From: an uncultured Chthonomonadaceae bacterium
GTDB taxonomy: Bacteria > Armatimonadota > Chthonomonadetes > Chthonomonadales > Chthonomonadaceae
Length of the DNA: 64,000 nt
NCBI GenBank assembly: GCA_963835065.1
Contig: CAWIEK010000053.1
Coordinates: 320,001 to 384,000, forward strand
Direction: 5' to 3'
In this document: positions 1 through 64,000 of the stretch, one piece after another
Numbering within the stretch: the first letter of the stretch is position 1
How the letters are laid out: the number at the start of each line of letters is the position of its first letter
Notes under the pieces: generated by a model
What the model was told of the DNA's origin: nothing
What the model saw: the letters and a program-made list of their open reading frames with translations, nothing else
Database searches by the model: none
Made by a program: the position numbers and the translations under genes

Positions 1-65
1 TCGGCAATGTCGTCAATGCTCCGCGTCCGTACACCCGTCGTCAACTCGCGTTCTAAAATTGCCAT
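1..65 (-). CDS. 5' end of an unidentified gene running off the left edge (MAILERELTTGVRTRSIDDIA...)
   Basis: ATG at 65 preceded by AGGAGA and a TATAAT box at 125-130 on the minus strand; open to window edge. Confidence 0.55.
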   Translation of the reverse strand, partial: MAILERELTTGVRTRSIDDIA

Positions 66-247
66 GATCGTTCTCCTGCTCGATTCTACGTTCCGCCCGC
101 AGCTCTTGTTGCTGCCTGAATCTGATTATACCTCAGTATGTGATTTATTTCACGAATAGAAAATTTCGCGCAATGCGTCCTGCCGCGCGTTTCGCTTTAC
201 CGCCAACTTAGAGCCTCTCCTGACAGGCGTGGTATTTGCGTCTGAAA

Positions 248-287
248 GACGCTTGACCTTTCCTGCCGGGGATTGCAAAGCCCCGGC
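248..287 (+). repeat. Half copy of the CCGGG-hairpin REP-like element
   Basis: GACGCTTGACCTTTCCTGCCGGGGATTGCAAAGCCCCGGC matches right half of 2485-2607. Confidence 0.75.
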
Positions 288-352
288 CTATTGGAGAGGC
301 GTTTACAGCAAACCTGCAAGGAATCCAGCCGCCAGATGGCGAACAAATTCCT

Positions 353-2467
353 ATGTCCACGCCAAACCCTGACACAACACTTTCTGACTCAATACTTCCT
401 GACACAACGCCGGAACTTATGCCCGGTATCACCATTGACCCGCCCGGCGCGCATGACCTGGATGACGCCCTTTGGCTGCATGAGGATACGCTGACCATAT
501 ACATTCCCGATATGAGCATCATTCCTCCGGGCGATCCCATTGAAATTCGCGCGGCAGAACGGGGCTTTACCCGCTATTTTGCGACAAGCAGCGCGCCCAT
601 GCTTCCCCGCGATTTGGCGGAAAACCGGTTAAGCCTGCTGCCGGAGCGAACCCGGAGCGCGATTGCCCTGCATCTCACGCTGGATACGAATTATGACGTG
701 ACGAACATACAGGTGGAACGGGGCTTGCTGCGCAGTCAGGCGCAATTGGCGTATGCCGACGTTCCCGCCATTTTGTCCTACGACAATCATACGCTTGTCG
801 CGCTGCGCCCCATGCTGGCGCGCATGACGGAAATCGGGATAGAACTGCTGCGCAAGCGCCGGGAACGGGGCGAACTGGCGTTTTATGATTTGAAGCAGGC
901 GCTGGCAACGAGTGAAGACGGCAAGGTGCGCGCGCTTAAACCACATGAGGCGAACATGGGCTATGTGCTGGTGCAGGAAATGATGCTGCTGGCGAACCGG
1001 ACATTTGCGGAGTGGATGCTTGCCGCGGATATTCCCGCCCTGTACCGCAATCACCGCGCCGCTTTAGCCGCGCCGCCCCGCGATGCGCTGCTGACGGACA
1101 TTTCGCAGATGTTCGCGCACCCGCAAGTGTTCGACACGCAGATGGCGCGACAGCGGCTGCAGCTGCTGATGGGACGAGCGCGCTACAGCCCGGTTGTGGA
1201 AGGGCATTACGCGCTGAACCTGCCCTGCTACACCCACGTCACCAGCCCTCTGCGCCGCTACGCCGATCTTGTCAACAACCGGGTCATCAACGAACTGATT
1301 ACCGCCCGCCAGGAAAACCGCGCCCCTGTTCCTCCCTACAGCATGGGGGAACTGGCCGTTGTGGGCGACCACCTTCATGCCCTGATTATGGAGCAGGAGA
1401 AATCGCGGCACGAGCATTTCAAGGCAAAAGCCGAGCAAACTGCCCGCGCCCATATCGAAACCGCGCCAAAAAAGATAGCCGCCCTGTCGGGAGCCGAGTT
1501 CGAGCGCATTATCAAGGTAAGCGCGCAGGAAGAAACGCCTTCCCAGGCGGCGCTGGAAAGCGCGCGCCTGCGCATGAAGCGGCAGTCCATTCGGGAACGA
1601 GAACTGTTTTTGATTTTGTTCGAGACGCCCGCCGACAACGAAGATTGGCAGAAATTGCGGCTGGACGCGCTGAAGTTTTTGACAACGCACCCCTATCATG
1701 CCGTGTCGCTGCTGACGATGGGCATAGACCTGCTGAGTTGGCCGGAAACCGAGTACCAGTTCGGAATGGAGCAACTCCTGCTGACGTGCCGGGCGCTGCG
1801 GCAGGGACCGGATGGCAGCCTGGAAACAGAACTTTTTCGCGCCAAGAACAAAAAGTCCGCGCAGCAGGCGGCGGCCTTAGCGATTTGTCATTTGCTGTGC
1901 GGTGTCGCGCCGCCCGTTCCACTCCCCGCGCCCGCGCCCACTCCGCCCGTAAAAAGTAAATTGCCGCTAAAGACATCAGCAACGGCAACAACCCAATCGG
2001 GCGCAGAAACACAATCCGCCGCAGAATCTCCTCCTGCAAATACAAGCGTCGCAGAAGCAGCGACAGTGACCGCATCCTCGGCAAGCCCCGCAAGCGCGGA
2101 TGCATCAACGCCATCCACAAGCGCCGATATGGATTGGGAATGGATAGAAGCGCCTGTGAAAGCGGGCAACTGGGTTTACGCGCTCAGTGAAGCCTGCCTG
2201 CGCGCCAAACAGCGTAAGCCGGCGTTCCAATTCTCAGCAAACAAGCAAAAAGGCGTGCAGAATGTTCCCCAATGGAATTGCAGCGCGCAACTCGTCTGGA
2301 AGGGCGCCACCTATAGCGCCAGAGCCTCCGCCGCCACCAAGCAAGTCGCCAAACGGCGAGTTTCCCGCCAACTGCTTTCGGCCATCTGCCCTGTACAGAT
2401 AGCAGAACTGATTTCAAACACGGAAGCCACCGCAGCCGTTCTAGACGAAGAAGAAGACGAGGAATAA
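353..2467 (+). CDS. RNB-domain (RNase II/R family) exoribonuclease with two dsRNA-binding-like domains
   Basis: TIDPPGAHDLDDAL catalytic motif, LVQEMMLLAN, YTHVTSPLRRYADL; AKNKKSAQQAAA and ATKQVAKRRVSRQLL resemble dsRBD helix 2. Confidence 0.85.
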   Translation: MSTPNPDTTLSDSILPDTTPELMPGITIDPPGAHDLDDALWLHEDTLTIYIPDMSIIPPGDPIEIRAAERGFTRYFATSSAPMLPRDLAENRLSLLPERTRSAIALHLTLDTNYDVTNIQVERGLLRSQAQLAYADVPAILSYDNHTLVALRPMLARMTEIGIELLRKRRERGELAFYDLKQALATSEDGKVRALKPHEANMGYVLVQEMMLLANRTFAEWMLAADIPALYRNHRAALAAPPRDALLTDISQMFAHPQVFDTQMARQRLQLLMGRARYSPVVEGHYALNLPCYTHVTSPLRRYADLVNNRVINELITARQENRAPVPPYSMGELAVVGDHLHALIMEQEKSRHEHFKAKAEQTARAHIETAPKKIAALSGAEFERIIKVSAQEETPSQAALESARLRMKRQSIRERELFLILFETPADNEDWQKLRLDALKFLTTHPYHAVSLLTMGIDLLSWPETEYQFGMEQLLLTCRALRQGPDGSLETELFRAKNKKSAQQAAALAICHLLCGVAPPVPLPAPAPTPPVKSKLPLKTSATATTQSGAETQSAAESPPANTSVAEAATVTASSASPASADASTPSTSADMDWEWIEAPVKAGNWVYALSEACLRAKQRKPAFQFSANKQKGVQNVPQWNCSAQLVWKGATYSARASAATKQVAKRRVSRQLLSAICPVQIAELISNTEATAAVLDEEEDEE

Positions 2468-2484
2468 TTCAACGTTCGTGCTGT

Positions 2485-2607
2485 TGCCGGGTATTGAAAA
2501 TACCCGGCAGGACAAAACAAGCGTCTTACAGACGCGGGAATCTTGATGTAGAGAATCGCGTCCGCAGGACGCTTGCACTTTCCTGCCGGGTATTTTCAAT
2601 ACCCGGC
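2485..2607 (+). repeat. REP/MITE-like four-hairpin element
   Basis: GCCGGGTATTGAAAATACCCGGC ... GCGTCCGCAGGACGC ... GCCGGGTATTTTCAATACCCGGC; further copies at 14099, 37685, 40284. Confidence 0.85.
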
Positions 2608-2670
2608 GCTCCGCAGGCCATTCAGACGGTGGTTTTCAACCACTGGCTTTTGGTCCCGTTTCCTCGTAGT

Positions 2671-3965
2671 TTATTTATGCCGCAGGCTGTGGGCGGCGAT
2701 GTCGCGGCGGTAGTGGATGCCGTCGAAATGGAGACAGCCTAATCCGGCGTAAGCGCGATTGGCGGCGGTCTGCACATCCTCCCCTACCCCCGTGACGCTC
2801 AACACGCGCCCGCCATCCGTTACCACGTCATGGTGCTGCCGTTTTGTGCCCGCGTGGAAGACGAGACAGCCTTCGCTTTCCGCCGCCTGTTCCAAGCCCG
2901 TAATGGGCTTGCCCGTGTCGAAATTGCCGGGATAGCCGCCCGATGCCGCCACCACGCACACGGACGCGCTTGCGCCGCCATTGCGCCGCGGTGTTCGTTC
3001 AGGCTGCAATCGGCCACGCCCATCAGGAGCGGAACCAGATCGCTGTCGAGCAGGGGCAGCACGGCCTGCGTTTCCGGGTCGCCAAGCCGACAGTTAAATT
3101 CGATGGTTTTCAAACCCTCGGACGTGACCATGATGCCCGCGTACAACACGCCCCGATACGGAATGCCCAACTCGCCGATTGCTTTGATGGCGGGACGTAA
3201 AATCTGCTCTATTGCCACTTCCACCACATCCGGCGGCAGAATGGGAACGGGACTGTACGCGCCCATGCCGCCCGTGTTCGGTCCCAAGCCGCCGTCAAAA
3301 GCGCGTTTGTGATCCTGCGAGGGAACCAGGGGAATCAGGGCGTCGCCATCCGTCAAGGCCATAATGGACGCTTCCTCGCCGACAAGACACTCCTCAATCA
3401 CCACTTTGTCCCCAGCCGCGCCAAATACGCGGTCCGCCATGATGTGTTCCACGCCCGCGTAGGCTTCCCCCGCGTCTTTAGCGACCACAACCCCCTTGCC
3501 TGCCGCCAAACCATCCGCTTTGATGACAATGCGCGTTTCGGGCGGATGCTGCCGGTAAAAATCATCCAGACAGGTTCGCGCTTCGGCCAGAGACGCGCAT
3601 ACCCAGAACGGCGCAGTGGGAATGTCGGCGGCCTGCATCAATTGCTTGGCGAAAATCTTGCTGCCTTCCAGCCGCGCCGGCCCGCTTGCCGGCCCGACAA
3701 CCGGCAGTCCCGCCGCCTCGAACCGATCTACCAACCCCGCCATAAGCGGCGCTTCCGGCCCGACAACCGTTAGATCCATCCGGTTCTCAGTTGCAAAGCG
3801 CGTCAAGCCGTTCACATCGCTCACGCTCAGGGGAACGCACTCCGCCAGTTGCGCGATCCCGGCATTGCCCGGCGCGCAGTAAATTTTCGTCACAGAGGGG
3901 CTTTGCGCGATCTTCCACGCCAGCGCATGTTCCCGCCCGCCCCCGCCAACAATCAGTACGCGCAT
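2671..3965 (-). CDS. purD: Phosphoribosylamine--glycine ligase, frame broken near 2960-2990
   Basis: GGGGREHALAW, KADGLAAGKGV, GPNTGGMGAYSP; C-terminus VVAASGGYPG...VFHAGT...TDGGRVL lies in another frame. Confidence 0.95.
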
Positions 3966-3967
3966 GG

Positions 3968-6900
3968 TTATTCCTCCAAATCCCCCGGCGCGCGGTCGGT
4001 CATATTTTCAAAGCGCGTGTACTGCGGCATGAACCCGACGAACACTTTGCCGGTCGGCCCGCTGCGGTGCTTGGCGAGTATCAGTTCCGTTTCCTCAATT
4101 TTTTCCGAATCCCGATTGCCCTGCTGATCCTCCGCGCCCTCTTCTTTCGCCTTGTAATAGGCATCGCGATAGATAAACATCACGATGTCGGCTTCAGCTT
4201 CTATCGAGCCGCTGTTATGCGCAACAATGCCGTTCGCCAGAAAATTAGCGCAGTCTACTTTGATGTCGAACGTTTCCTGCTCACCTGTGGCTTCAATGCT
4301 GCTAATGCCTTCCCAAAGCAGATCACTGCCTATCAACTCTTTCAGGGCAGACTCTGAATTTGCGGCGGGAGGATAGATAGCAGTGGCAATTACATCCCCC
4401 GTCTTTAGCTCGTCCAGCCGCTTCCAGCCGTTTGCGGTCAGGAATGGATGATTAGCCGAGGCTGTTACCTGCCGCCCTGTGCGCGTCGTTAGCGTCCATA
4501 CCGGCTTAACTCCGGTTGACCAAACATCCTGCACCTGATACTTGCCGATTTTCTGATCGCGTCCCATGCCTAGAATGGTACTGCCGGGCTGAACATCCCG
4601 AATAGCTACCTGCCGTCCCGTATGCGCGTCCGTCAGGCGCGTGTCGCCAACGACGCACTCGCGCAAGTCCGATAGCATAGGGCGTTTATCCGGCCTTGAT
4701 TCCACTGCGCGGGACAATTGGGAGAGGGCAATCACCGGGACGCGCAATTCACGCGCTAGTTGCTTGCAGGCGCGGGCGATTTCGGAGATTTCCTGCGTTC
4801 GGTTGTCCGTTTTTTTATGGGAGCGCATGAGCTGCAAATAGTCAATGACAATCAGCCCTAACCCCTGTTCGGCTTTCAGGCGGCGGCACTTGGCGCGCAT
4901 TTCCATTGCGGAAATATCGGGCGAATCGTCAATGTAGATCGGCGCTTCCGACAGGCGGTTGATGCCTTCTCCCACACGCTGCCAGTCATCGCCTTGCAGG
5001 TTGCCGTTGCGTAATCTGTTGGAATCTACTTTCGATTCGGAGCAGATCATACGGGTGACAAGCTGCTCTTTCGACATTTCTAGACTGAAAATCGCCACCG
5101 GCACATTCTCAGTCATTGCTATAAATTGCGCCATTTGAACAGTTAAACTTGTATTATGAACGCAAACATCCTGCGCAATGAAGTTCGCGCCGTCAGGAAC
5201 GGTCAGATCGTATACTTGATGTGAACCAATAGCTTCAATGCTGACGATTTCATCCCAATACAAATCTGCGCTTGCAATCTGACGCAGGCGCGGCGATTGC
5301 AGCACTTCAGCATACTTCGCAAGCCGTATGCGAGGCAGGGAACGATTGGTATGCGGATTGTAGCCATCCTTGCCTGCGCCCTTTTCGCTACAACGTCGCG
5401 CCAGTTCGCTTAGAGAAAGCCCGGCCTTTGCCGATTCCGCGCGTACAAGGTTCCACACTGCCTGCGGCGGATGCCCCACAATACTACGGCGCATGTCGCT
5501 TGTTTCCATACCGGTTTCCGCAAGCGGGCTTGCCACGCGGAAGACGCGAGTTGCCTTCTCGCCAAACCAGCCGATTTCCTGCTGATAAGTGGCGACGGAT
5601 TGCGGCTCGGTGATTTCGACGCGCCAGCAGCGCTCGCTTTTACGCCACAACTTGCTGACAATGCCAAAGCGCGTCAGGGCATGGTGTACATCTCCCGCCA
5701 ACAGTTCGGACGCAACCGCAAACTCAATGCGGCCATAGCCTGCCATGCCGTAAATCGTGCCGTCGCAACTGAACAAAATGCGCAGGAACTCGGCCAGCCG
5801 TTCCCGCTTCCAACTCCACACGCAAGCCGGGAAACGCTTCGCGTCCGCTTTTTTGCCCATCAACTTCAAATCGCGCAGCCAAACGGTAATGGGATTGGGG
5901 CGGTTGGAACGCTGCTGTTGGACAACGGCGTAGTCAATGCCGTACTGTTTGATGACACATTCTGGAAAATGCCGCGCAATCAGCGCCTTGAAGTCGGCAA
6001 CTATTATGGGGTCAACATTCGTGAAGCGCGGCGACGTGCCGGACAAGCCGCCTTCAGCGAGGAAATAAGCCATCAATCGAGCCAGGCCCGGCGCGTAATC
6101 TTCCTGCCCGAAGCAGGGTACGGAACGTGGTACGCCGATCTTATCGCCCACTTCCAGACAATGCAAAGGCGTCCAGCCCTGTACGGTGAGGAACGGATGA
6201 TGCCCGGTTACATCTACGCTGCGCCCCGTCCGCGTTCGTACCCGAAAGCAAGGCTGTATGCCGCTGTCAATCCAATCCGAAACTGCCGTAACGCGGACCT
6301 CGCCCCGCTCCGACACGCCGAACACGACAGGCAATTTCTCCCGGATGCACTGCTCCAATGTTTGCCGCTCGCCGGTTAAGGGATTATCCATCAGAGTATA
6401 AGCCGGCAGGCACTTGCCCATACCTGGTCGGGCAGCAATAATAATCAAATCGGAAGGATTCAGGCCGTTGGTTTTCCAGTTCAGGTCGTCGAAGGGGGTC
6501 ATGCGCCCGTTGCCGGTGCCTTTGTTCTCATAGCGCTTTTCGATCCGGTCCAATTCTTCGTGGAGCAGGGGTCGAATGTGGTAAAAAAACTGCCCCATGC
6601 GCCGCTGCCCGATTTCAAACACCAGTCTTTCCGCGCGATCTACAACTTCATCTACCTCATTGAATTCGGAGTACGCCAACCCTTGTATTTGCGTACCAAC
6701 GTCCATCAGCTTGCGCAGGATAGACTTTTCCTCTACCATCTTCGCGTAATACTCGATGTTGGCGGCAGTTGCGGGGGCTTCCATCAGGTTTTGCAGATAA
6801 AACCGCCCGCCCGCGATTTCCCCCAGGTCGCGCCCGTTGAGTTCATCCATCACGGTCAGGATGTCTACAGGTTCGTCGCGCTCGGCAAGAGCAAGCATCG

Positions 6901-7069
6901 CCTCGAAAATGAAGCGGTGCGCGTCCCGGTAAAAATCATCGGGCTTGAGCAGTTCCGCCGCTTTTTCTACAGCGGGGCGTTCGATCAGCATGGAACCCAA
7001 TACGGCTTGTTCGGCTTCCAGACTTTGGGGAGGAACGCGGTCAAAAGGCGACATTCGATCCAGCGCCAA
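3968..7069 (-). CDS. dnaB: Replicative DNA helicase DnaB precursor with two inteins
   Basis: PPQSLEAEQAVLG, AARPGMGK|T, FSLEMS, IDYLQLM, LSQLSR, LRE|SGSIE; probable TTG start at 7069 after AAGGAGG. Confidence 0.97.
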   Translation of the reverse strand: MALDRMSPFDRVPPQSLEAEQAVLGSMLIERPAVEKAAELLKPDDFYRDAHRFIFEAMLALAERDEPVDILTVMDELNGRDLGEIAGGRFYLQNLMEAPATAANIEYYAKMVEEKSILRKLMDVGTQIQGLAYSEFNEVDEVVDRAERLVFEIGQRRMGQFFYHIRPLLHEELDRIEKRYENKGTGNGRMTPFDDLNWKTNGLNPSDLIIIAARPGMGKCLPAYTLMDNPLTGERQTLEQCIREKLPVVFGVSERGEVRVTAVSDWIDSGIQPCFRVRTRTGRSVDVTGHHPFLTVQGWTPLHCLEVGDKIGVPRSVPCFGQEDYAPGLARLMAYFLAEGGLSGTSPRFTNVDPIIVADFKALIARHFPECVIKQYGIDYAVVQQQRSNRPNPITVWLRDLKLMGKKADAKRFPACVWSWKRERLAEFLRILFSCDGTIYGMAGYGRIEFAVASELLAGDVHHALTRFGIVSKLWRKSERCWRVEITEPQSVATYQQEIGWFGEKATRVFRVASPLAETGMETSDMRRSIVGHPPQAVWNLVRAESAKAGLSLSELARRCSEKGAGKDGYNPHTNRSLPRIRLAKYAEVLQSPRLRQIASADLYWDEIVSIEAIGSHQVYDLTVPDGANFIAQDVCVHNTSLTVQMAQFIAMTENVPVAIFSLEMSKEQLVTRMICSESKVDSNRLRNGNLQGDDWQRVGEGINRLSEAPIYIDDSPDISAMEMRAKCRRLKAEQGLGLIVIDYLQLMRSHKKTDNRTQEISEIARACKQLARELRVPVIALSQLSRAVESRPDKRPMLSDLRECVVGDTRLTDAHTGRQVAIRDVQPGSTILGMGRDQKIGKYQVQDVWSTGVKPVWTLTTRTGRQVTASANHPFLTANGWKRLDELKTGDVIATAIYPPAANSESALKELIGSDLLWEGISSIEATGEQETFDIKVDCANFLANGIVAHNSGSIEAEADIVMFIYRDAYYKAKEEGAEDQQGNRDSEKIEETELILAKHRSGPTGKVFVGFMPQYTRFENMTDRAPGDLEE
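4214..4657 (-). mobile_element. 148-aa mini-intein in DnaB
   Basis: LRE|CVVGDT...TASANHPF...TFDIKV...IVAHN|SGSIE; no endonuclease domain. Confidence 0.93.
5153..6412 (-). mobile_element. 420-aa intein with LAGLIDADG-type endonuclease in the DnaB P-loop
   Basis: GK|CLPAYT...VTGHHPF...MAYFLAEGG...FLRILFSCDG...VYDLTV...VCVHN|T. Confidence 0.93.
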
Positions 7070-7089
7070 GACGGCCTCCTTAATGGGCA

Positions 7090-7346
7090 AGGATGAAGGA
7101 TGAAGGATGAAGGATGAAAATACCGGTATTCAGGTATTCAGGTATTCAGGTATTCGGTGTTCGGTGTTTGGGCAGGCAGCCGGGTTAGTACAGCAGTTAT
7201 TCAGCACAGCAATTGTCGGGAAACAAAGAACATTGCGACAAAACAAAATGAAGTGAAAAGTTGGGAGAAGGAACCCGCAACGCTTGCGACAGGCAGCCAT
7301 TGCGGGCGCGAGGAAAATTCATCCTTCATCCTTCATCCTTCATCCT
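7090..7346. repeat. (GGATGAA)4 ... (TTCATCC)4 inverted heptamer element enclosing a GGTATTCA octamer run
   Basis: Arms at 7091-7118 and 7318-7345; octamers at 7126-7172. Confidence 0.9.
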
Positions 7347-7933
7347 TGTTCTTCGTCTTCCGTTGAGTCGGCAACCGGGGCAGGCGCGGGCGCGGCGGCG
7401 GCTTCGGCGGCCAGGCGGGCGGCTTCATCCTTGGCGGCTTTTTCTTCGGCTGCGACGCGGGCTTTTTCGCGGGCGTCGAGTTGTTCCTGCGTTACAATGT
7501 CAATGGTGAAGGGAACGATCACATCGGGGTGCAGTTTGGCGGTAAGTTCATACGCGCCGGTCAGTTTGATGGGGTCAATCAGGCTGATTTTGCGCTTGTC
7601 CACCGTGATGCCGGTTGCGGCTTGCAGAGCCTCGGCAACATCGGCTTCCGTCACGGCTCCGAACAGGCGATTGGAGCGCGGGCTGGCCTTGCCCATGATT
7701 TGCAGTTGAACGCCGTTGATCTTTTCGGCGTTGGCCTGGGCGTCCGTTAGTTGCTGGGCGCTTTTGGCGGTTTCGCGGGCCATGCGCGTAGCATGAAGCT
7801 TGGTTACGTCTTTGGTGGCAACCAGCGCCAGTTGACGCGGAAACAGATAATTACGGGCATAGCCGTTGGCGACAACGACGATCTCGCCGTCTTTGCCGAC
7901 TTTCGGCACGTCGCGGGTTAGAATGACTTTCAT
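7340..7933 (-). CDS. rplI: 50S ribosomal protein L9
   Basis: MKVILTRDV...GYARNYLFP, RLFGAVT, PIKLTGAY; upstream of dnaB. Confidence 0.97.
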   Translation of the reverse strand: MKVILTRDVPKVGKDGEIVVVANGYARNYLFPRQLALVATKDVTKLHATRMARETAKSAQQLTDAQANAEKINGVQLQIMGKASPRSNRLFGAVTEADVAEALQAATGITVDKRKISLIDPIKLTGAYELTAKLHPDVIVPFTIDIVTQEQLDAREKARVAAEEKAAKDEAARLAAEAAAAPAPAPVADSTEDEEQG

Positions 7934-7941
7934 GACAAATC

Positions 7942-8066
7942 CTTTGGGTATTCAGGTGTTCAGGTGTTTGGTGTTCAGGTGTTCGGATGATGCTTTGCCG
8001 CAAGAGTAAACCTGTGTACTCTCGTATTTCCCGAATACCTGAATACCGAACACCTGAACACCAAAG
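7942..8066. repeat. Inverted octamer (GGTRTTCA)n element
   Basis: CTTTGGGTATTCAGGTGTTCAGG ... CCTGAATACCGAACACCTGAACACCAAAG. Confidence 0.88.
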
Positions 8067-9569
8067 TTAGTTGTTCAATTGGACACCGATTGTGGGAACC
8101 GGGTCGCCGCGAAAAATGCCGTCTGCGCCCGCCCAAATCGAAACGTTCTTTTTTACCCTAATTAGCCCCTTCACGTCAAGGCGTGGATGGTTCGCGTCGT
8201 ATAAATCTGCGCGCAGGCCGGAATAAGGGAAAAGGCCGTACTCCAAACCGACGCCCAGTTTGGACGCATGAAGACCGTACCGCGCCAGCAGATTGTCGGT
8301 GATTTTGGTTCCGCCCTGCAAATTGAGGCGCGTGTTATCGCCAAAGTCGTACAGGCCGAAATCAATCAAATTGTGATTGCCGATGGGAACGCGGGCGTCC
8401 ACGTCCAAACGAAAGCGGGCCGGGTCTACGGATTCCTGCGCATCCACGAGCAGTTGAATGGGCGGCACTTTGGGCGCGCGCGCTTTATCCGCCGCGTTGG
8501 TAAATTTGCCCAGGATATTGTTTAATTTTTCCAGCGCGGCGGCGCTGCGCTCGGTTGTCAGTTTCAAGTTGACGGCGGACTCTTTGAGGTTGGCCTGCAG
8601 CGTCGGATCGCCGGTCAGTTGGTGAATGTCGGACGCGATCTGACGGCTGCTCGACAGGGTGGAGCGCGCCAGTTCGATGGTTTCTTGAAGCGAAGATTGC
8701 AGGCGCGGGTCGCTCACCTGTTCGGTCAATTTGCGCACGACGTTGTTGGCGTCATCCACCGTATTGCCCAATTTGGTAAAAAGCGCCAATCCCTGATCCG
8801 TCAGCTTGTTCAGCCGGCCCTTGCTGCTGTTGATAATGTCGTTGAGATTGCGGCTCAGATTGTCGGTTGTTTTGCGCGTGGTGATGGAAAGCTGCTTGAA
8901 GTTTTCCGTGATTTCCAGCAGGTTGTTCTTCAAGCGCGGGTCGGCAATCAGATTTTTGCCCCGCGTCATCGTGTCGTTGGAATTGTCTACCAGCCGGTTC
9001 GTCTTGTCCAGCAAGGTATTTAACTTCGTGAACGACGTGCCCAGTTTGGCGTTCAGATTGGTGAAACTGCTGTTCAGATTGGCGACGGTCTGCGACAATT
9101 GGGGATCAATGCTCGACAGCGCGCTGGCCGCTTCCCCACCCTCGACAACCGCGCTTCCATCCTGCGGCAACGTATGGATAACCCCTGGTTCTGCGGGCGC
9201 GGTTTGGTTTTGCGCGCCCTGCGCGTCGGCGGGGGGGCGCACTTCAATGGTCGGGTTGGTAATCAACAGCCCGGATGCGATTACAAACTGGTATGTGGTC
9301 GGTATCTCGTACTGTTTTTTGATGGCAAGCGTGACGGTGGGAACAAGCGTTCCGTTGCTTTGTTCCAGCTTTACATCCTGCACATCGCCGATAGCGACGC
9401 CTTTCAAGCGCACGACGCTTTGCTTCAACAGCCCGCGCGTGTCTTTGAAATGAACGCGCACCGTATAGGTGTTGAGATTGATTCCGGAAAGGTAATAGTA
9501 TGCGCCGGCAGCCAGCACAAAGGCGAGGAGAACCAACACCCCTACTTTTACAGCGGATTTACTTTCCAT
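8067..9569 (-). CDS. MlaD/MCE family substrate-binding protein with long helical region
   Basis: N-terminal TM anchor, FKDTRGL...VRLKGVAIGDV MCE motif; in operon with ABC ATPase and permease. Confidence 0.88.
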   Translation of the reverse strand: MESKSAVKVGVLVLLAFVLAAGAYYYLSGINLNTYTVRVHFKDTRGLLKQSVVRLKGVAIGDVQDVKLEQSNGTLVPTVTLAIKKQYEIPTTYQFVIASGLLITNPTIEVRPPADAQGAQNQTAPAEPGVIHTLPQDGSAVVEGGEAASALSSIDPQLSQTVANLNSSFTNLNAKLGTSFTKLNTLLDKTNRLVDNSNDTMTRGKNLIADPRLKNNLLEITENFKQLSITTRKTTDNLSRNLNDIINSSKGRLNKLTDQGLALFTKLGNTVDDANNVVRKLTEQVSDPRLQSSLQETIELARSTLSSSRQIASDIHQLTGDPTLQANLKESAVNLKLTTERSAAALEKLNNILGKFTNAADKARAPKVPPIQLLVDAQESVDPARFRLDVDARVPIGNHNLIDFGLYDFGDNTRLNLQGGTKITDNLLARYGLHASKLGVGLEYGLFPYSGLRADLYDANHPRLDVKGLIRVKKNVSIWAGADGIFRGDPVPTIGVQLNN

Positions 9570-9594
9570 AGTTTATCCTTACAACGTCCTTTTT

Positions 9595-10338
9595 CTACAG
9601 GCTGTCACGTTCGGGGTAAAGAAATTCCTTTACAATCTCGTTATCGGAGTTTTTTACGCCATCCGGGGTGTCTTCAATCACGATTTCGCCCTGATGCAGC
9701 ATGGCAACGCGGTCAGAAATGCGGAAAATGGACGGCAGATGGTGCGATACCACAACCGATGTAACCTTCAGGCGCTTGCGCGTATCCATAATCAATTCAT
9801 CAATGGCATGGCTTGTAATCGGGTCCAGGCCGCTCGTCGGCTCGTCGTAAAATACGATGGATGGCTGCATGGCAAGAGCGCGCGCCAGTCCGACGCGCTT
9901 TTGCATGCCGCCCGACAGTTGGGAAGGAAACTGTTTTTCCAATCCTTCCAACTGCACTTCCGCCAAGCGCTCCTGCACGATCTTGTCCAATTCCGCGCGC
10001 CCGACTTTTTTCCGATGCCGCGCCACGCCGAAAATAATGTTGTCGTACACGTTGAGCGAGTCGAACAAAGCCGCATACTGAAAAACAAGCCCCATCTTCA
10101 AGCGCACTTTGTCCAGCGCGTTTTCATCCAGGCCGGTAATGTTTTCTCCATCAATCAGGATTTCGCCCGACGTAGGACGCATCAGCCCGGTCATTAATTT
10201 GAGCAGCGTGGTCTTGCCGCTCCCCGACTGCCCCATGATGCTGACAATCTCCTCCGACGCCACTTCCAGATTGATATTATTCAGTATACGCTTGCGCGGC
10301 ACTTCGTACACCAGATTGCGGACGCTGATTGCGCTCAT
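9595..10338 (-). CDS. mlaF: MlaF/Mkl-type ABC ATPase
   Basis: GQSGSGKT, LSGGMQKRVGLARAL, YDEPTSGLDP; the longer ORF start translates the repeat. Confidence 0.9.
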   Translation of the reverse strand: MSAISVRNLVYEVPRKRILNNINLEVASEEIVSIMGQSGSGKTTLLKLMTGLMRPTSGEILIDGENITGLDENALDKVRLKMGLVFQYAALFDSLNVYDNIIFGVARHRKKVGRAELDKIVQERLAEVQLEGLEKQFPSQLSGGMQKRVGLARALAMQPSIVFYDEPTSGLDPITSHAIDELIMDTRKRLKVTSVVVSHHLPSIFRISDRVAMLHQGEIVIEDTPDGVKNSDNEIVKEFLYPERDSL

Positions 10339-10347
10339 AGTTTTATT

Positions 10348-10544
10348 AACCACGGAGAACACGGAGGACAGGAGGAGAGGAGAAAACTTACCACGGATGA
10401 AACGGATGAAACAGATAAACACGGATCAAATCAAACTTTCCCTCTGTATCCGCGTCAATCCGCGTTATCCGTTTCATCCGTGGTAAGTCCCTATCCTTTT
10501 TTCCTCACCTTCTCCTCCCCGTGTCCCCCGTGTTCTCCGTGGTT
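10348..10544. repeat. Nested ACCAC-type nonamer inverted-repeat elements
   Basis: Outer AACCACGGAGAACACGG...CCGTGTTCTCCGTGGTT; inner CTTACCACGGATGAAACGGAT (10387)...ATCCGTTTCATCCGTGGTAAG (10487). Confidence 0.9.
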
Positions 10545-10553
10545 TATATGTTT

Positions 10554-11393
10554 TTAGCGGTCTGCGGAACCGGTCAGCATTTGCGCGAGGAAGAAATCAG
10601 CGACGAAAATCAGCAGGACGCACAGCACGACGGAATTGGTGGTGCTGCGGCCCACGCCGGTTGCGCCGCCCCGTGTGCGCAAGCCCTGGTGACACGCGAC
10701 CACGCCGACAATCAGGGCGAATACGACGGATTTCATCAGGCCGTGCGTCAGGTCCTCCAGGCGAGTAAAATGCTGCACCGATTCCAAAAACTCGGCGTGG
10801 GCTATGCCGTTCGCGCCCGCCATCAGATAGCCGCCGATCATTCCGGACAGGTCGGCAAACAGCGTGAGCAGGGGCAGCATCAGCACGGCGGCAAGGATGC
10901 GCGGCACGACAAGATAGCGGGTCGGCGAGACAGCCATTGCGCGGAGAGCGTCTACCTGTTCTGTTACGACCATCGTGCCGATTTCGGCGGCAATCGCGGC
11001 TCCGGCGCGCGCGGCAAACGCCACGCCGCCCAGCACGGGGCCGAGTTCGTTGAGAAACGCATAACTCAGCGTCCCGCCAACAAACGACGTTAGCCCGCCA
11101 ACCTGCTGCGCCAGTGTCGCCGTGTACAGCGAAAATACGGCTCCCGTCGCCGTTGTCACGACAAGCACGATCCAGATGCTGTCCGCGCCAATAGACGCCA
11201 TTTGCGTCATCAAGTCGCGCGCATTGATGCCACCGGATGCAATGGAGCCGATAAAGCGCCCAAACAACTGCATCGCTTCGCCCACAAAGGTCAACACGGC
11301 ATTAGCCGCCGCGCCCACGCCACGGGAACGGAGGGGAGTCACTTCGGCCTGCGCTATACTGCCGGTTTTTTGCTGCACCGCTTGGTTCGCCAT
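10554..11393 (-). CDS. mlaE: MlaE-type ABC permease
   Basis: ELGPVL, AAEIGTMVVTEQVDALRAM, GVGRSTTNSVV. Confidence 0.92.
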   Translation of the reverse strand: MANQAVQQKTGSIAQAEVTPLRSRGVGAAANAVLTFVGEAMQLFGRFIGSIASGGINARDLMTQMASIGADSIWIVLVVTTATGAVFSLYTATLAQQVGGLTSFVGGTLSYAFLNELGPVLGGVAFAARAGAAIAAEIGTMVVTEQVDALRAMAVSPTRYLVVPRILAAVLMLPLLTLFADLSGMIGGYLMAGANGIAHAEFLESVQHFTRLEDLTHGLMKSVVFALIVGVVACHQGLRTRGGATGVGRSTTNSVVLCVLLIFVADFFLAQMLTGSADR

Positions 11394-11399
11394 ACTTCT

Positions 11400-11429
11400 A
11401 GTATACCGACCCTGCCCCTATCACGTCAA
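11400..11429 (-). promoter_or_regulatory. sigma70-type promoter for the mla operon
   Basis: TTGACG-18 nt-TATACT, 6 nt before the ATG. Confidence 0.6.
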
Positions 11430-11445
11430 CGCCCAAAAGAATATC

Positions 11446-11686
11446 AATTCGTCTTCACCACAGAGGCACAGAGACACAGAGGGGGCACAGAGAAAAACGA
11501 AGGAGAGAAGATATAAGATATAAGTGGGAGGGAGCGCAAGTGTGTTCTCTCCTTGAATAATCCTGTTTAATCCTGAAAATCCTCTTAATCCTGTCTATTT
11601 CTTCTCCTTTTTCCTTTTCTTTTCTCCTTTTCTTCTTTTCTCTGTGAAACCTCTGTGTCTCTGTGCCTCTGTGGTGAAGACGAATT
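11446..11686. repeat. CACCAC-type element with perfect 36-bp arms
   Basis: AATTCGTCTTCACCACAGAGGCACAGAGACACAGAG and its exact reverse complement at 11651-11686; AATCCTG-type run inside. Confidence 0.92.
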
Positions 11687-13076
11687 AAACAGCTTCGCGG
11701 ATGCGGGAAAGCAGGCGGGCAAGGTGGCGCGTTCCCCGCGTGAAGTCGTCGAGTCGGATATTTTCGTTGGGGGCGTGGGCGCGGAGGCCGGGGTATTCGA
11801 TGCCGGGGCTGGTCACGGGCAGGCCGAGAAAGCCCGTAAACCACCACATCGGGCCGGAGCCGCCGAGCAGGGGCGCAATGGACGCGGGTTTGCCGTACAC
11901 GTCCTGCGCGGTTTTTGCCGACAGGCGCACAAGCGGATGGTCGGGGTCAACGCGGGCAGGACGTTGCCCTCCCAAATACTTTATTTCGATGTCAGTGAAA
12001 CCGCGCGCATCTAAGTGCGCCCGCAGGCTGCGGTGTACGTCTTCGGGGTCTTGGTCGGGAACCAGGCGGAAATCCATTTTGGCGCGGGCTTCGGACGGCA
12101 GCACGGTTTTCGCGCCCATGCCTTGCCAGCCGCTATCCAGTCCGCACAGGGTCAGGGTTGGCTCGAATACGGCGCGGCGCTTGAATTCCAACCCCGTTGT
12201 CTGCATTCCGCCCAATAGTTGCTGTGGCGTCAGGCCGAATTGTTCGCGGAAGGTGGTTTCGTTGGTGGGCAGGGCGTCGAGCAATTGCAGGTCGCGCAGG
12301 GTCGGCAATTGGGCTTTGTCATAGTGGCCGGGCAGCAAAATACGCTCATTGGCGTCTTTCAGCGTGGATAACGCCCATACCAGCCGCCAGGCCGCGTTGG
12401 GAAGCAGCGAGCCGCCATTGCCGGAGTGCGCGTCATAGGCGATGGTTTTCACATGCAGTTCAAAGTACGCGATGCCGCGCATTCCGCAGTACAGCGCGGG
12501 GGTTCCGTTTTCGTCTTCGCCGCCTTCTTCCCAGATGCAGGCGTCGGCGCGGAGCAATTCGCGGTTCGCTTCGACCCACGCGCCGATGTGCGGGCTGCCG
12601 ACTTCCTCTTCCCCTTCAGCCACAAACTTTACATGGAAGGGCAGATCGCCGCCATGCGCGGTTCGGACCGCATCCAGAGCCAGCAGGCGCGAAACAATGT
12701 GCCCCTTATCATCCCCTACCCCGCGCGCAATCGCCTTGCCGTCACGCAGGGTCAATTCAAACGGCGGGCTGTCCCACAAGTCCAGCGGTTCCGCCGGCTG
12801 CACGTCATAATGGTTGTAGAACAAGACGGTGGGCGCGTCAGCCTGCTTGCTTTGCGCGGTTCCAAACGCAATGGGCGGGCCATCCACGACAGGCATAATC
12901 TGCGCGTTCAGGCCATGCGCCCGCATCAAACTGACAACCAGTTCGGCGCAGGGTTCCAGAGACGCGCCCTTCGCCGACACGCTTGGAATAGCGCACAACG
13001 CTGCCAGTTCCGCCAGCGCGTTTGCCTGCCCCGCCACAACAGCGGCATCCATTCGGGCGTTGATTGTCTCGTTCAT
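11685..13076 (-). CDS. M20/M25/M40 family metallo-hydrolase (ArgE/DapE-like)
   Basis: YNHYDVQP, RGVGDDKG, EGEEEVGS, HAPNENI. Confidence 0.92.
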   Translation of the reverse strand: MNETINARMDAAVVAGQANALAELAALCAIPSVSAKGASLEPCAELVVSLMRAHGLNAQIMPVVDGPPIAFGTAQSKQADAPTVLFYNHYDVQPAEPLDLWDSPPFELTLRDGKAIARGVGDDKGHIVSRLLALDAVRTAHGGDLPFHVKFVAEGEEEVGSPHIGAWVEANRELLRADACIWEEGGEDENGTPALYCGMRGIAYFELHVKTIAYDAHSGNGGSLLPNAAWRLVWALSTLKDANERILLPGHYDKAQLPTLRDLQLLDALPTNETTFREQFGLTPQQLLGGMQTTGLEFKRRAVFEPTLTLCGLDSGWQGMGAKTVLPSEARAKMDFRLVPDQDPEDVHRSLRAHLDARGFTDIEIKYLGGQRPARVDPDHPLVRLSAKTAQDVYGKPASIAPLLGGSGPMWWFTGFLGLPVTSPGIEYPGLRAHAPNENIRLDDFTRGTRHLARLLSRIREAV

Positions 13077-13107
13077 GCAAACTCCTGAGAAGAGAAGTTA
13101 TGAAGTT

Positions 13108-13196
13108 ATAAGGGATAAGGGGCAAGGAACAAGCGAAAAGATAAGAAGTTCTTCAACTTCCGTACTTATCCCTTATCCCTTACCCCTTATCCCTTG
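13108..13196. repeat. Inverted heptamer element (AGGGATA/TATCCCT)
   Basis: ATAAGGGATAAGGGGCAAGG ... CTTATCCCTTATCCCTTACCCCTTATCCCTTG. Confidence 0.8.
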
Positions 13197-13202
13197 CTCG
13201 AA

Positions 13203-13274
13203 AGGAGCCGACCAGAATCGAACTGGTGATCGCGGTTTTGCAGACCGCTCCCTTAGCCACTTGGGTACGGCTCC
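13203..13274 (-). tRNA. tRNA-Cys(GCA)
   Basis: GGAGCCG acceptor stem, CTGCAAA anticodon loop, GTTCGATTC T-loop. Confidence 0.95.
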
Positions 13275-13429
13275 ATAGAATACAGAAAAATGCGGCGCGA
13301 CAAACACCACAACACAAAACTTCAAACCGCGCAGGAAGCCAAAGCGTTCAGGCAAACAAATGCCGGACTCACCGCGTCCGGCAGGAACACGCCCCGACAC
13401 ACCTTACCACCAATCTGTAAACCTGCGCA

Positions 13430-13501
<72 letters not shown>

Positions 13502-13513
13502 AAAACTGACACA

Positions 13514-13918
13514 CTAAATCTCGAAATCTACAGCCCAACGTATATTCTTCGTTTGGTTGTTAGCTGGCGGATCAATTCGCAAGATACCTAATGATTGACT
13601 AACCGCTTCGCGTGGAACCAAATACGTTTTCTGGTTTGCCGGACAATACACACCGTAAAAATCTACTTTGTCGCCGTAACATTTACGAGTGTGTTTAGTT
13701 GCCCCTTGTTGAGCCATCGTATACAGATTGAATTGTACTGTACCCTGCTTTAGTCGACCGGTTTTACACTGGATACGATAAAAACAACCGTTTTCTTCCG
13801 TGACCAGATCGTAATCCTGCTGATTCCCAAAAGGGATGAGAACTGTTCTTCCGGCTTTTAAGAGCGCAGCAAGAATAACACCTTCTGTTGTGGTTCCAAC
13901 CTGTGTCGTATTAGCCAT
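13514..13918 (-). CDS. PD-(D/E)XK endonuclease resembling group I intron-associated I-Ssp6803I family
   Basis: G..TE..., IPFG...YDLV...YRIQCKTG, Y...VDFYGVYCP...YLVP, LRIDPP..NQ; GAGG RBS; AT-richer than flanks. Confidence 0.8.
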   Translation of the reverse strand: MANTTQVGTTTEGVILAALLKAGRTVLIPFGNQQDYDLVTEENGCFYRIQCKTGRLKQGTVQFNLYTMAQQGATKHTRKCYGDKVDFYGVYCPANQKTYLVPREAVSQSLGILRIDPPANNQTKNIRWAVDFEI

Positions 13919-13968
13919 ACAGAACCTCAACTAGACACGGATAAAAGAACCTTGCGGCTACTATACAC

Positions 13969-13998
13969 ATTATAAGCCTGCTGCAAGGTATTTGTCAA
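13969..13998 (-). promoter_or_regulatory. Consensus sigma70 promoter reading into endonuclease, tRNA-Gly and tRNA-Cys
   Basis: TTGACA-18 nt-TATAAT. Confidence 0.85.
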
Positions 13999-14098
13999 GT
14001 GGCAGGACATGAAAATTGCGTGAGCGTTGCCGACCGCCTTATTTTGCCGGAACCGGGTGTTTTCAACGCCTGCGGTGGAACGGGCGTATTCTGTTTAT

Positions 14099-14220
14099 TG
14101 CCGGGTACTTTCAGTACCCGGCAAAACAAAACAAGCGTCCTTCGGACGCGATACTTTATTCGCAAATTCCCGCGTACCGCAGGACGCTTGTACTTTCCTG
14201 CCGGGGATTGAAATACCCGG
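14099..14220 (+). repeat. REP/MITE-like four-hairpin element
   Basis: Aligns with 2485-2607 (CAAAACAAGCGTC...GGACGCTTGTACTTTCCTGCCGGG). Confidence 0.85.
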
Positions 14221-14300
14221 ACAGGCGGAAGCATTGCAGGAATCGGGTGAGCAATAGCGAAATACAGCATCAGCAGGAAACAAAGCCAGGAGGCGCAGGG

Positions 14301-14738
14301 ATGGAACCGACAACAAGCACGAAACACGAAACGGAGTCATCTACACAGGCCATGAGTACCAAGAACGGTGAGCCTGACACAACCCCTGGCGCGGTTACGC
14401 AATCATTTGTCACCGCGCCCCCTCACGTTGCGCCCCACGCGCCGCAGCGCGAAGAAGAGGCTGCTGCAAAATACCATGACATCAGCACGGCAGTTATGAT
14501 GGCGACGTTTCTGCCGGGCGGCGGACAGCTTTCTAATGGGCAGACGGGAAAAGCCTTGCTGCTGATGGGCGTCACATTAGGGGGATTGGGGTTTTTGATA
14601 TGGCTCCACAGCAGCGTCATGCTCTGGATAGGGCTGGCAACAGGGCTGGTCATCTATATTGGGGCCATCCTGGATGCCGCCCTGATCGCGCGGCGTTTGC
14701 GCCGTCAGGAACGGGTACGCCCATGGCAGTGGTTCTGA
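14301..14738 (+). CDS. Small membrane protein
   Basis: AGGAGG RBS; FLPGGGQLSNGQTGKA followed by two hydrophobic helices. Confidence 0.7.
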   Translation: MEPTTSTKHETESSTQAMSTKNGEPDTTPGAVTQSFVTAPPHVAPHAPQREEEAAAKYHDISTAVMMATFLPGGGQLSNGQTGKALLLMGVTLGGLGFLIWLHSSVMLWIGLATGLVIYIGAILDAALIARRLRRQERVRPWQWF

Positions 14739-14776
14739 GAAGAACCACTGCCATGAGGACGTGTACTCCGGTCAGG

Positions 14777-17700
14777 TCAGCGTTGCGCCAGATTTGATGA
14801 TACTTGCGGGGCGGTGAAGGTGTACGCGCCCGATCCCACCTGGTAGACTGCGCAGCCGGCTTCCATGCGCGCGAACGTCACGCCTTCCACTTTGTTTGCC
14901 GGCTTGCCGCCTTCCATTACCTGTGTGGCGCTTTGGACCGGCACGTACACCGTTGCCGTCGTGTTGGCGGGAACGGTAATGTGATAGACGAACTGCCCGT
15001 TTTCCAGTTTCCAATCGCTTGTAATCGGGCCGTGTATGCTGTCGTAGGTGGCGCGGGCATACGTCAGGCCGCCGCCGGGGTGCGGATGCAGCACGATGCG
15101 CTTGTACGCGGGCTGAACCGGGTCGAGATCAATCCCGGCAACGCTGGCATACATCCACTCGCCAACCGAACCCAGCGAATAATGGTTGAAACTGTTCATG
15201 CCGGGGTCCTGAAAGCCTTTGTCCTCTGTCCAGCCGTCCCAGCGCTCCCAAATGGTGGTCGCGCCCTGCCGAATGGAATAGCCCCAGGACGGATACGTGT
15301 CATTGTTGAGCAGGCGGTACGCCACATCCAGATGCCCGGTTTGCGTGAGTGTCGGCGTCAGGTAGCCGACGCCCAAAAAGCCGGTTGACAGATGCCCGCT
15401 GCGCTTGTTTATAATGTCGTCCACCAGATACCGCGCCGCGGCTTCCCGCTTTTCATCCGGCAGCAGATTGAAGCGCAGGGCAAGCACGTAAGCCGTCTGC
15501 GTATCGCTCTTAATCCGTCCATCCGCGCCCACAAACTCGCGGTTGAACGCCGCTTTGATCTGCGCGAACAAGTCCCGATACTGCTGCGCGTCCTCGGTTT
15601 TGCCGATTGCCTGCGCCATCTGCGCCATGAGCTGCGCGTCATACGCGAAATAGGCTGTTGCCAGAATTTCGCGGGGCGTATCTGATTTGACATTGAGCCA
15701 GTCGCCGAAGTTGTTGTTGGCGCGTTTGCGCCAGATGAAATCGGGGTTGACGGAGCGGATGTATTCGATCCACTTTTGCATCGCCGGATAGCGCTCGGCA
15801 ACCAGGCGCGTGTCTCCGTAACAGCGATAAATCGTCCAGGGCACGATTACGCCCGCATCGCCCCAGGCGGGAGCGCCGTCCGACTTGTCGCCCATGCGCG
15901 GCGTTACGTCGGAAAAGCCGCCTTCGGGCGATTGCGCGTCTACAACATCCTGCGTCCACTTGGTCATAAACGCGGCAATGTCGCTGTTGTAGCTTGCCGT
16001 GCGAACGAAAATCTGCGCGTCGCCCATCCATCCCAATCGCTCATCGCGCTGTGGGCAGTCCGTCGGCACTTCGAGATAGTTGCCCCGCTGCCCCCACACG
16101 ATGTTGTGCTGCAATTTGTTCACGAGCGGGCTGGAACACGCGAAGGTTCCCGCAGGCGGAGTGGCGGACGTAATCACAATCCCCGTCACGGCGTCAAGAG
16201 AAGGTTTCGCGGTCAACCCGGTCAATTCCACATACCGGAACCCGTGAAACGTAAACGTCGGCTCCCAAACCTCCGTACCACTCCCCTTGCACGTATAATA
16301 ATCTGTCGCTTTCGCGCCGCGCAGGTTGGTGGTGTAAATCGTGCCGTCGGGACTGAGCATTTCGGCAAACCGGATGCGAACCGTCGTACCTGCTTCGCCC
16401 TTCACCTTGATACGCGCCCACCCCACCATGTTCTGCCCCAAATCGAACACGTATGCGCCCTGCGGCTTTTCCGTCATGCTCCGCGCCTTCAATTCCTCCA
16501 CCTTTTCCACGGATTGGTCGGGCTGAGAAACGAGGGCAAATGATGAGTGATGAGTGATGAGTGATGAATGGGAATTCAATTCATCACTCATCATTCCGCG
16601 TTCATCATTTGCCTCTGCTTGTTTCCACGCATGGTCATCAAACGCCGCCGTGTTCCAGCCGGGCATTTCTTTGCGGGCGTCGTAGGTTTCGCCGTCGAGC
16701 AGGTCGTCGCGCAGGATGGGGCCGGGGGAGGCTTTCCACGAGGCGTCGGAAACAACGGTTTCGGCTGTGCCGTCTTCGTATGTCAGATGCAGTTGCACAA
16801 GGGCGCGGGGCTGTGTGCCGTAGTTGTTGCCTCCGGTCAGGCCGACGTGCCCGCAGAACCAGCCGTCGCCAAGCGTGACGCCAACCGCATTGTCGCCGGT
16901 TTGCAGCATTTTGGTCACGTCGTAGGTCTGGTACTGTATCCGCTTGTTGTAATCGGTCCAGCCGGGGCGGAAAATGTCCTGGCTGACGGGCTTGCCGTTG
17001 AAGGAGAGTTTGTACAATCCCTGCGCAGTCGCATACACTCGCGCCGAGCGCAGGGTCTTGCGGACGGCGAATGTTTTGCGCAGATAGGAGGCGGGGCGAT
17101 TGGCGGCTGCCGCATTGGGCAGTCCCCAGGGCGCATCCCCGATGTTGGCGATCTCCAGCGCATGAGGCAATGTGTTGGCAGCCGTATCCAGCCTGCCCGC
17201 TTTCGGTATGGCGTTTGCCGCCAGCCAATCTTTGTTGGTGACGGCGCGAAACATGGTTCCATCCGCATACGTGATTTGAACCGAAGCGGCGATACCTGCC
17301 GGCCCGTCCGTGTTGTTGGCGGCAAGCCGGATGGTGTTTTCGCCGGGTTTCAGCGCGTCCTTGATGTCCATGCGGCCGGCGGACTGCCAGCCGGACTGCT
17401 CGCCTACGCGCCTGTCGTTCACGCGCGCCTCAAAAGAGTTATCCGCAATGCCTACCAGTTCCGCCCGCGTAATCGCCGCATCGGTTCGCACCGGAACCGT
17501 ATGCAGGAAGTAACGAGTGCCTGCCGGCGCGGATTGGCGTGGGTTGCCTTCGGGATACCATACCCATTTCACGTTTTTCCAATCTTCCGCCCGTTGCGCC
17601 AGGGCCGGCATGGGCATTGTCGTCCATTGCGCTTTCCAGTCGGCGGGAGACAGCAAGCCCATTTCCCAATGCGCAGGCGCGCTGAACGCCGATACGCGCC

Positions 17701-18079
17701 CCTGCTTGTCCCAAACTCGTACCTTCCACCACGCCGATTGCCCGGAGCCAAGCGGTTTGCCCGCATACGCGATGTGTATGGATTCGTCGGAAGCGGTTTT
17801 GCCGCTGTCCCACAAATCCGCCTTGTCCGCTTTCAGCATTTCGGGAGCGCTTGCCACCAGAATCTGGTACGCCGATTGCGCCTGATTGCGCTGTTTGGAT
17901 TCCAGCGTCCAGTACAGGCGCGGATGGGGAGATTCCACTGCCAGCGGGTTCATCAGATACTCGCAGCGTAAGTTGGCAATCCGCATGTCGGCGTGGGGCG
18001 CAGCATGGAAACGCGCCACAGGCATTGTGTGCAGCATTAAAAGGCTGAAAAGTCCAATCATCGTTGAGTCAACTCCCAT
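14777..18079 (-). CDS. GH78 alpha-L-rhamnosidase, secreted
   Basis: LRCEYLMNP, FDLGQNMVG, FTFHGFRY, PTDCPQRDERLGWMGD, GATTIWERW, MNSFNHY. Confidence 0.95.
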   Translation of the reverse strand: MGVDSTMIGLFSLLMLHTMPVARFHAAPHADMRIANLRCEYLMNPLAVESPHPRLYWTLESKQRNQAQSAYQILVASAPEMLKADKADLWDSGKTASDESIHIAYAGKPLGSGQSAWWKVRVWDKQGRVSAFSAPAHWEMGLLSPADWKAQWTTMPMPALAQRAEDWKNVKWVWYPEGNPRQSAPAGTRYFLHTVPVRTDAAITRAELVGIADNSFEARVNDRRVGEQSGWQSAGRMDIKDALKPGENTIRLAANNTDGPAGIAASVQITYADGTMFRAVTNKDWLAANAIPKAGRLDTAANTLPHALEIANIGDAPWGLPNAAAANRPASYLRKTFAVRKTLRSARVYATAQGLYKLSFNGKPVSQDIFRPGWTDYNKRIQYQTYDVTKMLQTGDNAVGVTLGDGWFCGHVGLTGGNNYGTQPRALVQLHLTYEDGTAETVVSDASWKASPGPILRDDLLDGETYDARKEMPGWNTAAFDDHAWKQAEANDERGMMSDELNSHSSLITHHSSFALVSQPDQSVEKVEELKARSMTEKPQGAYVFDLGQNMVGWARIKVKGEAGTTVRIRFAEMLSPDGTIYTTNLRGAKATDYYTCKGSGTEVWEPTFTFHGFRYVELTGLTAKPSLDAVTGIVITSATPPAGTFACSSPLVNKLQHNIVWGQRGNYLEVPTDCPQRDERLGWMGDAQIFVRTASYNSDIAAFMTKWTQDVVDAQSPEGGFSDVTPRMGDKSDGAPAWGDAGVIVPWTIYRCYGDTRLVAERYPAMQKWIEYIRSVNPDFIWRKRANNNFGDWLNVKSDTPREILATAYFAYDAQLMAQMAQAIGKTEDAQQYRDLFAQIKAAFNREFVGADGRIKSDTQTAYVLALRFNLLPDEKREAAARYLVDDIINKRSGHLSTGFLGVGYLTPTLTQTGHLDVAYRLLNNDTYPSWGYSIRQGATTIWERWDGWTEDKGFQDPGMNSFNHYSLGSVGEWMYASVAGIDLDPVQPAYKRIVLHPHPGGGLTYARATYDSIHGPITSDWKLENGQFVYHITVPANTTATVYVPVQSATQVMEGGKPANKVEGVTFARMEAGCAVYQVGSGAYTFTAPQVSSNLAQR
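16536..16612. repeat. (TGATGAG)n inverted element in frame within the GH78 gene
   Basis: 34-nt arms around a 9-nt loop; encodes ANDERGMMSDELNSHSSLITHHSSFA. Confidence 0.85.
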
Positions 18080-19349
18080 TTGAATACGTTTTTGCGCTTA
18101 ACGCCAGCCCTGCCGCTCGTTGGCCGGACACGAGCGCGCCGTGCAGCGAACTTTGTACCGTGATTTCACCCGCCAGTATCAGGCCGGGAAGCGGCGTTCG
18201 GGCGTCGGGCAGTTTGTCCCAGATGCCGACGGGCTGCGCGAACTGCGCCCAGGTGACGCGGTAAATGCGCAGCAAGCGCCACATATCCGGCTGCGCGTCC
18301 GGGAACTGCGCCCCGATTTCCCGCTTGGCCGCGTCTGCCAGGGCTTCATCCGACAGGTTTGTGTCGCCTAACACCGTCACCGTGAGCAGGTGCTGGCCTT
18401 CCGGCGCATAATGGGGCGCGACGTTGCTCATCATCTGCGCGTTGTTGACCAGGCCATCGGGACTTGTAAACAGCGTCAGCAGTTTCTCGCGGTAGAGCGG
18501 TTCCGGCAGGGCGAAACAAAGCGTGTTGGACACGCGCCACGTCGCAGGCAGATGCAGTCCCGCCAATTGCGCCGCTTTGTCGAACTCGGTCGCCAGAACA
18601 ACCGCATCCGCTTCTACGGTTTCGCCACCCTCCAATTCAATGCCGGACGCGCGCCCATTCTTGTGAATCAATTTACGAACGGAACGGTTCAAATGAATAC
18701 TGTTCGGCGTCATGGTGTCGGCGATCTGCTGCGGCAATCCGCCCATGCCTTTTGCCGGAACCGCTGTTTCCCCTTCCGCCAGCATCTTGAACACAAACGC
18801 GAACATCCGCGAACTGGTTTCCAAACTCTTGTCCAGAAAAATGCCCGCATAAAAGGGACGGATAAAGCGGTCAATAAACTCAGAGGAAAACCCGTATTCG
18901 GTCAGGTACGCGCCCATTGTTTGATCCGGCATGGCGAAAATCTGCTGTACGCTCATGCCTTTCAGCAACAGGGTCAATTTGGCGACCAGAATCTTGTCCT
19001 GCAAGGAGAACAGGGACGAAAACGCGGTTGTCAGGGCTTTTGTTGGCGCGCGCAGAGGATCGGCAATGATCTGCCGCGTGTCGTTCCAGCACACCATTGC
19101 GCCCGGCTGAAACGCGCGCATTTCCAGCGCGTCCAAATTAATTTCCTGCCGTATCGCCGGGTACGCGGTCAACATCACCTGAAAACCCCGATCCAGCAAA
19201 AAGCCGTCTACGGTATCCGTCCGCACCCGCCCGCCCACGCCGTCACTCGCCTCATAAACCTGCGCGCTATGCCCCGCCCGCTGTATCGTTCGCGCGCAGC
19301 ACAGCCCCGCCAACCCGCCGCCCACCACAATGACATTCCTCTGAGCCAT
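18069..19349 (-). CDS. FAD-dependent oxidoreductase (amine oxidase/phytoene dehydrogenase-like)
   Basis: VVGGGLAGL, EASDGVGGRVRTD, LDRGFQV, GALVSGQRAA; GGAGG RBS. Confidence 0.88.
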   Translation of the reverse strand: MAQRNVIVVGGGLAGLCCARTIQRAGHSAQVYEASDGVGGRVRTDTVDGFLLDRGFQVMLTAYPAIRQEINLDALEMRAFQPGAMVCWNDTRQIIADPLRAPTKALTTAFSSLFSLQDKILVAKLTLLLKGMSVQQIFAMPDQTMGAYLTEYGFSSEFIDRFIRPFYAGIFLDKSLETSSRMFAFVFKMLAEGETAVPAKGMGGLPQQIADTMTPNSIHLNRSVRKLIHKNGRASGIELEGGETVEADAVVLATEFDKAAQLAGLHLPATWRVSNTLCFALPEPLYREKLLTLFTSPDGLVNNAQMMSNVAPHYAPEGQHLLTVTVLGDTNLSDEALADAAKREIGAQFPDAQPDMWRLLRIYRVTWAQFAQPVGIWDKLPDARTPLPGLILAGEITVQSSLHGALVSGQRAAGLALSAKTYSNGS

Positions 19350-19363
19350 GCAAACCTCCAATG

Positions 19364-19525
19364 CAAGAATAAACCACGGGGAACACGGGGAACACGGGGA
19401 GAATAAGGGGAACGAATTCCCACTTTCGCCTTAATTTCCGTTGACTTCGCGTATTTCGTGCTTATTCCCGATTTCCCCTCTGTTTTCCTCCCCGTGTTCC
19501 CCGTGTTCCCCGTGGTTTATTCTTG
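19364..19525. repeat. AACCAC-type nonamer element with perfect 38-bp arms
   Basis: CAAGAATAAACCACGGGGAACACGGGGAACACGGGGAG and its exact reverse complement at 19488-19525. Confidence 0.93.
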
Positions 19526-19529
19526 TGTT

Positions 19530-20870
19530 TTAGAAGCAAGGGGCGAAGAGCCGCCACAGCAAGGCCGGGTGCAGGACGTGGGCGGCGGGGCGCGTGTCGC
19601 CGAGGATTTGCAGCAGGCGGTCGGTCGCGCCGGGGAAGCGTTCCAGGCGACGCGCCAGGGAATTGAACAGCGCGGGCGTTCGGACGACGGTTTGCACCAG
19701 GTCAATGAGCAGGTAGCGGCGGGAAAGTTCCTGCCGCAGCGTGGCATACGGGCGCAGCGCGTTGCGAGACATATCGCCTGCCCGCAGCGCGGAATGGGCC
19801 ACTTCCGCCGCAAGCTGCGCGCCGCGCAGGCAGAAGTAAACGCCCTCGCCCGTAAACGGGTCAATAAACGTGGCCGCGTCTCCCACGAGCAGCGCGCCGT
19901 CGGCAAACGTGGAATGGGAGCGATGCCCGAAACAGCCCACAGCGCGAACATGAGGCTTGCGCGTGGCAACCGACAGCCGCGCCGCGAGATCGGGGAAATG
20001 CGCGTTTAAGGTCTGCTCGATCCATTCGTCCGCGCGTCCTGCCAATTGTGGCGCGTAAGAATTGGGAACCACAAAGGTTGTATTGGCGCAGGCGTTATTG
20101 TCGCTCTGGCTGCTATGATGGTCGCCGGGAAAGCCCAGGCCACAGACTAATGGCCCATGCGTTCGCATTTCAATGGTGTCGCGGCTGCCGCTGAAATCGC
20201 CGCGCCAGTGCGCAACGAGCGCGATCCGCTGCAAGCGTGGAATGGGTTTTACCAGATTCAGTTGACGGGCAACAAGAGAGTGCGCTCCATCCGCGCCGAC
20301 AACAAGCCGCGCCTTTAATGTACGCGATTCGCCCCCGCTGTTTTTGCCTGTCACGCCCGTCACGCTTCCATCATCATTCCGGCACAACTCGCGAACCGCA
20401 AACCCTTCCTCCACAATCACGCCTTTGTCCCGCGCGTGTTGGAGCAGGAGGGAGTCCAAAACGGTACGGCGCAGGGCATATCCTGCCGGCCCGCCCTCCA
20501 ACGGCGCGTGTTCCACCTGCCGTCCATCTGGCGCAACCAGAAGCGTCGCCCGCACTTCTCTCATCCCCTGTTCGCGCAGGGTTTCCCAAACACCAAGCTG
20601 CCGCAGCAAATGCGCCGCTTGGGGCGTTAAAAACTCGCCACACGCTTTATCTCGCGGAAAACGCGCCCGGTCCAGCAAGGCCACGCTCCATCCCGCTTCT
20701 GCCAGCCATGCCGCCGTCGCCGCCCCCGCCGGCCCGCCGCCAACGATAATCACATCAAAGGATGAAGGATGAAGGATGAAGGATAAAGGATGAGGATTTT
20801 CGATTTTCGATTGTCGATTGCCGATTGAATTTAGTGAATTGTTCATAGCGCCATCATGCTGTACCGGCAT
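19530..20870 (-). CDS. Geranylgeranyl reductase-like NAD(P)/FAD-dependent oxidoreductase
   Basis: DVIIVGGGPAG, FPRDKACG, VVGADG, LVGDAATFIDPFTGEG; start uncertain. Confidence 0.88.
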   Translation of the reverse strand: MPVQHDGAMNNSLNSIGNRQSKIENPHPLSFILHPSSFDVIIVGGGPAGAATAAWLAEAGWSVALLDRARFPRDKACGEFLTPQAAHLLRQLGVWETLREQGMREVRATLLVAPDGRQVEHAPLEGGPAGYALRRTVLDSLLLQHARDKGVIVEEGFAVRELCRNDDGSVTGVTGKNSGGESRTLKARLVVGADGAHSLVARQLNLVKPIPRLQRIALVAHWRGDFSGSRDTIEMRTHGPLVCGLGFPGDHHSSQSDNNACANTTFVVPNSYAPQLAGRADEWIEQTLNAHFPDLAARLSVATRKPHVRAVGCFGHRSHSTFADGALLVGDAATFIDPFTGEGVYFCLRGAQLAAEVAHSALRAGDMSRNALRPYATLRQELSRRYLLIDLVQTVVRTPALFNSLARRLERFPGATDRLLQILGDTRPAAHVLHPALLWRLFAPCF

Positions 20871-21662
20871 CTTCTGTCTTCTGTCTTCTGTCTTCTGCCT
20901 TTTCTCTTATAAGCGCCACGCGATAAAACAGGCTGCGCTTTAACTGCACTTCCTGCCCGACTGTCAGGCCGAGGGCGCGGGGCATGGCTTCGTATTCTTG
21001 GAGCGAATAGGCGCGCAAAACTGAGGCGGGCGCGTCGTGGCGCGTCAGGCGATTGACGCCCGCAACCGAAGTGACAAGCCGTATCAGATGCCAGGCTGAC
21101 CATGCGCGGCGCAGATCGTTGACGAGCCAGCCGCGCCGGGACACGCGCTCCATTTCGCGCAGGGCGTCCACGCACCGCGCCATTCCCCAATGGTGAAACG
21201 CAAGCGAACACAGCGCGTAATCGAACGCATTGTCCGCAACGGCAACTGAAACGCATCGCCGCGCATCAGGCGAATCGGAGTTAGATGCCCCACCTGTTCC
21301 CGCGCATAGCGTAAAATCGGCGGGCTGTAATCCAGGCCTACGATTTGGACAGGCACATCAAGTTTTCGGGCCATGTTGAGGAGCGAGTGAGGGATGTCGC
21401 CCGAACCGGTCGCCACATCCAGAAAGCGCAGGGGTTCGGCATCGCGCGTTGGGTCGCGCTTTTCCCGTTCCAGCCAGATACGCGCCTGCCGCGCAACCAC
21501 GACCGTGCCGCCCAGAAAGCGGTTGGCGCGGCGCACGTCGGACATGCTGGCGCGAAAATCCGCATACGGCTGCGCGTCATCGTCAATCAGCTCGGCAACA
21601 TCTATGCGCGGCGGCGTGTCCCAGGCAAGCAGCCTGTCCAATAGCAAGGGCAATGCCTCCAA
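20854..21662 (-). CDS. SAM-dependent methyltransferase, frame broken near 21238
   Basis: LDVATGSGD; adding one base restores LPFADNAFDY; C-terminal VNDLRR...TRHDAPASVLRAY. Confidence 0.85.
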
Positions 21663-21670
21663 TCAAGAGG

Positions 21671-21799
21671 GGTGTTCAGGTGTTCAGGTGTTCGGATGTT
21701 CAGGATATACAAAATCACCCAAGTTTACCTTAGCGCACAACGCTCTCAGTCGAACATCCGAACACCCGAACACCTGAACACCTGAATACCCGAACACCT
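21671..21799. repeat. Inverted octamer (GGTGTTCA)n element
   Basis: GGTGTTCAGGTGTTCAGGTGTTCGGATGTTC ... GAACATCCGAACACCCGAACACCTGAACACC. Confidence 0.9.
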
Positions 21800-22008
21800 G
21801 CCTAACCTATAGCACGCGCAGGGGAACGTTTCCGTTCCAAACCCGGCTACCGGGCTGGATGCTGCCGGACGGACATAGCATCCAAACTGACATTTAACTC
21901 CAACGCGCCGGTATTTACGGCAGGAAAAGGCGGCGATGTTCCCGACCGGGTAAAATATTTTGAAAAAAATGCGTGGATTTTGCGCATTTCTCCCAAAACT
22001 ACGCGATT

Positions 22009-22024
22009 TGGCATGGATTATGCA
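22009..22024 (+). promoter_or_regulatory. Putative sigma54 promoter
   Basis: TGGCATGGATTATGCA: GG-N10-GC spacing, upstream of a PEP-CTERM gene. Confidence 0.55.
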
Positions 22025-22422
22025 ATATACTTACTAACAGCGCGTTGCAGATTCCGGCTGTCGCGTGTGGGATGTGTTTTGAACATTTGGAAATTGATGT
22101 TTGCGGATGCGGGAACAAGCGGACAGTTTTACTCGTCGGACGCAGGCCGTCAATTTCTCAGTCGCAGTTTCTTTAGCGTTGTTTCCAATGTCGTCGTAAC
22201 TCTAAAGGAGTCTGCGTCTTTTCCCTGTCCCTAAGTGGACTGTCGCAGTCGTGACAGGTGTGTTTCTCACCATTTTGCATGGCTGCTCCGTCGGCGAACG
22301 GCGATTAAAAAGCCGATGCCATGCAGAACTTGTTTGACAAAGCAGTAATTATTTCCAACTGATCCGAACATGAGGTCGGGTCCTGTCTCGCAGTCTTGCA
22401 CTTGAGACGAAAGGGTTTTTGA

Positions 22423-23076
22423 ATGAAAGTACGTAATTTGTTTGTACCCGTAGTAGCGGGCCTCTTGCTGAGTGGCGCTGCCGTGAGCCAGGCTCAGACG
22501 TTCACCTTCTCGACCAGTAACACTGCGGCGAGTGTCGGCACAGCTCCCAATGGTGGCACAACCGTAACCTTCCCGGGGTCGGCTTCCGTTTTCGGCACGG
22601 GCGATGCAACGGCTTTCTTCCTTGACACGCCCGGTGGCGGCACTACTACGGCCCAGACTCCCACCAACATCCGGGTGTTCACCATTACGCCGGAGGGCAC
22701 GACGGGGACGGCCGCGTTCAACGATACGTTTAATCTCGCCGTCACCCTCTTGTCAGACAGCGGCACGGGCGTTTTCAACTTCACAGGCCTGAATTTTCAG
22801 GGTACGCTCGACAACACAGGTAACCGAGCTGACAACGTGTTCTTCAGCAACGTTCCGAACAACATCATCTCGCAGAACCTGGGTGGCGTTATATACTCCG
22901 TTCAGCTCATCGGCAATACGCCTCCCGGCATTTCCGGGAATAACACGTCTGACGGCACCATTGCCGCGCGCGTAACCGCGGTTGCCGTACCTGAGCCGGG
23001 CAGCGTCGCTCTGATGATCGGCATGGGCATCAGTGGCAGCGCGTTCGTAATGCGCCGCCGCCGCGCCGTCAAATAG
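22423..23076 (+). CDS. PEP-CTERM sorting domain protein
   Basis: Signal peptide; C-terminal VPEPGS + hydrophobic helix + RRRR. Confidence 0.92.
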   Translation: MKVRNLFVPVVAGLLLSGAAVSQAQTFTFSTSNTAASVGTAPNGGTTVTFPGSASVFGTGDATAFFLDTPGGGTTTAQTPTNIRVFTITPEGTTGTAAFNDTFNLAVTLLSDSGTGVFNFTGLNFQGTLDNTGNRADNVFFSNVPNNIISQNLGGVIYSVQLIGNTPPGISGNNTSDGTIAARVTAVAVPEPGSVALMIGMGISGSAFVMRRRRAVK

Positions 23077-23129
23077 GTTCCTTACGTTATTGTTCTTTGG
23101 CAGCAAAGAATAATCGCCTCGGAACTTTC

Positions 23130-23165
23130 ACTCCTCCCTTCGGCAACGCGGGGAGGAGTTTTTTT
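23130..23165 (+). terminator. Rho-independent terminator
   Basis: ACTCCTCCC...GGGAGGAGT followed by a T run. Confidence 0.8.
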
Positions 23166-23333
23166 ATTTGATTCTGCTTCTAACATTCCGCAAAATGAAC
23201 TTATTTCTTTCTTGATGTGTTATGTTGTCCATAGCATCAGCGTTCAGGAGCAATCCGAAGCAAATGCCTGTAGAAGCCGCCGCCGAACAATGTCGTTGGA
23301 GCAGCGCAATAGAACACATAAGGAGCAGGAAAC

Positions 23334-23549
23334 ATGTGGCATCAAATCGCAGAGGACAATACCGAGGAAGTGTATCTCGCGGGCGAGAAAGTTCTGCCCG
23401 GACTGTACCGGCAGGTTGGCAGTATGCGCGAAGTTCGTCTGGAAACGGAAGATTGTTTGCCCGCCAGCCTGGATGGGCGCGTGGCCTGCTATATGCGGGT
23501 CAATCATACCTGGGCGCAACGGACGCGCCAACATACGCAACGCGCCTAA
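23334..23549 (+). CDS. Small hypothetical protein (71 aa)
   Basis: AAGGAG RBS; globular-looking GEKVLPGLYRQ...LPASLDGRVACY. Confidence 0.6.
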   Translation: MWHQIAEDNTEEVYLAGEKVLPGLYRQVGSMREVRLETEDCLPASLDGRVACYMRVNHTWAQRTRQHTQRA

Positions 23550-23570
23550 TCCCTGTACTCCCGTTTCGCA

Positions 23571-24882
23571 TCAGTTCAGCAGCAGAACTTGAACGCGCTG
23601 TCCCTTGCGTATTTCCTCTGCCTCTTCGGGAACGATGAGCAGGGAATTAGCGAGGGACAGCGCCTGCAAATTGGCCGAACTGCGCCCGGCAAGCGGTTGC
23701 GTCAGATAGCGCCCGTCCTTCCATTCCGTTCGGGCGCGGACGTATTCTCGCCTGCCGGGAATGTGCGCGATGGTTTCGGTGATTTCCGCTTCAACTTGCG
23801 GGCGCTGCCAGGTTTCCGCTGCCCGCCCCGCCATTTTTGCCAGCGCAGGGCGCGCGAATAATTCAAACGTCACCTGCGCGGATACGGGGTTGCCGGGCAA
23901 TCCAAAAAACAGCGCGTTGCCGATGCGCCCAAACGCAAGCGGCTTGCCCGGTTTCATCGCCACGCGCCACAATTCCAATGTGCCGAGTGTTTCCAGCGCG
24001 GGCTTAACAAAATCCCGGTCGCCAACGGAAACCCCGCCCGCCGTAACAATCACATCCGCTCCATCCTCGTTCCCTGCTCCTGCGCCACCCACCTGGCTTC
24101 CACCTGTTTCCATTCCCTGCGCTTTGTCGGCATCCGCTCGCAGGCCCGCGCACTCGCGCAACACAGCCAGCGTAGCCTCGAAATCGTCTTTCACATGCCG
24201 CCGGGAATGAACTTCCGCGCCACACTCGCGCGCCAGCGCGGCAAGCGCATAACTGTTGCTGTTGCGAATCTGGCCCGGTTTGGGAATCGTTCCCTGCTCC
24301 AACTCCACAACCTCATCCCCGGTAGAGATTACGGCAACGCGCGGCAGGCGCACAACTTGAACATTTGCGCGTCCCATCGAAGCCAACAATCCGATCTGCG
24401 CCGCGCCAATGCGCGTTCCCGCTTCCAACACCCGCTCACCGGCGCGTATGTCCTCGCCCGCATACCGCGCATGCTCCCCTGCCCCCACCCCGCAACGCAT
24501 AGCAATTCGTTCTGCATTTTCTGCTTGAACCGTTGCCGTATCTTCCACCATGATGACCGCGTTGGCTCCGCGTGGCAGGGGAGCGCCCGTCATAATGCGC
24601 GCGCACTCGCCCGGTTCCACAACGATCTTCGGCCACACGCCCGCCATGATTTCCGCCACGCACGTCAGGACAACCGGCGTTGCTGCGCTTGCGCCCTCCA
24701 CATCTTCGCTGCGAACCGCATACCCATCAACAGCCGAATTGTCAAACGGCGGCTGTGGGAATGTCCGCAACAATGTCTTCGGCCAATGTCCGGCCCAGGC
24801 TGTCCAGCAGGGACACGGTTTCGGCTGGCAATACGGGCGTCGCCGCCAAAATCTGCGCAAGCGCTTGTTCTACTGTTACCAA
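23571..24882 (-). CDS. moeA: Molybdopterin molybdotransferase, frame broken near 24758
   Basis: PPFDNSAVDGYAV, IMTGAPLP, STGDEV, GGVSVGDRD, MKPGKP, LPGNPVS; N-terminus MVTVEQALAQIL in another frame. Confidence 0.93.
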
Positions 24883-25028
24883 TTAGAGTGTTTTTCCTTT
24901 AAGAACAGGGTTAAGAAACTTTCAAAACACCGCAAGCCTCCCGCATGATACGGAAGGCTTGCTATTTGCTTATGTGAGGCATAAAAAATGTGGTTGCCGC
25001 TTACGTAAGAGCGTTGGGAGACAAGTCT

Positions 25029-25496
25029 TTATCCAGATTGGTCAGGTGGCTCAACCTGTGCAAGTGACTGCACATCCAGCAAGTCTTGTGGACGCCCTGC
25101 TGCCTACTTGGATGCGATCAAGTCACGCCGCGAGATAAATGGAATTCGCATACCGCCGAAGTCGGCTTCTTCTCGCCGCTCCCACGCCTCCGCGAACGCC
25201 ACACCGGGTATGCCCATCAGCACGTCTACCCGCAACGGCGGCACACCCATCTGGTAGAAGTAGCCGTCTTCGGCAAAATCCTGCTCTGTCAACCCTTTTA
25301 GCGGAGCGCCGAATGCGCGCAGCGCCTGGAAGACAGCGCGGGCATTGTCTGCATCTGCGCGTACCCACAGATCAAGGTCTTTGGTATAGCGCGGCTCTGT
25401 GTAGCGAATAACCGCATAGCCGCCAATGACAAGATAGTCAACGTGGTAAGCGTTGAAAAGATTCAACAGATCGCTGAATTCGGAGTTGACCCACAT
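25029..25496 (-). pseudogene. Small nucleotidyltransferase with an in-frame TAG at 25104-25106
   Basis: YLVIGGYAV...PRYTKDLDLW; frame continues IASK*AAGRPQDLLDV to TAA at 25029. Confidence 0.7.
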
Positions 25497-25644
25497 CGCT
25501 TCCCTTCATTTGCCAAGCCATGACCACCAGTTCCCAAGCAGCAGCAAACCGAGCCGCTTCCGGTTGTGCCTGCCAAAAGTTCAAATCAAAGGAACGGTCG
25601 AGTTCTTCCAGCCTGCCGAAACGTTCAACAAACCCGGCCCTCAT
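25438..25644 (-). CDS. 68-aa protein overlapping the nucleotidyltransferase (putative partner/antitoxin)
   Basis: AGGAG RBS; DLNFWQAQ...RFAAAWELV...LRIQRSV. Confidence 0.65.
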   Translation of the reverse strand: MRAGFVERFGRLEELDRSFDLNFWQAQPEAARFAAAWELVVMAWQMKGSDVGQLRIQRSVESFQRLPR

Positions 25645-25747
25645 TCTTGTCGTCTCCTGCGCAAATTACGCCTCATTTGCGCCGCTCATCCGCTTATATG
25701 GGCGGCGCAAATATTTATGCCGGTGGTATTTTCATGGTAACGCAGCC

Positions 25748-27091
25748 TCAGCCGAAAAGTTCGCGGATTACGCTGCCGTCGTTGGCGAGTTTGATGGGGC
25801 GTCCGGTGGGCGTGACGTATTCCTTGTTGGGGTCGAGGCCGACGGAATGGTACAGGCTGGCGGCAATGTCTTCGACATGCACGATGCGCGAAGCCGGTCC
25901 CATGCCCCGCTCGTCCGTGCTGCCGACAACCTGCCCGCCCTTCACGCCGCCGCCCGCCATGACAACCGACATCGCGTTGGGCCAGTGGTCGCGGCCCTGA
26001 TTCATGTTCAGTTCCGGCGTCCTCCCGAACTCGCCCATCCAGACAACCAGCGTCGTGTCCAGCATCCCCCGGTCGTGCAGGTCGCGCAATAGTGTTGCAA
26101 AACCTTGATCCAGCGAGGGCAGCATCCCGTTTTGCAGGCTTGGGAAGACGTTCGTGTGCATGTCCCACCCGCCCAGGGTGATGTTGACGAAGCGAACGCC
26201 CGATTCGATCAAGCGCCGCGCCAGCAGGCAGGATTGCCCGAAGCCGTTGCGCCCATACTCGTCGCGCAGTTTGGCGTCTTCCTTGCCCAGTTCAAACGCC
26301 TCGTGCGCGGCCTTGCTCGTGACCATGCCATACGCGCGGTCCGTGAACGTATCCATACTCTTGACCGCGTCGCTTTTGGCGTTTTTCAGGCTGTCAATCG
26401 CGCCGAGCAGACGGCGGCGGCGATCCAAACGCGCAACGGAAACGCCATTGGGCAGTTGAATGTCGCCCACCTGGTAGTTCGGGTCGCCGGGGTTGCCCGC
26501 ATAGAAAGCGTTGTAGGAGCCGCCCAAAAAGCCCGCGCCCTGTCCGTTCGCGCCGCCGAGCAGGCCGACATACGCGGGCAGGTTGTTTTGCGCGCCCTTT
26601 TCCCGCGAAATCACGGAGCCGTAGGAGGGGTATTCCAGCGTGGGCAGGGGCAGGTAGCCCGTCTGCATGTAGTGTTCCGCCCGCTCATGCGCGCCGTCAC
26701 CGTGCGACACGCTGCGCAGAATCGCCATTTTGTCCATCTGCCGCGCCAGTTTGGGCAAATGCTCACCAATGAAAATGCCCGGCACATTCGTTTCCGTCGC
26801 CTCGAACGGACCTTTGATTTTCACATCGGCTTTGGGCTTGGGGTCAAATGTATCCACGTGGCTAGGCCCGCCGCCCATCCACAGCATAATGACCGAAACT
26901 TCTTTGGCTTGCCGCTTGCCGCCTGTCGCTGGCCGATTGGTTTCTGCCGCATGGGCTTTGAGCGCGAGGAACTCCGGCAGGGCCATGCCCAAAAAGCCCA
27001 CCGCGCCAACCTTGATCATGTCTCGGCGCGTCACGCCGTCGCAAGTGCTGTCGAGATACGAACCAAACTGACGCAGTTCTTTGTTGTCCAT
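25748..27091 (-). CDS. DUF1501 domain protein
   Basis: TRRDMIKVG, WMGGGPSHVDTFDPKP, CLLARRLIESGVRFV, GEFGRTP, GRDHW. Confidence 0.92.
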   Translation of the reverse strand: MDNKELRQFGSYLDSTCDGVTRRDMIKVGAVGFLGMALPEFLALKAHAAETNRPATGGKRQAKEVSVIMLWMGGGPSHVDTFDPKPKADVKIKGPFEATETNVPGIFIGEHLPKLARQMDKMAILRSVSHGDGAHERAEHYMQTGYLPLPTLEYPSYGSVISREKGAQNNLPAYVGLLGGANGQGAGFLGGSYNAFYAGNPGDPNYQVGDIQLPNGVSVARLDRRRRLLGAIDSLKNAKSDAVKSMDTFTDRAYGMVTSKAAHEAFELGKEDAKLRDEYGRNGFGQSCLLARRLIESGVRFVNITLGGWDMHTNVFPSLQNGMLPSLDQGFATLLRDLHDRGMLDTTLVVWMGEFGRTPELNMNQGRDHWPNAMSVVMAGGGVKGGQVVGSTDERGMGPASRIVHVEDIAASLYHSVGLDPNKEYVTPTGRPIKLANDGSVIRELFG

Positions 27092-27103
27092 GGAGGTCTC
27101 CGA

Positions 27104-27226
27104 AGTAGTCAGTAGTCAGTAGTCAGTAGTCAGTAGAGATGCCTGCTCATTCAAAGCCTTGTGCAGAGCGATAGAATGAATAGGAATGGAATTTCTACTG
27201 ACTACTGACTACTGACTACTGACTAC
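27104..27226 (-). repeat. (AGTAGTC)4 inverted heptamer element
   Basis: Arms 27104-27137 and 27194-27226; loop related to those at 51551 and 54843 but reversed. Confidence 0.93.
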
Positions 27227-27229
27227 CTC

Positions 27230-29848
27230 CTAATGATTAAACAGAAATTCCTTCGTGTTAAGCATAACCCACATCAAATCTTCGTAGCCTTCTTTGGGCG
27301 AGGGCGCTTTGGCGATGTAATCGGCGGCTTCTTTGCGCTCCTTGTCGGTGGGGAAGCGGGCGAGGCTTGACAGATACATCTCGTCCAGAATGGCCTTGTC
27401 GCTGCGGTCTCCCAGGCGGGCGATCAGTTTGGCGATGCGCCCGTTCGGGTCGGCGATTTTGTTGTTGAGCGTCGGGCCATTCATCATGGCAAGCGCCTGC
27501 GACATAGACGTTTCCTGGCTGCGCTCGTACACTTGCAGCCGGCTGCTGCGCCCAAACACGTCCAGAAAGCCGCTTGGCACGCGGTTGTCGGCCAGATTAA
27601 TGGCGCGCGTTTTGTAGGGCAGGCCGGGGAACGGCTCGTAAATGTCGGTGGCGATGCAGATGGAATCGAGCAGTTGTTCCGGGCCGAGCCGCTTGAGCGG
27701 GTAGTGGCTGAAGTTCTTGCCGTCTTCCGCGTTGGTGCTGTTGGGCGTGGAACTCAACTGGTACACGCGGGAATTGCAGATCACGCGCGTCAAATGCTTC
27801 ATATCATAGCCGTGCTTGACGAAATCTTCGGCCAGATTGTCCAGCAGGGGTATGTTGATGGGCGGGTTGGTGGCGCGGAAATCGTCGGCGGGGTGGACAA
27901 TGCCGCGTCCGAAGAACTGCTTCCAGATGCGGTTGACGGTCGCTTTGGCAAAAAACGGATTGTCTTTGGCCGTAATCCATTCCGCGAGTTTCACGCGCAG
28001 GTCGCCTTTGGCGTTGGCAATCGGCTGCTCTTCCGTAATGAACTTGGGCGCCATGACCTGCTGCGTCCGCAGTTGCCGCACTTCGCCGTTGTCATCGCAG
28101 TAGACCATCGCCTCGTCTTTTTGCTGGCCGTCATTGACATGTGTTTTGGCGAAGAACGCGGCCATGCCATAATAATCGTCCTGACTCCAGCGGTCGAACG
28201 GGTGGTTGTGGCATCGGCAGCACTCCAGGCGAACGCCCAGAAACATCTGGCTGGTGCTTGTCGTCAGGTCGGCGGGATCATCGGTCACTTTGTAATAGTT
28301 GGCGGTTGCGGTTTCGTTGTGGTAGTTGCTGCCGCTTCCCGTAAGCAGTTCGCGCACAAACTGGTCGAACGGCTTATTTTCCGCGAAGCTGTTGCGGATA
28401 TAGGCGGTATAAGCGCGGACGCCGTCTTCCTTGAGCAGCGTGCTGGTGTTGCGCAGCAGGTCGCTCCAGATGATCGTTTGGTAGTCCTTGTATTCGGGAC
28501 GTTCCAGCAGTTCATCAATCAGTTTGGCGCGCTTATCGCTTTCCTTACTTTCGATGAACTCGCGCACGGCTCCCGGCATGGGCGGCGTGCCAATGATGTC
28601 GAAGTACACGCGGCGGATAAACGTGGCATCGTCGCACAACTCGGACGGGATCATGTTCAGCGTTTTCACTTTGGCGAACACGGCCTCGTCAACGAAGTTG
28701 TTGGTAGGAATTTTGGGATAATTGGCAAGCGGAGCCTGCGGCTGCACCACAACGGTTGACAGTCCCACTTTACCCGCGAACCGGATCATCAGGTTGGCTT
28801 CGCCCCGGCGCAGCGCGACCAGTTTGCCCACGCTGTTGACCTGGGCAATGCCGTCGTCGTCGCAGGCAAAGCGGGCAAAGGGCGTCACGTCGCGTTCGCT
28901 GCCGTCGCTGTATTTCGCCAAAACGATAATCTGGTGCTTGGAATTGGCCTGTTTAATCAGGCGGCTGCCGGGGATCACGTCCAGACCGGTGATTTTGGGA
29001 ACGGCAACGGCTTTCGCGGCATCGCCGCCGAACGCGGCCAGTTTCACGCCGGATTTTCGCGCGGCTTCAGCCTGCTGCACGGCTTTGGGCTTGAACGGCG
29101 CTCCCGCCCGCAGCCATGCGGCAAACACGCGGGCTTCCGGGCCGTTGGGATCGAACCGCTTGCCGCCGCCGTGTCCCGCGAGGTTCGTGGGCTTGCGGAA
29201 AAACAGGCTTTGCATCGGGTTTTTAGCGTCCACGCGCCTGCCGTTCGCGCCCTTGACGATGGTTTCCCAATCCTTTTGCGCCTCGTAGCCGAAGAAACTG
29301 AATTTCAAGCCACCCTGCCCCTGCGGTGCGCCGTGACACGCGCTGCCCGTGCAGCCGTTCTTGACCAAAATCGGCGTAATGGCGGTTTCAAAGCCCAGGT
29401 TGGCATCGGTTTTGCTGTTCTTGACGACCAGTTTGGCTTTGGCCGTGCGCCCGCCCGCATTGACCGTCACTTCAGCCGCGCCGTCACCCACCGGATAGGC
29501 AACGCCGTCCTTATCCACGCGAACCACACCGGAATTGGACGAACTGAATGTCGCGCCCTCCGTCAAATCGCGCTGGCTGCCATCCGTCGCCTGCCCCACT
29601 GCCGCGAGAGTTTGAAAGGCATAGGAGCCATCCAGCGTCGCCTGCGCGGGTTCCAAAACGACATTCTTAATAGGGGCGACAGACGCGGAAGCAGCAGGAG
29701 CGGCGTTCGATTTATGCGCCACAGGACCGGCAAGGCTGCCGGCTGCCACAAGGGCAAGCGCCGCCAATGTCAGCACGGGAGCGATGCGCGGACGCGCCAA
29801 AAGACGCGCGCGCTCCGCAGGGACGGAAGAGGATTTCAGAACCGCCAT
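27230..29848 (-). CDS. DUF1549/DUF1553 protein with Ig-like domains
   Basis: GCTGSACHG, FIRRVYFD, FLGVRLECCRCHNHPFDRW, VNRIW..FFGRG, KEFLFNH; AGGAGG RBS. Confidence 0.92.
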   Translation of the reverse strand: MAVLKSSSVPAERARLLARPRIAPVLTLAALALVAAGSLAGPVAHKSNAAPAASASVAPIKNVVLEPAQATLDGSYAFQTLAAVGQATDGSQRDLTEGATFSSSNSGVVRVDKDGVAYPVGDGAAEVTVNAGGRTAKAKLVVKNSKTDANLGFETAITPILVKNGCTGSACHGAPQGQGGLKFSFFGYEAQKDWETIVKGANGRRVDAKNPMQSLFFRKPTNLAGHGGGKRFDPNGPEARVFAAWLRAGAPFKPKAVQQAEAARKSGVKLAAFGGDAAKAVAVPKITGLDVIPGSRLIKQANSKHQIIVLAKYSDGSERDVTPFARFACDDDGIAQVNSVGKLVALRRGEANLMIRFAGKVGLSTVVVQPQAPLANYPKIPTNNFVDEAVFAKVKTLNMIPSELCDDATFIRRVYFDIIGTPPMPGAVREFIESKESDKRAKLIDELLERPEYKDYQTIIWSDLLRNTSTLLKEDGVRAYTAYIRNSFAENKPFDQFVRELLTGSGSNYHNETATANYYKVTDDPADLTTSTSQMFLGVRLECCRCHNHPFDRWSQDDYYGMAAFFAKTHVNDGQQKDEAMVYCDDNGEVRQLRTQQVMAPKFITEEQPIANAKGDLRVKLAEWITAKDNPFFAKATVNRIWKQFFGRGIVHPADDFRATNPPINIPLLDNLAEDFVKHGYDMKHLTRVICNSRVYQLSSTPNSTNAEDGKNFSHYPLKRLGPEQLLDSICIATDIYEPFPGLPYKTRAINLADNRVPSGFLDVFGRSSRLQVYERSQETSMSQALAMMNGPTLNNKIADPNGRIAKLIARLGDRSDKAILDEMYLSSLARFPTDKERKEAADYIAKAPSPKEGYEDLMWVMLNTKEFLFNH

Positions 29849-30184
29849 GAACACTGCCTCCTGGGGCGAAAAACAAGACAAGGGATGAATCATTATAGGC
29901 CGATTCGCGGCACAATGCAAGCGATACGCCTCAAAAACTCGTAATTGTCGCAACAATTTTCAAAAGATTTGTTGTCAACCTATATATGGTGGCATTTAGT
30001 ACCTCTGGCTCTTTCCTTTTAGACGCGATGAATAGAAACAATAGTTTGCCTGTCTTGCGATTTTATCTCTAATTGGGAAGGGCTATTTTGCGCGACAAGC
30101 CGCGCGAAACTTTGCGCGGCTTGATTTCGTCATTGAAAAGCGATAGTACGGATGCACATTTTGTTGGGACAAGGACAACTGTAG

Positions 30185-30564
30185 ATGATACGAAACTTGA
30201 TAACTCGCTGGATTGCAAGCGCGCTGGCATTGTTCATTATCACGCAGATACCGCACATCGGCGTGTCGCTGACGAAACACGACGCCGGCGCATGGACGAC
30301 ATTGGCGATTGCAACCATCGCTATCGGGTTGGCGAACGCGCTGATACGCCCGATTGTAATGTTTTTCGGCGCCCCCATCAACTGCCTGACATTCGGGCTG
30401 TTCGGGCTGCTGGTAAACGCCGGATTGTTCTATCTGGTCGGCAACTTCGTGCCCGGCTTTAAGGTGGAGGGCTTTATACCCGCCTTATCGGCTCCGTTGC
30501 AATGGGCATCATCAGCGGCCTGCTCAGTTTTCTGCTCAAAGATCGCGGCGACAGGGACAAGTAG
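30185..30564 (+). CDS. YvlD-like 4-TM membrane protein (phage holin family annotation), frame broken near 30485
   Basis: GLANALIRPI...PINCLTFGLFGLLVNA...VPGFKVEGF; last helix in another frame ending TAG 30564. Confidence 0.82.
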
Positions 30565-30585
30565 AAGTACGCCAAATCAAATTGT

Positions 30586-30621
30586 CAAATCGCCCGACGC
30601 GTGTACATGCGTCGGGCGATT
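30586..30621. terminator. Hairpin between convergent genes
   Basis: AATCGCCCGACGC...GCGTCGGGCGATT. Confidence 0.65.
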
Positions 30622-30658
30622 GGCATTGAAAATAGGCTGCATCTAAAAATAGCCTGCA

Positions 30659-32149
30659 TCATTCCGAATTGGCTTCTGCGCGGTGTTTTCTGCGTTCGAT
30701 GGAATCCAGCAAATCCTGCATGTTATCCAATGTTCGCGCGGCTCGACGCACACTGTCCTGCGTCCTGGGGCGCGGCGGCTCTTCACGAGACGGTTGGGTT
30801 ACTTCAAAGGATTCTGGCGGGTCAGTGCGCCGGCGTCGGCGCGAGCGACGTTCTGGATTGTGTTGGGCGGACTCATCCCGACCGAACTCATCCCGAAAAG
30901 GCCGCTGTACGCCGTCCTCGCCGACATGGTAAGCAGGCGTGTCTGGAGAGGAAAATGATTGTGGGTTGCCTGCTGTCGCGTTCGGGTCGGAAGGCATGGT
31001 GTCATTTGCGCGAGAAGCCGACGTACTCGCGGCCACGCGAACGGGAATATGCGTTTGCGCGGCTTGTTTGCTGTTATCGGATACGTTCGCTTGCCGATGA
31101 AGTGAAGCATAGGCGCGGGGCGCTTTGAAACCACGCGCCGCGCCAACGGCGACCGGAACATGTTCGGCTTGTCGCGCAGGGCGGCTCTCATTTGCCGTCA
31201 TGCCGGAATGTGCTGTTGTGCGGAATGTGACTGACCCGGTATGGAAACGCGCTCCTGCAGACGCTGTTATTGAACCGGAAGATGGGCCGCGTTGGTGATG
31301 CAGTAAGGCTGGCGCTACGGTTTGCGGTTCCAGCGTGGGCGCATTGCCGCCGAGCGACATTGTTGGCGGCAACGCCTTCAAAGGACGCGATGATAGGGCT
31401 GTTGAACGACGCGCCGCCGACAGGGACGTTGCAGAGTGTGCTTGTGGCAGGAGAGCCAGGGGCGCTGCCAGCAGGGGCAGAGGGTGAGCATCGGCTATGG
31501 AATCAGACAGCGAAGCCGATTGGCGCTTCTGCCAGACGCCCACGCACAACGCCGCCACCGCAACACTCAGAAGCGCCATGCCACCCGCTTTCTTGAGCAT
31601 GGAATGGCTTGGGCGCGCTGTTTCTGCATAGTGTCGGCGAAGCAAAGGCGCGTTTAGCCGCGCTGTCCGCTCGTAAGGAACGTCTTCCGCATCTGCCGCA
31701 GGAGACATGGGCGCAAATGCCTCATGCGGCAAAACATTCTGCATCATCGCAGGGCGTGTTCGTTCTGACGCCTTTGCAACTACCCTATCCGCAATGACAT
31801 CCAGGCCCGACCCTGTGAATTCCGGCAAGCGGATAGGCTCGCGTTCTGACGAAAGAGCGCGCGCGGTGTTGATGGACGGCTCGGCCTTTGGAATAGCTTC
31901 AAAACTCATCGCGCGCGCAGAATGTTGCCCCGGTTCTGCCTGTGGGCGCGCGTCTTGTGACGCTGTTGTTTCCTTGCCTGTCTTTGCCTGGCTTACTTGT
32001 TCTTGACTTACCTGCTCCTCGCCTGTCTTTTCTTGGCGCGTTTCTTCCAGCAGCGCTTCCAGCATGGAGATGCGCTCCTCCTGACGTACCAGTTGATTCA
32101 GCAGCGCCGCCTGTACACGAGGCGATATGTCCGTATCTTGCTCAGACAT
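30659..32149 (-). CDS. Hypothetical single-pass membrane protein, largely low complexity
   Basis: Long ORF, N-terminal coiled coil, one hydrophobic helix. Confidence 0.6.
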   Translation of the reverse strand: MSEQDTDISPRVQAALLNQLVRQEERISMLEALLEETRQEKTGEEQVSQEQVSQAKTGKETTASQDARPQAEPGQHSARAMSFEAIPKAEPSINTARALSSEREPIRLPEFTGSGLDVIADRVVAKASERTRPAMMQNVLPHEAFAPMSPAADAEDVPYERTARLNAPLLRRHYAETARPSHSMLKKAGGMALLSVAVAALCVGVWQKRQSASLSDSIADAHPLPLLAAPLALLPQAHSATSLSAARRSTALSSRPLKALPPTMSLGGNAPTLEPQTVAPALLHHQRGPSSGSITASAGARFHTGSVTFRTTAHSGMTANESRPARQAEHVPVAVGAARGFKAPRAYASLHRQANVSDNSKQAAQTHIPVRVAASTSASRANDTMPSDPNATAGNPQSFSSPDTPAYHVGEDGVQRPFRDEFGRDESAQHNPERRSRRRRRTDPPESFEVTQPSREEPPRPRTQDSVRRAARTLDNMQDLLDSIERRKHRAEANSE

Positions 32150-32257
32150 TACAAACTCCTCACTGACTATTCGCACATCTATAGACTATGCACATAGACA
32201 TGTAACGGAGCCTGCAAGTTCCCGTGACATTCGGCAGCGTCAGACGAATAGTGAAGT

Positions 32258-35077
32258 TCACAGCCCTGTCATCTCTAGAACGAAGCCCTCCCATTTTGGG
32301 TTTTGCGCCATGTCTTTGAACCTCTTTTGCCATTGCTTCACCAGAGCGGTTTCGTCCAGGCTTCCTGCGAACGGCAGGCGCAGCAGATTGATTTTACTCT
32401 GCTTGCGGGCCTGCTCGAATTCCTCCGGGGCGCGTTTGGGGTTTCCGTTCTCTTCCTCGCCCTCGTAGTCGTAATGGTGGGTCGGCAAGGGGGTATCCGG
32501 GCCGGTCCACAGGCCGTACCAGGTGGTTCCATAAGAAGCGTGTCGTTCGCGCACAAACACCATCGGCTTCGTTTCCCCCGACTTTTGCGCCCCCGCTTCC
32601 TGACGAACCGTTTGCGCTTGCTCGCTTCCATTCTGCGCCTGCGAATTGCTATCTGAGGTCTGTGGGCCACCGTTCTGCGGTTTTACCGCCTCGTAAAGCC
32701 TGTTCAGCGCCTGTATATTCGCCTGCTTGCGGAAAACATTCCATTCCAGGCCCAGGGTGACGCTGAGTTGCCAATCGTCAAAGATGGGCAGATCGGTATT
32801 GGCGCGCTGCTCCGGGTCTTCGCCATATTTCAAAGGTTCTATATCTACCGGATCGGCATGGTGGCTGCGCAGAAACGCCAGCCGCGCCGGTTCGGTGTAG
32901 CCCATCTGCTCGTTTCCCGCCGGACGCATGTTGTTGCGCGAATCCGGTTCGGCGTAGCCTACGGGGTCGGTTTCGCGCCACACAATTCCCGCCACGCCCG
33001 GACGCCGCGCCAGCGAAGCCGCCAGCAAATTCAAACGCGCAATCACTTCGGGCGCAAATATACTTGCGGTCAGGAGGAGCGAGGGTTCAGCGGGCATATC
33101 GCCGCCATTCGCGGCGGCCTTCAGCATGTTGCGCTTGTGGATACGCTGCGCGTACTGCACTGATGTTTCTCCCGTAATCGTGAGATCAACCTCATTTTGC
33201 GGCATAGTCGAACCCCATTGGAATACATCCATTACGGGGTACAACGCGATGCCCGTTCCCCGCGTGATTTTCAGCGCGTAGGCCAGCAAATCGGGCGCAT
33301 CCGGGGCAGACATGGGAAACGGCGTACCGCCAACCCGCGCCACGCCCTTTGTAAATGCCACAAGCCATAATTCGTTCAGACCCATGCGCTTCATTTTGGC
33401 AACGGTATTCTCTACGTCGGCGGTTGTGCGGCAGTCCGCCAGCAGCGCGCGGCGAGGGATGGCGCTTACCAGAGCGGACAGGGACGGCAGGGGCGCTTCC
33501 GGCGCGTTGGCATCCTTCGGGTTGGGCGGCAGCTTGCGCGATTGGCGCTGATTCCAGCCGGTCATTTCGTGAAAGTTGTCGGCGATGGACTGCCCCAAAT
33601 CGGTATCAATCGGTCCATCCACGCCGGGAGCCAATAGCTGCACGGAAGGAATGAGGTTCATTTCCATGGAACGCTCGAAATCAATCCCCTTGTACGAACC
33701 GTTGGGGCTGGATTGAACGGCAAATTCGGAGTAGCGCTTCAGGGCGTCCTGCTGCGCGGGGGTAAGCCGGTCGAAGTTCATTTCCAGCACTTTGTACGCG
33801 CCCCCGCCCAACTGCCGTATTTCCTTACTTGTCATCTGTGTGGGCGTGGGGGCTAAGGGGTCGCCAAAGCTGCTGAGCGGGCGCTTCCACAACGCCTGCG
33901 TTTGCTGTAGTTTTTCCTCGGCGTCCGCCAGAAACTTCCGGCGCTGCGCGTCGGCATCGGCCTGAAATTCGGCAATTTGTATGCGGCGCGTTCCCACTCC
34001 CGCCAGATCATCCGTTAATACATAGGCCGGGCCGACGCGCCGATAGGTTCCCGTCACGCACACGGCCAGGGCGCGCAATAGATCGCTTACGGGCGCAACG
34101 TGATTCGCGCCTACAACCGTCAGCAGTTTCGATTCATAATGCCGGTCAACAACCAATTCCAGCCGCGTCTTTGCGCTGATTCGGGCCATCAACTCGCCGA
34201 CCGTTTTCACGCCTTGCAGCGAAATGGACGTTTGCAGGATCGGCAGGCCATAATTGAGTTGGCTTTTTTTCAGCGTGTTGGGGGCTTCGGAGTGAACCGT
34301 CACGCCATCTACGGCATCCTGATGGGTAAGATGGTCCTGATTAGCGGCATCGTAAATGGGCGGGCCGTTCGGATCGCGTATGTCCGGTATCCATATATTG
34401 CTTTCGCGCCCTATGGAATGAACCGCCATCTGCTGCTTCATGCCGATGCGCAGCCGCCCGTTTTGCAAAGGATTTTCCAGCGTTCCTCCCGCGCCGCCGC
34501 TGCTGTGGTTGTCATGCGTGACGCGGGGAGAATACGGCAGGGCGCTGCTCGGAATCAGCGCCAGAAATAAGCCGCGCTGCAAGTCGCTGTTCATATCGGC
34601 AAGCCCGATGCCGCGTTCGCTTGTCAGCATCTGCAGCTGCGCCTCGCTCATGTTGGCTGCCAGAAGGGTAAACGCCTCGTGGGGTGGAATGTTCAGGTAG
34701 ATGTTAGGCGTTCCCAAATTGCCGTTGAGCAGGGACATGGTTGCGGGAGCGATAGCTGTCACGCTGCCATAGCGGCGCGTGATGTGACCGAAAAATGGAG
34801 CAATCTGCGCGATACGCGCCCCGGCAGGCGGCCTTACGGATTTGTCAAGGGCGTAATCCTTGTCGGCTCCCACGGCAAGCCCGGTTTCCCCTGCATCGGC
34901 AAGTGGGCGCAGGGCGTTGGTAAGCGTGGCGGGAAGTTCCGCCTGAACGCCCGGACCAGCATCACCCGCTTGCTGCGCTTCCCCGTTTACGCAGACCGCC
35001 AGAAACAACGACAATCCCCAAGCCGCGCACAAACCGGAGCGACGCTTCAAATTTTTCGCGTGACCTCGCAGCATCAT
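32258..35077 (-). CDS. Large secreted hypothetical protein with possible C-terminal GHL10-like TIM barrel
   Basis: 939-aa ORF, signal peptide, MKRMGLNELWLVAF...DLLAYAL...GIALYPVMDVFQW. Confidence 0.7.
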   Translation of the reverse strand: MMLRGHAKNLKRRSGLCAAWGLSLFLAVCVNGEAQQAGDAGPGVQAELPATLTNALRPLADAGETGLAVGADKDYALDKSVRPPAGARIAQIAPFFGHITRRYGSVTAIAPATMSLLNGNLGTPNIYLNIPPHEAFTLLAANMSEAQLQMLTSERGIGLADMNSDLQRGLFLALIPSSALPYSPRVTHDNHSSGGAGGTLENPLQNGRLRIGMKQQMAVHSIGRESNIWIPDIRDPNGPPIYDAANQDHLTHQDAVDGVTVHSEAPNTLKKSQLNYGLPILQTSISLQGVKTVGELMARISAKTRLELVVDRHYESKLLTVVGANHVAPVSDLLRALAVCVTGTYRRVGPAYVLTDDLAGVGTRRIQIAEFQADADAQRRKFLADAEEKLQQTQALWKRPLSSFGDPLAPTPTQMTSKEIRQLGGGAYKVLEMNFDRLTPAQQDALKRYSEFAVQSSPNGSYKGIDFERSMEMNLIPSVQLLAPGVDGPIDTDLGQSIADNFHEMTGWNQRQSRKLPPNPKDANAPEAPLPSLSALVSAIPRRALLADCRTTADVENTVAKMKRMGLNELWLVAFTKGVARVGGTPFPMSAPDAPDLLAYALKITRGTGIALYPVMDVFQWGSTMPQNEVDLTITGETSVQYAQRIHKRNMLKAAANGGDMPAEPSLLLTASIFAPEVIARLNLLAASLARRPGVAGIVWRETDPVGYAEPDSRNNMRPAGNEQMGYTEPARLAFLRSHHADPVDIEPLKYGEDPEQRANTDLPIFDDWQLSVTLGLEWNVFRKQANIQALNRLYEAVKPQNGGPQTSDSNSQAQNGSEQAQTVRQEAGAQKSGETKPMVFVRERHASYGTTWYGLWTGPDTPLPTHHYDYEGEEENGNPKRAPEEFEQARKQSKINLLRLPFAGSLDETALVKQWQKRFKDMAQNPKWEGFVLEMTGL

Positions 35078-35319
35078 AAACCTTTCTCCGCTTTTCGAGT
35101 TTCGGCTTTCGCTGTGCTCAATTAACAGCCGCGCAGGGCGGACGCGCCAACAGGCACATTCGGCGAATTAGACGGAAACGGCTGAAACAGGTTACATTTG
35201 CTTCCTACGCTCGATGAGAACAGCCCTTCCGTAAAAGGAAAGATTGCAGGGGATTGCTCTTGATGTGGCGAAGTTATACCACGAACTCACTAAAAGGAAA
35301 CTCCGTTAGGAACAGCGAC

Positions 35320-37674
35320 ATGCGATGCAATCTATGGGCACTATATCCTGAAACACTTTGCGCGGCAGGATTTTTTATGCTTGCGCCCCTGCTGGCATGC
35401 ACCGCGCCGCAAATGCCTGCGCCTGCCGCCGCATCCGAAACGGGGCAAACAACGGCTCCACAAACCTTTAGATATACCAACAAACTCATCGGCGCGGCCA
35501 GTCCGTACCTCCTGGAACACGCGCACAATCCCGTCAACTGGCAGCCCTGGGGCGCGGAAGCGTTGGAACAGGCGAAACGAGAAAACAAGCCGATTTTCCT
35601 GTCCATCGGCTACTCCGCCTGCCACTGGTGTCACGTCATGGCGCGGGAAGATTTTGAAAACGAGGAGATCGCCCAACTCCTCAACGCCAATTTTGTGTGC
35701 ATCAAGGTGGATCGGGAACAGCGCCCGGATGTGGACGCGCAGTACATGCTGGCCGTGCAGATGATGACGGGTTCGGGTGGCTGGCCCCTGTCCGTGTTTC
35801 TCACGCCGGAGCGCAAGCCATTTTTCGGAGGCACGTACTTCCCGCCCGCAGAATTCAAAGCGCTGCTCGGCAAAGTGATCGAAGCCAACAAAACCCAACC
35901 CGAACAGATACGCGCCTTGTCCGACAAAATCACGAGCGCGATGAAGGACGCGCCCACTTCCCCAACAAGAAACGCGAACGCCAAATTGTCGCCAAGCCTG
36001 TTGGACAACGCTGTTGCCGCACTAAATCATAGTTATGACCCGACAAACGGCGGCTTTGGAACACGCCTTAAATTTCCCGACGCGCCGAAACTAGCCTTTC
36101 TGATTGCCCGCTGCCGCGCAAACCATGCCCCAAAGTTGCTCAACATGGTCACGAATACGCTGGATCATATTGCAGACGGCGGCGTTTATGATCAGTTGGG
36201 CGGCGGCTTTCACCGTTACAGCACGGATGCCATCTGGCGCGTGCCCCATTTTGAAAAGATGCTGTACGATCAGGCGCAGTTGGTACAAATTTATCTCGAC
36301 GCCTACGAACTGACCCACACGCCGCGCTACAAACAGGTTGTGGAGGAGACATTGGCGTTCGTACAGCGCGAAATGCGCGACCCGGCGGGCGGATTCTGGT
36401 CTGCATTGGACGCCGACAGCGAGGGCGAGGAAGGCAAGTTCTACCTGTGGACGCCCACACAAATCAAAGCCGTTCTTGGCGACGATGCGGACTTGTTCAG
36501 CGCAGCGTATGGCGTCACGGCGAAAGGCGATCTGGAAGGCAAAAGCGTTCTGCACCGAACCTCGGACGGGGCAGAGATCATGCAGCAGTACCACATCAAG
36601 CCGGAAGAATTGTGGCAACGGCTTGACGGATTGCGGCAAAAACTGCTGACGGCGCGGGCACAGCGCGTTCGCCCGCACACGGACGACAAAGCGCTGGCAA
36701 GCTGGAACGGCCTGATGGTGGGCGCGTTTGCCCACGCGGGGCAGGTTTTGAACAATGCCGCGTACCGGCAAACAGCGATGGAAGCCGCCAACTTTCTCTT
36801 GCAGAAAATGACGGTAAACGGCAAACTGCTGCACAGTTACCGGGCGGGCAAAGCGGAAGTGGGCGGGATGCTGGAAGACGATGCGTATGTGGCGAACGGC
36901 CTGCTCGACCTGTATGCCGCAACGCGCGAGAAAAAGTGGCTGGACACCGCGCAAATGTTGGCGGCACAGATGACTTCGCAGTTTGAAGACGCGGCAAACG
37001 GCGGCTTTTACAGCACATCGGATCAAAGCGAACTGTTGACGCGCTTAAAGAGCGGGGATGATAACGCCACGCCTTCAGGCAACGGCATGGCGGCACAGGT
37101 GTTGGCGCGGCTTGCCCTATTAACCGGCAAACCCGAATGGCGAACGCAAGCCCTGCGAACCGTACAAACCTTCGGCAGTCTGGAAACCCGCGTACCGGAC
37201 GCTTTTCCCATGCTGCTGACCGCGTACCAATCCCTCGGCACGTCCGCAAGCGCAGACATGCCGATACTGCCGGGAACCGTCCAATTGCTGGCCCCGCCCC
37301 TTACCACAACACCCGGCGCGAAAGTGACCGTCGCCATCAAAGCGCATATTCCTTCCGGCTGGCACATCAACGCGCATGTCGCTTCAACCGCCGCTCTCAT
37401 ACCCACCAATCTGCGCCTGACCGCAACCCAGGACGCCAAACTGCTTGCCGTAACTTACCCAAACGGACAAACGCTCAAAACGTCGTTCGCCACAGAAGCC
37501 CTGTCCGTTTATCAAGGCGAAATCACTCTGCAAGCCGTCGTGCAAATCACCCCAAAACTCCCGGCTGGCAAGCATACGCTGCATTTTGAATTGACCTATC
37601 AGCCGTGCAATGACCGCGCCTGCCTGCCGTCGGCAAAAGCAACGCTGGATGTTCCCTTGAACATTTCAAAATAG
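35320..37674 (+). CDS. YyaL/DUF255 thioredoxin-domain protein fused to a DsbD N-terminal-like domain
   Basis: [37 protein letters not shown]; tail GWHINA...[11 protein letters not shown]. Confidence 0.9.
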
Positions 37675-37684
37675 CCTTCCATTG

Positions 37685-37807
37685 TGCCGGGGATTGAAAA
37701 TCCCCGGCAGGAAAGTGCAAGCGTCCTGCGGACACGCCATTCAATAATAGAGTATCGCGTCCGCAGAACGCTTGTTTTGTGTAGACGGGAATTTTCAATC
37801 CCCGGCA
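37685..37807 (-). repeat. REP/MITE-like four-hairpin element, reversed
   Basis: CCCGGCAGGAAAGTGCAAGCGTCCTGCGGAC is the reverse complement of the right half of 2485-2607. Confidence 0.85.
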
Positions 37808-37816
37808 GGAGGTAAA

Positions 37817-38980
37817 TCAGCGAAATACGCCTGTATGCCCTAACGAGTAGCGGCCCGGCTGCGGATACACGCACAACCCATGCGGGCCTTTGCCGACGCG
37901 GATACGGGCGCGTAACTTGCCGTTGCTCGTGTCGAAAGCGTACACTTCGGAGTTGTAGCGCCCGGACAGCCAGAGCGTTTTGCCGTCGGCAGACACGTTG
38001 CCCATGTCCGGGCTGCCGCCATGCGGGATGCGCCATTTGGCAATGGGCTTGCGCGTGGCGAAGGAAAGAACCGTTATGGTTCCCTCGTGCCGATTGGAAA
38101 CATACAAGTTTTTGGAGTCCCGGCTTGGATACAGGCCATGCGCGCCCGCGCCAGTTTGCACAAAACCGATCTTTTTCAACTTGTCGCCGTTTACGAGCCA
38201 CAGGCCATTACTCATCATATCCGCCACATAAAACACGCTACCGTCCGGCGACAGTTTCACATCCTGCGGCATACCTCCAGTTTTCAGTTTCAGCGTTCCC
38301 AGCACCTTCTGCTTTTCCACATCCACTTTTACCACGTCACCCGAAAACTCGCAGCTTGCAATCAGATACTTTCCATCCCGGCTGAAATCTATATGGTCTA
38401 CGCCCTTGCCGGGAACGGTCACGGAATGGACGAATTTCATCGTATGCGCGTCCCGGAAATCCAGACGCCGGAACCGCTCACAGACAACAATGGCGTAGCG
38501 GCCATCCGGCGTGAAATACAGGTTGTAGGGGTCTTCTACCCTGACGGGCTTGCCGTGAATTCCCGTAACCGGGTCAACGGGGGTCAGGCTATTTCCCAGA
38601 TCGTTGGAAATCCACAGCGTTTTCATATCCCAGGAGGGCGTAACGTGCTGCGGCAGTTTCCCGACCGCGAAATGGTCTACAATCTGATATGTTTGGGCGT
38701 CAATCACATCTACGGTATTGCTGCCGCTGTTGGGCACGTAAACGCGATTGAGAACCCCGCGCATAAACGGGCTGAGATTGTTGGCCCTGTCCGCCGCGTA
38801 CACATCCTTCGCGTCCACAAGCGGCGGAACCGCGCCTGCCGTAACGATAAACATATCCGGCGCATTCGTTGTGGGCGTTCTAACCGGTGCGGCTATCGGT
38901 TTTGTACCAGGAGTGATTGTTGAGGAAGAAGTTGAATGTCGGCATCCGGTCAGCCCTGCAAGAGCCGCGAACAGCAGCAT
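37817..38980 (-). CDS. YVTN/YncE-like beta-propeller lipoprotein
   Basis: Lipobox LTGC; repeats VYVPNSGSNTVDVID, LSPDGSVFYVAD, VGKGPHGL; start uncertain. Confidence 0.85.
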   Translation of the reverse strand: MLLFAALAGLTGCRHSTSSSTITPGTKPIAAPVRTPTTNAPDMFIVTAGAVPPLVDAKDVYAADRANNLSPFMRGVLNRVYVPNSGSNTVDVIDAQTYQIVDHFAVGKLPQHVTPSWDMKTLWISNDLGNSLTPVDPVTGIHGKPVRVEDPYNLYFTPDGRYAIVVCERFRRLDFRDAHTMKFVHSVTVPGKGVDHIDFSRDGKYLIASCEFSGDVVKVDVEKQKVLGTLKLKTGGMPQDVKLSPDGSVFYVADMMSNGLWLVNGDKLKKIGFVQTGAGAHGLYPSRDSKNLYVSNRHEGTITVLSFATRKPIAKWRIPHGGSPDMGNVSADGKTLWLSGRYNSEVYAFDTSNGKLRARIRVGKGPHGLCVYPQPGRYSLGHTGVFR

Positions 38981-39080
38981 AGATAGATAAGCGCGTAGAC
39001 CAGGTGTTGAAAACGCCTGTCTCGGTGGCGTTCCGCCAGGCGTCCTACGGACGCGCAATGCTTGTACAATGGATTTTCGT

Positions 39081-39262
39081 CCGTAGGGACACAACATGTT
39101 GTGTCCGCGCTCACCTCTACCGGAGGAGGACACGCCGCCGCCGGAGGACACGCCGCCGCCGGAGGACACGCCGCCGCCGGAGGACACGCCCGCCGCCGGA
39201 GGACACGCCGCCGCCGGAGGACACGCCGCCGCCGGAGGACACAACATGTTGTGTCCCTACGG
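39081..39262. repeat. Inverted GTAG-type REP pair enclosing six 18-bp tandem repeats
   Basis: CCGTAGGGACACAACATGTTGTGTCC ... (GGAGGACACGCCGCCGCC)6 ... GGACACAACATGTTGTGTCCCTACGG. Confidence 0.88.
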
Positions 39263-39325
39263 CATGGGCCATTAAGATGGTGGTTTTCAACCATTGGCGA
39301 CACGAAAAATAAGAATATAAGCGCG

Positions 39326-40278
39326 TTATCGTCGTTTCTCCAATCCAGAAGTTGCGGCGGTTTGCGGCAAGAATTTTTGAACGCGCCTGCCGTTGACTTC
39401 GGCTACGTACACCGCCCCCTGATCGTCTACGCACAAGAGATGGGCGCGGCGCATCTGTCCCGACGCGCTCCCGGTTTTACCCCACCGCGCCAGGCGCTTG
39501 CCGTTCAGCGAATAGATACTGATGGTATCCGCCAGTCCGTCCGCGACGAACAAGCGTTGATCGGGCGTGATGAACACGCCAAACGGATGCCCCACATTGC
39601 GCCATTGCGTCAGGAACTTGCCGTCCGGGGTGAATACTTGCAGGCGCGCATTGGCGCGGTCCACCACGTATACGCGCCCCTGATTGTCTACGGCAAGCGA
39701 GTGTACCAGCCGAAATTGTCCCGGCCCGCTCCCCCGCTTCCCCCACGCGCCGATGTACCTGCCGCTCGAATCCAGATGCACAACGCGGGAATTGCCGTAG
39801 CCGTCGGCGATATACACATCTCCTTTTGGTCCGAAAGCGACATCGGCGGGCTGATCGAAATGCGTGGCATCGCAGCCGGGCGTATCGCGGACTCCCCATG
39901 CCGCCAGCAGTTTACCTTCGGGCGTATATTTGTACACTTGATGGCGGCCTACGTCTGTGAGCCACAGATTGCCGTTCGGGTCTATGCGGCAGCCGTGCGG
40001 ACTGGTAAACAAGCCCTGCCCCCAGGAGCGCAGATAATGCCCCTGCCGGTCAAACACCAGAATGGGATGCGGCGTTCGCTGGAATACAAACACCTGCCCC
40101 TGCCGATCTGTAGCAACCCCAACCACCATATTCGCGCCATAATCCGGCGGACGCGCGCCCGTATGTGAGGGCCAGTCAGGAACCGGGCGGTATGTTGTTT
40201 GCGCCCCGGCAGGACGGAACAGGCAGGAAAGCAGGCAGAACACCCACAGCAAACTTGTAAAAAATGGAGACGTTTCAA
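39326..40278 (-). CDS. NHL-repeat beta-propeller protein (peptidyl-glycine alpha-amidating lyase-like)
   Basis: PHGCRIDPNGNLWLTD, FDQPADVAF...YIADGYGNSRV, VYVVDRANARLQVF; start uncertain. Confidence 0.82.
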
Positions 40279-40283
40279 GTTTT

Positions 40284-40352
40284 CCGGGTACTGAAAGTAC
40301 CCGGCAGGAAAGTACAAGCGTCCTGCGGACGCGGGAATCTTGAAGCAGAGAA
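40284..40352 (-). repeat. Half copy of the REP-like element, reversed
   Basis: CCGGGTACTGAAAGTACCCGGCAGGAAAGTACAAGCGTCCTGCGGACGC. Confidence 0.8.
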
Positions 40353-40437
40353 TTACTTCCGCGAATTTGAAACGCGCTTATAAAAAATCGGCAGGAACTT
40401 GTCATTATGTGGCGAATCTTACGGCATTGGAATTTGA

Positions 40438-41622
<1,185 letters not shown>

Positions 41623-41634
41623 AACGGGAGTAAC

Positions 41635-41779
41635 TCTTCACCACCAAGACACCAAGAACACCAAGATAATACAGGCCACTAAAAGGCACAAAACCGGAGA
41701 CCTTTTCGTTCTCTCCTGCAATCTCGCAACATCTTTTTGCTCGTTCTGCTTGGTGTTCTTCGTGTCTTGGTGGTGAAGA
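41635..41779. repeat. CACCAC-type element with 31-bp arms (1 mismatch)
   Basis: TCTTCACCACCAAGACACCAAGAACACCAAG ... CTTGGTGTTCTTCGTGTCTTGGTGGTGAAGA. Confidence 0.9.
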
Positions 41780-41806
41780 ATTATAAACGGAAAGCAGCAG
41801 GGCAGG

Positions 41807-42364
41807 ATGGAACGGTACAACCTTCACAAAGACGTGAGACAATTTGCCATTCACAAGCGCTGGACGACGTATGCCGGAAGGCTGCTGCATGGGTTCTGGG
41901 CGCTGATTCCCCTGCTATTTTGGGTCTTCCTGTGGCAGCGTGACCCGCGCCCAACTCCGATTCTGTTGCCGCTGCTTCTGTTAGGACTTCCCCTGACAGT
42001 AGTTCTCGGCTGTGGCGCGTATCTGCTGTGGAAGCTGAGTACGGGCGGCGATACATTTGTGTTTGATGCCCGCACCCACCTGTTTGAACACAACCGGCAT
42101 GTGGTCAGCCATTGGGACGGGATCGCGCAAATTCAGGTGATAGATGTGCCGCACCAACGCGACAAACGGGGCATTCAGGCCATGCTGAACCTGGATGAGT
42201 ATTACTACACCTACCGGCTTGTCGTGCTGCTCCACAACGGCAAAAAATACGCCCTCGACGAGTGCGGCAACAAACAAACCATTGCGGAACTGGCGCAGGA
42301 AGTTGCCGCCTACACCAACAAAGTTGTCGTCAGCGACGTAGCCAATGCCGGCTGGTTCGCCTGA
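41807..42364 (+). CDS. Hypothetical membrane protein (2 TM plus soluble domain)
   Basis: 185-aa ORF between two repeat elements. Confidence 0.7.
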   Translation: MERYNLHKDVRQFAIHKRWTTYAGRLLHGFWALIPLLFWVFLWQRDPRPTPILLPLLLLGLPLTVVLGCGAYLLWKLSTGGDTFVFDARTHLFEHNRHVVSHWDGIAQIQVIDVPHQRDKRGIQAMLNLDEYYYTYRLVVLLHNGKKYALDECGNKQTIAELAQEVAAYTNKVVVSDVANAGWFA

Positions 42365-42404
42365 TTCAAACGCCTGCGCCGCGTGGCTGTAACAGAGAAG
42401 AAAC

Positions 42405-42510
42405 GAAGAACAGGAGAGAGGAACCGCGAAACACACGAACCAAACGAAAAGAGGACAAAAAGAGGACAGGAAATAGACAGTATTAAGCGGATTAGCAGGA
42501 TTAAAAGGGT
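42405..42510. repeat. AACCGCGAAA-type left arm plus a CAGGATT-type run
   Basis: GGAACCGCGAAACACACGAACCAAACGAAAAG; can pair with 43143-43190. Confidence 0.8.
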
Positions 42511-42818
42511 ATGTAGAGTCATCGTCGAAATCTTGGCAATACAGCGCTTCCAGCCCGATGTCTCGTTGTGTCAGGTTGTAGGAGTGAGGCATCGTGGCCT
42601 CCGCAGCGTCAGGGCGAGCGGGAGGGGTGAAACATAGGACTTGCACCTCCCTTCCTGTGTGTAACGCCTGAAATGTAGACGTTTGTTACCTGTTAGACGG
42701 TAGTATCGGGCAAAGGGTTCGTTTCTTTTGCGTTATTTTGCTTTTTTCTGCCTCTTTTTTCTATCTTTTTCCTGTCTGTTTTTGCGGGAGGGTTGCTATT
42801 GGTACTGTGGGAATGGGA

Positions 42819-43107
42819 ATGAAACACACCTGCCCTGTTTGTGGATACAACCAACTGAGCCGCGCGCCGGAAGATTATACAATCTGCCCCTGCTGCCGTA
42901 CGGAGTTTGGCGCAAGTGACCAGTTCTGGACACACGCGGAGTTACGTCAGGACTGGATTACGCGCGGAGCGCAGTGGAGCAGACGTTATGTTCCCGGAGC
43001 CGCAGGGATGGTCAGCCGCCGAGCAGCTAAAAACCATTGGTTACATCTGCACGTATGCGAATTTAGAAAGCATCGCGCGATCAAACCCAACACCGGCAAC
43101 AGTTTAA
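42819..43107 (+). CDS. Orphan cysteine-rich (CPCC-like) immunity-type protein, frame broken near 42990
   Basis: CPVCGY...ICPCCRTEFG..D..WTHAELRQDW...GWSAAEQLK; paralog of 43615-43947. Confidence 0.75.
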
Positions 43108-43132
43108 CCCTCTTCGCCCCTTTGCGGTTCTT

Positions 43133-43173
43133 TTTGCCTTTCCTTTTTCGTTTACTTTGCGTCTTTCGCGGTT
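43133..43173. repeat. 41-bp direct repeat (second copy 44044-44084)
   Basis: TTTGCCTTTCCTTTTTCGTTTACTT[T/C]GCGTCTTTCGCGGTT, 40/41 identical. Confidence 0.92.
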
Positions 43174-43194
43174 CCCCTCTCCTTGTCTTCCTTA

Positions 43195-43203
43195 TGGTAT
43201 AAT
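43195..43203 (+). promoter_or_regulatory. Extended -10 promoter for the toxin-immunity pair
   Basis: TGGTATAAT, then AGGAGG RBS at 43236-43241. Confidence 0.6.
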
Positions 43204-43249
43204 TTGGCAGTAGGAACCAACACTCTATGGGTTCAGGAGGGCACAAATT

Positions 43250-43618
43250 GTGCCGGTTGCCATCAATTTTGCAAGTTCGACACTTCTTACCAGACATTAT
43301 GCTCGGCATAAGGGAGACTTTGCTGTAACAAGCGAACAAGAGTATCTGAAAAAGGCCAAGAACTTCCTGAACACTCCTCTTGCCAGCAACACGAACATTG
43401 AAGAAAAACAGCGCAAAAGAGGCGGCGTCTTAGTTGAGGAGTGGGTTCGCTATGACAAAGCAACAAACGAATTTGCTGTCGTGTATATGGACGGCACAAT
43501 TGGGACTTACTTCAAGCCAATGATGTTGAGCGCGGCTCCAGCAGGTATGCCGCGCGACAAGATGCACAAGCGTTCAAGCAATTATCAGTATTTTCTGGAT
43601 GAGTGTGACTTACCATGA
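43250..43618 (+). CDS. Stand-alone polymorphic-toxin-like nuclease domain
   Basis: HYARHKGDF....EYLKKAKNF...VRYDKATNEF....DGTIGTYFKP resembles Rhs/CdiA C-terminal RNase tips; ATGA overlap with next gene. Confidence 0.7.
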   Translation: MPVAINFASSTLLTRHYARHKGDFAVTSEQEYLKKAKNFLNTPLASNTNIEEKQRKRGGVLVEEWVRYDKATNEFAVVYMDGTIGTYFKPMMLSAAPAGMPRDKMHKRSSNYQYFLDECDLP

Positions 43619-43947
43619 CAGAGAAAATTATATGTCCGGTGTGTGGATACGATGCGCTGGAGCGGCCTATCCACAATTACGACGTTTGCCCAAGTTGCCT
43701 GTGTGAGTTTGGCGTGAGTGATGCTGACTGGACTTACGCGGAATTGCGCGAGGATTGGATTGCTAATGGCGCGCTATGGGCATGGGGAAGCAAGGATATA
43801 CCGGAGCTTCGTGGCTGGTCGGCAGTCGAGCAATTGAAAAACATAGATTACCACTGCACATTGCAGGACATACGCAGCATAGCTCGTTTTCGAGAAACTT
43901 CTGATGGTATTGAACGGCCTGAGCTAAAGTCGGCGTTCGGCGCATAA
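43615..43947 (+). CDS. Cysteine-rich (CPCC-like) putative immunity protein
   Basis: CPVCGY...YDVCPSCLCEFG; translationally coupled to the toxin-like gene. Confidence 0.75.
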   Translation: MTEKIICPVCGYDALERPIHNYDVCPSCLCEFGVSDADWTYAELREDWIANGALWAWGSKDIPELRGWSAVEQLKNIDYHCTLQDIRSIARFRETSDGIERPELKSAFGA

Positions 43948-44131
43948 GCTAATGCCTTTCTAACAAGGATGCTGTTATGTCGCGCCTCGCAGGTGCAACG
44001 AAACGATTGTTCAAAGATGCACAGATGTGCTTAATTTTACTCCTTTGCCTTTCCTTTTTCGTTTACTTCGCGTCTTTCGCGGTTTGTATGTCTCCCCCTC
44101 TCCTCTTCTCCTCCCTTCTTCCTCCCCTTCC

Positions 44132-46699
44132 CTACGCCTGTTCCCACTCCGCAACCAAACTACGCGCTCTGGCAATGGCGCGTGTATCCTGCGTGGTTTC
44201 CAGCACCTGAAGCGCCTGCCGCACCCAGCGCAATGCCGCTGCCGAATTACCCTGCCTATTATAGAACAACGCCAGATTGATTAACGTCTCTCCTTCTCCA
44301 ACGCGATTTCCGGCCTCCCGGCGAATGACCAAGCTTTGCTCAAAGCAGGCAATCGCTTCCTCCCAATGGCCTTGACCCTCATAGACAACGCCCAGGTTGC
44401 TAAGCGTAATTGCTTCTTCCAACCTAGCCTTTAACTCTCGAAACAGGAGTAAACTTTGCTCAAAGCAGGCAATCGCTTCTTCCCAACGGCCTTGTTGCTG
44501 ATAGACATTGCCCAAGTTGGTAAGGGTTCCCCCTTCTCCAATGCGGTCGTCGAACTCGCGGCAGGTCGCTAAATCTTGCTCAAAGCAGGCAATCGCTTCC
44601 TCCCAACGGCCTTGTTGCTGATAGACATTTCCCAGGTTATTGAGCGTTTGTCCTTCGCCAATGCGGTTGCCAAATTCACGGAAGATTGGAAGGCTTTGTT
44701 CATAGCAGGCAATCGCTTCCTCCCAACGACCCTGTGTGTTGTAGACAACGCCCAGGTGAGTGAGAGTCCGCCCCTCGGCTGCTTTCTGGCCCGCAGTCCG
44801 TGTGACTCGTAAGGTTCGCAGGTTCAGTTCCTCTTGTTCCGACCACAGGCCGCGCAACAGCAGAAAACCGCCCATATACGCCGAAATGTATTCTATGACC
44901 TGCCATCTTTCTTCCCAACTCGTCTGCACTTCCGCAGTTTCGGCAGCATAGACGGCGTTGCGCCATTCTGCATCCAGAACGGCGTTGTTAGAATGGTCGT
45001 TAATGTTGTTGTGACCCATTGCTAATTGAGCATAGTAAATGCTGTAACGTTGCCGACGCGCATCCGCATTGGGCAGGTCATTCAATCTGGCAGCCGCGTA
45101 GAAGCGCGTGGGCCGCAGGAAGGTGTAGCGTCCGCAGCCATCCGCATCGAAGCCTTGCAGGTTTACAAGGCTGGCCTCGTGCAGTCGGTCCAGCAGGGTT
45201 TCGGCGTCTTCAATCTGACAAACCTCTTCCACCCGCGCAGCCGTGAACGTATCGCCGAAGACTCCCAGGCAGGCCAATCCTTCCTGAAACTGCGGCTCCA
45301 GTAGAGTGTATGACCAGTCCAAGCAACGAGTTAGAGACTCGTGACGGATGCTGGCATCGCTGTGAGCGTGTCCAGGCTGATGTCCACTGTACGGGCCGAG
45401 CGGCGTGTCGCGCAAGCCTTCCGCCATCTTTTGCAGCGAGCGCTTGCCCACATACGCCGCCACCAGTTCCAATCCCAACGCCTGACACTCCGTATACTTC
45501 AGAATGTCTTGGAACCACTTGCGCTCCCCACTTGAAACCTGCCAGCCGTCCACTTTTAACTGCGCCCGCTCCACAAACAGCCGTTCCGCTTCTTCGTCCG
45601 TCATGCCGGCAACCGGAACCTCTTTTTCCACATTGTCCAGTTTTACGGTTTCGCGCCCCGTCACCAATAAGCGCGCGTCGGGACAGGTGAGCAGCAAATC
45701 GCGCAGCAGGTCGCGGACTTCGACACAATCCACCGACTCGTAGTTGTCCAGCACGAACAGCGCGGCCTTGTCCTGCAAGGCGGGCAGCAGTTGTTCCAGC
45801 GTGGCCGGGTTGCCTTCCACCTGCATGGCCCGCCCTATCTCTTCCACAACCGACGCCTCAGATGCGAGACGGTCGACAAGCGCAACGAAATACAGGCCAT
45901 CCTTGAACGCGCTTGCGACTTGCAGGGCGCAGGCGACGGCCAGCCGGGTTTTGCCCATGCCGCCAAAACCGTGCAGCGTGACCAGCCGCACTTTTTCGCG
46001 GTCATTCAAGCGCTCGGCGTAATGGCGCAGGATTTTGGCCTGCAAGTCGCTGCGGTCAATATAGCGATTGAGTTCGATGCCGAACCCTTTAGGTATCCAG
46101 CGCGTTCCCGGCTCGCCCCGCGACGTGCCTTCCCCCTCCCACAGCAGTTCATGGATGTCTTCCGGGGTGAGAAAGTCTTTCAATCGGCGATTCTTCCAGT
46201 GCTGCCATTGGTATGCCTGCCCGTTTCCCGCTTCCTCGCAGGCTTTGTGCGACACCAGTATCTGCCCGCCCACGCCCGGCGCTCCTATACGTGAAGCGAG
46301 ATTCACTTCCAGATTTCGGTACTTGCCGTTCTCGAAAAACACTTCCTGCGAGGCGCGGTAAATGCCCATCCGCACCCGAACCGTCCACATTTTGCCTTCC
46401 GCTTCCTGCGCAGTCGGCTCTGCTTGTGCCGTAATCGGTTCCGCGTGGAGGCTTTGCTGAATGGCGCAGGCGCAGGCAAGAGCATCGCGGGCATGTTGGA
46501 ACGTGACCATAAAGCCGTCGCCGGGATGATCCACTTCATAGCCATTATGCGCCACAAACACTTCCCGCAAGCGTTCGTCATGCGCTTCCATCAAGGCTTT
46601 GTAGGCATGGGGAACCGCGCGGCTGAGTTTTGTAGACCCTTCCACGTCGGTATACAGCAGCGTAATCGTTCCCTGCGGCGGCACAATCGCTTCGGACAT
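44132..46699 (-). CDS. Class III nucleotide cyclase + STAND NTPase + TPR protein
   Basis: LLYTDVEGST, GDGFM, VRMGI; GFGGMGKT, FVLDNYE, LLVTGR; 40-aa TPR repeats. Confidence 0.9.
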   Translation of the reverse strand: MSEAIVPPQGTITLLYTDVEGSTKLSRAVPHAYKALMEAHDERLREVFVAHNGYEVDHPGDGFMVTFQHARDALACACAIQQSLHAEPITAQAEPTAQEAEGKMWTVRVRMGIYRASQEVFFENGKYRNLEVNLASRIGAPGVGGQILVSHKACEEAGNGQAYQWQHWKNRRLKDFLTPEDIHELLWEGEGTSRGEPGTRWIPKGFGIELNRYIDRSDLQAKILRHYAERLNDREKVRLVTLHGFGGMGKTRLAVACALQVASAFKDGLYFVALVDRLASEASVVEEIGRAMQVEGNPATLEQLLPALQDKAALFVLDNYESVDCVEVRDLLRDLLLTCPDARLLVTGRETVKLDNVEKEVPVAGMTDEEAERLFVERAQLKVDGWQVSSGERKWFQDILKYTECQALGLELVAAYVGKRSLQKMAEGLRDTPLGPYSGHQPGHAHSDASIRHESLTRCLDWSYTLLEPQFQEGLACLGVFGDTFTAARVEEVCQIEDAETLLDRLHEASLVNLQGFDADGCGRYTFLRPTRFYAAARLNDLPNADARRQRYSIYYAQLAMGHNNINDHSNNAVLDAEWRNAVYAAETAEVQTSWEERWQVIEYISAYMGGFLLLRGLWSEQEELNLRTLRVTRTAGQKAAEGRTLTHLGVVYNTQGRWEEAIACYEQSLPIFREFGNRIGEGQTLNNLGNVYQQQGRWEEAIACFEQDLATCREFDDRIGEGGTLTNLGNVYQQQGRWEEAIACFEQSLLLFRELKARLEEAITLSNLGVVYEGQGHWEEAIACFEQSLVIRREAGNRVGEGETLINLALFYNRQGNSAAALRWVRQALQVLETTQDTRAIARARSLVAEWEQA

Positions 46700-46870
46700 C
46701 AAGGCTGCCCTCCCTGCTTCCAAATTGGTACGGAGTGACTGAGCAACGGCGTCTCTCCCCACAAACCAAAAATCTCCAACAAAACAATAAACCGGCCTTG
46801 CAACAATGCCGGAGCGTTCGCCGCGCAAACCTGATTTTCCTCCCTCACCGCCTTACGCAGAAAAGAAGAA

Positions 46871-46928
46871 GAGGAGAAGAGGAGAGGGGGAGACATAGAA
46901 ACCGCGAAAGACGCAAAATAAACGAAAA
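46871..46928. repeat. 58-bp inverted repeat of 44056-44113
   Basis: 55/58 identical to the reverse complement. Confidence 0.92.
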
Positions 46929-47036
46929 CAGACGAACTGAAATTTTGTGCAGAAGGCGGAAACGCTTGCCAATAGAAGAAAGGGGAAGCCCTGTTTCCCC
47001 TTTCCTTTTGTTTTGCATTTTTCAGGAGAACCGTTC

Positions 47037-47747
47037 ATGCGCTCCCGCAGCCTTGTCCGCCATCTAATTCGTACCCTTTTGCTGTCGGCCCTCTTCTTTC
47101 TCGCGCTGGCGTCGGCGCAGGCGCAACAGCTTATTTTTGATAATACCTTCCGCTACACCAGTCAGGAAACGCGCGACGACGGCACGGGCATCGGAACCTG
47201 TATCACGCAGGTTGCCGCCGATACGCAAATCGGCAGTTTCGCCGCCCCGGTCAGCCTCACGCAAGCGGGCGATCTGGAATTTCTAATTTTCGATTCCAAC
47301 AACGGCGCGTTGCTGTACCAGAGCGCGCCCAAAGCCTACGCTTTCGACAACGGCGTGGTTTCCCTGCACCATTCCGACCCGTTCCAATTCACGCTGCAAG
47401 CGGGACACCAGTACGACATAGGCGTTTTGGCGGATGTGCCGCTGGTGTACCAGTGGTGGTTCCACAGTTTTGCCGCTTCGCCCGGCAAGCCCCCCTACAG
47501 TTTCACTGAAAACGGCATCACGTCGGCAGGCAGCCTCAACGCCAACTTCAACACCTACGCCGGCACGTTCGCCCACCCTCACGATGACCTCGCTCCCGGC
47601 CTCGTGGATATGGGACTCGTCCTCTACGGCCCTACCGCCAATCCGTCCGCCGTTCCCGAACCCGGCGCAGTAACGCTGATCGCCGCTCTCCTCCTGTCCA
47701 CCGCCATGCTGCTCCGCTGGAAGAGAATTCACCACCCGCTTCGCTAG
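47037..47747 (+). CDS. PEP-CTERM sorting domain protein
   Basis: CAGGAG RBS, signal peptide ending AQAQ, VPEPGA + TM + RWKR. Confidence 0.88.
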   Translation: MRSRSLVRHLIRTLLLSALFFLALASAQAQQLIFDNTFRYTSQETRDDGTGIGTCITQVAADTQIGSFAAPVSLTQAGDLEFLIFDSNNGALLYQSAPKAYAFDNGVVSLHHSDPFQFTLQAGHQYDIGVLADVPLVYQWWFHSFAASPGKPPYSFTENGITSAGSLNANFNTYAGTFAHPHDDLAPGLVDMGLVLYGPTANPSAVPEPGAVTLIAALLLSTAMLLRWKRIHHPLR

Positions 47748-48035
47748 AGGCACAGAGGAAGAGGGGGAGAAGGGGAGAAGAGGAGAAGAGGAGAGTGGGA
47801 ACCGCGAAACACACGAACTAAACGAAAAAAGAACAAAAGGACAAGGAGAAAAGCATCATAGAAACCATGAGGTGACTGTACTTCTTTACCGTCTTTGCTT
47901 CTTTGCGGTTTTTGTTTTTCCTTTTTTCGTTTTGGTTCGTTTCTTTCGCGGTTCCCCTCTCTTCTCTCCTGTTGTCCTTCTCGCATCGGCTTTTCCTCTG
48001 TGTCTCTGTGTCTCTAGCGAAGCGGGTGGTGAATT
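47726..48035. repeat. Nested ACC[AG]C-type inverted-repeat elements
   Basis: Outer 32-bp arms (1 mismatch); inner GGGAACCGCGAAA (47797)...TTTCGCGGTTCCC (47956). Confidence 0.9.
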
Positions 48036-48043
48036 TTTCCTGT

Positions 48044-48061
48044 TTGTGCGATTTTTCACAA
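48044..48061. promoter_or_regulatory. Rex/CRP-like palindrome upstream of ctaA
   Basis: TTGTGCG-ATTT-TTCACAA vs TTGTGAA-N4-TTCACAA. Confidence 0.5.
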
Positions 48062-48174
48062 CCTTCGTTCGTAGACTAGGCAACAGCGTAAATGCGGGGT
48101 ACAATGAGGGAGAAGGATGAAGGATGAAGGATGAAGGATGAACAGTCGTCCTCCTTTCGGCTTCCGGCCTTCAC

Positions 48175-49140
48175 TTGAGGGCACAGCGATTGCGCGTTAA
48201 AGCGTTTGCCAAAATCCGGTTTCCGCAGTATGCGTGGGGCGTGTTGGTGTACATGCTGTTTGTTGTCGTCTGGGGCGCGGTGGTGCGCGCGTCCGGGTCG
48301 GGCGACGGGTGCGGCAAGCACTGGCCGTTTTGCGGCGGGCAACTCATTCCCGTATTTCAGCGGCTGGCTACCCTTGTTGAGTTTTCCCATCGCATTTCTA
48401 CCGGGCTGATTTTGCCGCTTATCGGGTTGCTGGTGGTTTGGGCGTGGCGGGCGTTTCCCCGGTTCCATCCGGTTCGATTGGGCGTGATGCTGTGCCTGCT
48501 GTTTACCTTGACGGAAGCCGCGTTTGGCGCGATTCTGGTAAAGTTCGGCCTTGTCGCCGGGAACCAATCCATTGCCCGCGTCGTGATGATGTCACTGCAC
48601 CTTGTCAACACGTTCGTTCTGCTGATGTGTCTTGCGCTCACGGCCTGGTGGAGCGGCGGCATGCCCCGGTTCACCTTCCGCAATTCGGGAACGCTTGGAC
48701 TGGCGCTCGGCGCGGGATTGGCCGCAACCCTGTTTCTCGCCGTGACGGGCGCGATTACCGCCCTGATTGACACGCTGTATCCGGCCAGCAGTTTGTACGC
48801 AGCCTTGCAGCAGGATTTGAACCCCGGCGTTCACGTGCTTATTCGCCTGCGCCTGCTGCATCCGTTTATCGCTGTTGCGGTGGGCATTTATTCGGTTCTT
48901 GTCGCGCGCTATGCAGTCCGCGTTCGCCCGACGTATGACACGCGGCGTTTTGCCCGCATGGTTGTGGTTTTGTTCGGCATCAATATCGTGGCGGGCTGTC
49001 TCAATGTCGTGACGCTGACGCCTATCGGGATGCAATTGCTGCACCTGCTGCTTGCCGATTTACTATGGATCGCGCTGGTTCTGCTGACCGCTTCCACACT
49101 GGCGCAAAGGTACTATCCGAGTGAAGATTTCGACCGCTGA
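48175..49140 (+). CDS. ctaA: Heme A synthase (COX15/CtaA)
   Basis: GAVVRASGSGDGCGKHWPFC, VEFSHR, LHLVN, LHLLLA; start uncertain. Confidence 0.88.
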   Translation: MRAQRLRVKAFAKIRFPQYAWGVLVYMLFVVVWGAVVRASGSGDGCGKHWPFCGGQLIPVFQRLATLVEFSHRISTGLILPLIGLLVVWAWRAFPRFHPVRLGVMLCLLFTLTEAAFGAILVKFGLVAGNQSIARVVMMSLHLVNTFVLLMCLALTAWWSGGMPRFTFRNSGTLGLALGAGLAATLFLAVTGAITALIDTLYPASSLYAALQQDLNPGVHVLIRLRLLHPFIAVAVGIYSVLVARYAVRVRPTYDTRRFARMVVVLFGINIVAGCLNVVTLTPIGMQLLHLLLADLLWIALVLLTASTLAQRYYPSEDFDR

Positions 49141-50143
49141 CACGATTGCCAAAGACACGCTTGCCACTGCCGCCGCGTCTCCTATACGCGAGGCGGTTGT
49201 CGCCGGTGAAACCACGCCCTGCATGACGCCGGAAGTGACGGTTCCGCACCTGCTTGCGCCGCCGTCCATACGCGGAACCATGAACGCTTACATCGCGCTG
49301 ACCAAGCCGCGTATCATCAGCCTGTTGCTGTTTACAACCCTTGCGGCCATGTACATCGCCAATGACGCGCGACATCCCGTGAGTTTTGTATTGTTTTGGG
49401 CGGTCGCTATCGGCGGCTACATGATGGCAGGCGCGGCCAATACGATTAATATGGTGATTGACCGCGACATTGACGGACGCATGGCGCGTACCGCCAAACG
49501 CCCGACCGTGACGCAGTTTATTTCCACGCGCAACGCTCTGCTGTTCGCCCTGATCCTTTCGGTTGTGTCGTTTGCCCTGCTGTGGGGCGCGGGCTGCCTG
49601 CAATCCGCTTTGTTCGCGCTGGCAGGATTAGCCTTTTATGTTGTCGTATACACTCTTATCTTGAAGCGCCGAACGTGGCAGAACATCGTATGGGGCGGCG
49701 CGGCAGGCTCGTTTCCGCCACTCGTCGGCTGGACGGCGGTAACGCACACGATGCACCCGCTTGCATGGACGCTGTTCGCCATTATCTTTGTCTGGACTCC
49801 CGTACACTTTTGGGCGCTGGCGATTTTGCTGAAGGAAGATTACACCAAAGCGGGTATTCCCATGCTGCCGTCCGTGCGCGGTGAGCGCGTAACCGTCAAG
49901 CAAATCAGCTATTACACGGCGCTTACCGTTGCGGTCACGCTGCTGCCGTTTGCGCAGCATCAGGTGAGTTATTTATATCTGGCGGGCGCAGGGCTGCTCA
50001 ATGCCGGACTGGTTGCTTACACCGCCAAACTGTACCAAAAGCCGGAACGCCCGCAGGCCTCGCACCTGTTTCACTATTCGATGATCTATCTGGCCGCGCT
50101 GTTTCTGGTCATGGCGCTTGACCATAATTTGCTAAAACCTTAA
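49121..50143 (+). CDS. ctaB: Heme O synthase (protoheme IX farnesyltransferase)
   Basis: LTKPRI, DRDIDGRMARTAKRP, WTPVHFWALA, AGIPMLP. Confidence 0.95.
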   Translation: MKISTADTIAKDTLATAAASPIREAVVAGETTPCMTPEVTVPHLLAPPSIRGTMNAYIALTKPRIISLLLFTTLAAMYIANDARHPVSFVLFWAVAIGGYMMAGAANTINMVIDRDIDGRMARTAKRPTVTQFISTRNALLFALILSVVSFALLWGAGCLQSALFALAGLAFYVVVYTLILKRRTWQNIVWGGAAGSFPPLVGWTAVTHTMHPLAWTLFAIIFVWTPVHFWALAILLKEDYTKAGIPMLPSVRGERVTVKQISYYTALTVAVTLLPFAQHQVSYLYLAGAGLLNAGLVAYTAKLYQKPERPQASHLFHYSMIYLAALFLVMALDHNLLKP

Positions 50144-50353
50144 CAATTGACGATTTTCAATTGCCGATTGCCGATTGGCTGCGCACCTAGACAAACGAGA
50201 GGTTCACCGGGTATAATGCGGGCAGTTTACACTTCAAGCCTGCATGTTCCGCTTCTCGTTCGCGCCTTTCCAGCCTTTGCTGCCTACATAAAATTTCCCA
50301 ACTCGCGTCATAGTCACGCGAACATCACGCAGCAGGGATTTGAAGCGCAGGCA

Positions 50354-50371
50354 TCGTGAAAAATTGCACAA
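50354..50371. promoter_or_regulatory. Rex/CRP-like palindrome upstream of the ACIII operon
   Basis: TCGTGAA-AAAT-TGCACAA. Confidence 0.5.
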
Positions 50372-50773
50372 ATTTCCGTTGAAAGCAGTAAAACGCGGCA
50401 GGAAACTGCGCGACGCTCGTTAAAATACCAATGCGAATGTAGGCGCAGCGAAAACAAGGCCAACGAGAATGGGGAACCATCCCGCAACGAAAGCGTAATT
50501 GCTGCCAAACCTGCTCCAAATTTTGATTGAGAAAAGTTGTTCCCGCTTTCCATGTACCTGCCTGAGTAGTTGATAGTTCATAGTTGATAGTTGATAGACA
50601 CGTAGGAACTACAAACTTTCAGTGCCCGCCGCTTGTTTGAATGTGTATTTGGTTTGTGTTCGATTGTTATGGCTCTTGTTGAGCGTGTTTGTCCAGAACT
50701 GAAATGCCTATGCCGGTGAATTGCGCGCCCGTTGCGACGCTGCCACTATCCCGGATATGCCTGGAGCGTGTTG

Positions 50774-51544
50774 ATGGCTCAAATTTTCCACCCCGCAACC
50801 AATGTGCTTGCAAAGGCCAGCCTGCTGTTTTTCGGCATCATCGGGCCGACGGCGACGCTGCTCATTGCCAGCGGCGTTTCCCGTATGTCGTTCAATACCA
50901 AAGTGGGCGTTCCTCTGCCGCAGCCGGTCCCGTTCAGCCACGAACACCATGCCGTCGAGTTAGGAATTGACTGCCGCTATTGTCACGGCGGCGTCGAAAA
51001 GTCCTCCTACTCGCCCCTGCCGGCTACGGAAGTGTGCATGTCGTGCCATTCGCAAATTTGGACGGACAGCCCCCTGCTCGATCCCATCCGCAAAAGCTAC
51101 GCCGAAGGCAAGCCGATGCTGTGGAACAACGTGAACGCCGTACCCGATTTCGCTTATTTCCCGCACAACATCCACATCAACCGGGGCATTTCGTGCAACT
51201 ACTGTCACGGCCCCATTCAGAAGATGATGATGGTCTACAAGGGCAAGTCGTTCTTCATGGTGTGGTGCCTGAACTGCCACCGCCAGCCGGAGAAATTCAT
51301 TCAGCCCCGCGAAAACGTGTGGAAACTGTATCAGGACATTCAGCGCTTCGGCTACGCGGTTGATTCCAGCGGCAAGGACGAGAACGATCCCAAGCGCGAA
51401 GGGCTGACGCCGCGCCAGTACGCGCTCGCCGAAGGGCAGTCGTACATGAACAACGCCGACGAAACCCTCGTCAGCCAGCATTTGATTACTCAGTATCGCG
51501 TGAAGAAGCAGCAGCTTGCCGACTGTTGGATATGCCATCGGTAA
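50774..51544 (+). CDS. actA: Alternative complex III pentaheme cytochrome c
   Basis: QPVPFSHEHH; five CxxCH motifs. Confidence 0.92.
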   Translation: MAQIFHPATNVLAKASLLFFGIIGPTATLLIASGVSRMSFNTKVGVPLPQPVPFSHEHHAVELGIDCRYCHGGVEKSSYSPLPATEVCMSCHSQIWTDSPLLDPIRKSYAEGKPMLWNNVNAVPDFAYFPHNIHINRGISCNYCHGPIQKMMMVYKGKSFFMVWCLNCHRQPEKFIQPRENVWKLYQDIQRFGYAVDSSGKDENDPKREGLTPRQYALAEGQSYMNNADETLVSQHLITQYRVKKQQLADCWICHR

Positions 51545-51550
51545 GGAGGA

Positions 51551-51675
51551 AGTAGTCAGTAGTCAGTAGTCAGTAGTCAGTAGAAAAACCCTCTGCTAAC
51601 AAACCTTTACTGGCGCACAAACCTTTGAGTAGACAGGCATTTCTACTGACTACTGACTACTGACTACTGACTACT
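51551..51675 (+). repeat. (AGTAGTC)4 inverted heptamer element
   Basis: Arms 51551-51586 and 51640-51675. Confidence 0.93.
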
Positions 51676-51685
51676 CTACACCATT

Positions 51686-54600
51686 ATGAACAACCACAAC
51701 CAACCCCTCAATATGGACGCCATCCGCGCCAGGCTTTCGGGCGCGCGGGGCAAGCAGTACTGGCGCACTTTGGGCGAACTGCTGGGCAACAAAGATACGC
51801 AGGAGTTTCTGGCCGACGAGATTCCGCAGACCACGCGCATGGCGGGGCTGAACATGGATCGCCGCCAATTCCTGACGCTGGCCGGCGCATCCCTGGCTTT
51901 GGCTGGACTGAGCGGCTGCCGCTATAAGGAGCAGAAGAAGCTCGTTCCTTATGTGCGCAAGCCTGAAGAGATGATCGAAGGCATCCCGATGGTGTACGCG
52001 ACGGCCATTCCGAGCATCGGCGGGTACGGCTTGGGTTCGCTTGTCACGCAGCGCGAAGGCCGTCCGATTAAGATGGAAGGCAACCCCGACCATCCCGCCA
52101 GTTTGGGACGCTTGGACGCGCTGGGACAGGCTTCCATTCTGCCGCTGTACGACCCCGACCGCTCGCAGGTTGTCACCAGTCAGGGCGAAGTGAGTTCGTG
52201 GCGCGAGTTTTTTGAGCGGGCGCGGGGCGCGTTCGCCTTGCAGCGTGGTTCGGGCGGCGCGGGTATCCGCATCCTGACTGAAACCGTTACCTCCCCTACC
52301 CTTGCCGCGCAAATGCAGGGATTGCTCGCGCAGTTCCCCAACGCCCGGTGGGTGCAGTATGAGCCGGCGGGACGCGACAATGTGCGGGAAGGCGCAAGGC
52401 TTGCGTTCGGCGCTCCCGTCAATTCGGTTTACAATCTTGACAAAGCGAAGCGCATCCTGTCGCTTGACGCCGACTTTTTGATGTCCATGCCGGGAAGCGT
52501 CCGTTACGCCCGCGATTTCATTAACGGACGCCGGGTGCGCGGCGCAACCAACGCTGCGGACTTGAGCCGCTTGTACGTCGTGGAATGTTCGCCGAGCATC
52601 ACGGGCGCAATGGCCGACCACAAATTGCCGCTTCGCCCAAGCCAAATTGAGCCGTTTGCCCGCGCGGTTGCCGCCGGGTTGGGCGTTGCGGGCGCAAATG
52701 CCGGTACGTTGGACGCCAACGCGCAGAAACTTGCCAATGCGGTTGTGAAAGACCTGCAAGCCGCGCCGCGTGGTTCCAGCGTTGTCATTCCGGGTGATTT
52801 TCAGTCGCCTGCCGTTCACGTTCTTGCCCATGCCATTAACGAAGCGTTGGGAAGCGTTGGTACAGCCGTCACGCACACCGATCCGATTGAAGCCGCGCCG
52901 ACCAATCAGTTCAACGATTTGGTTCAGTTGACGAATGACATGCGCGAAGGCAAAGTGGACGTGCTGCTGATTTTGGGCGGCAACCCGCTGTACAACGCGC
53001 CCAAAGATTTAGACCTGCGCGATCAAATTCGCAAGCCCGCTTTCCGCGCCCATCTGGGACTGTACGAGGACGAGACTTCCGAGTTGTGCCAGTGGCATTT
53101 GCCGGAAACGCACTTTTTGGAAACGTGGAGCGACATTCGCGCTTACGACGGCACGGCTTCTATTATTCAGCCGCTCATCGAACCTTTGTACAGCAATAAA
53201 TCGGCGCATGAAGTGCTTTCCGGCCTGACTGAAGAGCCGCGCGACAGTTATACGATTGTGCAGGAGCATTGGGCGCGTCAGAATACGACGGGAACCTATG
53301 ATTTCAACAAGCTGCTGCACGACGGCGTGATTGCCAATACCGCTGCCGCGCCCCGAACGACAGCGTTCAACGCGGGCGTGATTGCGTCCCTGCCCGCCCC
53401 GGCTCCGACTGCGCTGCCCGCGAACGGCTTTGAAATCACCATTCGCCCCGACCCGCATATATGGGACGGACGCCACAGCAACAACGGCTGGCTGCAGGAA
53501 CTGCCCAAGCCGTTCGTGAAAGTGACGTGGGACAACGCCGCGTACATCAACCTGAACACGGCGGCCAAACTCCACATTCAATTGGATACCGATTACGCGC
53601 ACCCGTCCGACATTATTGAAGTATCGTTCAAAGATGGCAGCGGTACGCCCAGAACGGAAAAAGTACCGGTCATTATTCAGCCAGGCGTACCTGACGACAC
53701 CATCAACCTGTTTTTGGGTTATGGGCGGACGCGGGCGGGCAGTTTGGGCAACGACATCGGCTACAACGCTTACAACCTGTTTACCACGACTGCGCCCTGG
53801 CATTTCCCCGCGACAGTGGAACGATTGTCGGACACGTACCCGCTTGCCGTGACCACGCACCATCAGACTATGTATGGCCGCGACATCGTGCGCGTCGGCA
53901 GCATTTCGGAATTCAAGCGGCGTCCAAGCCTCGCTCCCGAAGAGGGGGGAGAACACGCGGGCGAAAACGGCAGCGACAAGCATGAAACGCCTAACCGCGA
54001 AGAGAACCTTGCGATTAAAAACGAAAACGGCGGAAAAGCGTTGGAGCAGCCCAATATATACCCCGCCGCAGAGTGGAAATGGCCGCAGCCGGGGGACACG
54101 CAGTATGGCGCGTATGCCTGGGGCATGGTGGTAGATCAGGGCGCGTGTATCGGCTGCAACGCCTGCATGGTCGCGTGTCAGGCGGAAAACAACATCCCGA
54201 TTGTCGGCAAGCAGCAGGTGCTTATCGGGCGGCACATGAACTGGATTCGCATTGACACGTATTACGAAGCGAACCCGGAACACCACGAGGATTACGTGAC
54301 TAATCCCGGCACGTACTTCCAGCCCATGATGTGCCAGCATTGCGAGCAAGCGCCGTGCGAACCCGTGTGCCCGGTTGCCGCCACGATTCACAGCCACGAG
54401 GGCCTGAATCAGATGATTTACAACCGGTGCATCGGAACCAAATACTGTTCCAACAACTGCCCGTACAAGGTGCGCCGCTTCAACTTCCTGAACTACGCCA
54501 ACTTCTTCGAGGTTCCCGTGATTAAGATGCGGTACAACCCGGAAGTGACCGTGCGCGGGCGCGGCGTGATGGAAAAATGCTCGTACTGCGTCCAGCGCAT

Positions 54601-54844
54601 CAACATTGCGCGGCAAACCGCCAAGATGCAGGAGCGCGACCTGGCCGACCACGAAATTGTCACGGCCTGCCAGCAAACCTGCCCGACCAACGCCATCGTG
54701 TTCGGCAACATCAACGACCCGAACAGCGAAGTCTCGAAACTGAAAGCAGAGCCGCACAACTACGGTGTGCTTGCCGACCTGAACACGCGCCCCCGCACGT
54801 CGTACCTGGGCCGTGTGCATAATCCGAATCCAGAACTGGGGTAG
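51686..54844 (+). CDS. actB: ACIII molybdopterin-oxidoreductase-like/Fe-S subunit
   Basis: YWRTL..., DRRQFL Tat motif, [39 protein letters not shown]. Confidence 0.93.
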
Positions 54845-54965
54845 TAGTCAGTAGTCAGTAGTCAGTAGTCAGTAGGAATCCTCTTCTCATATATCCGATA
54901 CTGACGCACAAAACTTTGAGTAGACCGGCATTTCTACTGACTACTGACTACTGACTACTGACTAC
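54843..54965 (+). repeat. (AGTAGTC)4 inverted heptamer element
   Basis: Same arms and related loop as 51551-51675. Confidence 0.93.
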
Positions 54966-54981
54966 CTCCTGGAGTATTACG

Positions 54982-56478
54982 TTGGCTGACGTTTATCCCA
55001 CCCCGAACCCTGCGCCGGGTGAAAATACCGAACCGACGGGCAATCGCCTGATCGGGGGCCGCAATACCTACGAGACGATCACGGATCGCATCGGGCGCAT
55101 CGTGCTGAATCAGGCCGGACACCCGCTGCCCTGGTATGTCATGGCGGGCATCGGGTTTTTGCTGCTCAACCTGCTGATGTACACTATCGTCTATCTGCTG
55201 TGGATGGGCGTCGGCATCTGGGGCATCAATGAGCCGTCCGCGTGGGGCTTCGACATCATCAACTTCGTGTGGTGGATCGGTATCGGCCATGCGGGAACGC
55301 TGATTTCGGCCATTCTGCTGCTGCTCAGACAGCAATGGCGTACCAGTATCAACCGCTTTGCGGAAGCCATGACGCTGTTCGCGGTTTCGTGTGCCGGCCT
55401 GTTCCCACTCCTGCATACAGGGCGTCCCTGGTGCGCGTACTGGATGTTCCCCTATCCGAGCATCCTGGCGATGTGGCCGCAGTTCCGCAGCCCGCTAATT
55501 TGGGACGTGTTCGCGGTTTCCACGTATGCGACGGTTTCCGCTGTGTTCTGGTTTATCGGCCTGATACCCGACCTTGCCAGTCTGCGCGACCGGGCGACCA
55601 ACGTGTACGCCAAAGTCCTCTTCGGCGCGGGCGCATTGGGCTGGCGCGGTTCGGCTGCGCACTGGCAGCGCTATGAAAGCGCGTACCTGATTTTGGCCGG
55701 GTTGTCTACGCCGCTCGTGCTTTCGGTCCACTCCATCGTGAGTTTCGACTTCTCCGTTGGAATCGTTCCGGGCTGGCACACGACGATTTTCCCGCCGTAC
55801 TTCGTCGCGGGCGCGGTTTTCGCCGGGTTTGCAATGGTTATCACGTTCGCCATTCCCCTGCGCAAGATGTATCATCTGGAAGACTTCATCACGATGAAGC
55901 ATCTTGACTGGATGGCGAAGATCATGCTCACGACGGGCCTGATTGTCGCTTACGGCTACCTGATGGAAGTGTTCTTCGGCTGGTACGGCGGCGACAAGTA
56001 CGAAATGGACATGCTGCGGTTCCGCATTTTCAGCCCCGCGTATGGCTGGTCGTACTGGGTGCTGATCTGCACAAACATTCTGATTCCGCAGTTGATGTGG
56101 TTCAAAAAGTACCGCATGAACCTGAAAATACTGTTCCTTGTGTGCCAGTCGGTCAGTATCGGGATGTGGTTCGAGCGGTTCGTGATTATTCCGGTCAGCC
56201 TGCACCGCGATTATCTGCCGTCCAGCTGGAACTACTATGTGCCGCGCCCGTTCGATTACACGATGTTCCTGGGCACGATTGGGCAGTTCATTTTCCTGAT
56301 GTTCCTGTTCATCCGGTTCCTGCCGATGATCTCGATCTTTGAAATGCGCGAACTGCTGCACCACGAAAGCCACACACACGGCGACGAACACGGCACGGGT
56401 GGGCATCACGGCCATGTTTCCCCGGGCGGCGAGCAAGCCAACGCTGTTACCAGTCCTGCGGGATTGAAGCATGAGTGA
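54982..56478 (+). CDS. actC: ACIII NrfD-like quinol-binding membrane subunit
   Basis: WGFDIINFVWWIGIGHAGTLISAIL, RFAEAMT, PFDY. Confidence 0.93.
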   Translation: MADVYPTPNPAPGENTEPTGNRLIGGRNTYETITDRIGRIVLNQAGHPLPWYVMAGIGFLLLNLLMYTIVYLLWMGVGIWGINEPSAWGFDIINFVWWIGIGHAGTLISAILLLLRQQWRTSINRFAEAMTLFAVSCAGLFPLLHTGRPWCAYWMFPYPSILAMWPQFRSPLIWDVFAVSTYATVSAVFWFIGLIPDLASLRDRATNVYAKVLFGAGALGWRGSAAHWQRYESAYLILAGLSTPLVLSVHSIVSFDFSVGIVPGWHTTIFPPYFVAGAVFAGFAMVITFAIPLRKMYHLEDFITMKHLDWMAKIMLTTGLIVAYGYLMEVFFGWYGGDKYEMDMLRFRIFSPAYGWSYWVLICTNILIPQLMWFKKYRMNLKILFLVCQSVSIGMWFERFVIIPVSLHRDYLPSSWNYYVPRPFDYTMFLGTIGQFIFLMFLFIRFLPMISIFEMRELLHHESHTHGDEHGTGGHHGHVSPGGEQANAVTSPAGLKHE

Positions 56479-56599
56479 AGGCATTAGGCATTAGGCATTA
56501 GGCATTAGGAAGAACTTGACTGATGCCAGATGGGTGAAATTGCGCATGTATGGTGAAATCAGGATTTTCCTAATGCCTAATGCCTAATGCCTAATGCCT
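56479..56599. repeat. (AGGCATT)4 inverted heptamer element
   Basis: AGGCATTAGGCATT... and ...AATGCCTAATGCCT. Confidence 0.93.
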
Positions 56600-56610
56600 G
56601 AGGAACGAAC

Positions 56611-57165
56611 GTGTTACACGAGACGACAACACCCCGTTTATACGGCATGGCGGCGGAATTCGAGACGCCCGAAGACCTGGTTGCGGCGGTCCAGGCGGCA
56701 AGGCGGGCGGGCTATCGGCGGATGGATGCGTACACGCCGTTCCCGGTGGGCGGATTGTATGAGGAAGACGCGCTCAACCTCAACGACTGGCGGATTCCCT
56801 GGGCGGTGTTCCTGGCCGGTCTGGCGGGCGCGGCGGGCGGCATGGGGCTGCAATGGTATACCAGCGTTTGCGATTATCCCTGGAACGTGGGTGGCAAGCC
56901 TGCGTTCAGCTGGCCGCAATTTATCCCGGTGACGTTTGAATGTACCATTCTGCTGGCCGCATTAACGGCTGCCGGAGTCATGATCGGCTTCAATGGCCTG
57001 CCGCGCCCGCACCATCCGATTTTCAACGCGCCGCGCTTTGAACTGGCGTCGCAAACGCGCTTTTTCTTCTGCATCGAATCGAGCGATCCGAAATTTGACC
57101 GCGAAGAAACCGAAGAATTCCTGCTTGGCCTGAACCCCTTCCAGGTTTCAGAAGTCGAGAATTGA
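56611..57165 (+). CDS. actD: ACIII subunit D (DUF3341)
   Basis: DAYTPFPV, VGGKP, FIPVTFE. Confidence 0.9.
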   Translation: MLHETTTPRLYGMAAEFETPEDLVAAVQAARRAGYRRMDAYTPFPVGGLYEEDALNLNDWRIPWAVFLAGLAGAAGGMGLQWYTSVCDYPWNVGGKPAFSWPQFIPVTFECTILLAALTAAGVMIGFNGLPRPHHPIFNAPRFELASQTRFFFCIESSDPKFDREETEEFLLGLNPFQVSEVEN

Positions 57166-58239
57166 GGTTTAGGAACGTGACCATGCGAGTTTCCTTCCGC
57201 ATACAACGCAATAAGGTTTTGCTGCTTGCCCCAACGACGCTGCTCGTAGGACTGGCGGGCTGCCATACGGATATGTGGGTACAGCCCAAAGTGAAGCCAC
57301 AGTATTCCAGTGACTTTTTCCCGGATCAGCAGGCGCAGCGTCCCTTGCAGCCGCATACCGTGAGTCGGGGGCAATACTGGACGGACTCGGCGCGCTATAC
57401 GGGTTTTGACAACAGCCTGAAAATAGCGACCGTGTTTCCGTTCAAGATCACGGAGCAGGATATAAAGCGCGGGCAGGAGCGGTTCAATATTTATTGTTCG
57501 CCGTGTCACGGCGCGTTGGGCAACGGGCAGGGGATGATCGCGCAGCGCGGCTTTGCTCTGCGCCGACAGCCCGGCAATTATCATGAGAAGCGTCTGATCG
57601 AGGCGCCCTGTCGGCCACTTCTACGACGTGATTACCAACGGCTACGGCACGATGTACTCCTATGCGTCCCGCGTGGAGCCGGATGACAGGTGGCGCATCG
57701 TGGCCTACATTCGCGCCTTGCAGCGCAGCCAGAACGCGGGGCGTGGGGATATGGACGAAAAAGACTCGCGCTTTACGGACGCCGCCAAAAAGCAGATTGA
57801 CAGTTTTGTGCCACCGCCGTCAGGGAACAGGGGACAGGGCACAGGAAACAGTAATAGTCCGGGCGCTGGTGGTACGGGTTCTGCTACCAATCCCGCGCCG
57901 CTTGCGGATACGCCGGTTCCGAACACGCCCGCGAATGGTGCGCGACAGCCCGCTCCCGGAACGCCGCCGCAGGGAACCGTCAATGCTCCGGGCGCTCCCA
58001 ACGGGGGAAACACGCCGGGAACGCCCGCGAACGGGGGCGCGATGGGCGCGCCGACAAATACCATGCCGGGTGGGGCAACGGGATCGGGTACGATACGCCA
58101 TCGACCCGGAACCGTCTCGAACAGCGAGAATCAGGGTGGCTTGAGGCCACCGTCCGCCAATCAATCAACGCCGCCATCGGCAGGCGCGAGTCAGACACCG
58201 CCATCGGCAGGGGGGAACAATGGCACAGGTAATAGATAA
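57162..58239 (+). CDS. actE: ACIII monoheme cytochrome c lipoprotein, frame broken at 57606-57608, long Pro/Gly tail
   Basis: LAGC lipobox, YCSPCHG; removing one C restores EAPVGHFYDVITNG. Confidence 0.88.
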
Positions 58240-59464
58240 TACGCGGCAGTTCCCCGCCGAATGGGAGAAGATAGGGAACAACGGCAAGTGGGCGGGCATC
58301 CTCGCCCTGGCCGGACTGGTACTCGGCTGCTTCCTGCTGCATCTTTTCGGCGGCACGGAGATACTGTTTTATCAGGCGTGGATGTACGGCTGGGTTTTCT
58401 GGATGTCCGTTACGCTCGGCTGCTTCATCTTTATGCTGCTGACTAATATCACGCGGGCGACCTGGGGTTTTCCCATTCTGCGCCTGCTGGAAGCCGGGGC
58501 AAAGATGTTCCCCTGGATGTTCGTGATGTTCCTGCCCATTATCGCCAACGTCTGGATGGGAACGCACAGCATCTATCCCTGGGCCGATTACGCGACTGCC
58601 CACGCCGACGAGAAAATGGCGCACCGCTACGGCTTTATGAACCCGACCGTCTGGACATTAGGCACGATTTTGTACTTCGGTATCTGGACGCTGATTACGT
58701 ACCTGCTTACGCGGCTGTCGGCGGATCAGGATCGCACCCGTGACGGCAGGATTATACAAAGGCGCGTAGACCTGTCTTCTATCAGTTTCTGCGTGATGAT
58801 GCTGTCCGGTACGTTCGCTTATGTGCATTGGGTGATGTCGCTGGATCGGCACTGGTACTCGACCATTTACGCCGCGTGGTACCTGGCAGGCTCCGCCCTC
58901 ACCGCCCTGAGTTTCATGGTGATTATTGCGACGACGCTGTTCATGCGCGGACAAGCGACGTATGCAAGTATCGTTACGCCCAAAGCCCTCAAGGACTGGG
59001 GCAACCTGATGCTGACGCTATCCATGGTGTGGGCGTACTTCTCGGTGTCGCAGTTCATCATTACGTGGTCGGGCAACCTGCCGGAAGAAATTACCTACTA
59101 CATTCAGCGCAACAACGGCACGACCGCGTATGTGACGACGTTCCTTGTTTTCGCCATGTTCTTCGGGCCGTTCCTGTGCCTGATTTCGGGACGCACCAAG
59201 CGGACACCCATGCTGCTGCGCTCCGTCGCCATCTGGATTTTCGGCGTCCGTATTCTGGAATCGTTCTGGAACATTGTGCCGTTTTACCAGAAAAACCTGT
59301 ACACGGAACTAGTTTCGCAGTTCAATTTCGCGTACCTGTGGGCCGTGATCGGTATCGGCGGCTTGTGGATGTTCGGGTTCTTCTGGTACGCGCGCCGCGC
59401 CCCGCTCGTGTCCATCGAAGACGCGGCAGAGTTGAAATATCTGGAGGAGGCCGCTCATGCCTAG
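58220..59464 (+). CDS. actF: ACIII membrane subunit F
   Basis: WVMSLDRHWYST, QFIITWSGNLPEE; operon position. Confidence 0.88.
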   Translation: MAQVIDNTRQFPAEWEKIGNNGKWAGILALAGLVLGCFLLHLFGGTEILFYQAWMYGWVFWMSVTLGCFIFMLLTNITRATWGFPILRLLEAGAKMFPWMFVMFLPIIANVWMGTHSIYPWADYATAHADEKMAHRYGFMNPTVWTLGTILYFGIWTLITYLLTRLSADQDRTRDGRIIQRRVDLSSISFCVMMLSGTFAYVHWVMSLDRHWYSTIYAAWYLAGSALTALSFMVIIATTLFMRGQATYASIVTPKALKDWGNLMLTLSMVWAYFSVSQFIITWSGNLPEEITYYIQRNNGTTAYVTTFLVFAMFFGPFLCLISGRTKRTPMLLRSVAIWIFGVRILESFWNIVPFYQKNLYTELVSQFNFAYLWAVIGIGGLWMFGFFWYARRAPLVSIEDAAELKYLEEAAHA

Positions 59465-60146
59465 CAGTGAATCAAACGATGCTCACGGGCACGACAACCC
59501 GACGCCCATTCCCGATTCGGGCCGCTTGTACGAAACGCGCGACGCTTCGCTGAACGTGATTGCGCCCTGGCTGGCCTTCCTGTTCGTGTTCGTTGCGGGC
59601 GCGGCAGGCACGGTATGGATCCTGTTTCACTTCGTATTTGTACCCGGCGGTGAAGAGAAATCGCAGTTTCCGCTAACGTACTCGCGCCAACTGCCGCCCG
59701 GCCCGCGCCTGCAGGCCAATGCCGTACAGGACATCAAGGACTACCGCGCCAACGAGGAAGCCGCTGTCAACTCTTATGGGCGCGACCCGCGCAGTGGAGC
59801 CATACATATTCCCGTTGACCGCGCCATGACATTAGTTCTAAACGAACTGCCGATACGTCCGGGCGCGGGGCCAGTGGACATGCGCGCCACCACGCAGCCC
59901 TATACCCCGCCGATTATGGACGGCAAAGACCCTGGTTCTGACGCGCCGCCGATTAGCGGCATGATGGACGCGCACGGCAACGGCGGCACAATGGGCCAGC
60001 CCGGCATGAACCCGCAGCAAAGCACGATGCCAACGCCCAACGCGCCAGGCGTTTCCACGCCGTCGCCAACCAATGGCAACGGCACGAACAGCGGCGGCGG
60101 ATTGCCTTTGCCGCTCTCCGACCCGAATTCAACGGGAACGCCGTAG
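59457..60146 (+). CDS. Single-TM ACIII-associated protein (ActG-like)
   Basis: YETRD, TM, PPGPRLQ, HIPVDRAM; operon position. Confidence 0.7.
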   Translation: MPSSESNDAHGHDNPTPIPDSGRLYETRDASLNVIAPWLAFLFVFVAGAAGTVWILFHFVFVPGGEEKSQFPLTYSRQLPPGPRLQANAVQDIKDYRANEEAAVNSYGRDPRSGAIHIPVDRAMTLVLNELPIRPGAGPVDMRATTQPYTPPIMDGKDPGSDAPPISGMMDAHGNGGTMGQPGMNPQQSTMPTPNAPGVSTPSPTNGNGTNSGGGLPLPLSDPNSTGTP

Positions 60147-60267
60147 CCGCAGCAGGCGGGATTGGAGCGCGTTCGGCATAGCAGATGCCACGAACGCGCA
60201 GCAAACGCGACTGGTGAATCGTATACATTAGTGACGACTGATGTGATGTTTGATGTGAGTAAGAAAG

Positions 60268-61197
60268 TTGGATGAACGCATGGTACGAACAGCCCGGTTT
60301 TCATGGGGCGCACAAGCGTTGACATTAAGCGTGGCCGCTTGTCTCGCATTGCTGGCGCAGAGTGGCGTGTCGGCGCAGACCCGCAAGCCCAATGTCGGCC
60401 TGTCGAACGGACAATCCGCGCTAACCGCCACGCCCGATGTGCATTTTGACCAGAAGGTGAACGAGACGGTTTCGGTAGACTTGCCGTTCGTGGATGAGAA
60501 TGGCAAAAACGTGATGCTGCGCGATTACATCAACGGCAAGCAGCCCGTTATCCTGATGCTGCCGTTTTTCAAGTGCGCCGGAGCCTGCAACACGGAACAG
60601 GCCGGCCTGATGAGCGCTATCAACGGCATGAAATATTCGCCGGGACGCGACTTTCAGGTGGTCATGGTCAGCATCAATCCCTTTGAAACGCCCGCGATGG
60701 CGCTGGCGAAGAAGAACGAGTACACGGCCACGCTGACCGATAAGGACGCCGCAAAAGGCATTCACTACCTGACGTCTCCCAATCACGCCGACATTCGCAA
60801 GCTGACTGAAGCGGTAGGCTTCCATTACGTCGAAGACCTAAAAACACAGCAGTTCGGCCACGCGACGGGTTTTGTCGTGCTGACGCCGCAGGCGAAAACG
60901 TTCCGCTACTTTTATGGCAGCGATTACAACCCGCGCGACATAAAACTGGCGCTCACGGAAGCCGGCGAAAACAAAATCGGCTCGTATATAGACCAGATTC
61001 TCATCCTGTGCTACCATTATGACCCGACAACCGGCAAATACGGCCTGTACGTTGTACGCATCAGCCAGGTATTAGGCATCGCGACCGTGCTGATCCTCGC
61101 CACCAGCATCGGCCTGATGCTGCGCTCGGAGAAGAGACAGGCGAAGGAAGACGGAATACGGAATACGGTAGACGGCAACGCTTCTCCCCTTACATGA
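60268..61197 (+). CDS. SCO family protein
   Basis: CAGAC (CxxxC), VSINP, GHATG; precedes oxidase subunit II. Confidence 0.88.
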   Translation: MDERMVRTARFSWGAQALTLSVAACLALLAQSGVSAQTRKPNVGLSNGQSALTATPDVHFDQKVNETVSVDLPFVDENGKNVMLRDYINGKQPVILMLPFFKCAGACNTEQAGLMSAINGMKYSPGRDFQVVMVSINPFETPAMALAKKNEYTATLTDKDAAKGIHYLTSPNHADIRKLTEAVGFHYVEDLKTQQFGHATGFVVLTPQAKTFRYFYGSDYNPRDIKLALTEAGENKIGSYIDQILILCYHYDPTTGKYGLYVVRISQVLGIATVLILATSIGLMLRSEKRQAKEDGIRNTVDGNASPLT

Positions 61198-61268
61198 TTT
61201 CGGGATTCAAGAAGGTGACGGCACGAACGGTTTTCTACCGTCTACCGTCTACCGTCTACCATCTACCT
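61148..61268. repeat. Degenerate (ACGGTAG)/(CTACCGT) inverted heptamer element, left arm inside the SCO gene end
   Basis: AGACGGAATACGGAATACGGTAGACGG ... CTACCGTCTACCGTCTACCGTCTACC. Confidence 0.75.
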
Positions 61269-61284
61269 TTTGGAGTTCTCACTA

Positions 61285-62427
61285 ATGAACTTTCCCATAG
61301 CTCCCGAACAGGCTTCGACGTATGCCATGGACGTGGACAACATCTTTACGGTGCTGTGCCTGCTCACGCTGTTTTTTACAACGCTGGTGCTGTCCCTGGT
61401 CATGTTTCTCTCCATACGCTACCGGCGCGGGTCCCGCTACTCGCGTAAGGGCGCGGTGGACGAACATATCGTTTTGGAATTGTCGTGGTCTATCGGGCCT
61501 TTGTTTATCGCGCTTGGCGTGTTTTTGTGGGCGGCAAGGCCGTTTACGGAAGTGTACCGCCCGCCCGCTGACGCCAAAGAGATATTCGTGATCGGCAAGC
61601 GGTGGATGTGGCACATGCAGCATGCCAACGGCATCCGCGAAAATAACGAGCTGCATATTCCCGTCGGCGAACCGATCAAGCTGACCATGATTTCGCAGGA
61701 TGTTATTCACGGCTTTTTCGTACCCGCCTTCCGGGTGAAGCGCGACGTGCTGCCGGGACGATACAATACCTGTTGGTTTTTACCGACAAGACCGGGCAAG
61801 TACCACCTGTTCTGCTCGGAATACTGCGGAACCAACCACTCCGAAATGACCGGTTGGGTTTACGTGATGGATCCCGCCGATTATCAGGCATGGTCGGATA
61901 CAGGCGGAACGCGGGATACACAGGAACACGAAACCATTACTTCACAGGGCGAAAGCCTGTATAACACGCTTGGATGCGCGAATTGCCACGCCGCGCAAAA
62001 CAATGTTCACGGCCCCACCCTGTACGGCATTTACGGCAAGGTGCGCCAGTTTACCAACGGCGGCACGGGAATTGCGGACGACAACTATTTGCGAACGTCT
62101 ATCATTAATCCGACGGCAGAGGTGGTGCAGGGCTACTCGTCGTGGGGCATGCCCGCGTATCCCGTCGGCCCGCAACAGGGACAGTTGACGGAAGAACAGG
62201 TGCTTTCCCTTGTCGCCTACATCAAGACATTGGGCGTTGCGCCAACGAGCGCGGACAAAACAACCAATAGCGCGGCTCCGGGTCAATCGGGCGGCAACGC
62301 TCCGGTAAAGCCGAATGGAAACACGTCCGCGCAGCCCATGAACGGCGCATCTGCAACCGGCGCTTCAACGAGTTTGCTGCCGCCGGACAATGCCACCGGG
62401 CAGGCCGGCTCCGCATCCCGTCCCTAA
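61285..62427 (+). CDS. coxB: Cytochrome c oxidase subunit II with fused cytochrome c
   Basis: DVIHGF, CSEYCGTNHSEM CuA site, CANCH. Confidence 0.95.
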   Translation: MNFPIAPEQASTYAMDVDNIFTVLCLLTLFFTTLVLSLVMFLSIRYRRGSRYSRKGAVDEHIVLELSWSIGPLFIALGVFLWAARPFTEVYRPPADAKEIFVIGKRWMWHMQHANGIRENNELHIPVGEPIKLTMISQDVIHGFFVPAFRVKRDVLPGRYNTCWFLPTRPGKYHLFCSEYCGTNHSEMTGWVYVMDPADYQAWSDTGGTRDTQEHETITSQGESLYNTLGCANCHAAQNNVHGPTLYGIYGKVRQFTNGGTGIADDNYLRTSIINPTAEVVQGYSSWGMPAYPVGPQQGQLTEEQVLSLVAYIKTLGVAPTSADKTTNSAAPGQSGGNAPVKPNGNTSAQPMNGASATGASTSLLPPDNATGQAGSASRP

Positions 62428-62532
62428 TTTTTTCGTCCGTAGGACGACTGGCCGAAGGCCACAAAACCGACTTTTTATAAGTCGGCTACTGTAAGGCGGA
62501 CTTACGCCGCAGTGTACCGGCAGGAAAACATT

Positions 62533-64000
62533 ATGAGCGGAATATCCATTCAGCCAAACGAATTGCCCACAGAGCGCGGAGTGGTGCGCGAAAACTACCT
62601 CAACGAACAGCACACGATCAAATCGTGGCTGCTTACGGTTGACCACAAGCGCATTGCGATTCTGTACCTTATATCCATCACCTTTTTCTTTGTCATCGGC
62701 GGCGCGGCGGCAGGCTTGATTCGCCTTGCCCTGACCACGCCACACGACACCTGGTTCCAGTCGGAAACCTACAACAAACTGTTCACCATACACGGCGTCG
62801 TGATGATTTTCTTCTTCCTGATTCCGTCTATTCCGGCGGTTTTGGGGAACTTTCTGATACCGCTGATGATTGGGGCGCGCGACCTCGCTTTTCCACGTCT
62901 GAACCTGCTGAGTTGGTATGTCTTCATTGTTGCCGGGTTGTTCGGCGTGGCCTCCATTGTAGCGGGCGGCGTGGATACGGGCTGGACCTTCTACACGCCC
63001 TATAGCTCGATGTACAGCAACTCCAATGTCGTGCTGACGATTGCCGCCGCGTTTCTGGCGGGCTTCTCGTCCATCTTTACAGGTATAAACTTCATCGTTA
63101 CAATCCACAAAATGCGCGCGCCGGGCATGACATGGTTCCGCCTGCCGCTGTTTTGCTGGTCCCTGTACGCGACGAGCGTGATCCAGATTTTGGGAACGCC
63201 GGTTGTCGCTATTACCCTGCTGCTCGTGGTTCTGGAGCGTACCGTACACCTGGGCATTTTCGACCCGGCCAATGGCGGCGACCCGATTCTGTTCCAGCAC
63301 ATGTTCTGGTTCTACTCGCATCCCGCCGTGTACATCATGATTTTGCCCGCTTTCGGCGTTATCAGCGAATTGATGGCAGCGTTTACCCGGCGGCGCATCT
63401 TCGGCTACAGCTTCGTGGCGTTTTCCAGCATGGCGATTGCGGTATTGGGCTTTCTGGTGTGGGGCCACCACATGTTCGTGACGGGCCAGTCCATGTATTC
63501 GAGCATGGTGTTTTCCATCATCAGCTTCCTGATTGCCGTGCCGACCGCCATCAAAATCTTCAACTGGACGGCGACCATTTACAAGGGACAGGTTTCATTT
63601 ACGGCCCCCTTCTGCTACGCTTTGGGTTTCATCGGCCTGTTCACGCTGGGAGGCTTGACCGGCTTGTTCCTCGCGGCGCTGGCAACCGACGTTCACCTGA
63701 ACATGACGTACTTTGTCGTGGCGCACTTCCACTATGTCATGGTGGGCGGCGCGATCATGGCCTACATCGGCGGCATCCACTACTGGTGGCCTAAAATGAC
63801 GGGCCGCATGTATCCTGAAAACTGGGCGCGTCTTTCCGCCGCGATTACGTTTGTCGGCTTCAACCTGACGTTCTTCCCGCAGTTCATCGTGGGCTATATG
63901 GGCATGCCGCGCCGGTACCACTACTACGCGCCGGAATTTCAGGTATGGCAGGTGCTGTCCAGCGCAGGCTCTTCGGTGTTGGGATTCGGCTACATCCTGC
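62533..64000 (+). CDS. coxA: Cytochrome c oxidase subunit I, A2 type (partial, runs off the edge)
   Basis: Read from sequence: [41 protein letters not shown]. Confidence 0.95.

Follow-up and report, generated by a model that had tools for sequence, protein, structure and literature searches.

An abundant family of palindromic insertions with tandem heptamer arms in a Chthonomonadaceae genome, found also in 23S rRNA genes and around S23p genes

The closest known system to the hairpins described here is the S23p-type intervening sequence (IVS) of 23S rRNA, and not only the cyanobacterial STRR heptamers that a preliminary description of this DNA had named as the nearest analogue; the host is not a cyanobacterium. 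For Coxiella, the main features given in the sections of Warrier et al. 2016 (PMC4990558) drawn on here are a 28-bp terminal stem, in which GACAGAT heptamers are repeated in tandem a variable number of times, and an S23p ORF, with RNase III cutting at the first repeat. As far as those sections characterise the IVSs of Coxiella burnetii and Leptospira (PMC4990558), the elements of the host genome are like them in having a stem of about 28-33 bp made of tandem heptamers of variable copy number, a full form with an S23p (PF05635) ORF between the arms, insertion at 23S helix tips (both host 23S genes carry such hairpins) and a sporadic presence among close relatives. Excision by RNase III is shown for published IVSs in the parts of that literature used here, whereas for the host elements it is only predicted. 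Unlike the IVSs, the host copies are mostly gene-less, number hundreds to thousands, lie also in mRNA spacers and ORFs and belong to many coexisting unit families.

Short tandemly repeated repetitive (STRR) heptanucleotide sequences are a feature of cyanobacteria. Cyanobacterial heptamer arrays have been described (PMC4679880, PMC4692102) and, in the portions of these reports considered, resemble the host elements in being scattered, mainly intergenic tandem heptamers of several unit families. The host elements differ in being defined by an inverted pair, by a fixed arm order and length, and by a loop.

REPINs and RAYT transposases were reportedly described by Bertels and Rainey in 2011. REPINs are said to resemble the host elements in having two inverted short repeats and a spacer that form a hairpin, in occurring in hundreds of copies and lineage-specific families, in having arms better conserved than spacers, and in being accompanied by a single-copy gene flanked by the same repeats. 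In contrast to REPINs, the host arms are tandem arrays, and the flanked genes encode S23p and GxxExxY proteins instead of a Y1 transposase. Rickettsia palindromic elements (RPEs) are palindromic repeats that lie in frame in coding genes and are tolerated as extra peptide segments. In-frame palindromic insertion into protein genes is common to both; however, the sequence design and the hosts differ, and RPEs are not known to have tandem-unit arms.

Xanthomonas genomes contain 70-75 convergent pairs of GGGAATC heptamers, with one array per strand as in the host pairs (Rehm et al. 2015, PMC4692102; this and the following statements refer to the parts of the paper considered). As in the host, these pairs are mainly non-coding, and repeat length varies by species while the single or pair type is usually kept. 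However, Xanthomonas has essentially one unit type whereas the host has 96, and that study, centred on the G-quadruplex (G4), which most host units cannot form, draws no link to S23p in those parts.

Hairpins and arrays in the window

The window is the whole 64,000-nt stretch of DNA that was analysed. All eight hairpins listed in the preliminary description are present in it (Table 1), three of them (13110-13195, 16535-16613 and 61146-61267) with decayed arms and one (7088-7348) in composite form. The arms of the latter are 199 nt apart and the interior includes a GGTATTCA x3.9 array, which makes the element a composite rather than a simple hairpin; one arm contains the stop codon of L9, and an orthologous composite with variant units is present in G002, one of two congeneric genomes (G001 and G002) used for comparison. 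The hairpins at 27102-27229, 51551-51675, 54843-54965 and 56479-56599 have arms of 36-42 nt that are 93-100% complementary, and their RNA folds reach -71 to -78 kcal/mol (z about -12), which was equalled by none of 200 shuffles. The fold of 61146-61267 has a z of only -2.5.

Seven of the eight hairpins lie between a stop codon (or tRNA) and the next gene start, on the strand of the genes. The hairpin at 16535-16613 is translated in frame as EANDERGMMSDELNSHSSLITHHSSFA between two Pfam domains of the rhamnosidase, giving an insert of 27 aa, and the same type of element-encoded peptide is present in a second, unrelated protein. At 51551-51675, GGAGGA is located 5' of the hairpin and an ATG 10 nt 3' of it; 'ActA-like', as a name for the preceding cytochrome c7 gene, is a label assigned in this analysis.

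The lone arms reported earlier also exist, as arrays at 20758, 20870, 48104, 50567 and 57821, with a weak one at 50160-50177. Within 20758-20908 the AAGGATG and GATTGTC/GATTTTC arrays are common to G002, and the TCTTCTG array is replaced there. A second class with 8-10-nt units, missed by the first reading, is present at 7947, 10344, 11446, 19364, 21671, 41631 and 47726. The 19364-19525 site is occupied by a ACAGGATTA-unit hairpin in G002 and by a CGCAGATTA-unit hairpin in G001.

Table 1. Tandem-armed hairpins, inverted pairs and arrays of the window
Position	Feature	Units, arms and location
7088-7348	composite	AAGGATG x4.3 at 7088-7118, perfect 31-nt complement at 7318-7348; rplI (L9)/dnaB spacer
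7947-8062	period-8 GGTGTTCA hairpin	between MlaD gene stop and L9 RBS
10344-10548	nested 'ACCAC' type period-8/9 hairpins	outer CACGGAGAA-like, inner ACGGATGAA
11446-11686	period-8 CACAGAGG 'ACCAC' type inverted pair	arms 139 nt apart
13110-13195	decayed AAGGGAT/CTTATCC hairpin	78% complementary; between tRNA-Cys and M20 peptidase start
16535-16613	TGATGAG-type hairpin	86% complementary, decayed arms; within alpha-L-rhamnosidase gene (14777-18079, minus strand)
19364-19525	period-9 CACGGGGAA hairpin	arm design that of GxxExxY cassettes
20758-20908	unpaired-array composite	AAGGATG x5.9 (20758-20797), GATTGTC/GATTTTC x4.7 (20795-20827), TCTTCTG x4.6 (20870-20901)
21671-21798	second copy of 7947-8062 type	
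27102-27229	AGTAGTC x4.7 hairpin	between PSCyt2/PSD1 gene stop and DUF1501 gene RBS
41631-41783	pair related to 11446-11686	
47726-48035	pair related to 11446-11686	
48104-48142	lone ATGAAGG x5.7 array	upstream of COX15/CtaA gene
50160-50177	weak ATTGCCG array	only 2.6 copies
50567-50597	lone TAGTTGA x4.4 array	upstream of cytochrome c7 gene
51551-51675	AGTAGTC x4.7 hairpin	36-nt arms, 100% complementary; cytochrome c7 gene/Fe-S gene spacer, alternative complex III operon
54843-54965	AGTAGTC x4.7 hairpin	between Fe-S gene and NrfD-type gene; stop codon TAG in first arm unit
56479-56599	AGGCATT x4.4 hairpin	3' of NrfD-type gene
57821-57851	lone CAGGGAA x4.4 array	83% matches; within ORF 57628-58239
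61146-61267	decayed GGTAGAC-type hairpin	left GGAAGAC x4.3, right TCTACCG x4.9; upstream of COX2 gene

Genome-wide census of period-7 arrays

The window hairpins are copies of a very abundant, genome-wide family of palindromic insertions with tandem 7-base arms. TRF over the whole host genome (8.0 Mb, 57% GC; score at least 40, de-overlapped) reveals 2095, 507 and 262 arrays with periods of 7, 8 and 9, respectively, against no array with a period below 10 in a control of 2 Mb of third-order Markov sequence. Exact-unit pairs at most 500 nt apart are inverted in 334 cases and direct in 11. The enrichment is far above what chance would give. The gap between the arms of the inverted pairs has a median of 56 nt (IQR 47-61), and a partner within 1500 nt is inverted for 847 of the 2095 period-7 arrays and direct for 170. 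The number of units per array has a median of 4.4 (IQR 4.0-4.7), and 96 distinct heptamers are present after collapsing strand and rotation. The preliminary description had proposed one architecture shared by many units, explained neither by a single MITE nor by plain slippage, and the census bears this out (about 4.4 units, a loop of about 56 nt and an inverted arm, with 96 heptamers).

The units are, however, not unrelated as had been thought: a shared composition rule and a fixed polarity make them related by design and partly by descent. The arm order is fixed for each unit in all 456 short-gap pairs, the G-rich, C-poor arm being always 5'. Counted from the outer end, the first arm begins with A (66%), G (57%) and G (52%), and C is present at about 1% at unit positions 1-3. 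Genome-wide, 214 deviations from the tiled unit recur in the opposite arm. The most abundant units, AGGCATT, AGTAGTC and AGTTGAT, have no G-runs; GGG is contained in AGGGAAC and AGGGGTC.

On a longest-ORF proxy map, which is not an annotation, 390 of the 786 paired period-7 arrays lie fully outside ORFs, and many arrays are in frame within real genes. Placement between stop codon and ribosome-binding site had been described for most hairpins; a position ahead of the next gene start holds for seven of the eight in the window but only partly genome-wide. Copies are found after stop codons, in frame in genes, nested in one another and at 23S helix tips. No target-site duplications are present at the elements, which excludes the classical MITE route and makes the element ends hard to define.

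Interrupted 23S rRNA genes and bracketed S23p genes

Elements of this kind also interrupt the two 23S rRNA genes and bracket the S23p genes. Both 23S genes are 3223 nt long, compared with a model of 2925 positions, and each carries two such hairpins. One is of AGTAGTC type and sits on the tip of the hairpin of model positions 1206-1226; the other is of AGGGAAC type and lies at about positions 1892-1900, where G002 has an empty site. We favour, with a probability of roughly 55%, the reading that the elements are selfish mobile palindromic insertions which are copied into permissive transcribed sites and tolerated through RNA folding. As RNA, an element would form an uninterrupted predicted stem of about 33-36 bp that may be cut by RNase III, of which the host encodes a homologue, and the insertion would do no harm, since folding or cleavage would remove the hairpin from the RNA.

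Inverted tandem arrays bracket all three S23p genes of the host and 11 of 13 in relatives but none of 400 background ORFs, in line with the earlier suggestion that four-helix-bundle proteins might be encoded between arms. In a phylum sample with one locus per genome, where related genomes are not independent, 23 of 29 S23p genes are bracketed. The 20 tandem-armed S23p cassettes of this sample have periods of 7 (13), 8 (4), 12 (2) and 9 (1), whereas in the 20 bracketed GxxExxY cassettes the unit is 8-10 nt long and in no case 7. The same split is present at the genus level, with 7-8-nt arms for S23p and 8-10-nt arms for GxxExxY.

It is conceivable, though rather unlikely, that these small cassette proteins read the arms and move or maintain the elements, S23p, a four-helix bundle, serving the 7-8-nt arms and the GxxExxY PD-(D/E)XK nuclease the 8-10-nt 'ACCAC' arms; the gene-less hairpins would then be non-autonomous and rely on them as REPINs do on RAYTs. 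The covariation of gene type and arm period in both the phylum sample and the genus speaks for such a dedicated generator or reader. Arms are also shared between cassettes and gene-less hairpins: one S23p cassette has the AGTAGTC arms of about 70 gene-less hairpins, and in G002 the arms of a gene-less ACAGGATTA hairpin recur around a GxxExxY gene about 1.5 kb away. However, three S23p and three GxxExxY genes face 96 heptamer units in the host, which makes a reading of one protein for one unit impossible, and the related genomes are non-independent samples. S23p has no known enzymatic fold, and Warrier et al. (PMC4990558), in the relevant part of their paper, conclude that Coxiella probably does not produce its S23p in vivo. 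Moreover, G001 (97% complete) has no PF05635 match and yet contains hairpins, with a density of 2.4 arrays per 10 kb in the DNA sampled, which argues against S23p being required.

Families, loops and turnover between congeners

The elements behave as insertions, with empty sites, loops shared in both orientations, species-specific families and no target duplications. Empty sites were sought in the relatives and found: the 27102 site is empty in both congeners, the 7947 and 10344 sites are empty in G002 (G001 holds only the inner hairpin at the latter), and at 54843 G001 has an empty site where G002 carries a hairpin of ACGAGAT units. These empty sites are clean, with just 10-14 nt between the flanking genes. 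The unit families are species-specific. Three successive AGTAGTC units occur 142 times in the host, 3 times in G001 and never in G002 and 28 other relatives, and three AGGCATT units occur 190 times in the host and in none of all 30 relatives.

The AGTAGTC family includes 62 elements with one asymmetric, diverged loop consensus of 55 nt, oriented one way in 29 cases and the opposite way in 33. Mean identity among the loops is only 43%, while the arms are near perfect. A loop profile search returned 38 places, of which 32 are AGTAGTC-armed and 4 have other units, three of these being one or two changes away. The family is nevertheless missing from a congener whose flanking genes are 80-90% identical to those of the host. 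Diverged loops, near-perfect arms and absence from the congener together make simple recent copying insufficient as an explanation; the arms would have to be strongly constrained or homogenised. If the elements are selfish DNA rather than host devices, multiplication would likely proceed by copying into permissive transcribed sites, and a new unit family may originate from an altered unit that is homogenised across the two arms, by slippage and arm-to-arm correction, before the element amplifies. Neither a movement event nor a transposase or other mobiliser was identified, and the proposed mechanism of mobility is inferred.

The 56479 hairpin has an ortholog in G002 with two outer AGGCATC units, and the change is mirrored in the opposite arm. 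Of the eight window sites with an occupied counterpart in G002, four hold hairpins of different units in the two genomes, which is as compatible with remodelling in place as with repeated insertion. An origin in place, in which replication slippage builds the arrays, template switching makes the palindromes and loci evolve singly without transposition, would be consistent with the unit differences between congeners (51551, 54843, 16535, 19364 and the 23S helix tips), the mirrored changes at 56479 and genome-wide, the lack of target duplications and the whole-unit differences in copy number between strains that parts of the literature report. However, we consider it quite improbable in view of the 62 scattered loci with a common unit and a homologous asymmetric loop in either orientation, the cleanly empty sites of relatives, the whole palindromes mid-gene and at rRNA helix tips, and the same 27-aa peptide in two unrelated proteins. 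Slippage alone also predicts a broad spread of copy number, in contrast to the narrow IQR found.

Even less probable, in our judgement, is that the elements are operon RNA devices selected by the host, namely stem-loops for processing or stabilisation by which neighbouring cistrons are uncoupled or tuned, with the G-rich arm first to keep C-rich, G-poor RNA from Rho. The location of seven of the eight window hairpins, the very stable predicted stems and the invariant arm order are in line with such devices, as are the lone arrays between same-strand genes, where the G-rich strand is the sense strand 129 times against 75. At 51551, folding would restore the spacing between GGAGGA and ATG. However, among sense-RNA mismatches of imperfect hairpins in same-strand gene spacers, G.U is not enriched (126 G.U against 158 A.C), and this wobble test gives no sign of RNA-level selection. 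Presence, absence and replacement vary between genomes that are 80-90% identical, loops occur in both orientations, and copies lie within ORFs and rRNA. A role in the DNA itself, such as cruciform or quadruplex-forming sites bound by a nucleoid or replication protein, would agree with pairing kept without a strand-specific RNA signature, with the G4 that the Xanthomonas unit forms in vitro according to the part of Rehm et al. (PMC4692102) considered and with the GGG of some units, but is most improbable, as the most abundant units have no G-runs, no binding protein is indicated and fast turnover speaks against conserved sites.

The two full-length Y1_Tnp genes lie between repeats of another, non-tandem kind, and one of the two partial Y1_Tnp matches is flanked by inverted period-18 arrays.

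Tandem arrays and hairpins in the window and the genome

Tandem Repeats Finder returned 82 tandem-repeat rows in the window, 25 of which have period 7, and every array named in the preliminary description was recovered among them. The hairpin pairs named there were also confirmed by an inverted-repeat scan of the window (Table). As RNA, the four clean hairpins have predicted folding energies of -71 to -78 kcal/mol and unbroken stems of 34-36 bp; the fold z is near -12, and none of 200 shuffled sequences was as stable. A second, non-tandem palindromic repeat family is also present in the window (Table), and palindromes of this type have matches of 85-86% identity in G002, one of two congeners (G001 and G002) of the window's bacterium (G000).

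Table. Hairpins, palindromes and 23S rRNA inserts, with the state of aligned orthologous sites in the two congeners (positions are those of the window unless marked as positions of the Rfam LSU model)
Feature	Position	Arms	Complementarity	Details	G002	G001
Hairpin	51551-51675	36 nt	100%		different unit	different unit
Hairpin	about 54843-54965	36 nt	97%		hairpin of ACGAGAT units	empty, stop TGA then GGAG directly
Hairpin	27102-27229	42 nt	93%	26-nt core at 100%	empty (10-14 nt from stop to start)	empty
Hairpin	56479-56599	41 nt	93%		orthologous, loop about as similar as flanks	different unit
Arm pair	7088-7118 / 7318-7348	31 nt	100%	199 nt between
Hairpin	16535-16613	35 nt	86%
Hairpin	13110-13195	41 nt	78%
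Hairpin	61144-61269			decayed, fold z -2.5
Hairpin site	7947				empty	longer non-repeat spacer, unscored
Hairpin site	10344			nested	empty	inner hairpin alone
Hairpin site	19364				different unit	different unit
Non-tandem palindromes	2486-2607 and 14109-14213	51 nt	86%	20 nt between
Palindrome	37685-37807	61 nt	75%	1 nt between; at convergent ends of two genes
23S insert, AGTAGTC-type hairpin	model 1206-1226			in loop of a hairpin; both G000 genes
23S insert, AGGGAAC-type	model about 1892-1900			131 nt; both G000 genes	empty
23S insert with lone array	model 312/313			135 nt; both G000 genes

The same tool was applied to the entire genome (8.0 Mb in 71 contigs, 57% GC) at a score of at least 40, with overlapping arrays removed. 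Period 7 is represented by 2095 arrays, period 8 by 507 and period 9 by 262; secondary peaks lie at 14 and 21, and 2 Mb simulated from its third-order Markov chain contained 0 arrays with a period below 10. The period-7 arrays comprise 96 units when rotation and strand are collapsed, and their copy number has a median of 4.4 (IQR 4.0-4.7). Pairs of exactly the same unit at most 500 nt apart are inverted in 334 cases and direct in 11, and the gap of the inverted pairs has a median of 56 nt (IQR 47-61). Under a looser rule, with the partner at most 1500 nt away, an inverted partner exists for 847 of the 2095 period-7 arrays and a direct one for 170. The preliminary description had made its case depend on an excess of period 7 and of inverted pairing over controls, and both are found, since the array and inverted-pair counts lie far above the Markov control and the direct pairs.

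Arm design, loops and cassette genes

Each unit occurs in a single arm order, as seen in 456 of 456 pairs separated by at most 100 nt (for example 81:0 for AGGCATT and 69:0 for AGTAGTC), and the leading arm is always the G-over-C version of the unit. The rule is true on both strands because the element is palindromic. Read from its outer end, the first arm starts with A (66%), G (57%) and G (52%), and its C content is about 1% at unit positions 1-3 and 28% at position 7. This composition makes the arm nearly a three-letter sequence, which can pair only with its own partner arm. Many units are one change apart (AGGTGTC, AGGTTTC, AGGTATC, AGGGGTC). The repeat units had been described as unrelated, which is not borne out, given the common arm start and composition and the single-change neighbours. 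Mixed arrays are mirrored in the opposite arm: among deviations from the tiled unit in this genome, 214, spread over 123 distinct arm sequences, are mirrored and 956 occur in one arm only, a figure inflated by array ends. Any mechanism has to account for two design rules, the fixed arm order and the three-letter arm composition.

A regular expression identified 62 AGTAGTC elements in the genome, whose loops align to one asymmetric consensus, 29 facing one way and 33 the opposite way. The mean pairwise identity of these loops is 0.43 and the arms are near perfect. A single loop family carrying many different arms is mostly rejected: a profile of the AGTAGTC loop matched 38 places, two of them without arms, and AGTAGTC arms are present on 32 of the 36 tandem-armed matches; of the four with other units, three are one or two changes from AGTAGTC and one is AGGCATT. 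Three successive AGTAGTC units occur 142 times in G000, three times in G001 and not at all in G002 or 28 further relatives, and three successive AGGCATT units have 190 occurrences in G000 and none in any of the 30 relatives. The loops have diverged far beyond the arms although the families look young, which counts against a simple story.

The preliminary description had proposed four-helix-bundle proteins as candidates for genes enclosed between arms, and this was supported. All three matches in the genome to S23p (PF05635), the protein of 23S rRNA intervening sequences (IVS), lie between inverted tandem arrays, and for one of them (contig C8, 32017-32325) these are AGTAGTC arms as in the window hairpins; among 400 random small ORFs, none had an exact bracketing repeat of at least 18 nt. 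G-rich arms of tandem units also enclose 11 of 13 S23p genes in relatives; in G001 hairpins are present and no S23p gene was found, which speaks against a simple account. No ORF was found inside any window hairpin, and the three S23p cassettes elsewhere in the genome carry one, so that the window copies would be gene-less relatives of such cassettes.

A second gene is bracketed in a similar manner. GxxExxY (PF13366, PD-(D/E)XK fold) lies between arms in 2 of 3 cases in G000 and in 8 of 9 in G001 and G002 together, as compared to 2 of 300 background ORFs; one GxxExxY gene of G000 lies at contig C39, 76631-76981. Most of these arms have period 9 or 10 and begin with ACCAC or ACCGC, and the window hairpins of period 8 or 9 at 10344, 11446, 19364, 41631 and 47726 have this ACCAC arm design. 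In a sample of the phylum with one locus per genome, 23 of 29 S23p loci are bracketed, 20 of them by tandem arms of period 7 (13), 8 (4), 12 (2) or 9 (1), and 20 of 29 GxxExxY loci are bracketed, by units of 8-10 nt and never 7.

Long-range enclosure of ordinary genes was rejected, as same-unit pairs 300-1500 nt apart are in hairpin order in 22 cases and in the opposite order in 37, and no enclosure signal is seen besides S23p and GxxExxY. A Y1/RAYT transposase is not supported as partner, since 0 of 4 PF01797 matches in G000 are flanked by heptamer arms; two full-length Y1 genes are flanked by other repeats, and one of two partial matches (contig C49, 523642-524023) lies between inverted arrays of an 18-nt unit. 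The window PDDEXK_5 gene is not bracketed, its best inverted repeat being 10 nt. This small PD-(D/E)XK gene (13514-13930) adjoins tRNA-Gly and tRNA-Cys (13203-13501).

Insertion sites and their turnover

Both 23S genes of G000 are 3223 nt long, as against 2925 positions in the Rfam LSU model, and contain inserts of the same element types (Table). The site of the AGTAGTC-type insert is presumably the classical helix-45 site. Matches of microRNA families to the 23S hairpin all fall below gathering scores and reflect nothing but a long hairpin. The 23S genes of G002 are 2980-2982 nt in length, and those of G001 carry other inserts. In these G001 genes (L191 and L193), a non-heptamer insert of similar length is present around position 2100, at the same helix tip as an insert in G000; its stem begins CCACCACGGAGAG and resembles the ACCAC arm design of GxxExxY cassettes. 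An RNase III homologue is encoded in G000.

The elements had been described as lying mostly between a stop codon and the next ribosome-binding site. This is true for most window hairpins: those at 27102, 54843, 56479, 61146, 7088, 7947 and 19364 are located past the upstream stop, or contain it, and before the next Shine-Dalgarno sequence on the gene strand, and the one at 13110 is located between tRNA-Cys and the following ribosome-binding site. However, hairpin 16535 lies within a gene, and genome-wide only 390 of 786 paired period-7 arrays are outside ORFs, 232 being partly inside and 164 inside; for the 1309 lone arrays these numbers are 406, 147 and 756. The genome-wide figures use the longest ORFs as a proxy for genes (86% coverage); this proxy places starts too far out and may absorb arrays. 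For the Fe-S subunit gene, the sole Shine-Dalgarno-like GGAGGA is 5' of the 125-nt hairpin 51551 and the ATG is 10 nt 3' of it (within 51544-51688), and the hairpin, once folded, would bring the two back to a normal distance.

Between same-strand genes, the sense strand of lone arrays is the G-rich one in 129 cases versus 75, and inside ORFs in 289 versus 412. Imperfect hairpins between same-strand genes gave no wobble signature at the RNA level: their sense-RNA mismatches are 126 G.U versus 158 A.C, which indicates that pairing is not visibly maintained in RNA. Inside proxy ORFs the mismatches are 37 G.U versus 150 A.C, a ratio that bears no interpretation because the strand calls there depend on the proxy.

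Orthologous sites were aligned with G002, whose genes are about 80-90% identical, and with G001, for which the figure is about 72-82%. Of the 11 window sites scorable against G002, four contain the same element (two only partly), four a different unit and three are empty, so that the empty sites sought in relatives exist; the sites at 27102 and 54843 are empty in G001. At 56479, the two outer units have become AGGCATC in both arms of the G002 copy. The rhamnosidase gene contains a 27-aa insert in G000 and a different 26-aa insert at the identical spot in G002, where G001 is 13 residues shorter than G000. Arrays of period 7-9 occur at 5.4 per 10 kb in sampled stretches of G002 and 2.4 in G001, with units that differ from those of G000, and the same operon contained none in nine other genera (about 34 kb scanned). 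Such species-specific unit families would serve as fine strain markers.

Relation to known elements and interpretation

The best-supported reading is that of a selfish, IVS-like palindromic element population that is copied into permissive transcribed sites. The arms would be kept uniform by constraint on whatever copies the elements together with arm-to-arm correction, and a changed unit that takes over both short arrays would found a new unit family. By analogy with published IVS work, the hairpin is predicted to fold out of RNA and to be cut by RNase III. In Coxiella, the IVS has a 28-bp terminal stem with tandem GACAGAT heptamers in a strain-dependent number, contains an S23p ORF, and is cleaved by RNase III at the first repeat (PMC4990558). 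This anatomy matches that of our elements, whereas the cleavage published there is a prediction here. The long stem of tandem heptamers is shared with S23p-type IVS (arms here are 31-42 nt, most of them 93-100% complementary); helix-tip insertion in 23S rRNA is shared by the element family but not by the window copies.

A model in which a protein reads the arms stays alive at modest odds, because arm period is paired with the cassette gene. A more far-reaching form of it, to which we would give about one chance in five, is that two parallel hairpin-cassette systems, undescribed as such, exist in many phyla, one with 7-8-nt G-rich arms and S23p and the other with 8-10-nt ACCAC arms and GxxExxY. 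The encoded protein would read the periodic arms and spawn hundreds of gene-less copies that settle at the tips of rRNA helices, between cistrons and in protein loops. If so, the STRR of cyanobacteria, the paired heptamers of Xanthomonas and S23p-bearing rRNA IVS would merge into one testable class of replicator, with the arms, the loop and two candidate partner proteins as an experimental handle.

The architecture is already known in pieces, from STRR, from convergent arrays of the same heptamer lying close together on opposite strands in Xanthomonas (PMC4692102) and from work cited in PMC4679880, in which heptamers are the most frequent of the long simple repeats. The Xanthomonas unit is a quadruplex-capable G-run (GGGNATC), whereas the commonest paired units here (AGGCATT, AGTAGTC, AGTTGAT, AGGTTTC) lack GGG, which is found in a minority such as AGGGAAC and AGGGGTC. 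Dispersed, many-copy tandem heptanucleotides are shared with STRR, but STRR hosts are (filamentous) cyanobacteria. The window encodes DnaB, L9, an Mla transporter, a rhamnosidase, DUF1501/PSCyt2/PSD1 proteins and an alternative complex III operon with cytochrome oxidase genes after it. Among named genomes, PurD is most similar to that of a Chthonomonadaceae MAG (67%) and next to that of an Armatimonadota MAG (56%). The host is thus probably an Armatimonadota bacterium, on the weak showing of a single protein, and a cyanobacterial host is rejected on the basis of the DUF1501/PSCyt2/PSD1 and alternative complex III genes together with PurD.

An ordinary MITE would account for the terminal inverted repeats, small size and many copies. 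However, no target-site duplication was found in the flanks of 274 hairpins beyond shuffled flanks (direct repeats of 0, 1, 2, 3 and 4 nt in 178, 80, 10, 3 and 3 cases; shuffled 191, 62, 15, 4 and 1), no transposase-encoding relative with the same ends was present among the Y1 genes, and the gene-bearing versions encode S23p or GxxExxY. REPIN/RAYT systems likewise share a hairpin of two inverted repeats with a spacer in hundreds of copies, but a cognate Y1 transposase flanked by the same repeats was not found here. A search without most subscription journals or supplements found no report tying intergenic heptamer hairpins to rRNA intervening sequences. G000 contributes a single organism in which 23S rRNA, operon spacers and ORFs all carry the same families, an invariant arm order with a rule for arm composition, cleanly empty sites in its congeners, and the split of 7-8-nt and 8-10-nt arms by cassette gene.

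The elements give enzymes extra peptide segments, provide stop codons, separate Shine-Dalgarno sequences from start codons and lengthen 23S rRNA by about 300 nt; their presence at these sites therefore affects gene calling, operon models and assembly. Many arrays inside ORFs are true in-frame inserts that encode low-complexity peptides, such as GNREQGTGNREQGTE and STINYQLSTIN. Two long ORFs (contig C67, 51872-54931, and contig C44, 513223-516630) contain as many as 8 or 9 in-frame arrays of short period each, and a hairpin-encoded peptide (…ERG[MV]M[SN]DE…SHSSLIT[QH]HSAL…) occurs twice in one long ORF of G000. Other inserts and repeats are also present in window genes. The DnaB helicase gene (3968-7090, minus strand, 1040 aa) contains intein splicing and LAGLIDADG homing-endonuclease domains within the helicase domain, and a beta-propeller gene (37817-39247) contains an 18-nt coding repeat near its 5' end (39125-39242, 6.5 copies, 98% matches). 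A 120-nt tandem repeat of 3.5 copies inside an adenylate-cyclase/TPR gene (44334-44757) probably represents the TPR units themselves.

Follow-up and report, generated by a model that had tools for sequence, protein, structure and literature searches.

Hundreds of extragenic hairpin doublets in inverted orientation, with a low-copy partner gene for each repeat type, make up the REPIN/RAYT systems, whose clusters have been attributed to insertion into or beside existing elements (accessible portions of PMC3116915 and PMC3337134). The inverted elements described here share these properties, the pairing of gene with repeat type only in some genomes. The system works like REPIN/RAYT but lacks two of its defining features. 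According to the same portions of those papers, REPIN arms are short imperfect REP palindromes, whereas the arms here consist of about three tandem units of 8–9 nt, and the REPIN partner is an HUH/Y1 transposase, whereas the partner here is a protein of the PD-(D/E)XK fold from family PF13366. Ordered nesting of several types is, on those accounts, a feature of the present elements and not of REPINs. The genome contains four matches to PF01797 (Y1_Tnp); three are accompanied by other repeats and have no arm of the census given below within 1.5 kb, and the fourth is partial, with arms 0.4–1.3 kb away. The ORF-bearing intervening sequences of Coxiella 23S rRNA offer a second likeness, limited to the overall design, with a small gene in a stem and tandem short repeats adjoining the gene (PMC4990558, in part). 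They encode S23p (PF05635) and reside in rRNA, whereas the cargo here is PF13366, lies outside rRNA, and is accompanied by hundreds of empty copies.

A third point of comparison is ISDge4, an insertion sequence of the IS66/ISBst12 group that ends in GTAACTGCTCAGCA and is accompanied by an 8-bp repeat (PMC12898284, in part). One of the arm types found here, type C, has similar ends (GTAACT.TTCA against GTAACTGCTCAGCA), an 8-bp duplication, and a resident single-ORF element, and can be classed as an IS66-type MITE. It differs from MITEs derived from IS66 and other insertion sequences in that its body is an arm pair of the kind found around GxxExxY genes, and the likeness to IS66 is confined to one of eight types. 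GxxExxY proteins (PF13366, PDDEXK_3, TIGR04256), of which the genome encodes three, form a family of unknown function with multiple transfers; the accessible part of the paper that covers it is silent on flanking repeats (PMC3424549). The name GxxExxY also appears in a paper in connection with a CRISPR locus. Neither a link between GxxExxY and repeats nor an IS66-MITE reading of hairpin arms was described in the literature searched, which comprised main texts, subscription papers being largely outside its scope, and the part of PMC3733652 available held nothing relevant to the system. This widespread family of unknown function gains a defined candidate substrate and, if the reading favored below is correct, bacteria possess a REPIN-like gene-and-repeat system that is built on a different nuclease class and leaves no target duplication.

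Inverted elements in the window

The window (the whole stretch of 64,000 nucleotides analyzed) contains the following features, labeled by arm type, with strand given where one applies.

10349–10543: type D shell (unit CACGGAG) at the junction of the mlaE and ABC ATPase genes; the junction is empty in the sister species G002
10390–10484: type G element (CACGGAT) inside the D shell
11446–11686: type A element (CACAGAG), with ACC at 11457, GGT at 11675, and outer complementarity of 11 bp
11556–11600, minus strand: non-ACC type J half-arm (GACAGGAT) within the A element; limits approximate
19364–19525: type E element (CACGGGG), 19373–19516 from ACC to GGT
41622–41629, plus strand: left 8-bp copy of the target duplication (AAACGGGA)
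41630–41784: type C element (CACCAAG), 41640–41774 from ACC to GGT, a MITE with IS66/ISBst12-type ends GTAACTCTTCA
41785–41792, plus strand: right 8-bp copy of the target duplication (AAACGGAA), matching at 7 of 8 positions
42423–43172: type F left arm (42423) with right half-arms of types H (43128) and F (43172)
44056–44113, minus strand: solo type F right arm with a pyrimidine tract; GGT at 44083
46871–46928, plus strand: solo type F left arm with a purine tract; ACC at 46901
47731–48030: type B shell, each arm being a type A arm interrupted by a short insert behind ACCAC
47801–47952: type F element (CGCGAAA) inside the B shell, including an H right half-arm (47909)

A first-pass annotation of this DNA had reported eight elements, at 10348, 10387, 11446, 19364, 41635, 42405, 47726, and 47797. 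All eight can be read from the sequence, with ACCAC or ACCGC starts, GTGGT or GCGGT ends, and repeat units as reported, but the list was incomplete: arms at 43128, 44083, 46901, and 47909 had been overlooked, as had the non-ACC half-arm inside 11446. Perfect arms of 36–38 bp had been described throughout and hold at 11446 (37 bp) and 19364 (38 bp), but the other six are 12–24 bp long (17, 22, 37, 38, 18, 12, 24, and 13 bp in window order). The notion that the arms extend into flanking bases unique to each locus survives as a modest locus-specific excess, with a match of at least 6 bp outside ACC in 9–19% of own pairs vs. 1–4% of cross pairs (types A, B, D, E, and F), but some of the flanking bases are simply the family consensus. 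This small outward complementarity may, we presume, come from template switching at palindromes. The element at 42405 has the ACC and GGT ends ascribed to it, but a copy of a 160-copy repeat (42496–42715), a small ORF, and stray half-arms lie inside, and 42423–43172 is probably a composite and not one simple element.

For six ACCRC starts of the window, a perfect inverted 12-mer lies no more than 800 bp away (mean 0.01 and maximum 1 in 100 shuffles). Fold z-scores are −15.8 for 10340–10553 and −16.5 for 47720–48040, and an Rfam scan of the window returned two tRNAs and nothing else. Homologous copies of both the nested and the simple elements are dispersed in the genome. The D-around-G composite recurs, for example, at C44:531892 (83% over 197 nt), and interiors are homologous to those of 5 further loci for the type A element, 14 further loci for the type C copy, and three other F cores for the type F element at 47801–47952. 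Type J arms, represented in the window by the half-arm within the A element, flank GxxExxY genes at two loci elsewhere (L030 and L046).

Arm types and their placement in the genome

An unseeded scan of the genome returned 1,310 perfect inverted repeats of at least 16 bp. In 167 of them ACC[AG]C occurs close to the start, although a few of the 167 are unrelated. A motif census yielded 732 arms of eight ACC types, namely A (CACAGAG), B (a variant of A), C (CACCAAG), D (CACGGAG), E (CACGGGG), F (CGCGAAA), G (CACGGAT), and H (CGCAAAG), together with 215 non-ACC arms that belong to three further types (I, J, and P). Read from sequence, the arms are purine-rich tandem 8–9-mers of about three units, and 196 closed ACC elements were obtained, with a median length of 182 bp. 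Because the census was seeded on ACC motifs, terminal conservation within it is circular, and a separate motif that does not require ACC was relied on instead. With that motif, the ACC[AG]C terminus proposed in the first pass is present in 77 of 110 arms found across phyla, but it is not universal: related arm types start with GCCGC, AGACAG, TCCGC, or GAACCAT. The two arms of an element co-vary, in 30 of 34 cases for type A (19.1 expected) and 29 of 42 for type B (16.6 expected). Genes besides GxxExxY were also considered as cargo of arms lying far apart and were discounted, the 11 long pairs being mostly chance neighbors.

For placement, 6,798 genes were called in the assembly, which is 92% complete, and 195 of the closed elements could be placed. 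None lies inside a predicted gene; 119 occupy co-directional, 63 convergent, and 13 divergent junctions, against a genome background of 4,890, 920, and 917, respectively. ACC directly abuts the stop codon in 18 of the 119 co-directional cases. The tie to the stop codon distinguishes the non-C elements, 75 of 200 of which have ACC no more than 5 nt from a stop, from type C elements with IS66-like ends (0 of 34). The corresponding co-directional, convergent, and divergent counts are 88, 56, and 6 for non-C elements and 22, 6, and 5 for IS66-ended type C.

Nesting, shared interiors, and orthologous junctions

Extra arms occur inside 97 of 150 closed non-C elements vs. 2 of 46 type C elements, and the order of nesting is polar. 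Types A and B lie outside F in 46 cases and outside H in 26, with no case of the reverse for either; F lies outside J (23:0) and mostly outside H (24:7). Types D and E surround F in 20 cases, F surrounds D in 11, and J, G, and C are never outer. Elements in another genome, G015, are nested too. Three core families (20, 17, and 14 members) account for 51 of the 68 closed F elements, and each occurs in A/B shells, in D/E shells, and without a shell; on the tree of the second family, the D/E shells require four changes for four rows. At C12:2388 and C29:40399, a near-identical core sits in different shells. A separate grouping of interiors gave homologous families of 21, 20, and 12 members at dispersed loci. 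Many nested copies share homologous interiors and were thus copied as whole units. Missing inner half-arms probably result from deletion at the center of long palindromes.

The spacers between shell and F element (101 in number, median 35 nt) are 89% purine. Purine 8-mer tracts are found inside 98 of 198 A/B arms and 10 of 107 type C arms, and outside 92 of 209 F arms, compared with 18 of 4,341 in the background. The same purine 8-mer builds the arms of a four-helix-bundle gene.

The first-pass annotation had suggested a comparison of orthologous junctions, and relatives indeed do not carry identical elements. In G002, a sister species with a genome of ~7.5 Mb, 2.07 Mb could be compared, giving 580 paired junctions; 63 are occupied here, 46 there, and 38 in both, vs. 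5.0 expected. At 25 of the 63 junctions occupied here, no arm was detected in G002, and the outer type group is the same at 26 of the 38 shared junctions and different at 12. A comparison with G001 covered 480 kb and 75 junctions, four of them occupied in both genomes. The window provides examples of such differences: the 10348 junction holds in G001 a G element without the D shell, the 11446 junction has a different type in G001, and at the 19364 junction G002 carries type J whereas G001 carries type K. The left arm of a GxxExxY locus, C19, is type B here and type C in G002, the two sharing their first ten bases before they diverge, and gene-bearing cassettes also differ in presence between relatives.

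At 20 nested sites, for which the layouts in G002 were read partly by eye, the sister species keeps the shell without the inner part in eight and the inner part without the outer in two; the remainder have the same layout (one), another type (three), or no arm (six). Insertion into existing elements, as initially proposed, is supported by the excess of empty shells, but no target duplication was found around the nested parts and many were copied whole. An order in which outer arms are in every case the later additions is disfavored by the eight vs. two sites in G002, although the G001 arrangement at 10348, with only the inner G element, fits it. Slots are shared, types switch, and shells occur without inner parts; slots therefore endure and are filled anew.

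A GxxExxY gene between the arms

The genome contains three PF13366/TIGR04256 genes, which score above the curated cut-offs and are all flanked by ACC arms.

GxxExxY gene at C39: type D arms on both sides
GxxExxY gene at C3: type H arms; an empty type H element adjoins this locus
GxxExxY gene at C19: type B left arm and type C right arm

The candidacy of GxxExxY as the enclosed ORF, put forward in the first pass, was borne out beyond this genome. A flanking inverted repeat scoring at least 30 is present at 53 of 76 GxxExxY loci from many phyla, among the best 80 of at least 599 matches, and at 1 of 137 shifted controls; the other 23 loci of this sample scored under the threshold. These loci were fetched with an alignment of nine proteins from one subclade, toward which they are biased, and the 76 are those with enough flank. 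Across 22 GxxExxY proteins, the nuclease-motif residues E35, D75, E85-x-K87, Q99, and Y103 are invariant. The structure model (pLDDT 94) resembles those of Cas4, lambda exonuclease, and Hjc; Foldseek matched it to Cas4 SSO0001 at E 4e-4, and the best Z is middling (7.7; rmsd 3.4, 98 aligned). The model and the motif point to a PD-(D/E)XK fold with its catalytic residues and to a putative nuclease, a fold alone being no demonstration of activity.

The gene is present in 15 of 31 related genomes. Arm excess, calculated per genome as pattern count minus control, exceeds 50 for the general arm pattern in 6 of the 15 gene-bearing genomes and in 0 of the 16 that lack the gene (p 0.007, overstated by kinship). 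Insertion-sequence load confounds this comparison, because three of the genomes, G006, G012, and G015, each have 5–6 IS66 matches. Pairing of repeat and gene type is seen in G015, where the arm type of the sole GxxExxY gene has 110 matches (at most two in other genomes), and again in G006, which has 122 F-type matches and an F-armed gene. Evidence against such pairing comes from G012, where 57 F arms coexist with a gene of another type. The present genome has 122 exact F arms yet no F-armed gene or remnant (at 92% completeness), and the abundant F, G, E, and A types all lack a GxxExxY gene bearing these arms, which speaks against GxxExxY as the mover; all of these absences, including that of F in G012, are read from incomplete assemblies. 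On a tree of 85 proteins, arm class requires 16 changes vs. 25.9 when shuffled. The tree comprised 63 of the 80 loci (after removal of 4 at edges, 11 that lacked clear arms, and 2 containing stops) and 22 local proteins, 75 of the total being labeled. Such concordance is expected from co-inheritance alone, because arms and gene are linked.

On balance, we favor the reading in which the elements are copies, devoid of the gene, of a cassette whose hairpin arms enclose GxxExxY, with the GxxExxY protein as putative mover by cutting and with type C probably moved by IS66. A mechanism that would join the observed arms, gene partner, stop-codon position, ordered nesting, cores shared across shells, and type switching at orthologous junctions begins with cutting of cognate hairpins by the GxxExxY protein. 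Host repair from another copy would then set composites at gene 3′ ends. Repair might also swap interiors or arms, refilling existing hairpins, with crossover either at the terminus that copies have in common or within the purine tracts, and the layers would be built up by such repair. For type C, the likely mover is the IS66 transposase. The data are explained equally well by insertion aimed at the loop and by conversion through purine tracts. A bolder formulation can be offered only tentatively: GxxExxY would be a stand-alone PD-(D/E)XK nuclease and the enzyme of an undescribed mobile-DNA class; it would cut type-specific hairpins, which host repair would copy, with no target duplication, next to stop codons and into one another, producing the ordered nests, and one repeat would have gone over to an IS66 transposase by acquiring its ends.

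Several of the observations would suit another reading, in which the hairpins are RNA elements kept by the host at gene 3′ ends for processing or stability, spread by ordinary recombination, with GxxExxY as a passenger. The position after the stop codon, the preference for convergent junctions (56 of 150 for non-C elements vs. 920 of 6,727 junctions), the very stable folds, the 38 junctions shared with G002 where 5 are expected, and the co-variation of arms within elements are all consistent with it. This reading is nonetheless unlikely: on the sense strand there is no bias toward G-U over A-C mismatches (35 vs. 30), the amplified type in G015 and G006 is the arm type of the resident gene, and no expansion is seen in the 16 genomes that lack the gene.

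Type C, an IS66-ended MITE

For the type C copy at 41635, ACCAC had been suggested as the enzyme-recognized end. This assignment does not stand, since IS66-like ends sit 10 nt further out and are bordered by an 8-bp direct repeat (7 of 8 positions). Genome-wide, a direct repeat matching at 7–8 of 8 positions lies exactly 10 nt outside ACC/GGT in 14 of 41 non-redundant type C elements (control, 0.0). The IS66-like end (GTAACT.TTCA) is found in 29 of the 41, and a direct repeat of at least 6 of 8 positions accompanies 18 of these 29 vs. 2 of the 12 other type C elements. The genome contains a single IS66 element (C61:2459–4002), of 1,544 bp, with ends GTAACTATTCAG, an 8-bp repeat, and one PF03050 transposase gene with an open frame of 511 codons and no stops. 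With these ends, duplications, and resident element, type C is an ordinary IS66-type MITE, probably mobilized by the IS66 transposase.

The IS66-like end occurs in 2 of the 31 genomes. No IS66 element was found in the G002 assembly (80% complete), though it contains 14 IS66-like ends. Type C arms beside GxxExxY genes at C19 and L024 are devoid of the IS66-type end, which was therefore presumably gained later. Among the sequencing-run contigs, there was no clean empty allele and no clean high-identity pair of empty and filled sites; one contig of run X4 is ~166 bases shorter across the type C site, which is a hint only. The same kind of arm is found in one genome both as an IS66 MITE, with duplications, placement that tracks junction types, and no nesting, and in a nesting mode anchored at stop codons, so the two routes can be compared side by side.

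Type C is a case in point for the view that insertion-sequence transposases mobilize every type as a MITE, with the arms as captured filler. IS630- and IS4/5-type transposases are also present in the genome, and the three other expanded genomes have the IS66 matches noted above. We consider this extension to all types improbable. Duplications of 4, 6, or 8 bp at offsets of 0–24 nt were found in none of the elements of types A (32), B (41), D/E (32), F (20), and P (32), short palindromic TA/TTAA targets being outside the reach of the test, nor was a target duplication found in 19 type O elements of G015, though that genome has IS66 matches. Among the inverted ends detected in a set of 19 transposase loci from four families, only those of IS66 resemble, as judged by eye, an element end. 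G001 and G002 gave no IS66 match yet have arms in plenty, and the association with stop codons is a property of the non-C types and not of IS66-ended type C.

It is very improbable that the empty hairpins are scars of gene-bearing cassettes that lost their gene, with layers left by repeated visits: empty elements do resemble gene-bearing ones stripped of their gene, the C3 gene has its empty neighbor of the same type, and gene-bearing cassettes are present in some relatives and absent from others, but tblastn of the genome detected no GxxExxY remnants beyond the three genes, and interiors homologous across dispersed loci argue that the empty and nested forms were copied. A parallel system of 7/8-mer repeats in the same genome brackets all three of its PF05635 genes.

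Non-ACC and 7/8-mer arm systems

Type I arms (GCCGCGAAT), one of the non-ACC types, are solo in 69 of 77 cases genome-wide and frequently lie shortly 3' of a stop codon; closed pairs are present in the related genome G002, in contrast to the mostly solo arms here. In G002 and G001, a GxxExxY gene with arms of another non-ACC type, J, is located directly after the ortholog of an amine oxidase gene (loci L046 and L030). The genome of the window is without this J-armed gene, and a different gene follows the amine oxidase gene (about 18069 in the window).

A second, parallel system in the window consists of inverted tandem arms built from 7/8-mer units:

7088-7348, inverted 7/8-mer tandem arms
7955-8062, the same
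16535-16613, the same
21670-21798, the same
27102-27229, the same
51551-51675, the same
54844-54965, the same
56479-56599, the same

Period-7 inverted repeats number 447 genome-wide, and all three PF05635 four-helix-bundle genes of the genome are bracketed by inverted 7/8-mer arms.

Sequences within and beside the arms

The region of the type F arms (unit CGCGAAA; 42423, 43172, and 44083) contains the following features:

42496-42715, copy of a separate repeat family with 160 genomic copies
42819-43058, small ORF, weak PF14206 match below cut-off
43229-43615, small ORF without family
43615-43947, small ORF without family

Of the 160 copies of this repeat, only 7 lie no more than 200 bp from an arm of the census. 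Two of the three ORFs between the F arms begin with CPxCG motifs, and one might guess at a toxin-immunity-type cassette from their resemblance to one (42819-43947). Coverage across 43286-44047 was zero in three sequencing runs. An unrelated hairpin repeat was found within an F arm elsewhere in this genome (contig C60, 180243) and within an element of the related genome G015 (L280), indicating that further repeat families also land in such hairpins.

The dnaB stretch at 3968-7090 gave intein and LAGLIDADG matches and aligned only partially to G001 and G002. REP-like hairpin families were also detected:

2486-2607, window
14109-14213, window
37685-37807, window
39081-39262, window
76532, contig C42
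103107, contig C51
523763, contig C49

Because some of these families flank Y1_Tnp genes, REPIN/RAYT systems probably coexist in the genome.

Follow-up and report, generated by a model that had tools for sequence, protein, structure and literature searches.

The repeat arms that border the accessory genes between an esterase gene and ctaA are whole and broken copies of a hairpin family of 110-330 bp that is spread over the genome, and whose arm types also bracket GxxExxY genes. We consider it probable that they are REPIN-like hairpins of a GxxExxY-associated family, which settled behind stop codons, were split by insertions and were caught once or twice in local homology events. The basis of this model is what we observe of the copy number, the hairpin form, the position after stop codons, the nesting, the presence and absence of elements, the link to GxxExxY genes and the lack of enrichment at gene gains and order breaks. 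The preliminary description of the window (the whole 64,000-nucleotide stretch of DNA analysed here) had proposed an integron-analogous system with the arms as recombination sites, and our analysis removes this claimed analogue.

The genome under study (G000) is 92% complete, in a 71-contig assembly with several frameshifts. The relatives used were G001 (97% complete), G002 (a congener, 80% complete, ~80% nucleotide identity), G003, G008 and G017.

Arms and genes between the esterase gene and ctaA

Direct inspection of the sequence found all the arms and genes described before at their positions, and each gene or gene pair in 41635..48035 does have a bordering arm. The features are as follows:

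41631..41783, unstranded: empty hairpin with CACCAAG-type (B) arms of 35 nt, 94% complementary; DNA fold -37 kcal/mol
41807..42364, plus strand: predicted membrane protein, 185 aa, accessory; an ORF with no Pfam family over the cut-off
42400..42502, plus strand: left half-element, an A arm and a GACAGGATT-type arm, cut by repeat X
42503..42820 (end approximate), minus strand: repeat X, a separate dispersed repeat of ~300 bp and not an arm; 157-168 copies in the genome (157 by BLAST, 168 by motif)
42819..43110, plus strand: frameshifted CPCC-like gene ("orphan immunity"), in two frames, 44-54% identical to the downstream copy
43104..43193, minus strand: right half-element (D and A arms) of a private subtype, head at 43172
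43250..43618, plus strand: putative small toxin, 122 aa, GC 47%
43615..43947, plus strand: putative immunity protein, CPCC-like, 110 aa
44040..44125, minus strand: right half-element (A arm and purine heptamer run) of a private subtype, head at 44083, at the stop of the STAND gene
44132..46699, minus strand: guanylate/adenylate cyclase - NB-ARC/NACHT - TPR (STAND) gene, by Pfam
46860..46940, plus strand: left half-element, head at 46901
47037..47747, plus strand: PEP-CTERM-type secreted protein, with VPEPG, a hydrophobic stretch and a basic tail visible
47726..48035, unstranded: nested empty hairpin with outer C arms, a heptamer run and an inner A hairpin at 47797-47956; fold -96.8 kcal/mol

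A Pfam profile search backs the esterase, the cyclase-NB-ARC/NACHT-TPR protein, CtaA and CtaB. The cargo had been described as conflict, signalling and surface genes; Pfam supports this for the cyclase-STAND-TPR gene, but the toxin, the immunity protein and the PEP-CTERM protein have no Pfam family over the cut-off. Both CPCC-like proteins have Pfam matches below it (E 0.001), the 122-aa ORF has no clear Pfam family, and for 47037..47747 neither PEP-CTERM nor any other Pfam family passed. There is a Colicin-D-like Atlas lead for the 122-aa ORF (at 0.87), and 8 homologues were found among 8 candidates, itself included. Because of this lead, and because a homologue of the ORF stands directly before a CPCC gene at 8 further loci, the two genes may fairly be read as a putative toxin-immunity pair. 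The STAND gene belongs to a 15-match family in the genome; at C2:33127-38764 two cyclase-STAND-TPR paralogs stand in tandem, with arm sequence before each.

The first hairpin begins 9 bp past the esterase stop, and its B arm type also flanks a GxxExxY gene on contig C19. At the other end, the empty hairpin reported at 47797-47956 exists as the inner hairpin of 47726-48035, and the outer arm of this element (47726-47747) provides the last codons and the stop of the PEP-CTERM gene. The 790-bp "gene-filled" hairpin stood only in part: both of its arms are real, but its content is mostly the unrelated repeat X and the frameshifted CPCC gene. It need not be one element, because its left arm (42400..42502, head 42423) is of a common genome-wide type, with 24 copies within 6 mismatches, and its right arm is of a private type. 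Repeat X, which also occurs in G001 and G002, has a conserved core of ~150 nt; a micro-ORF on its minus strand and a ribosome-binding-like site are also present, and Rfam gave no match for it. An Rfam scan of window positions 36000-53000 gave 7 sub-threshold miRNA/snoRNA hairpin matches, none of them meaningful. Further high-copy intergenic repeats (up to ~190 copies) lie at 37665-37817, 38999-39265, 40279-40362, 48094-48156, 50545-50638 and 51536-51690 of the window; they comprise REP-like palindromic families as well as heptamer-run hairpins that resemble the flanks of four-helix-bundle genes.

The three central arms form a private trio. In searches of the whole genome to 6 mismatches, 43133-43173 matches only 44044-44084 (40 of 41 positions identical), and 46871-46928 matches only 44056-44113, as a 95% inverted copy (53 of 58 positions in one comparison), unlike the arms at 42420 and 47798, which are of common genome-wide types. 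The low-GC toxin-immunity module lies inside the direct pair and the STAND gene between the outward-facing inverted siblings, the sole outward pair of siblings in the genome. Since no arm elsewhere in the genome is closely related to these three, they point to local copying or recombination related to the arms. A tandem duplication of immunity gene plus arm was ruled out, the CPCC genes being ~44-54% identical and the arms 98%. The 41-bp direct pair could be the trace of an insertion, or of a duplication, that was anchored by homology at an arm. The outward pair could have arisen by local inverted copying of one element followed by loss of the partner halves or, alternatively, from a circle opened in the centre of a hairpin, again with later loss of the partner halves.

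A dispersed hairpin family and its GxxExxY genes

The arms carry ACC[AG]C heads and are made of runs of 9-10-nt units. A first broad arm motif, with 157 shuffled matches, was dropped and a stricter one used instead. The arms had been treated as the hallmark of one locus, but the exact A-type motif alone has 140 matches in the genome, and the eight arm-type motifs from which the catalogue was made, all tuned on this genome, have 553 matches versus 1 in the shuffled genome. They give 275 arm loci, namely 166 empty hairpins and 109 true halves, and no half lies near a contig end. The first catalogue of hairpins held 128 inward-facing and 0 outward-facing cases. When A-arm left-right pairs within 6 kb are considered, 40 of 42 are spaced 108-211 bp apart, and the exceptions are this locus and one on contig C49. 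Hairpins are frequently nested, with elements inserted in the centre of other hairpins. An in-facing stop codon is found no more than 60 bp away from 149 of 176 intact elements, compared to 217 of 1760 random placements. For direct repeats of 2-8 nt, the ends of the 176 elements show no higher frequency than shuffled pairings; the ends were set by motif, and a target-site duplication shifted from them could escape detection.

Among the relatives, the A motif has 24 matches in G001, 33 in G002 and 9 in G008, and the motif search found it in neither G003 nor G017. Whole elements that are present in G000 are missing at the same site in G002. At one shared junction, G002:C1 (L016 10392-10625) has a C-type element and G000:C50:16294-16453 an A-type arm; different arm types at one site are also seen at C38:3420 and on C59.

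The window holds the densest arm cluster of the genome, with 6 loci in 6.4 kb, a density reached in 1 of 500 uniform placements, but this figure counts split elements twice. It falls to a common value when split halves are counted as one event, since at least 4 loci were reached in 213 of 500 uniform placements.

All three PF13366 (GxxExxY, PD-(D/E)XK) genes of the genome sit between inward arms, which are of types B, C, D and E, and their proteins are open frames with GxxExxY and D...ExK motifs. These arm types are those of the window's outer elements and of part of its inner arms. The A type is seen at no GxxExxY gene and is tied to the family by nesting and by the shared head. PF13366 is present in 46 of 121 genomes of the phylum, and an inverted repeat of the same arm style spans the PF13366 gene at 23 of 30 phylum loci (the best match per genome among those returned), compared to 1 of 56 shifted controls. 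RAYT (Y1) genes and four-helix-bundle genes were considered as arm partners and rejected, as different repeats flank the 4 Y1 and 3 four-helix-bundle genes. A single Y1 remnant is seen ~400 bp behind a half-element, within a duplicated-end insertion. A literature search on TIGR04256 and TIGR02436, which we presume to be the relevant accessions, returned nothing, and the passages found elsewhere carry GxxExxY only as a passing annotation. By analogy with REPIN/RAYT (PMC3116915) and TIRtrons (PMC3733652), as the portions of these papers available to us describe them, we infer that the GxxExxY protein may mobilise the hairpins, which are likely non-autonomous REPIN-like elements spread by it. The elements likely piled up after stop codons where gene turnover is fast, and later insertions would have split them there.

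Gene turnover in relatives and the rival explanations

The esterase-ctaA interval had been put forward as a place to look for gains and losses across strains. It is variable, yet the genome as a whole is variable too, and there is no conserved platform. The G002 ctaA is 87% identical, and similarity to the window starts at 48036, the base after the nested element; upstream of it there are a different repeat and a different PEP-CTERM gene. The esterase of G002 lies on another contig with other genes after it and no arm beside it, G001 carries other genes before ctaA, and the two flanks are unlinked in both genomes. A PEP-CTERM gene and a repeat element stand right before ctaA in both G002:C4 (L011 5995-6954) and the window (47037-47747), with genes and repeats unrelated. 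We did not adopt a PEP-CTERM "slot" at this place as an explanation, the G002 gene there being unrelated and such motifs numbering 135 in G000. The membrane protein and the PEP-CTERM protein were not found with these queries in G001, G002 or G017, and the best identity for the STAND gene in G002 is 35%. In G002 the toxin-CPCC pair has no arms, and its neighbours, labelled by inspection, are a Uma2-like gene on one side and a DNA methylase on the other; a paralog of the pair in G000 is also without arms. Across 11 CPCC and 4 STAND loci of relatives and paralogs, scanned with motifs tuned to G000 and with 6 of the 8 toxin loci covered, no arm stood beside a toxin-CPCC pair.

Closer strains were sought with a metagenome scan for the ctaA-upstream pattern, which gave 0 matches. 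Contigs from four sequencing runs in which the organism has a small share show relatives of ~90-95% identity that keep junction pieces of the locus: from the STAND start to the arm flank in X1, from the PEP-CTERM gene to the C arm in X1 and X4, and from the C arm to ctaA in X2. None of these contigs bridges an arm or shows a circle or an inversion, and their joints have short sides inside repeats. The toxin-immunity pair has low or no cover in the contigs of these four runs, to which we attach no weight.

For genome-wide controls, about one third of G002 (2.46 Mb) was set against G000, and this one genome pair gave 977 anchors and 974 junctions. Although nucleotide identity is ~80%, the order of genes is extremely scrambled, with 426 of the 974 junctions broken and half of the blocks holding a single anchor. 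The expectation that breakpoints fall in the arms was not borne out, as 42 of the 852 anchor ends at breaks carry arms, versus 64 of the 1096 conserved ones (p=0.42); an earlier 858-kb comparison also gave no enrichment (8/288 versus 16/402). Gene gains do not concentrate at arms either, as 6 of the 39 arm junctions hold non-homologous cargo, compared to 130 of the other 509 (p=0.18). Arms on both sides are seen at 2 of 40 clean insertions in G000 and 0 of 29 in G002; in one of these two cases the arms are unrelated and lie within a duplicated stretch of the upstream gene's end. These counts could mask a true recent effect, because G002 is only ~80% identical and old breaks dilute the young elements. 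Halves that point away from a conserved gene have disrupted junctions in 21 of 24 cases and hairpins in 22 of 41 (p=0.007, with one locus able to count in two classes), and therefore breaks fall inside elements. Several insertions carry direct duplications of 50-260 bp that take in part of an adjacent gene, either its start or its end (C57:53515-55135, C41:185916-187493, C44:31637-33538 and, in L067, C68:82498-86482), suggesting homology-anchored gene gain in this genus. Such gain would not be specific to arms, because these duplications include gene sequence. The direct pair around the toxin-immunity module of the window resembles these cases.

That one family forms both empty and gene-filled hairpins was confirmed, and it can be seen at orthologous sites of relatives as well. 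Four such sites were picked since they looked filled, and each may reflect a gain or a loss. On C49, A arms surround a frameshifted PARG-like gene in G000 and the same arms are empty in G002. The E arms on C65 hold a GH18-like gene in G000 and a 407-aa PAS-kinase-like ORF in G002. On C59, C arms enclose a HicB/RHH and PemK pair with a third gene, and G001 has an empty hairpin of another type. The GxxExxY element on C39 is shared by G000 and G002, and G001 is without gene and arms.

How should the arrangement in the window then be explained? An integron-analogous array, with the arms as site-specific sites from which a dedicated recombinase excises and re-inserts cassettes at one locus, could account for an arm at the border of every gene or pair, for the densest arm cluster and for the accessory type of the cargo. 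The remark that no integrase or attC is visible was confirmed by profile and motif search, and it counts against this explanation. The best TIGR02249 (IntI) score in G000 is 124 bits, versus a cut-off of 265, among 8 matches; 6 other tyrosine recombinases are encoded, none on the window's contig, and the interval holds no recombinase gene by Pfam search. The pattern RYYYAAC-N40..130-GTTRRRY, which we take to be the attC motif, was found on neither strand of 41501-48200 by plain motif search. Additionally, the arm order is L, R, R, L, L with two further whole hairpins, the STAND gene lies on the opposite strand, the arm ends are variable and the arms are of five or more types. With flanks unlinked in G001 and G002, no conserved platform, cargo homologues without arms elsewhere, the junction pieces kept in X1, X2 and X4, and no enrichment at arms, we regard such an array as very improbable. 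Contigs misjoined through arm repeats, in an assembly with this number of contigs and frameshifts, could also have created part of the arrangement, and no public contig bridges the arms; but the arms are short, at less than 100 bp, each of the central three is a unique variant, and the junction pieces recur across independent runs, which makes an artefact the least probable of the explanations.

A more serious alternative is active capture, in which the GxxExxY nuclease cuts the extruded hairpin and repair installs foreign or circular DNA between the arms, so that hairpins become dispersed slots with exchangeable content; were a circle to open within its own hairpin, the inside-out arm-STAND-arm unit would result. 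The filled and empty hairpin with the same outer arms on C49, the cargo swap on C65, the toxin-antitoxin cargo versus an empty hairpin on C59, the nesting of elements in each other's centres, the enrichment of half-arms at disrupted junctions and the unique sibling outward pair all agree with it, as do 8 left-right pairs within 1.7 kb, where about 1.1 are expected. However, one of these 8 pairs is an intact hairpin that slightly exceeds the clustering gap, two join unrelated arms, the remaining outward pairs are not siblings, and half-arms stop at differing lengths. Arm junctions have no excess of cargo or breaks, and when pooled, arm-bearing junction ends are disrupted in 43 of 65 cases, close to the baseline of 596 of 974. 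We consider active capture possible but unlikely. The general form of the idea, in which GxxExxY hairpins are dispersed capture slots whose centre the nuclease opens, between whose arms repair installs or swaps unrelated genes, and which could turn a gene and its hairpin inside out as in the arm-STAND-arm unit, is to us rather doubtful. If true, such slots would be an integrase-free route of cassette exchange in many phyla, and if the nuclease does open hairpins, GxxExxY, a widespread protein of unknown function, would gain a role in gene capture.

The passively spread REPIN-like hairpins described at the outset remain our preferred explanation, with the arms acting as ordinary short homologies and neutral landing ground rather than as sites of a dedicated cassette recombinase. 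The densest cluster, the private trio, the 21 of 24 halves and the cargo sites on C65, C49 and C59 are the points that count against it. The comparison also supplies a control for claims of this kind, since in this genus gains and order breaks are very common and are not concentrated at arms.

Relation to known repeat and capture systems

The comparisons here draw on portions of the papers cited. Integrons and CALIN resemble the window in that accessory genes are set apart by hairpin-forming repeats, and the definition of CALIN is a cluster of attC sites that share one strand (10.1101/030866). The window differs in having no IntI, attC-like motif or platform, and in repeats that lie on both strands and are dispersed over the genome; because it has no IntI, no attC-like motif and sites on both strands, we do not count it as a member of either. 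The hairpins are like MITEs in their terminal inverted repeats, absence of coding capacity and presence/absence, and small non-coding inverted-repeat elements may bound passenger genes, as in TIME-COMP (PMC13367494). The differences from what that source describes are that we see no target-site duplication signal, that no Tn3/DDE ends were recognised, and that cargo lies between element halves and not between two whole copies. As in the horizontal-transfer hotspots of PMC5635113, a short region has rapid gene turnover; the esterase-ctaA region is not a fixed core-gene interval as described there, because its flanking genes are unlinked in congeners.

The closest resemblance is to REPIN/RAYT systems as set out in the consulted parts of PMC3116915: abundant extragenic inverted doublets that form hairpins (here 166 of 275 loci), many singlets as remnants, insertion into or beside existing elements, and repeat types paired with a flanked gene. 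REPIN singlets are attributed there partly to DNA inserted into doublets. The differences are in sequence and in partner. Our arms have ACC[AG]C heads and 9-10-nt units in place of a GTAG/CGTC-tagged REP palindrome, and the flanked gene is a PF13366 PD-(D/E)XK gene, not an HUH Y1 transposase. TIRtrons and TIR repeats are alike in that terminal inverted repeats bracket a gene and gene-less dimers occur elsewhere in the genome, but TIRtrons encode tyrosine (HUH) transposases (PMC3733652) where here a GxxExxY nuclease-fold protein is found. PDDEXK_3 is listed with unknown function in the available part of PMC3424549. Our literature search, which covered neither subscription papers nor supplements, found no description of a REPIN-like family with a PD-(D/E)XK partner. 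For such a family, this analysis adds direct cases of filled and empty sites and of swapped cargo at orthologous positions, and the arms in the window are likely REPIN-like hairpins in a turnover hotspot with occasional cargo.
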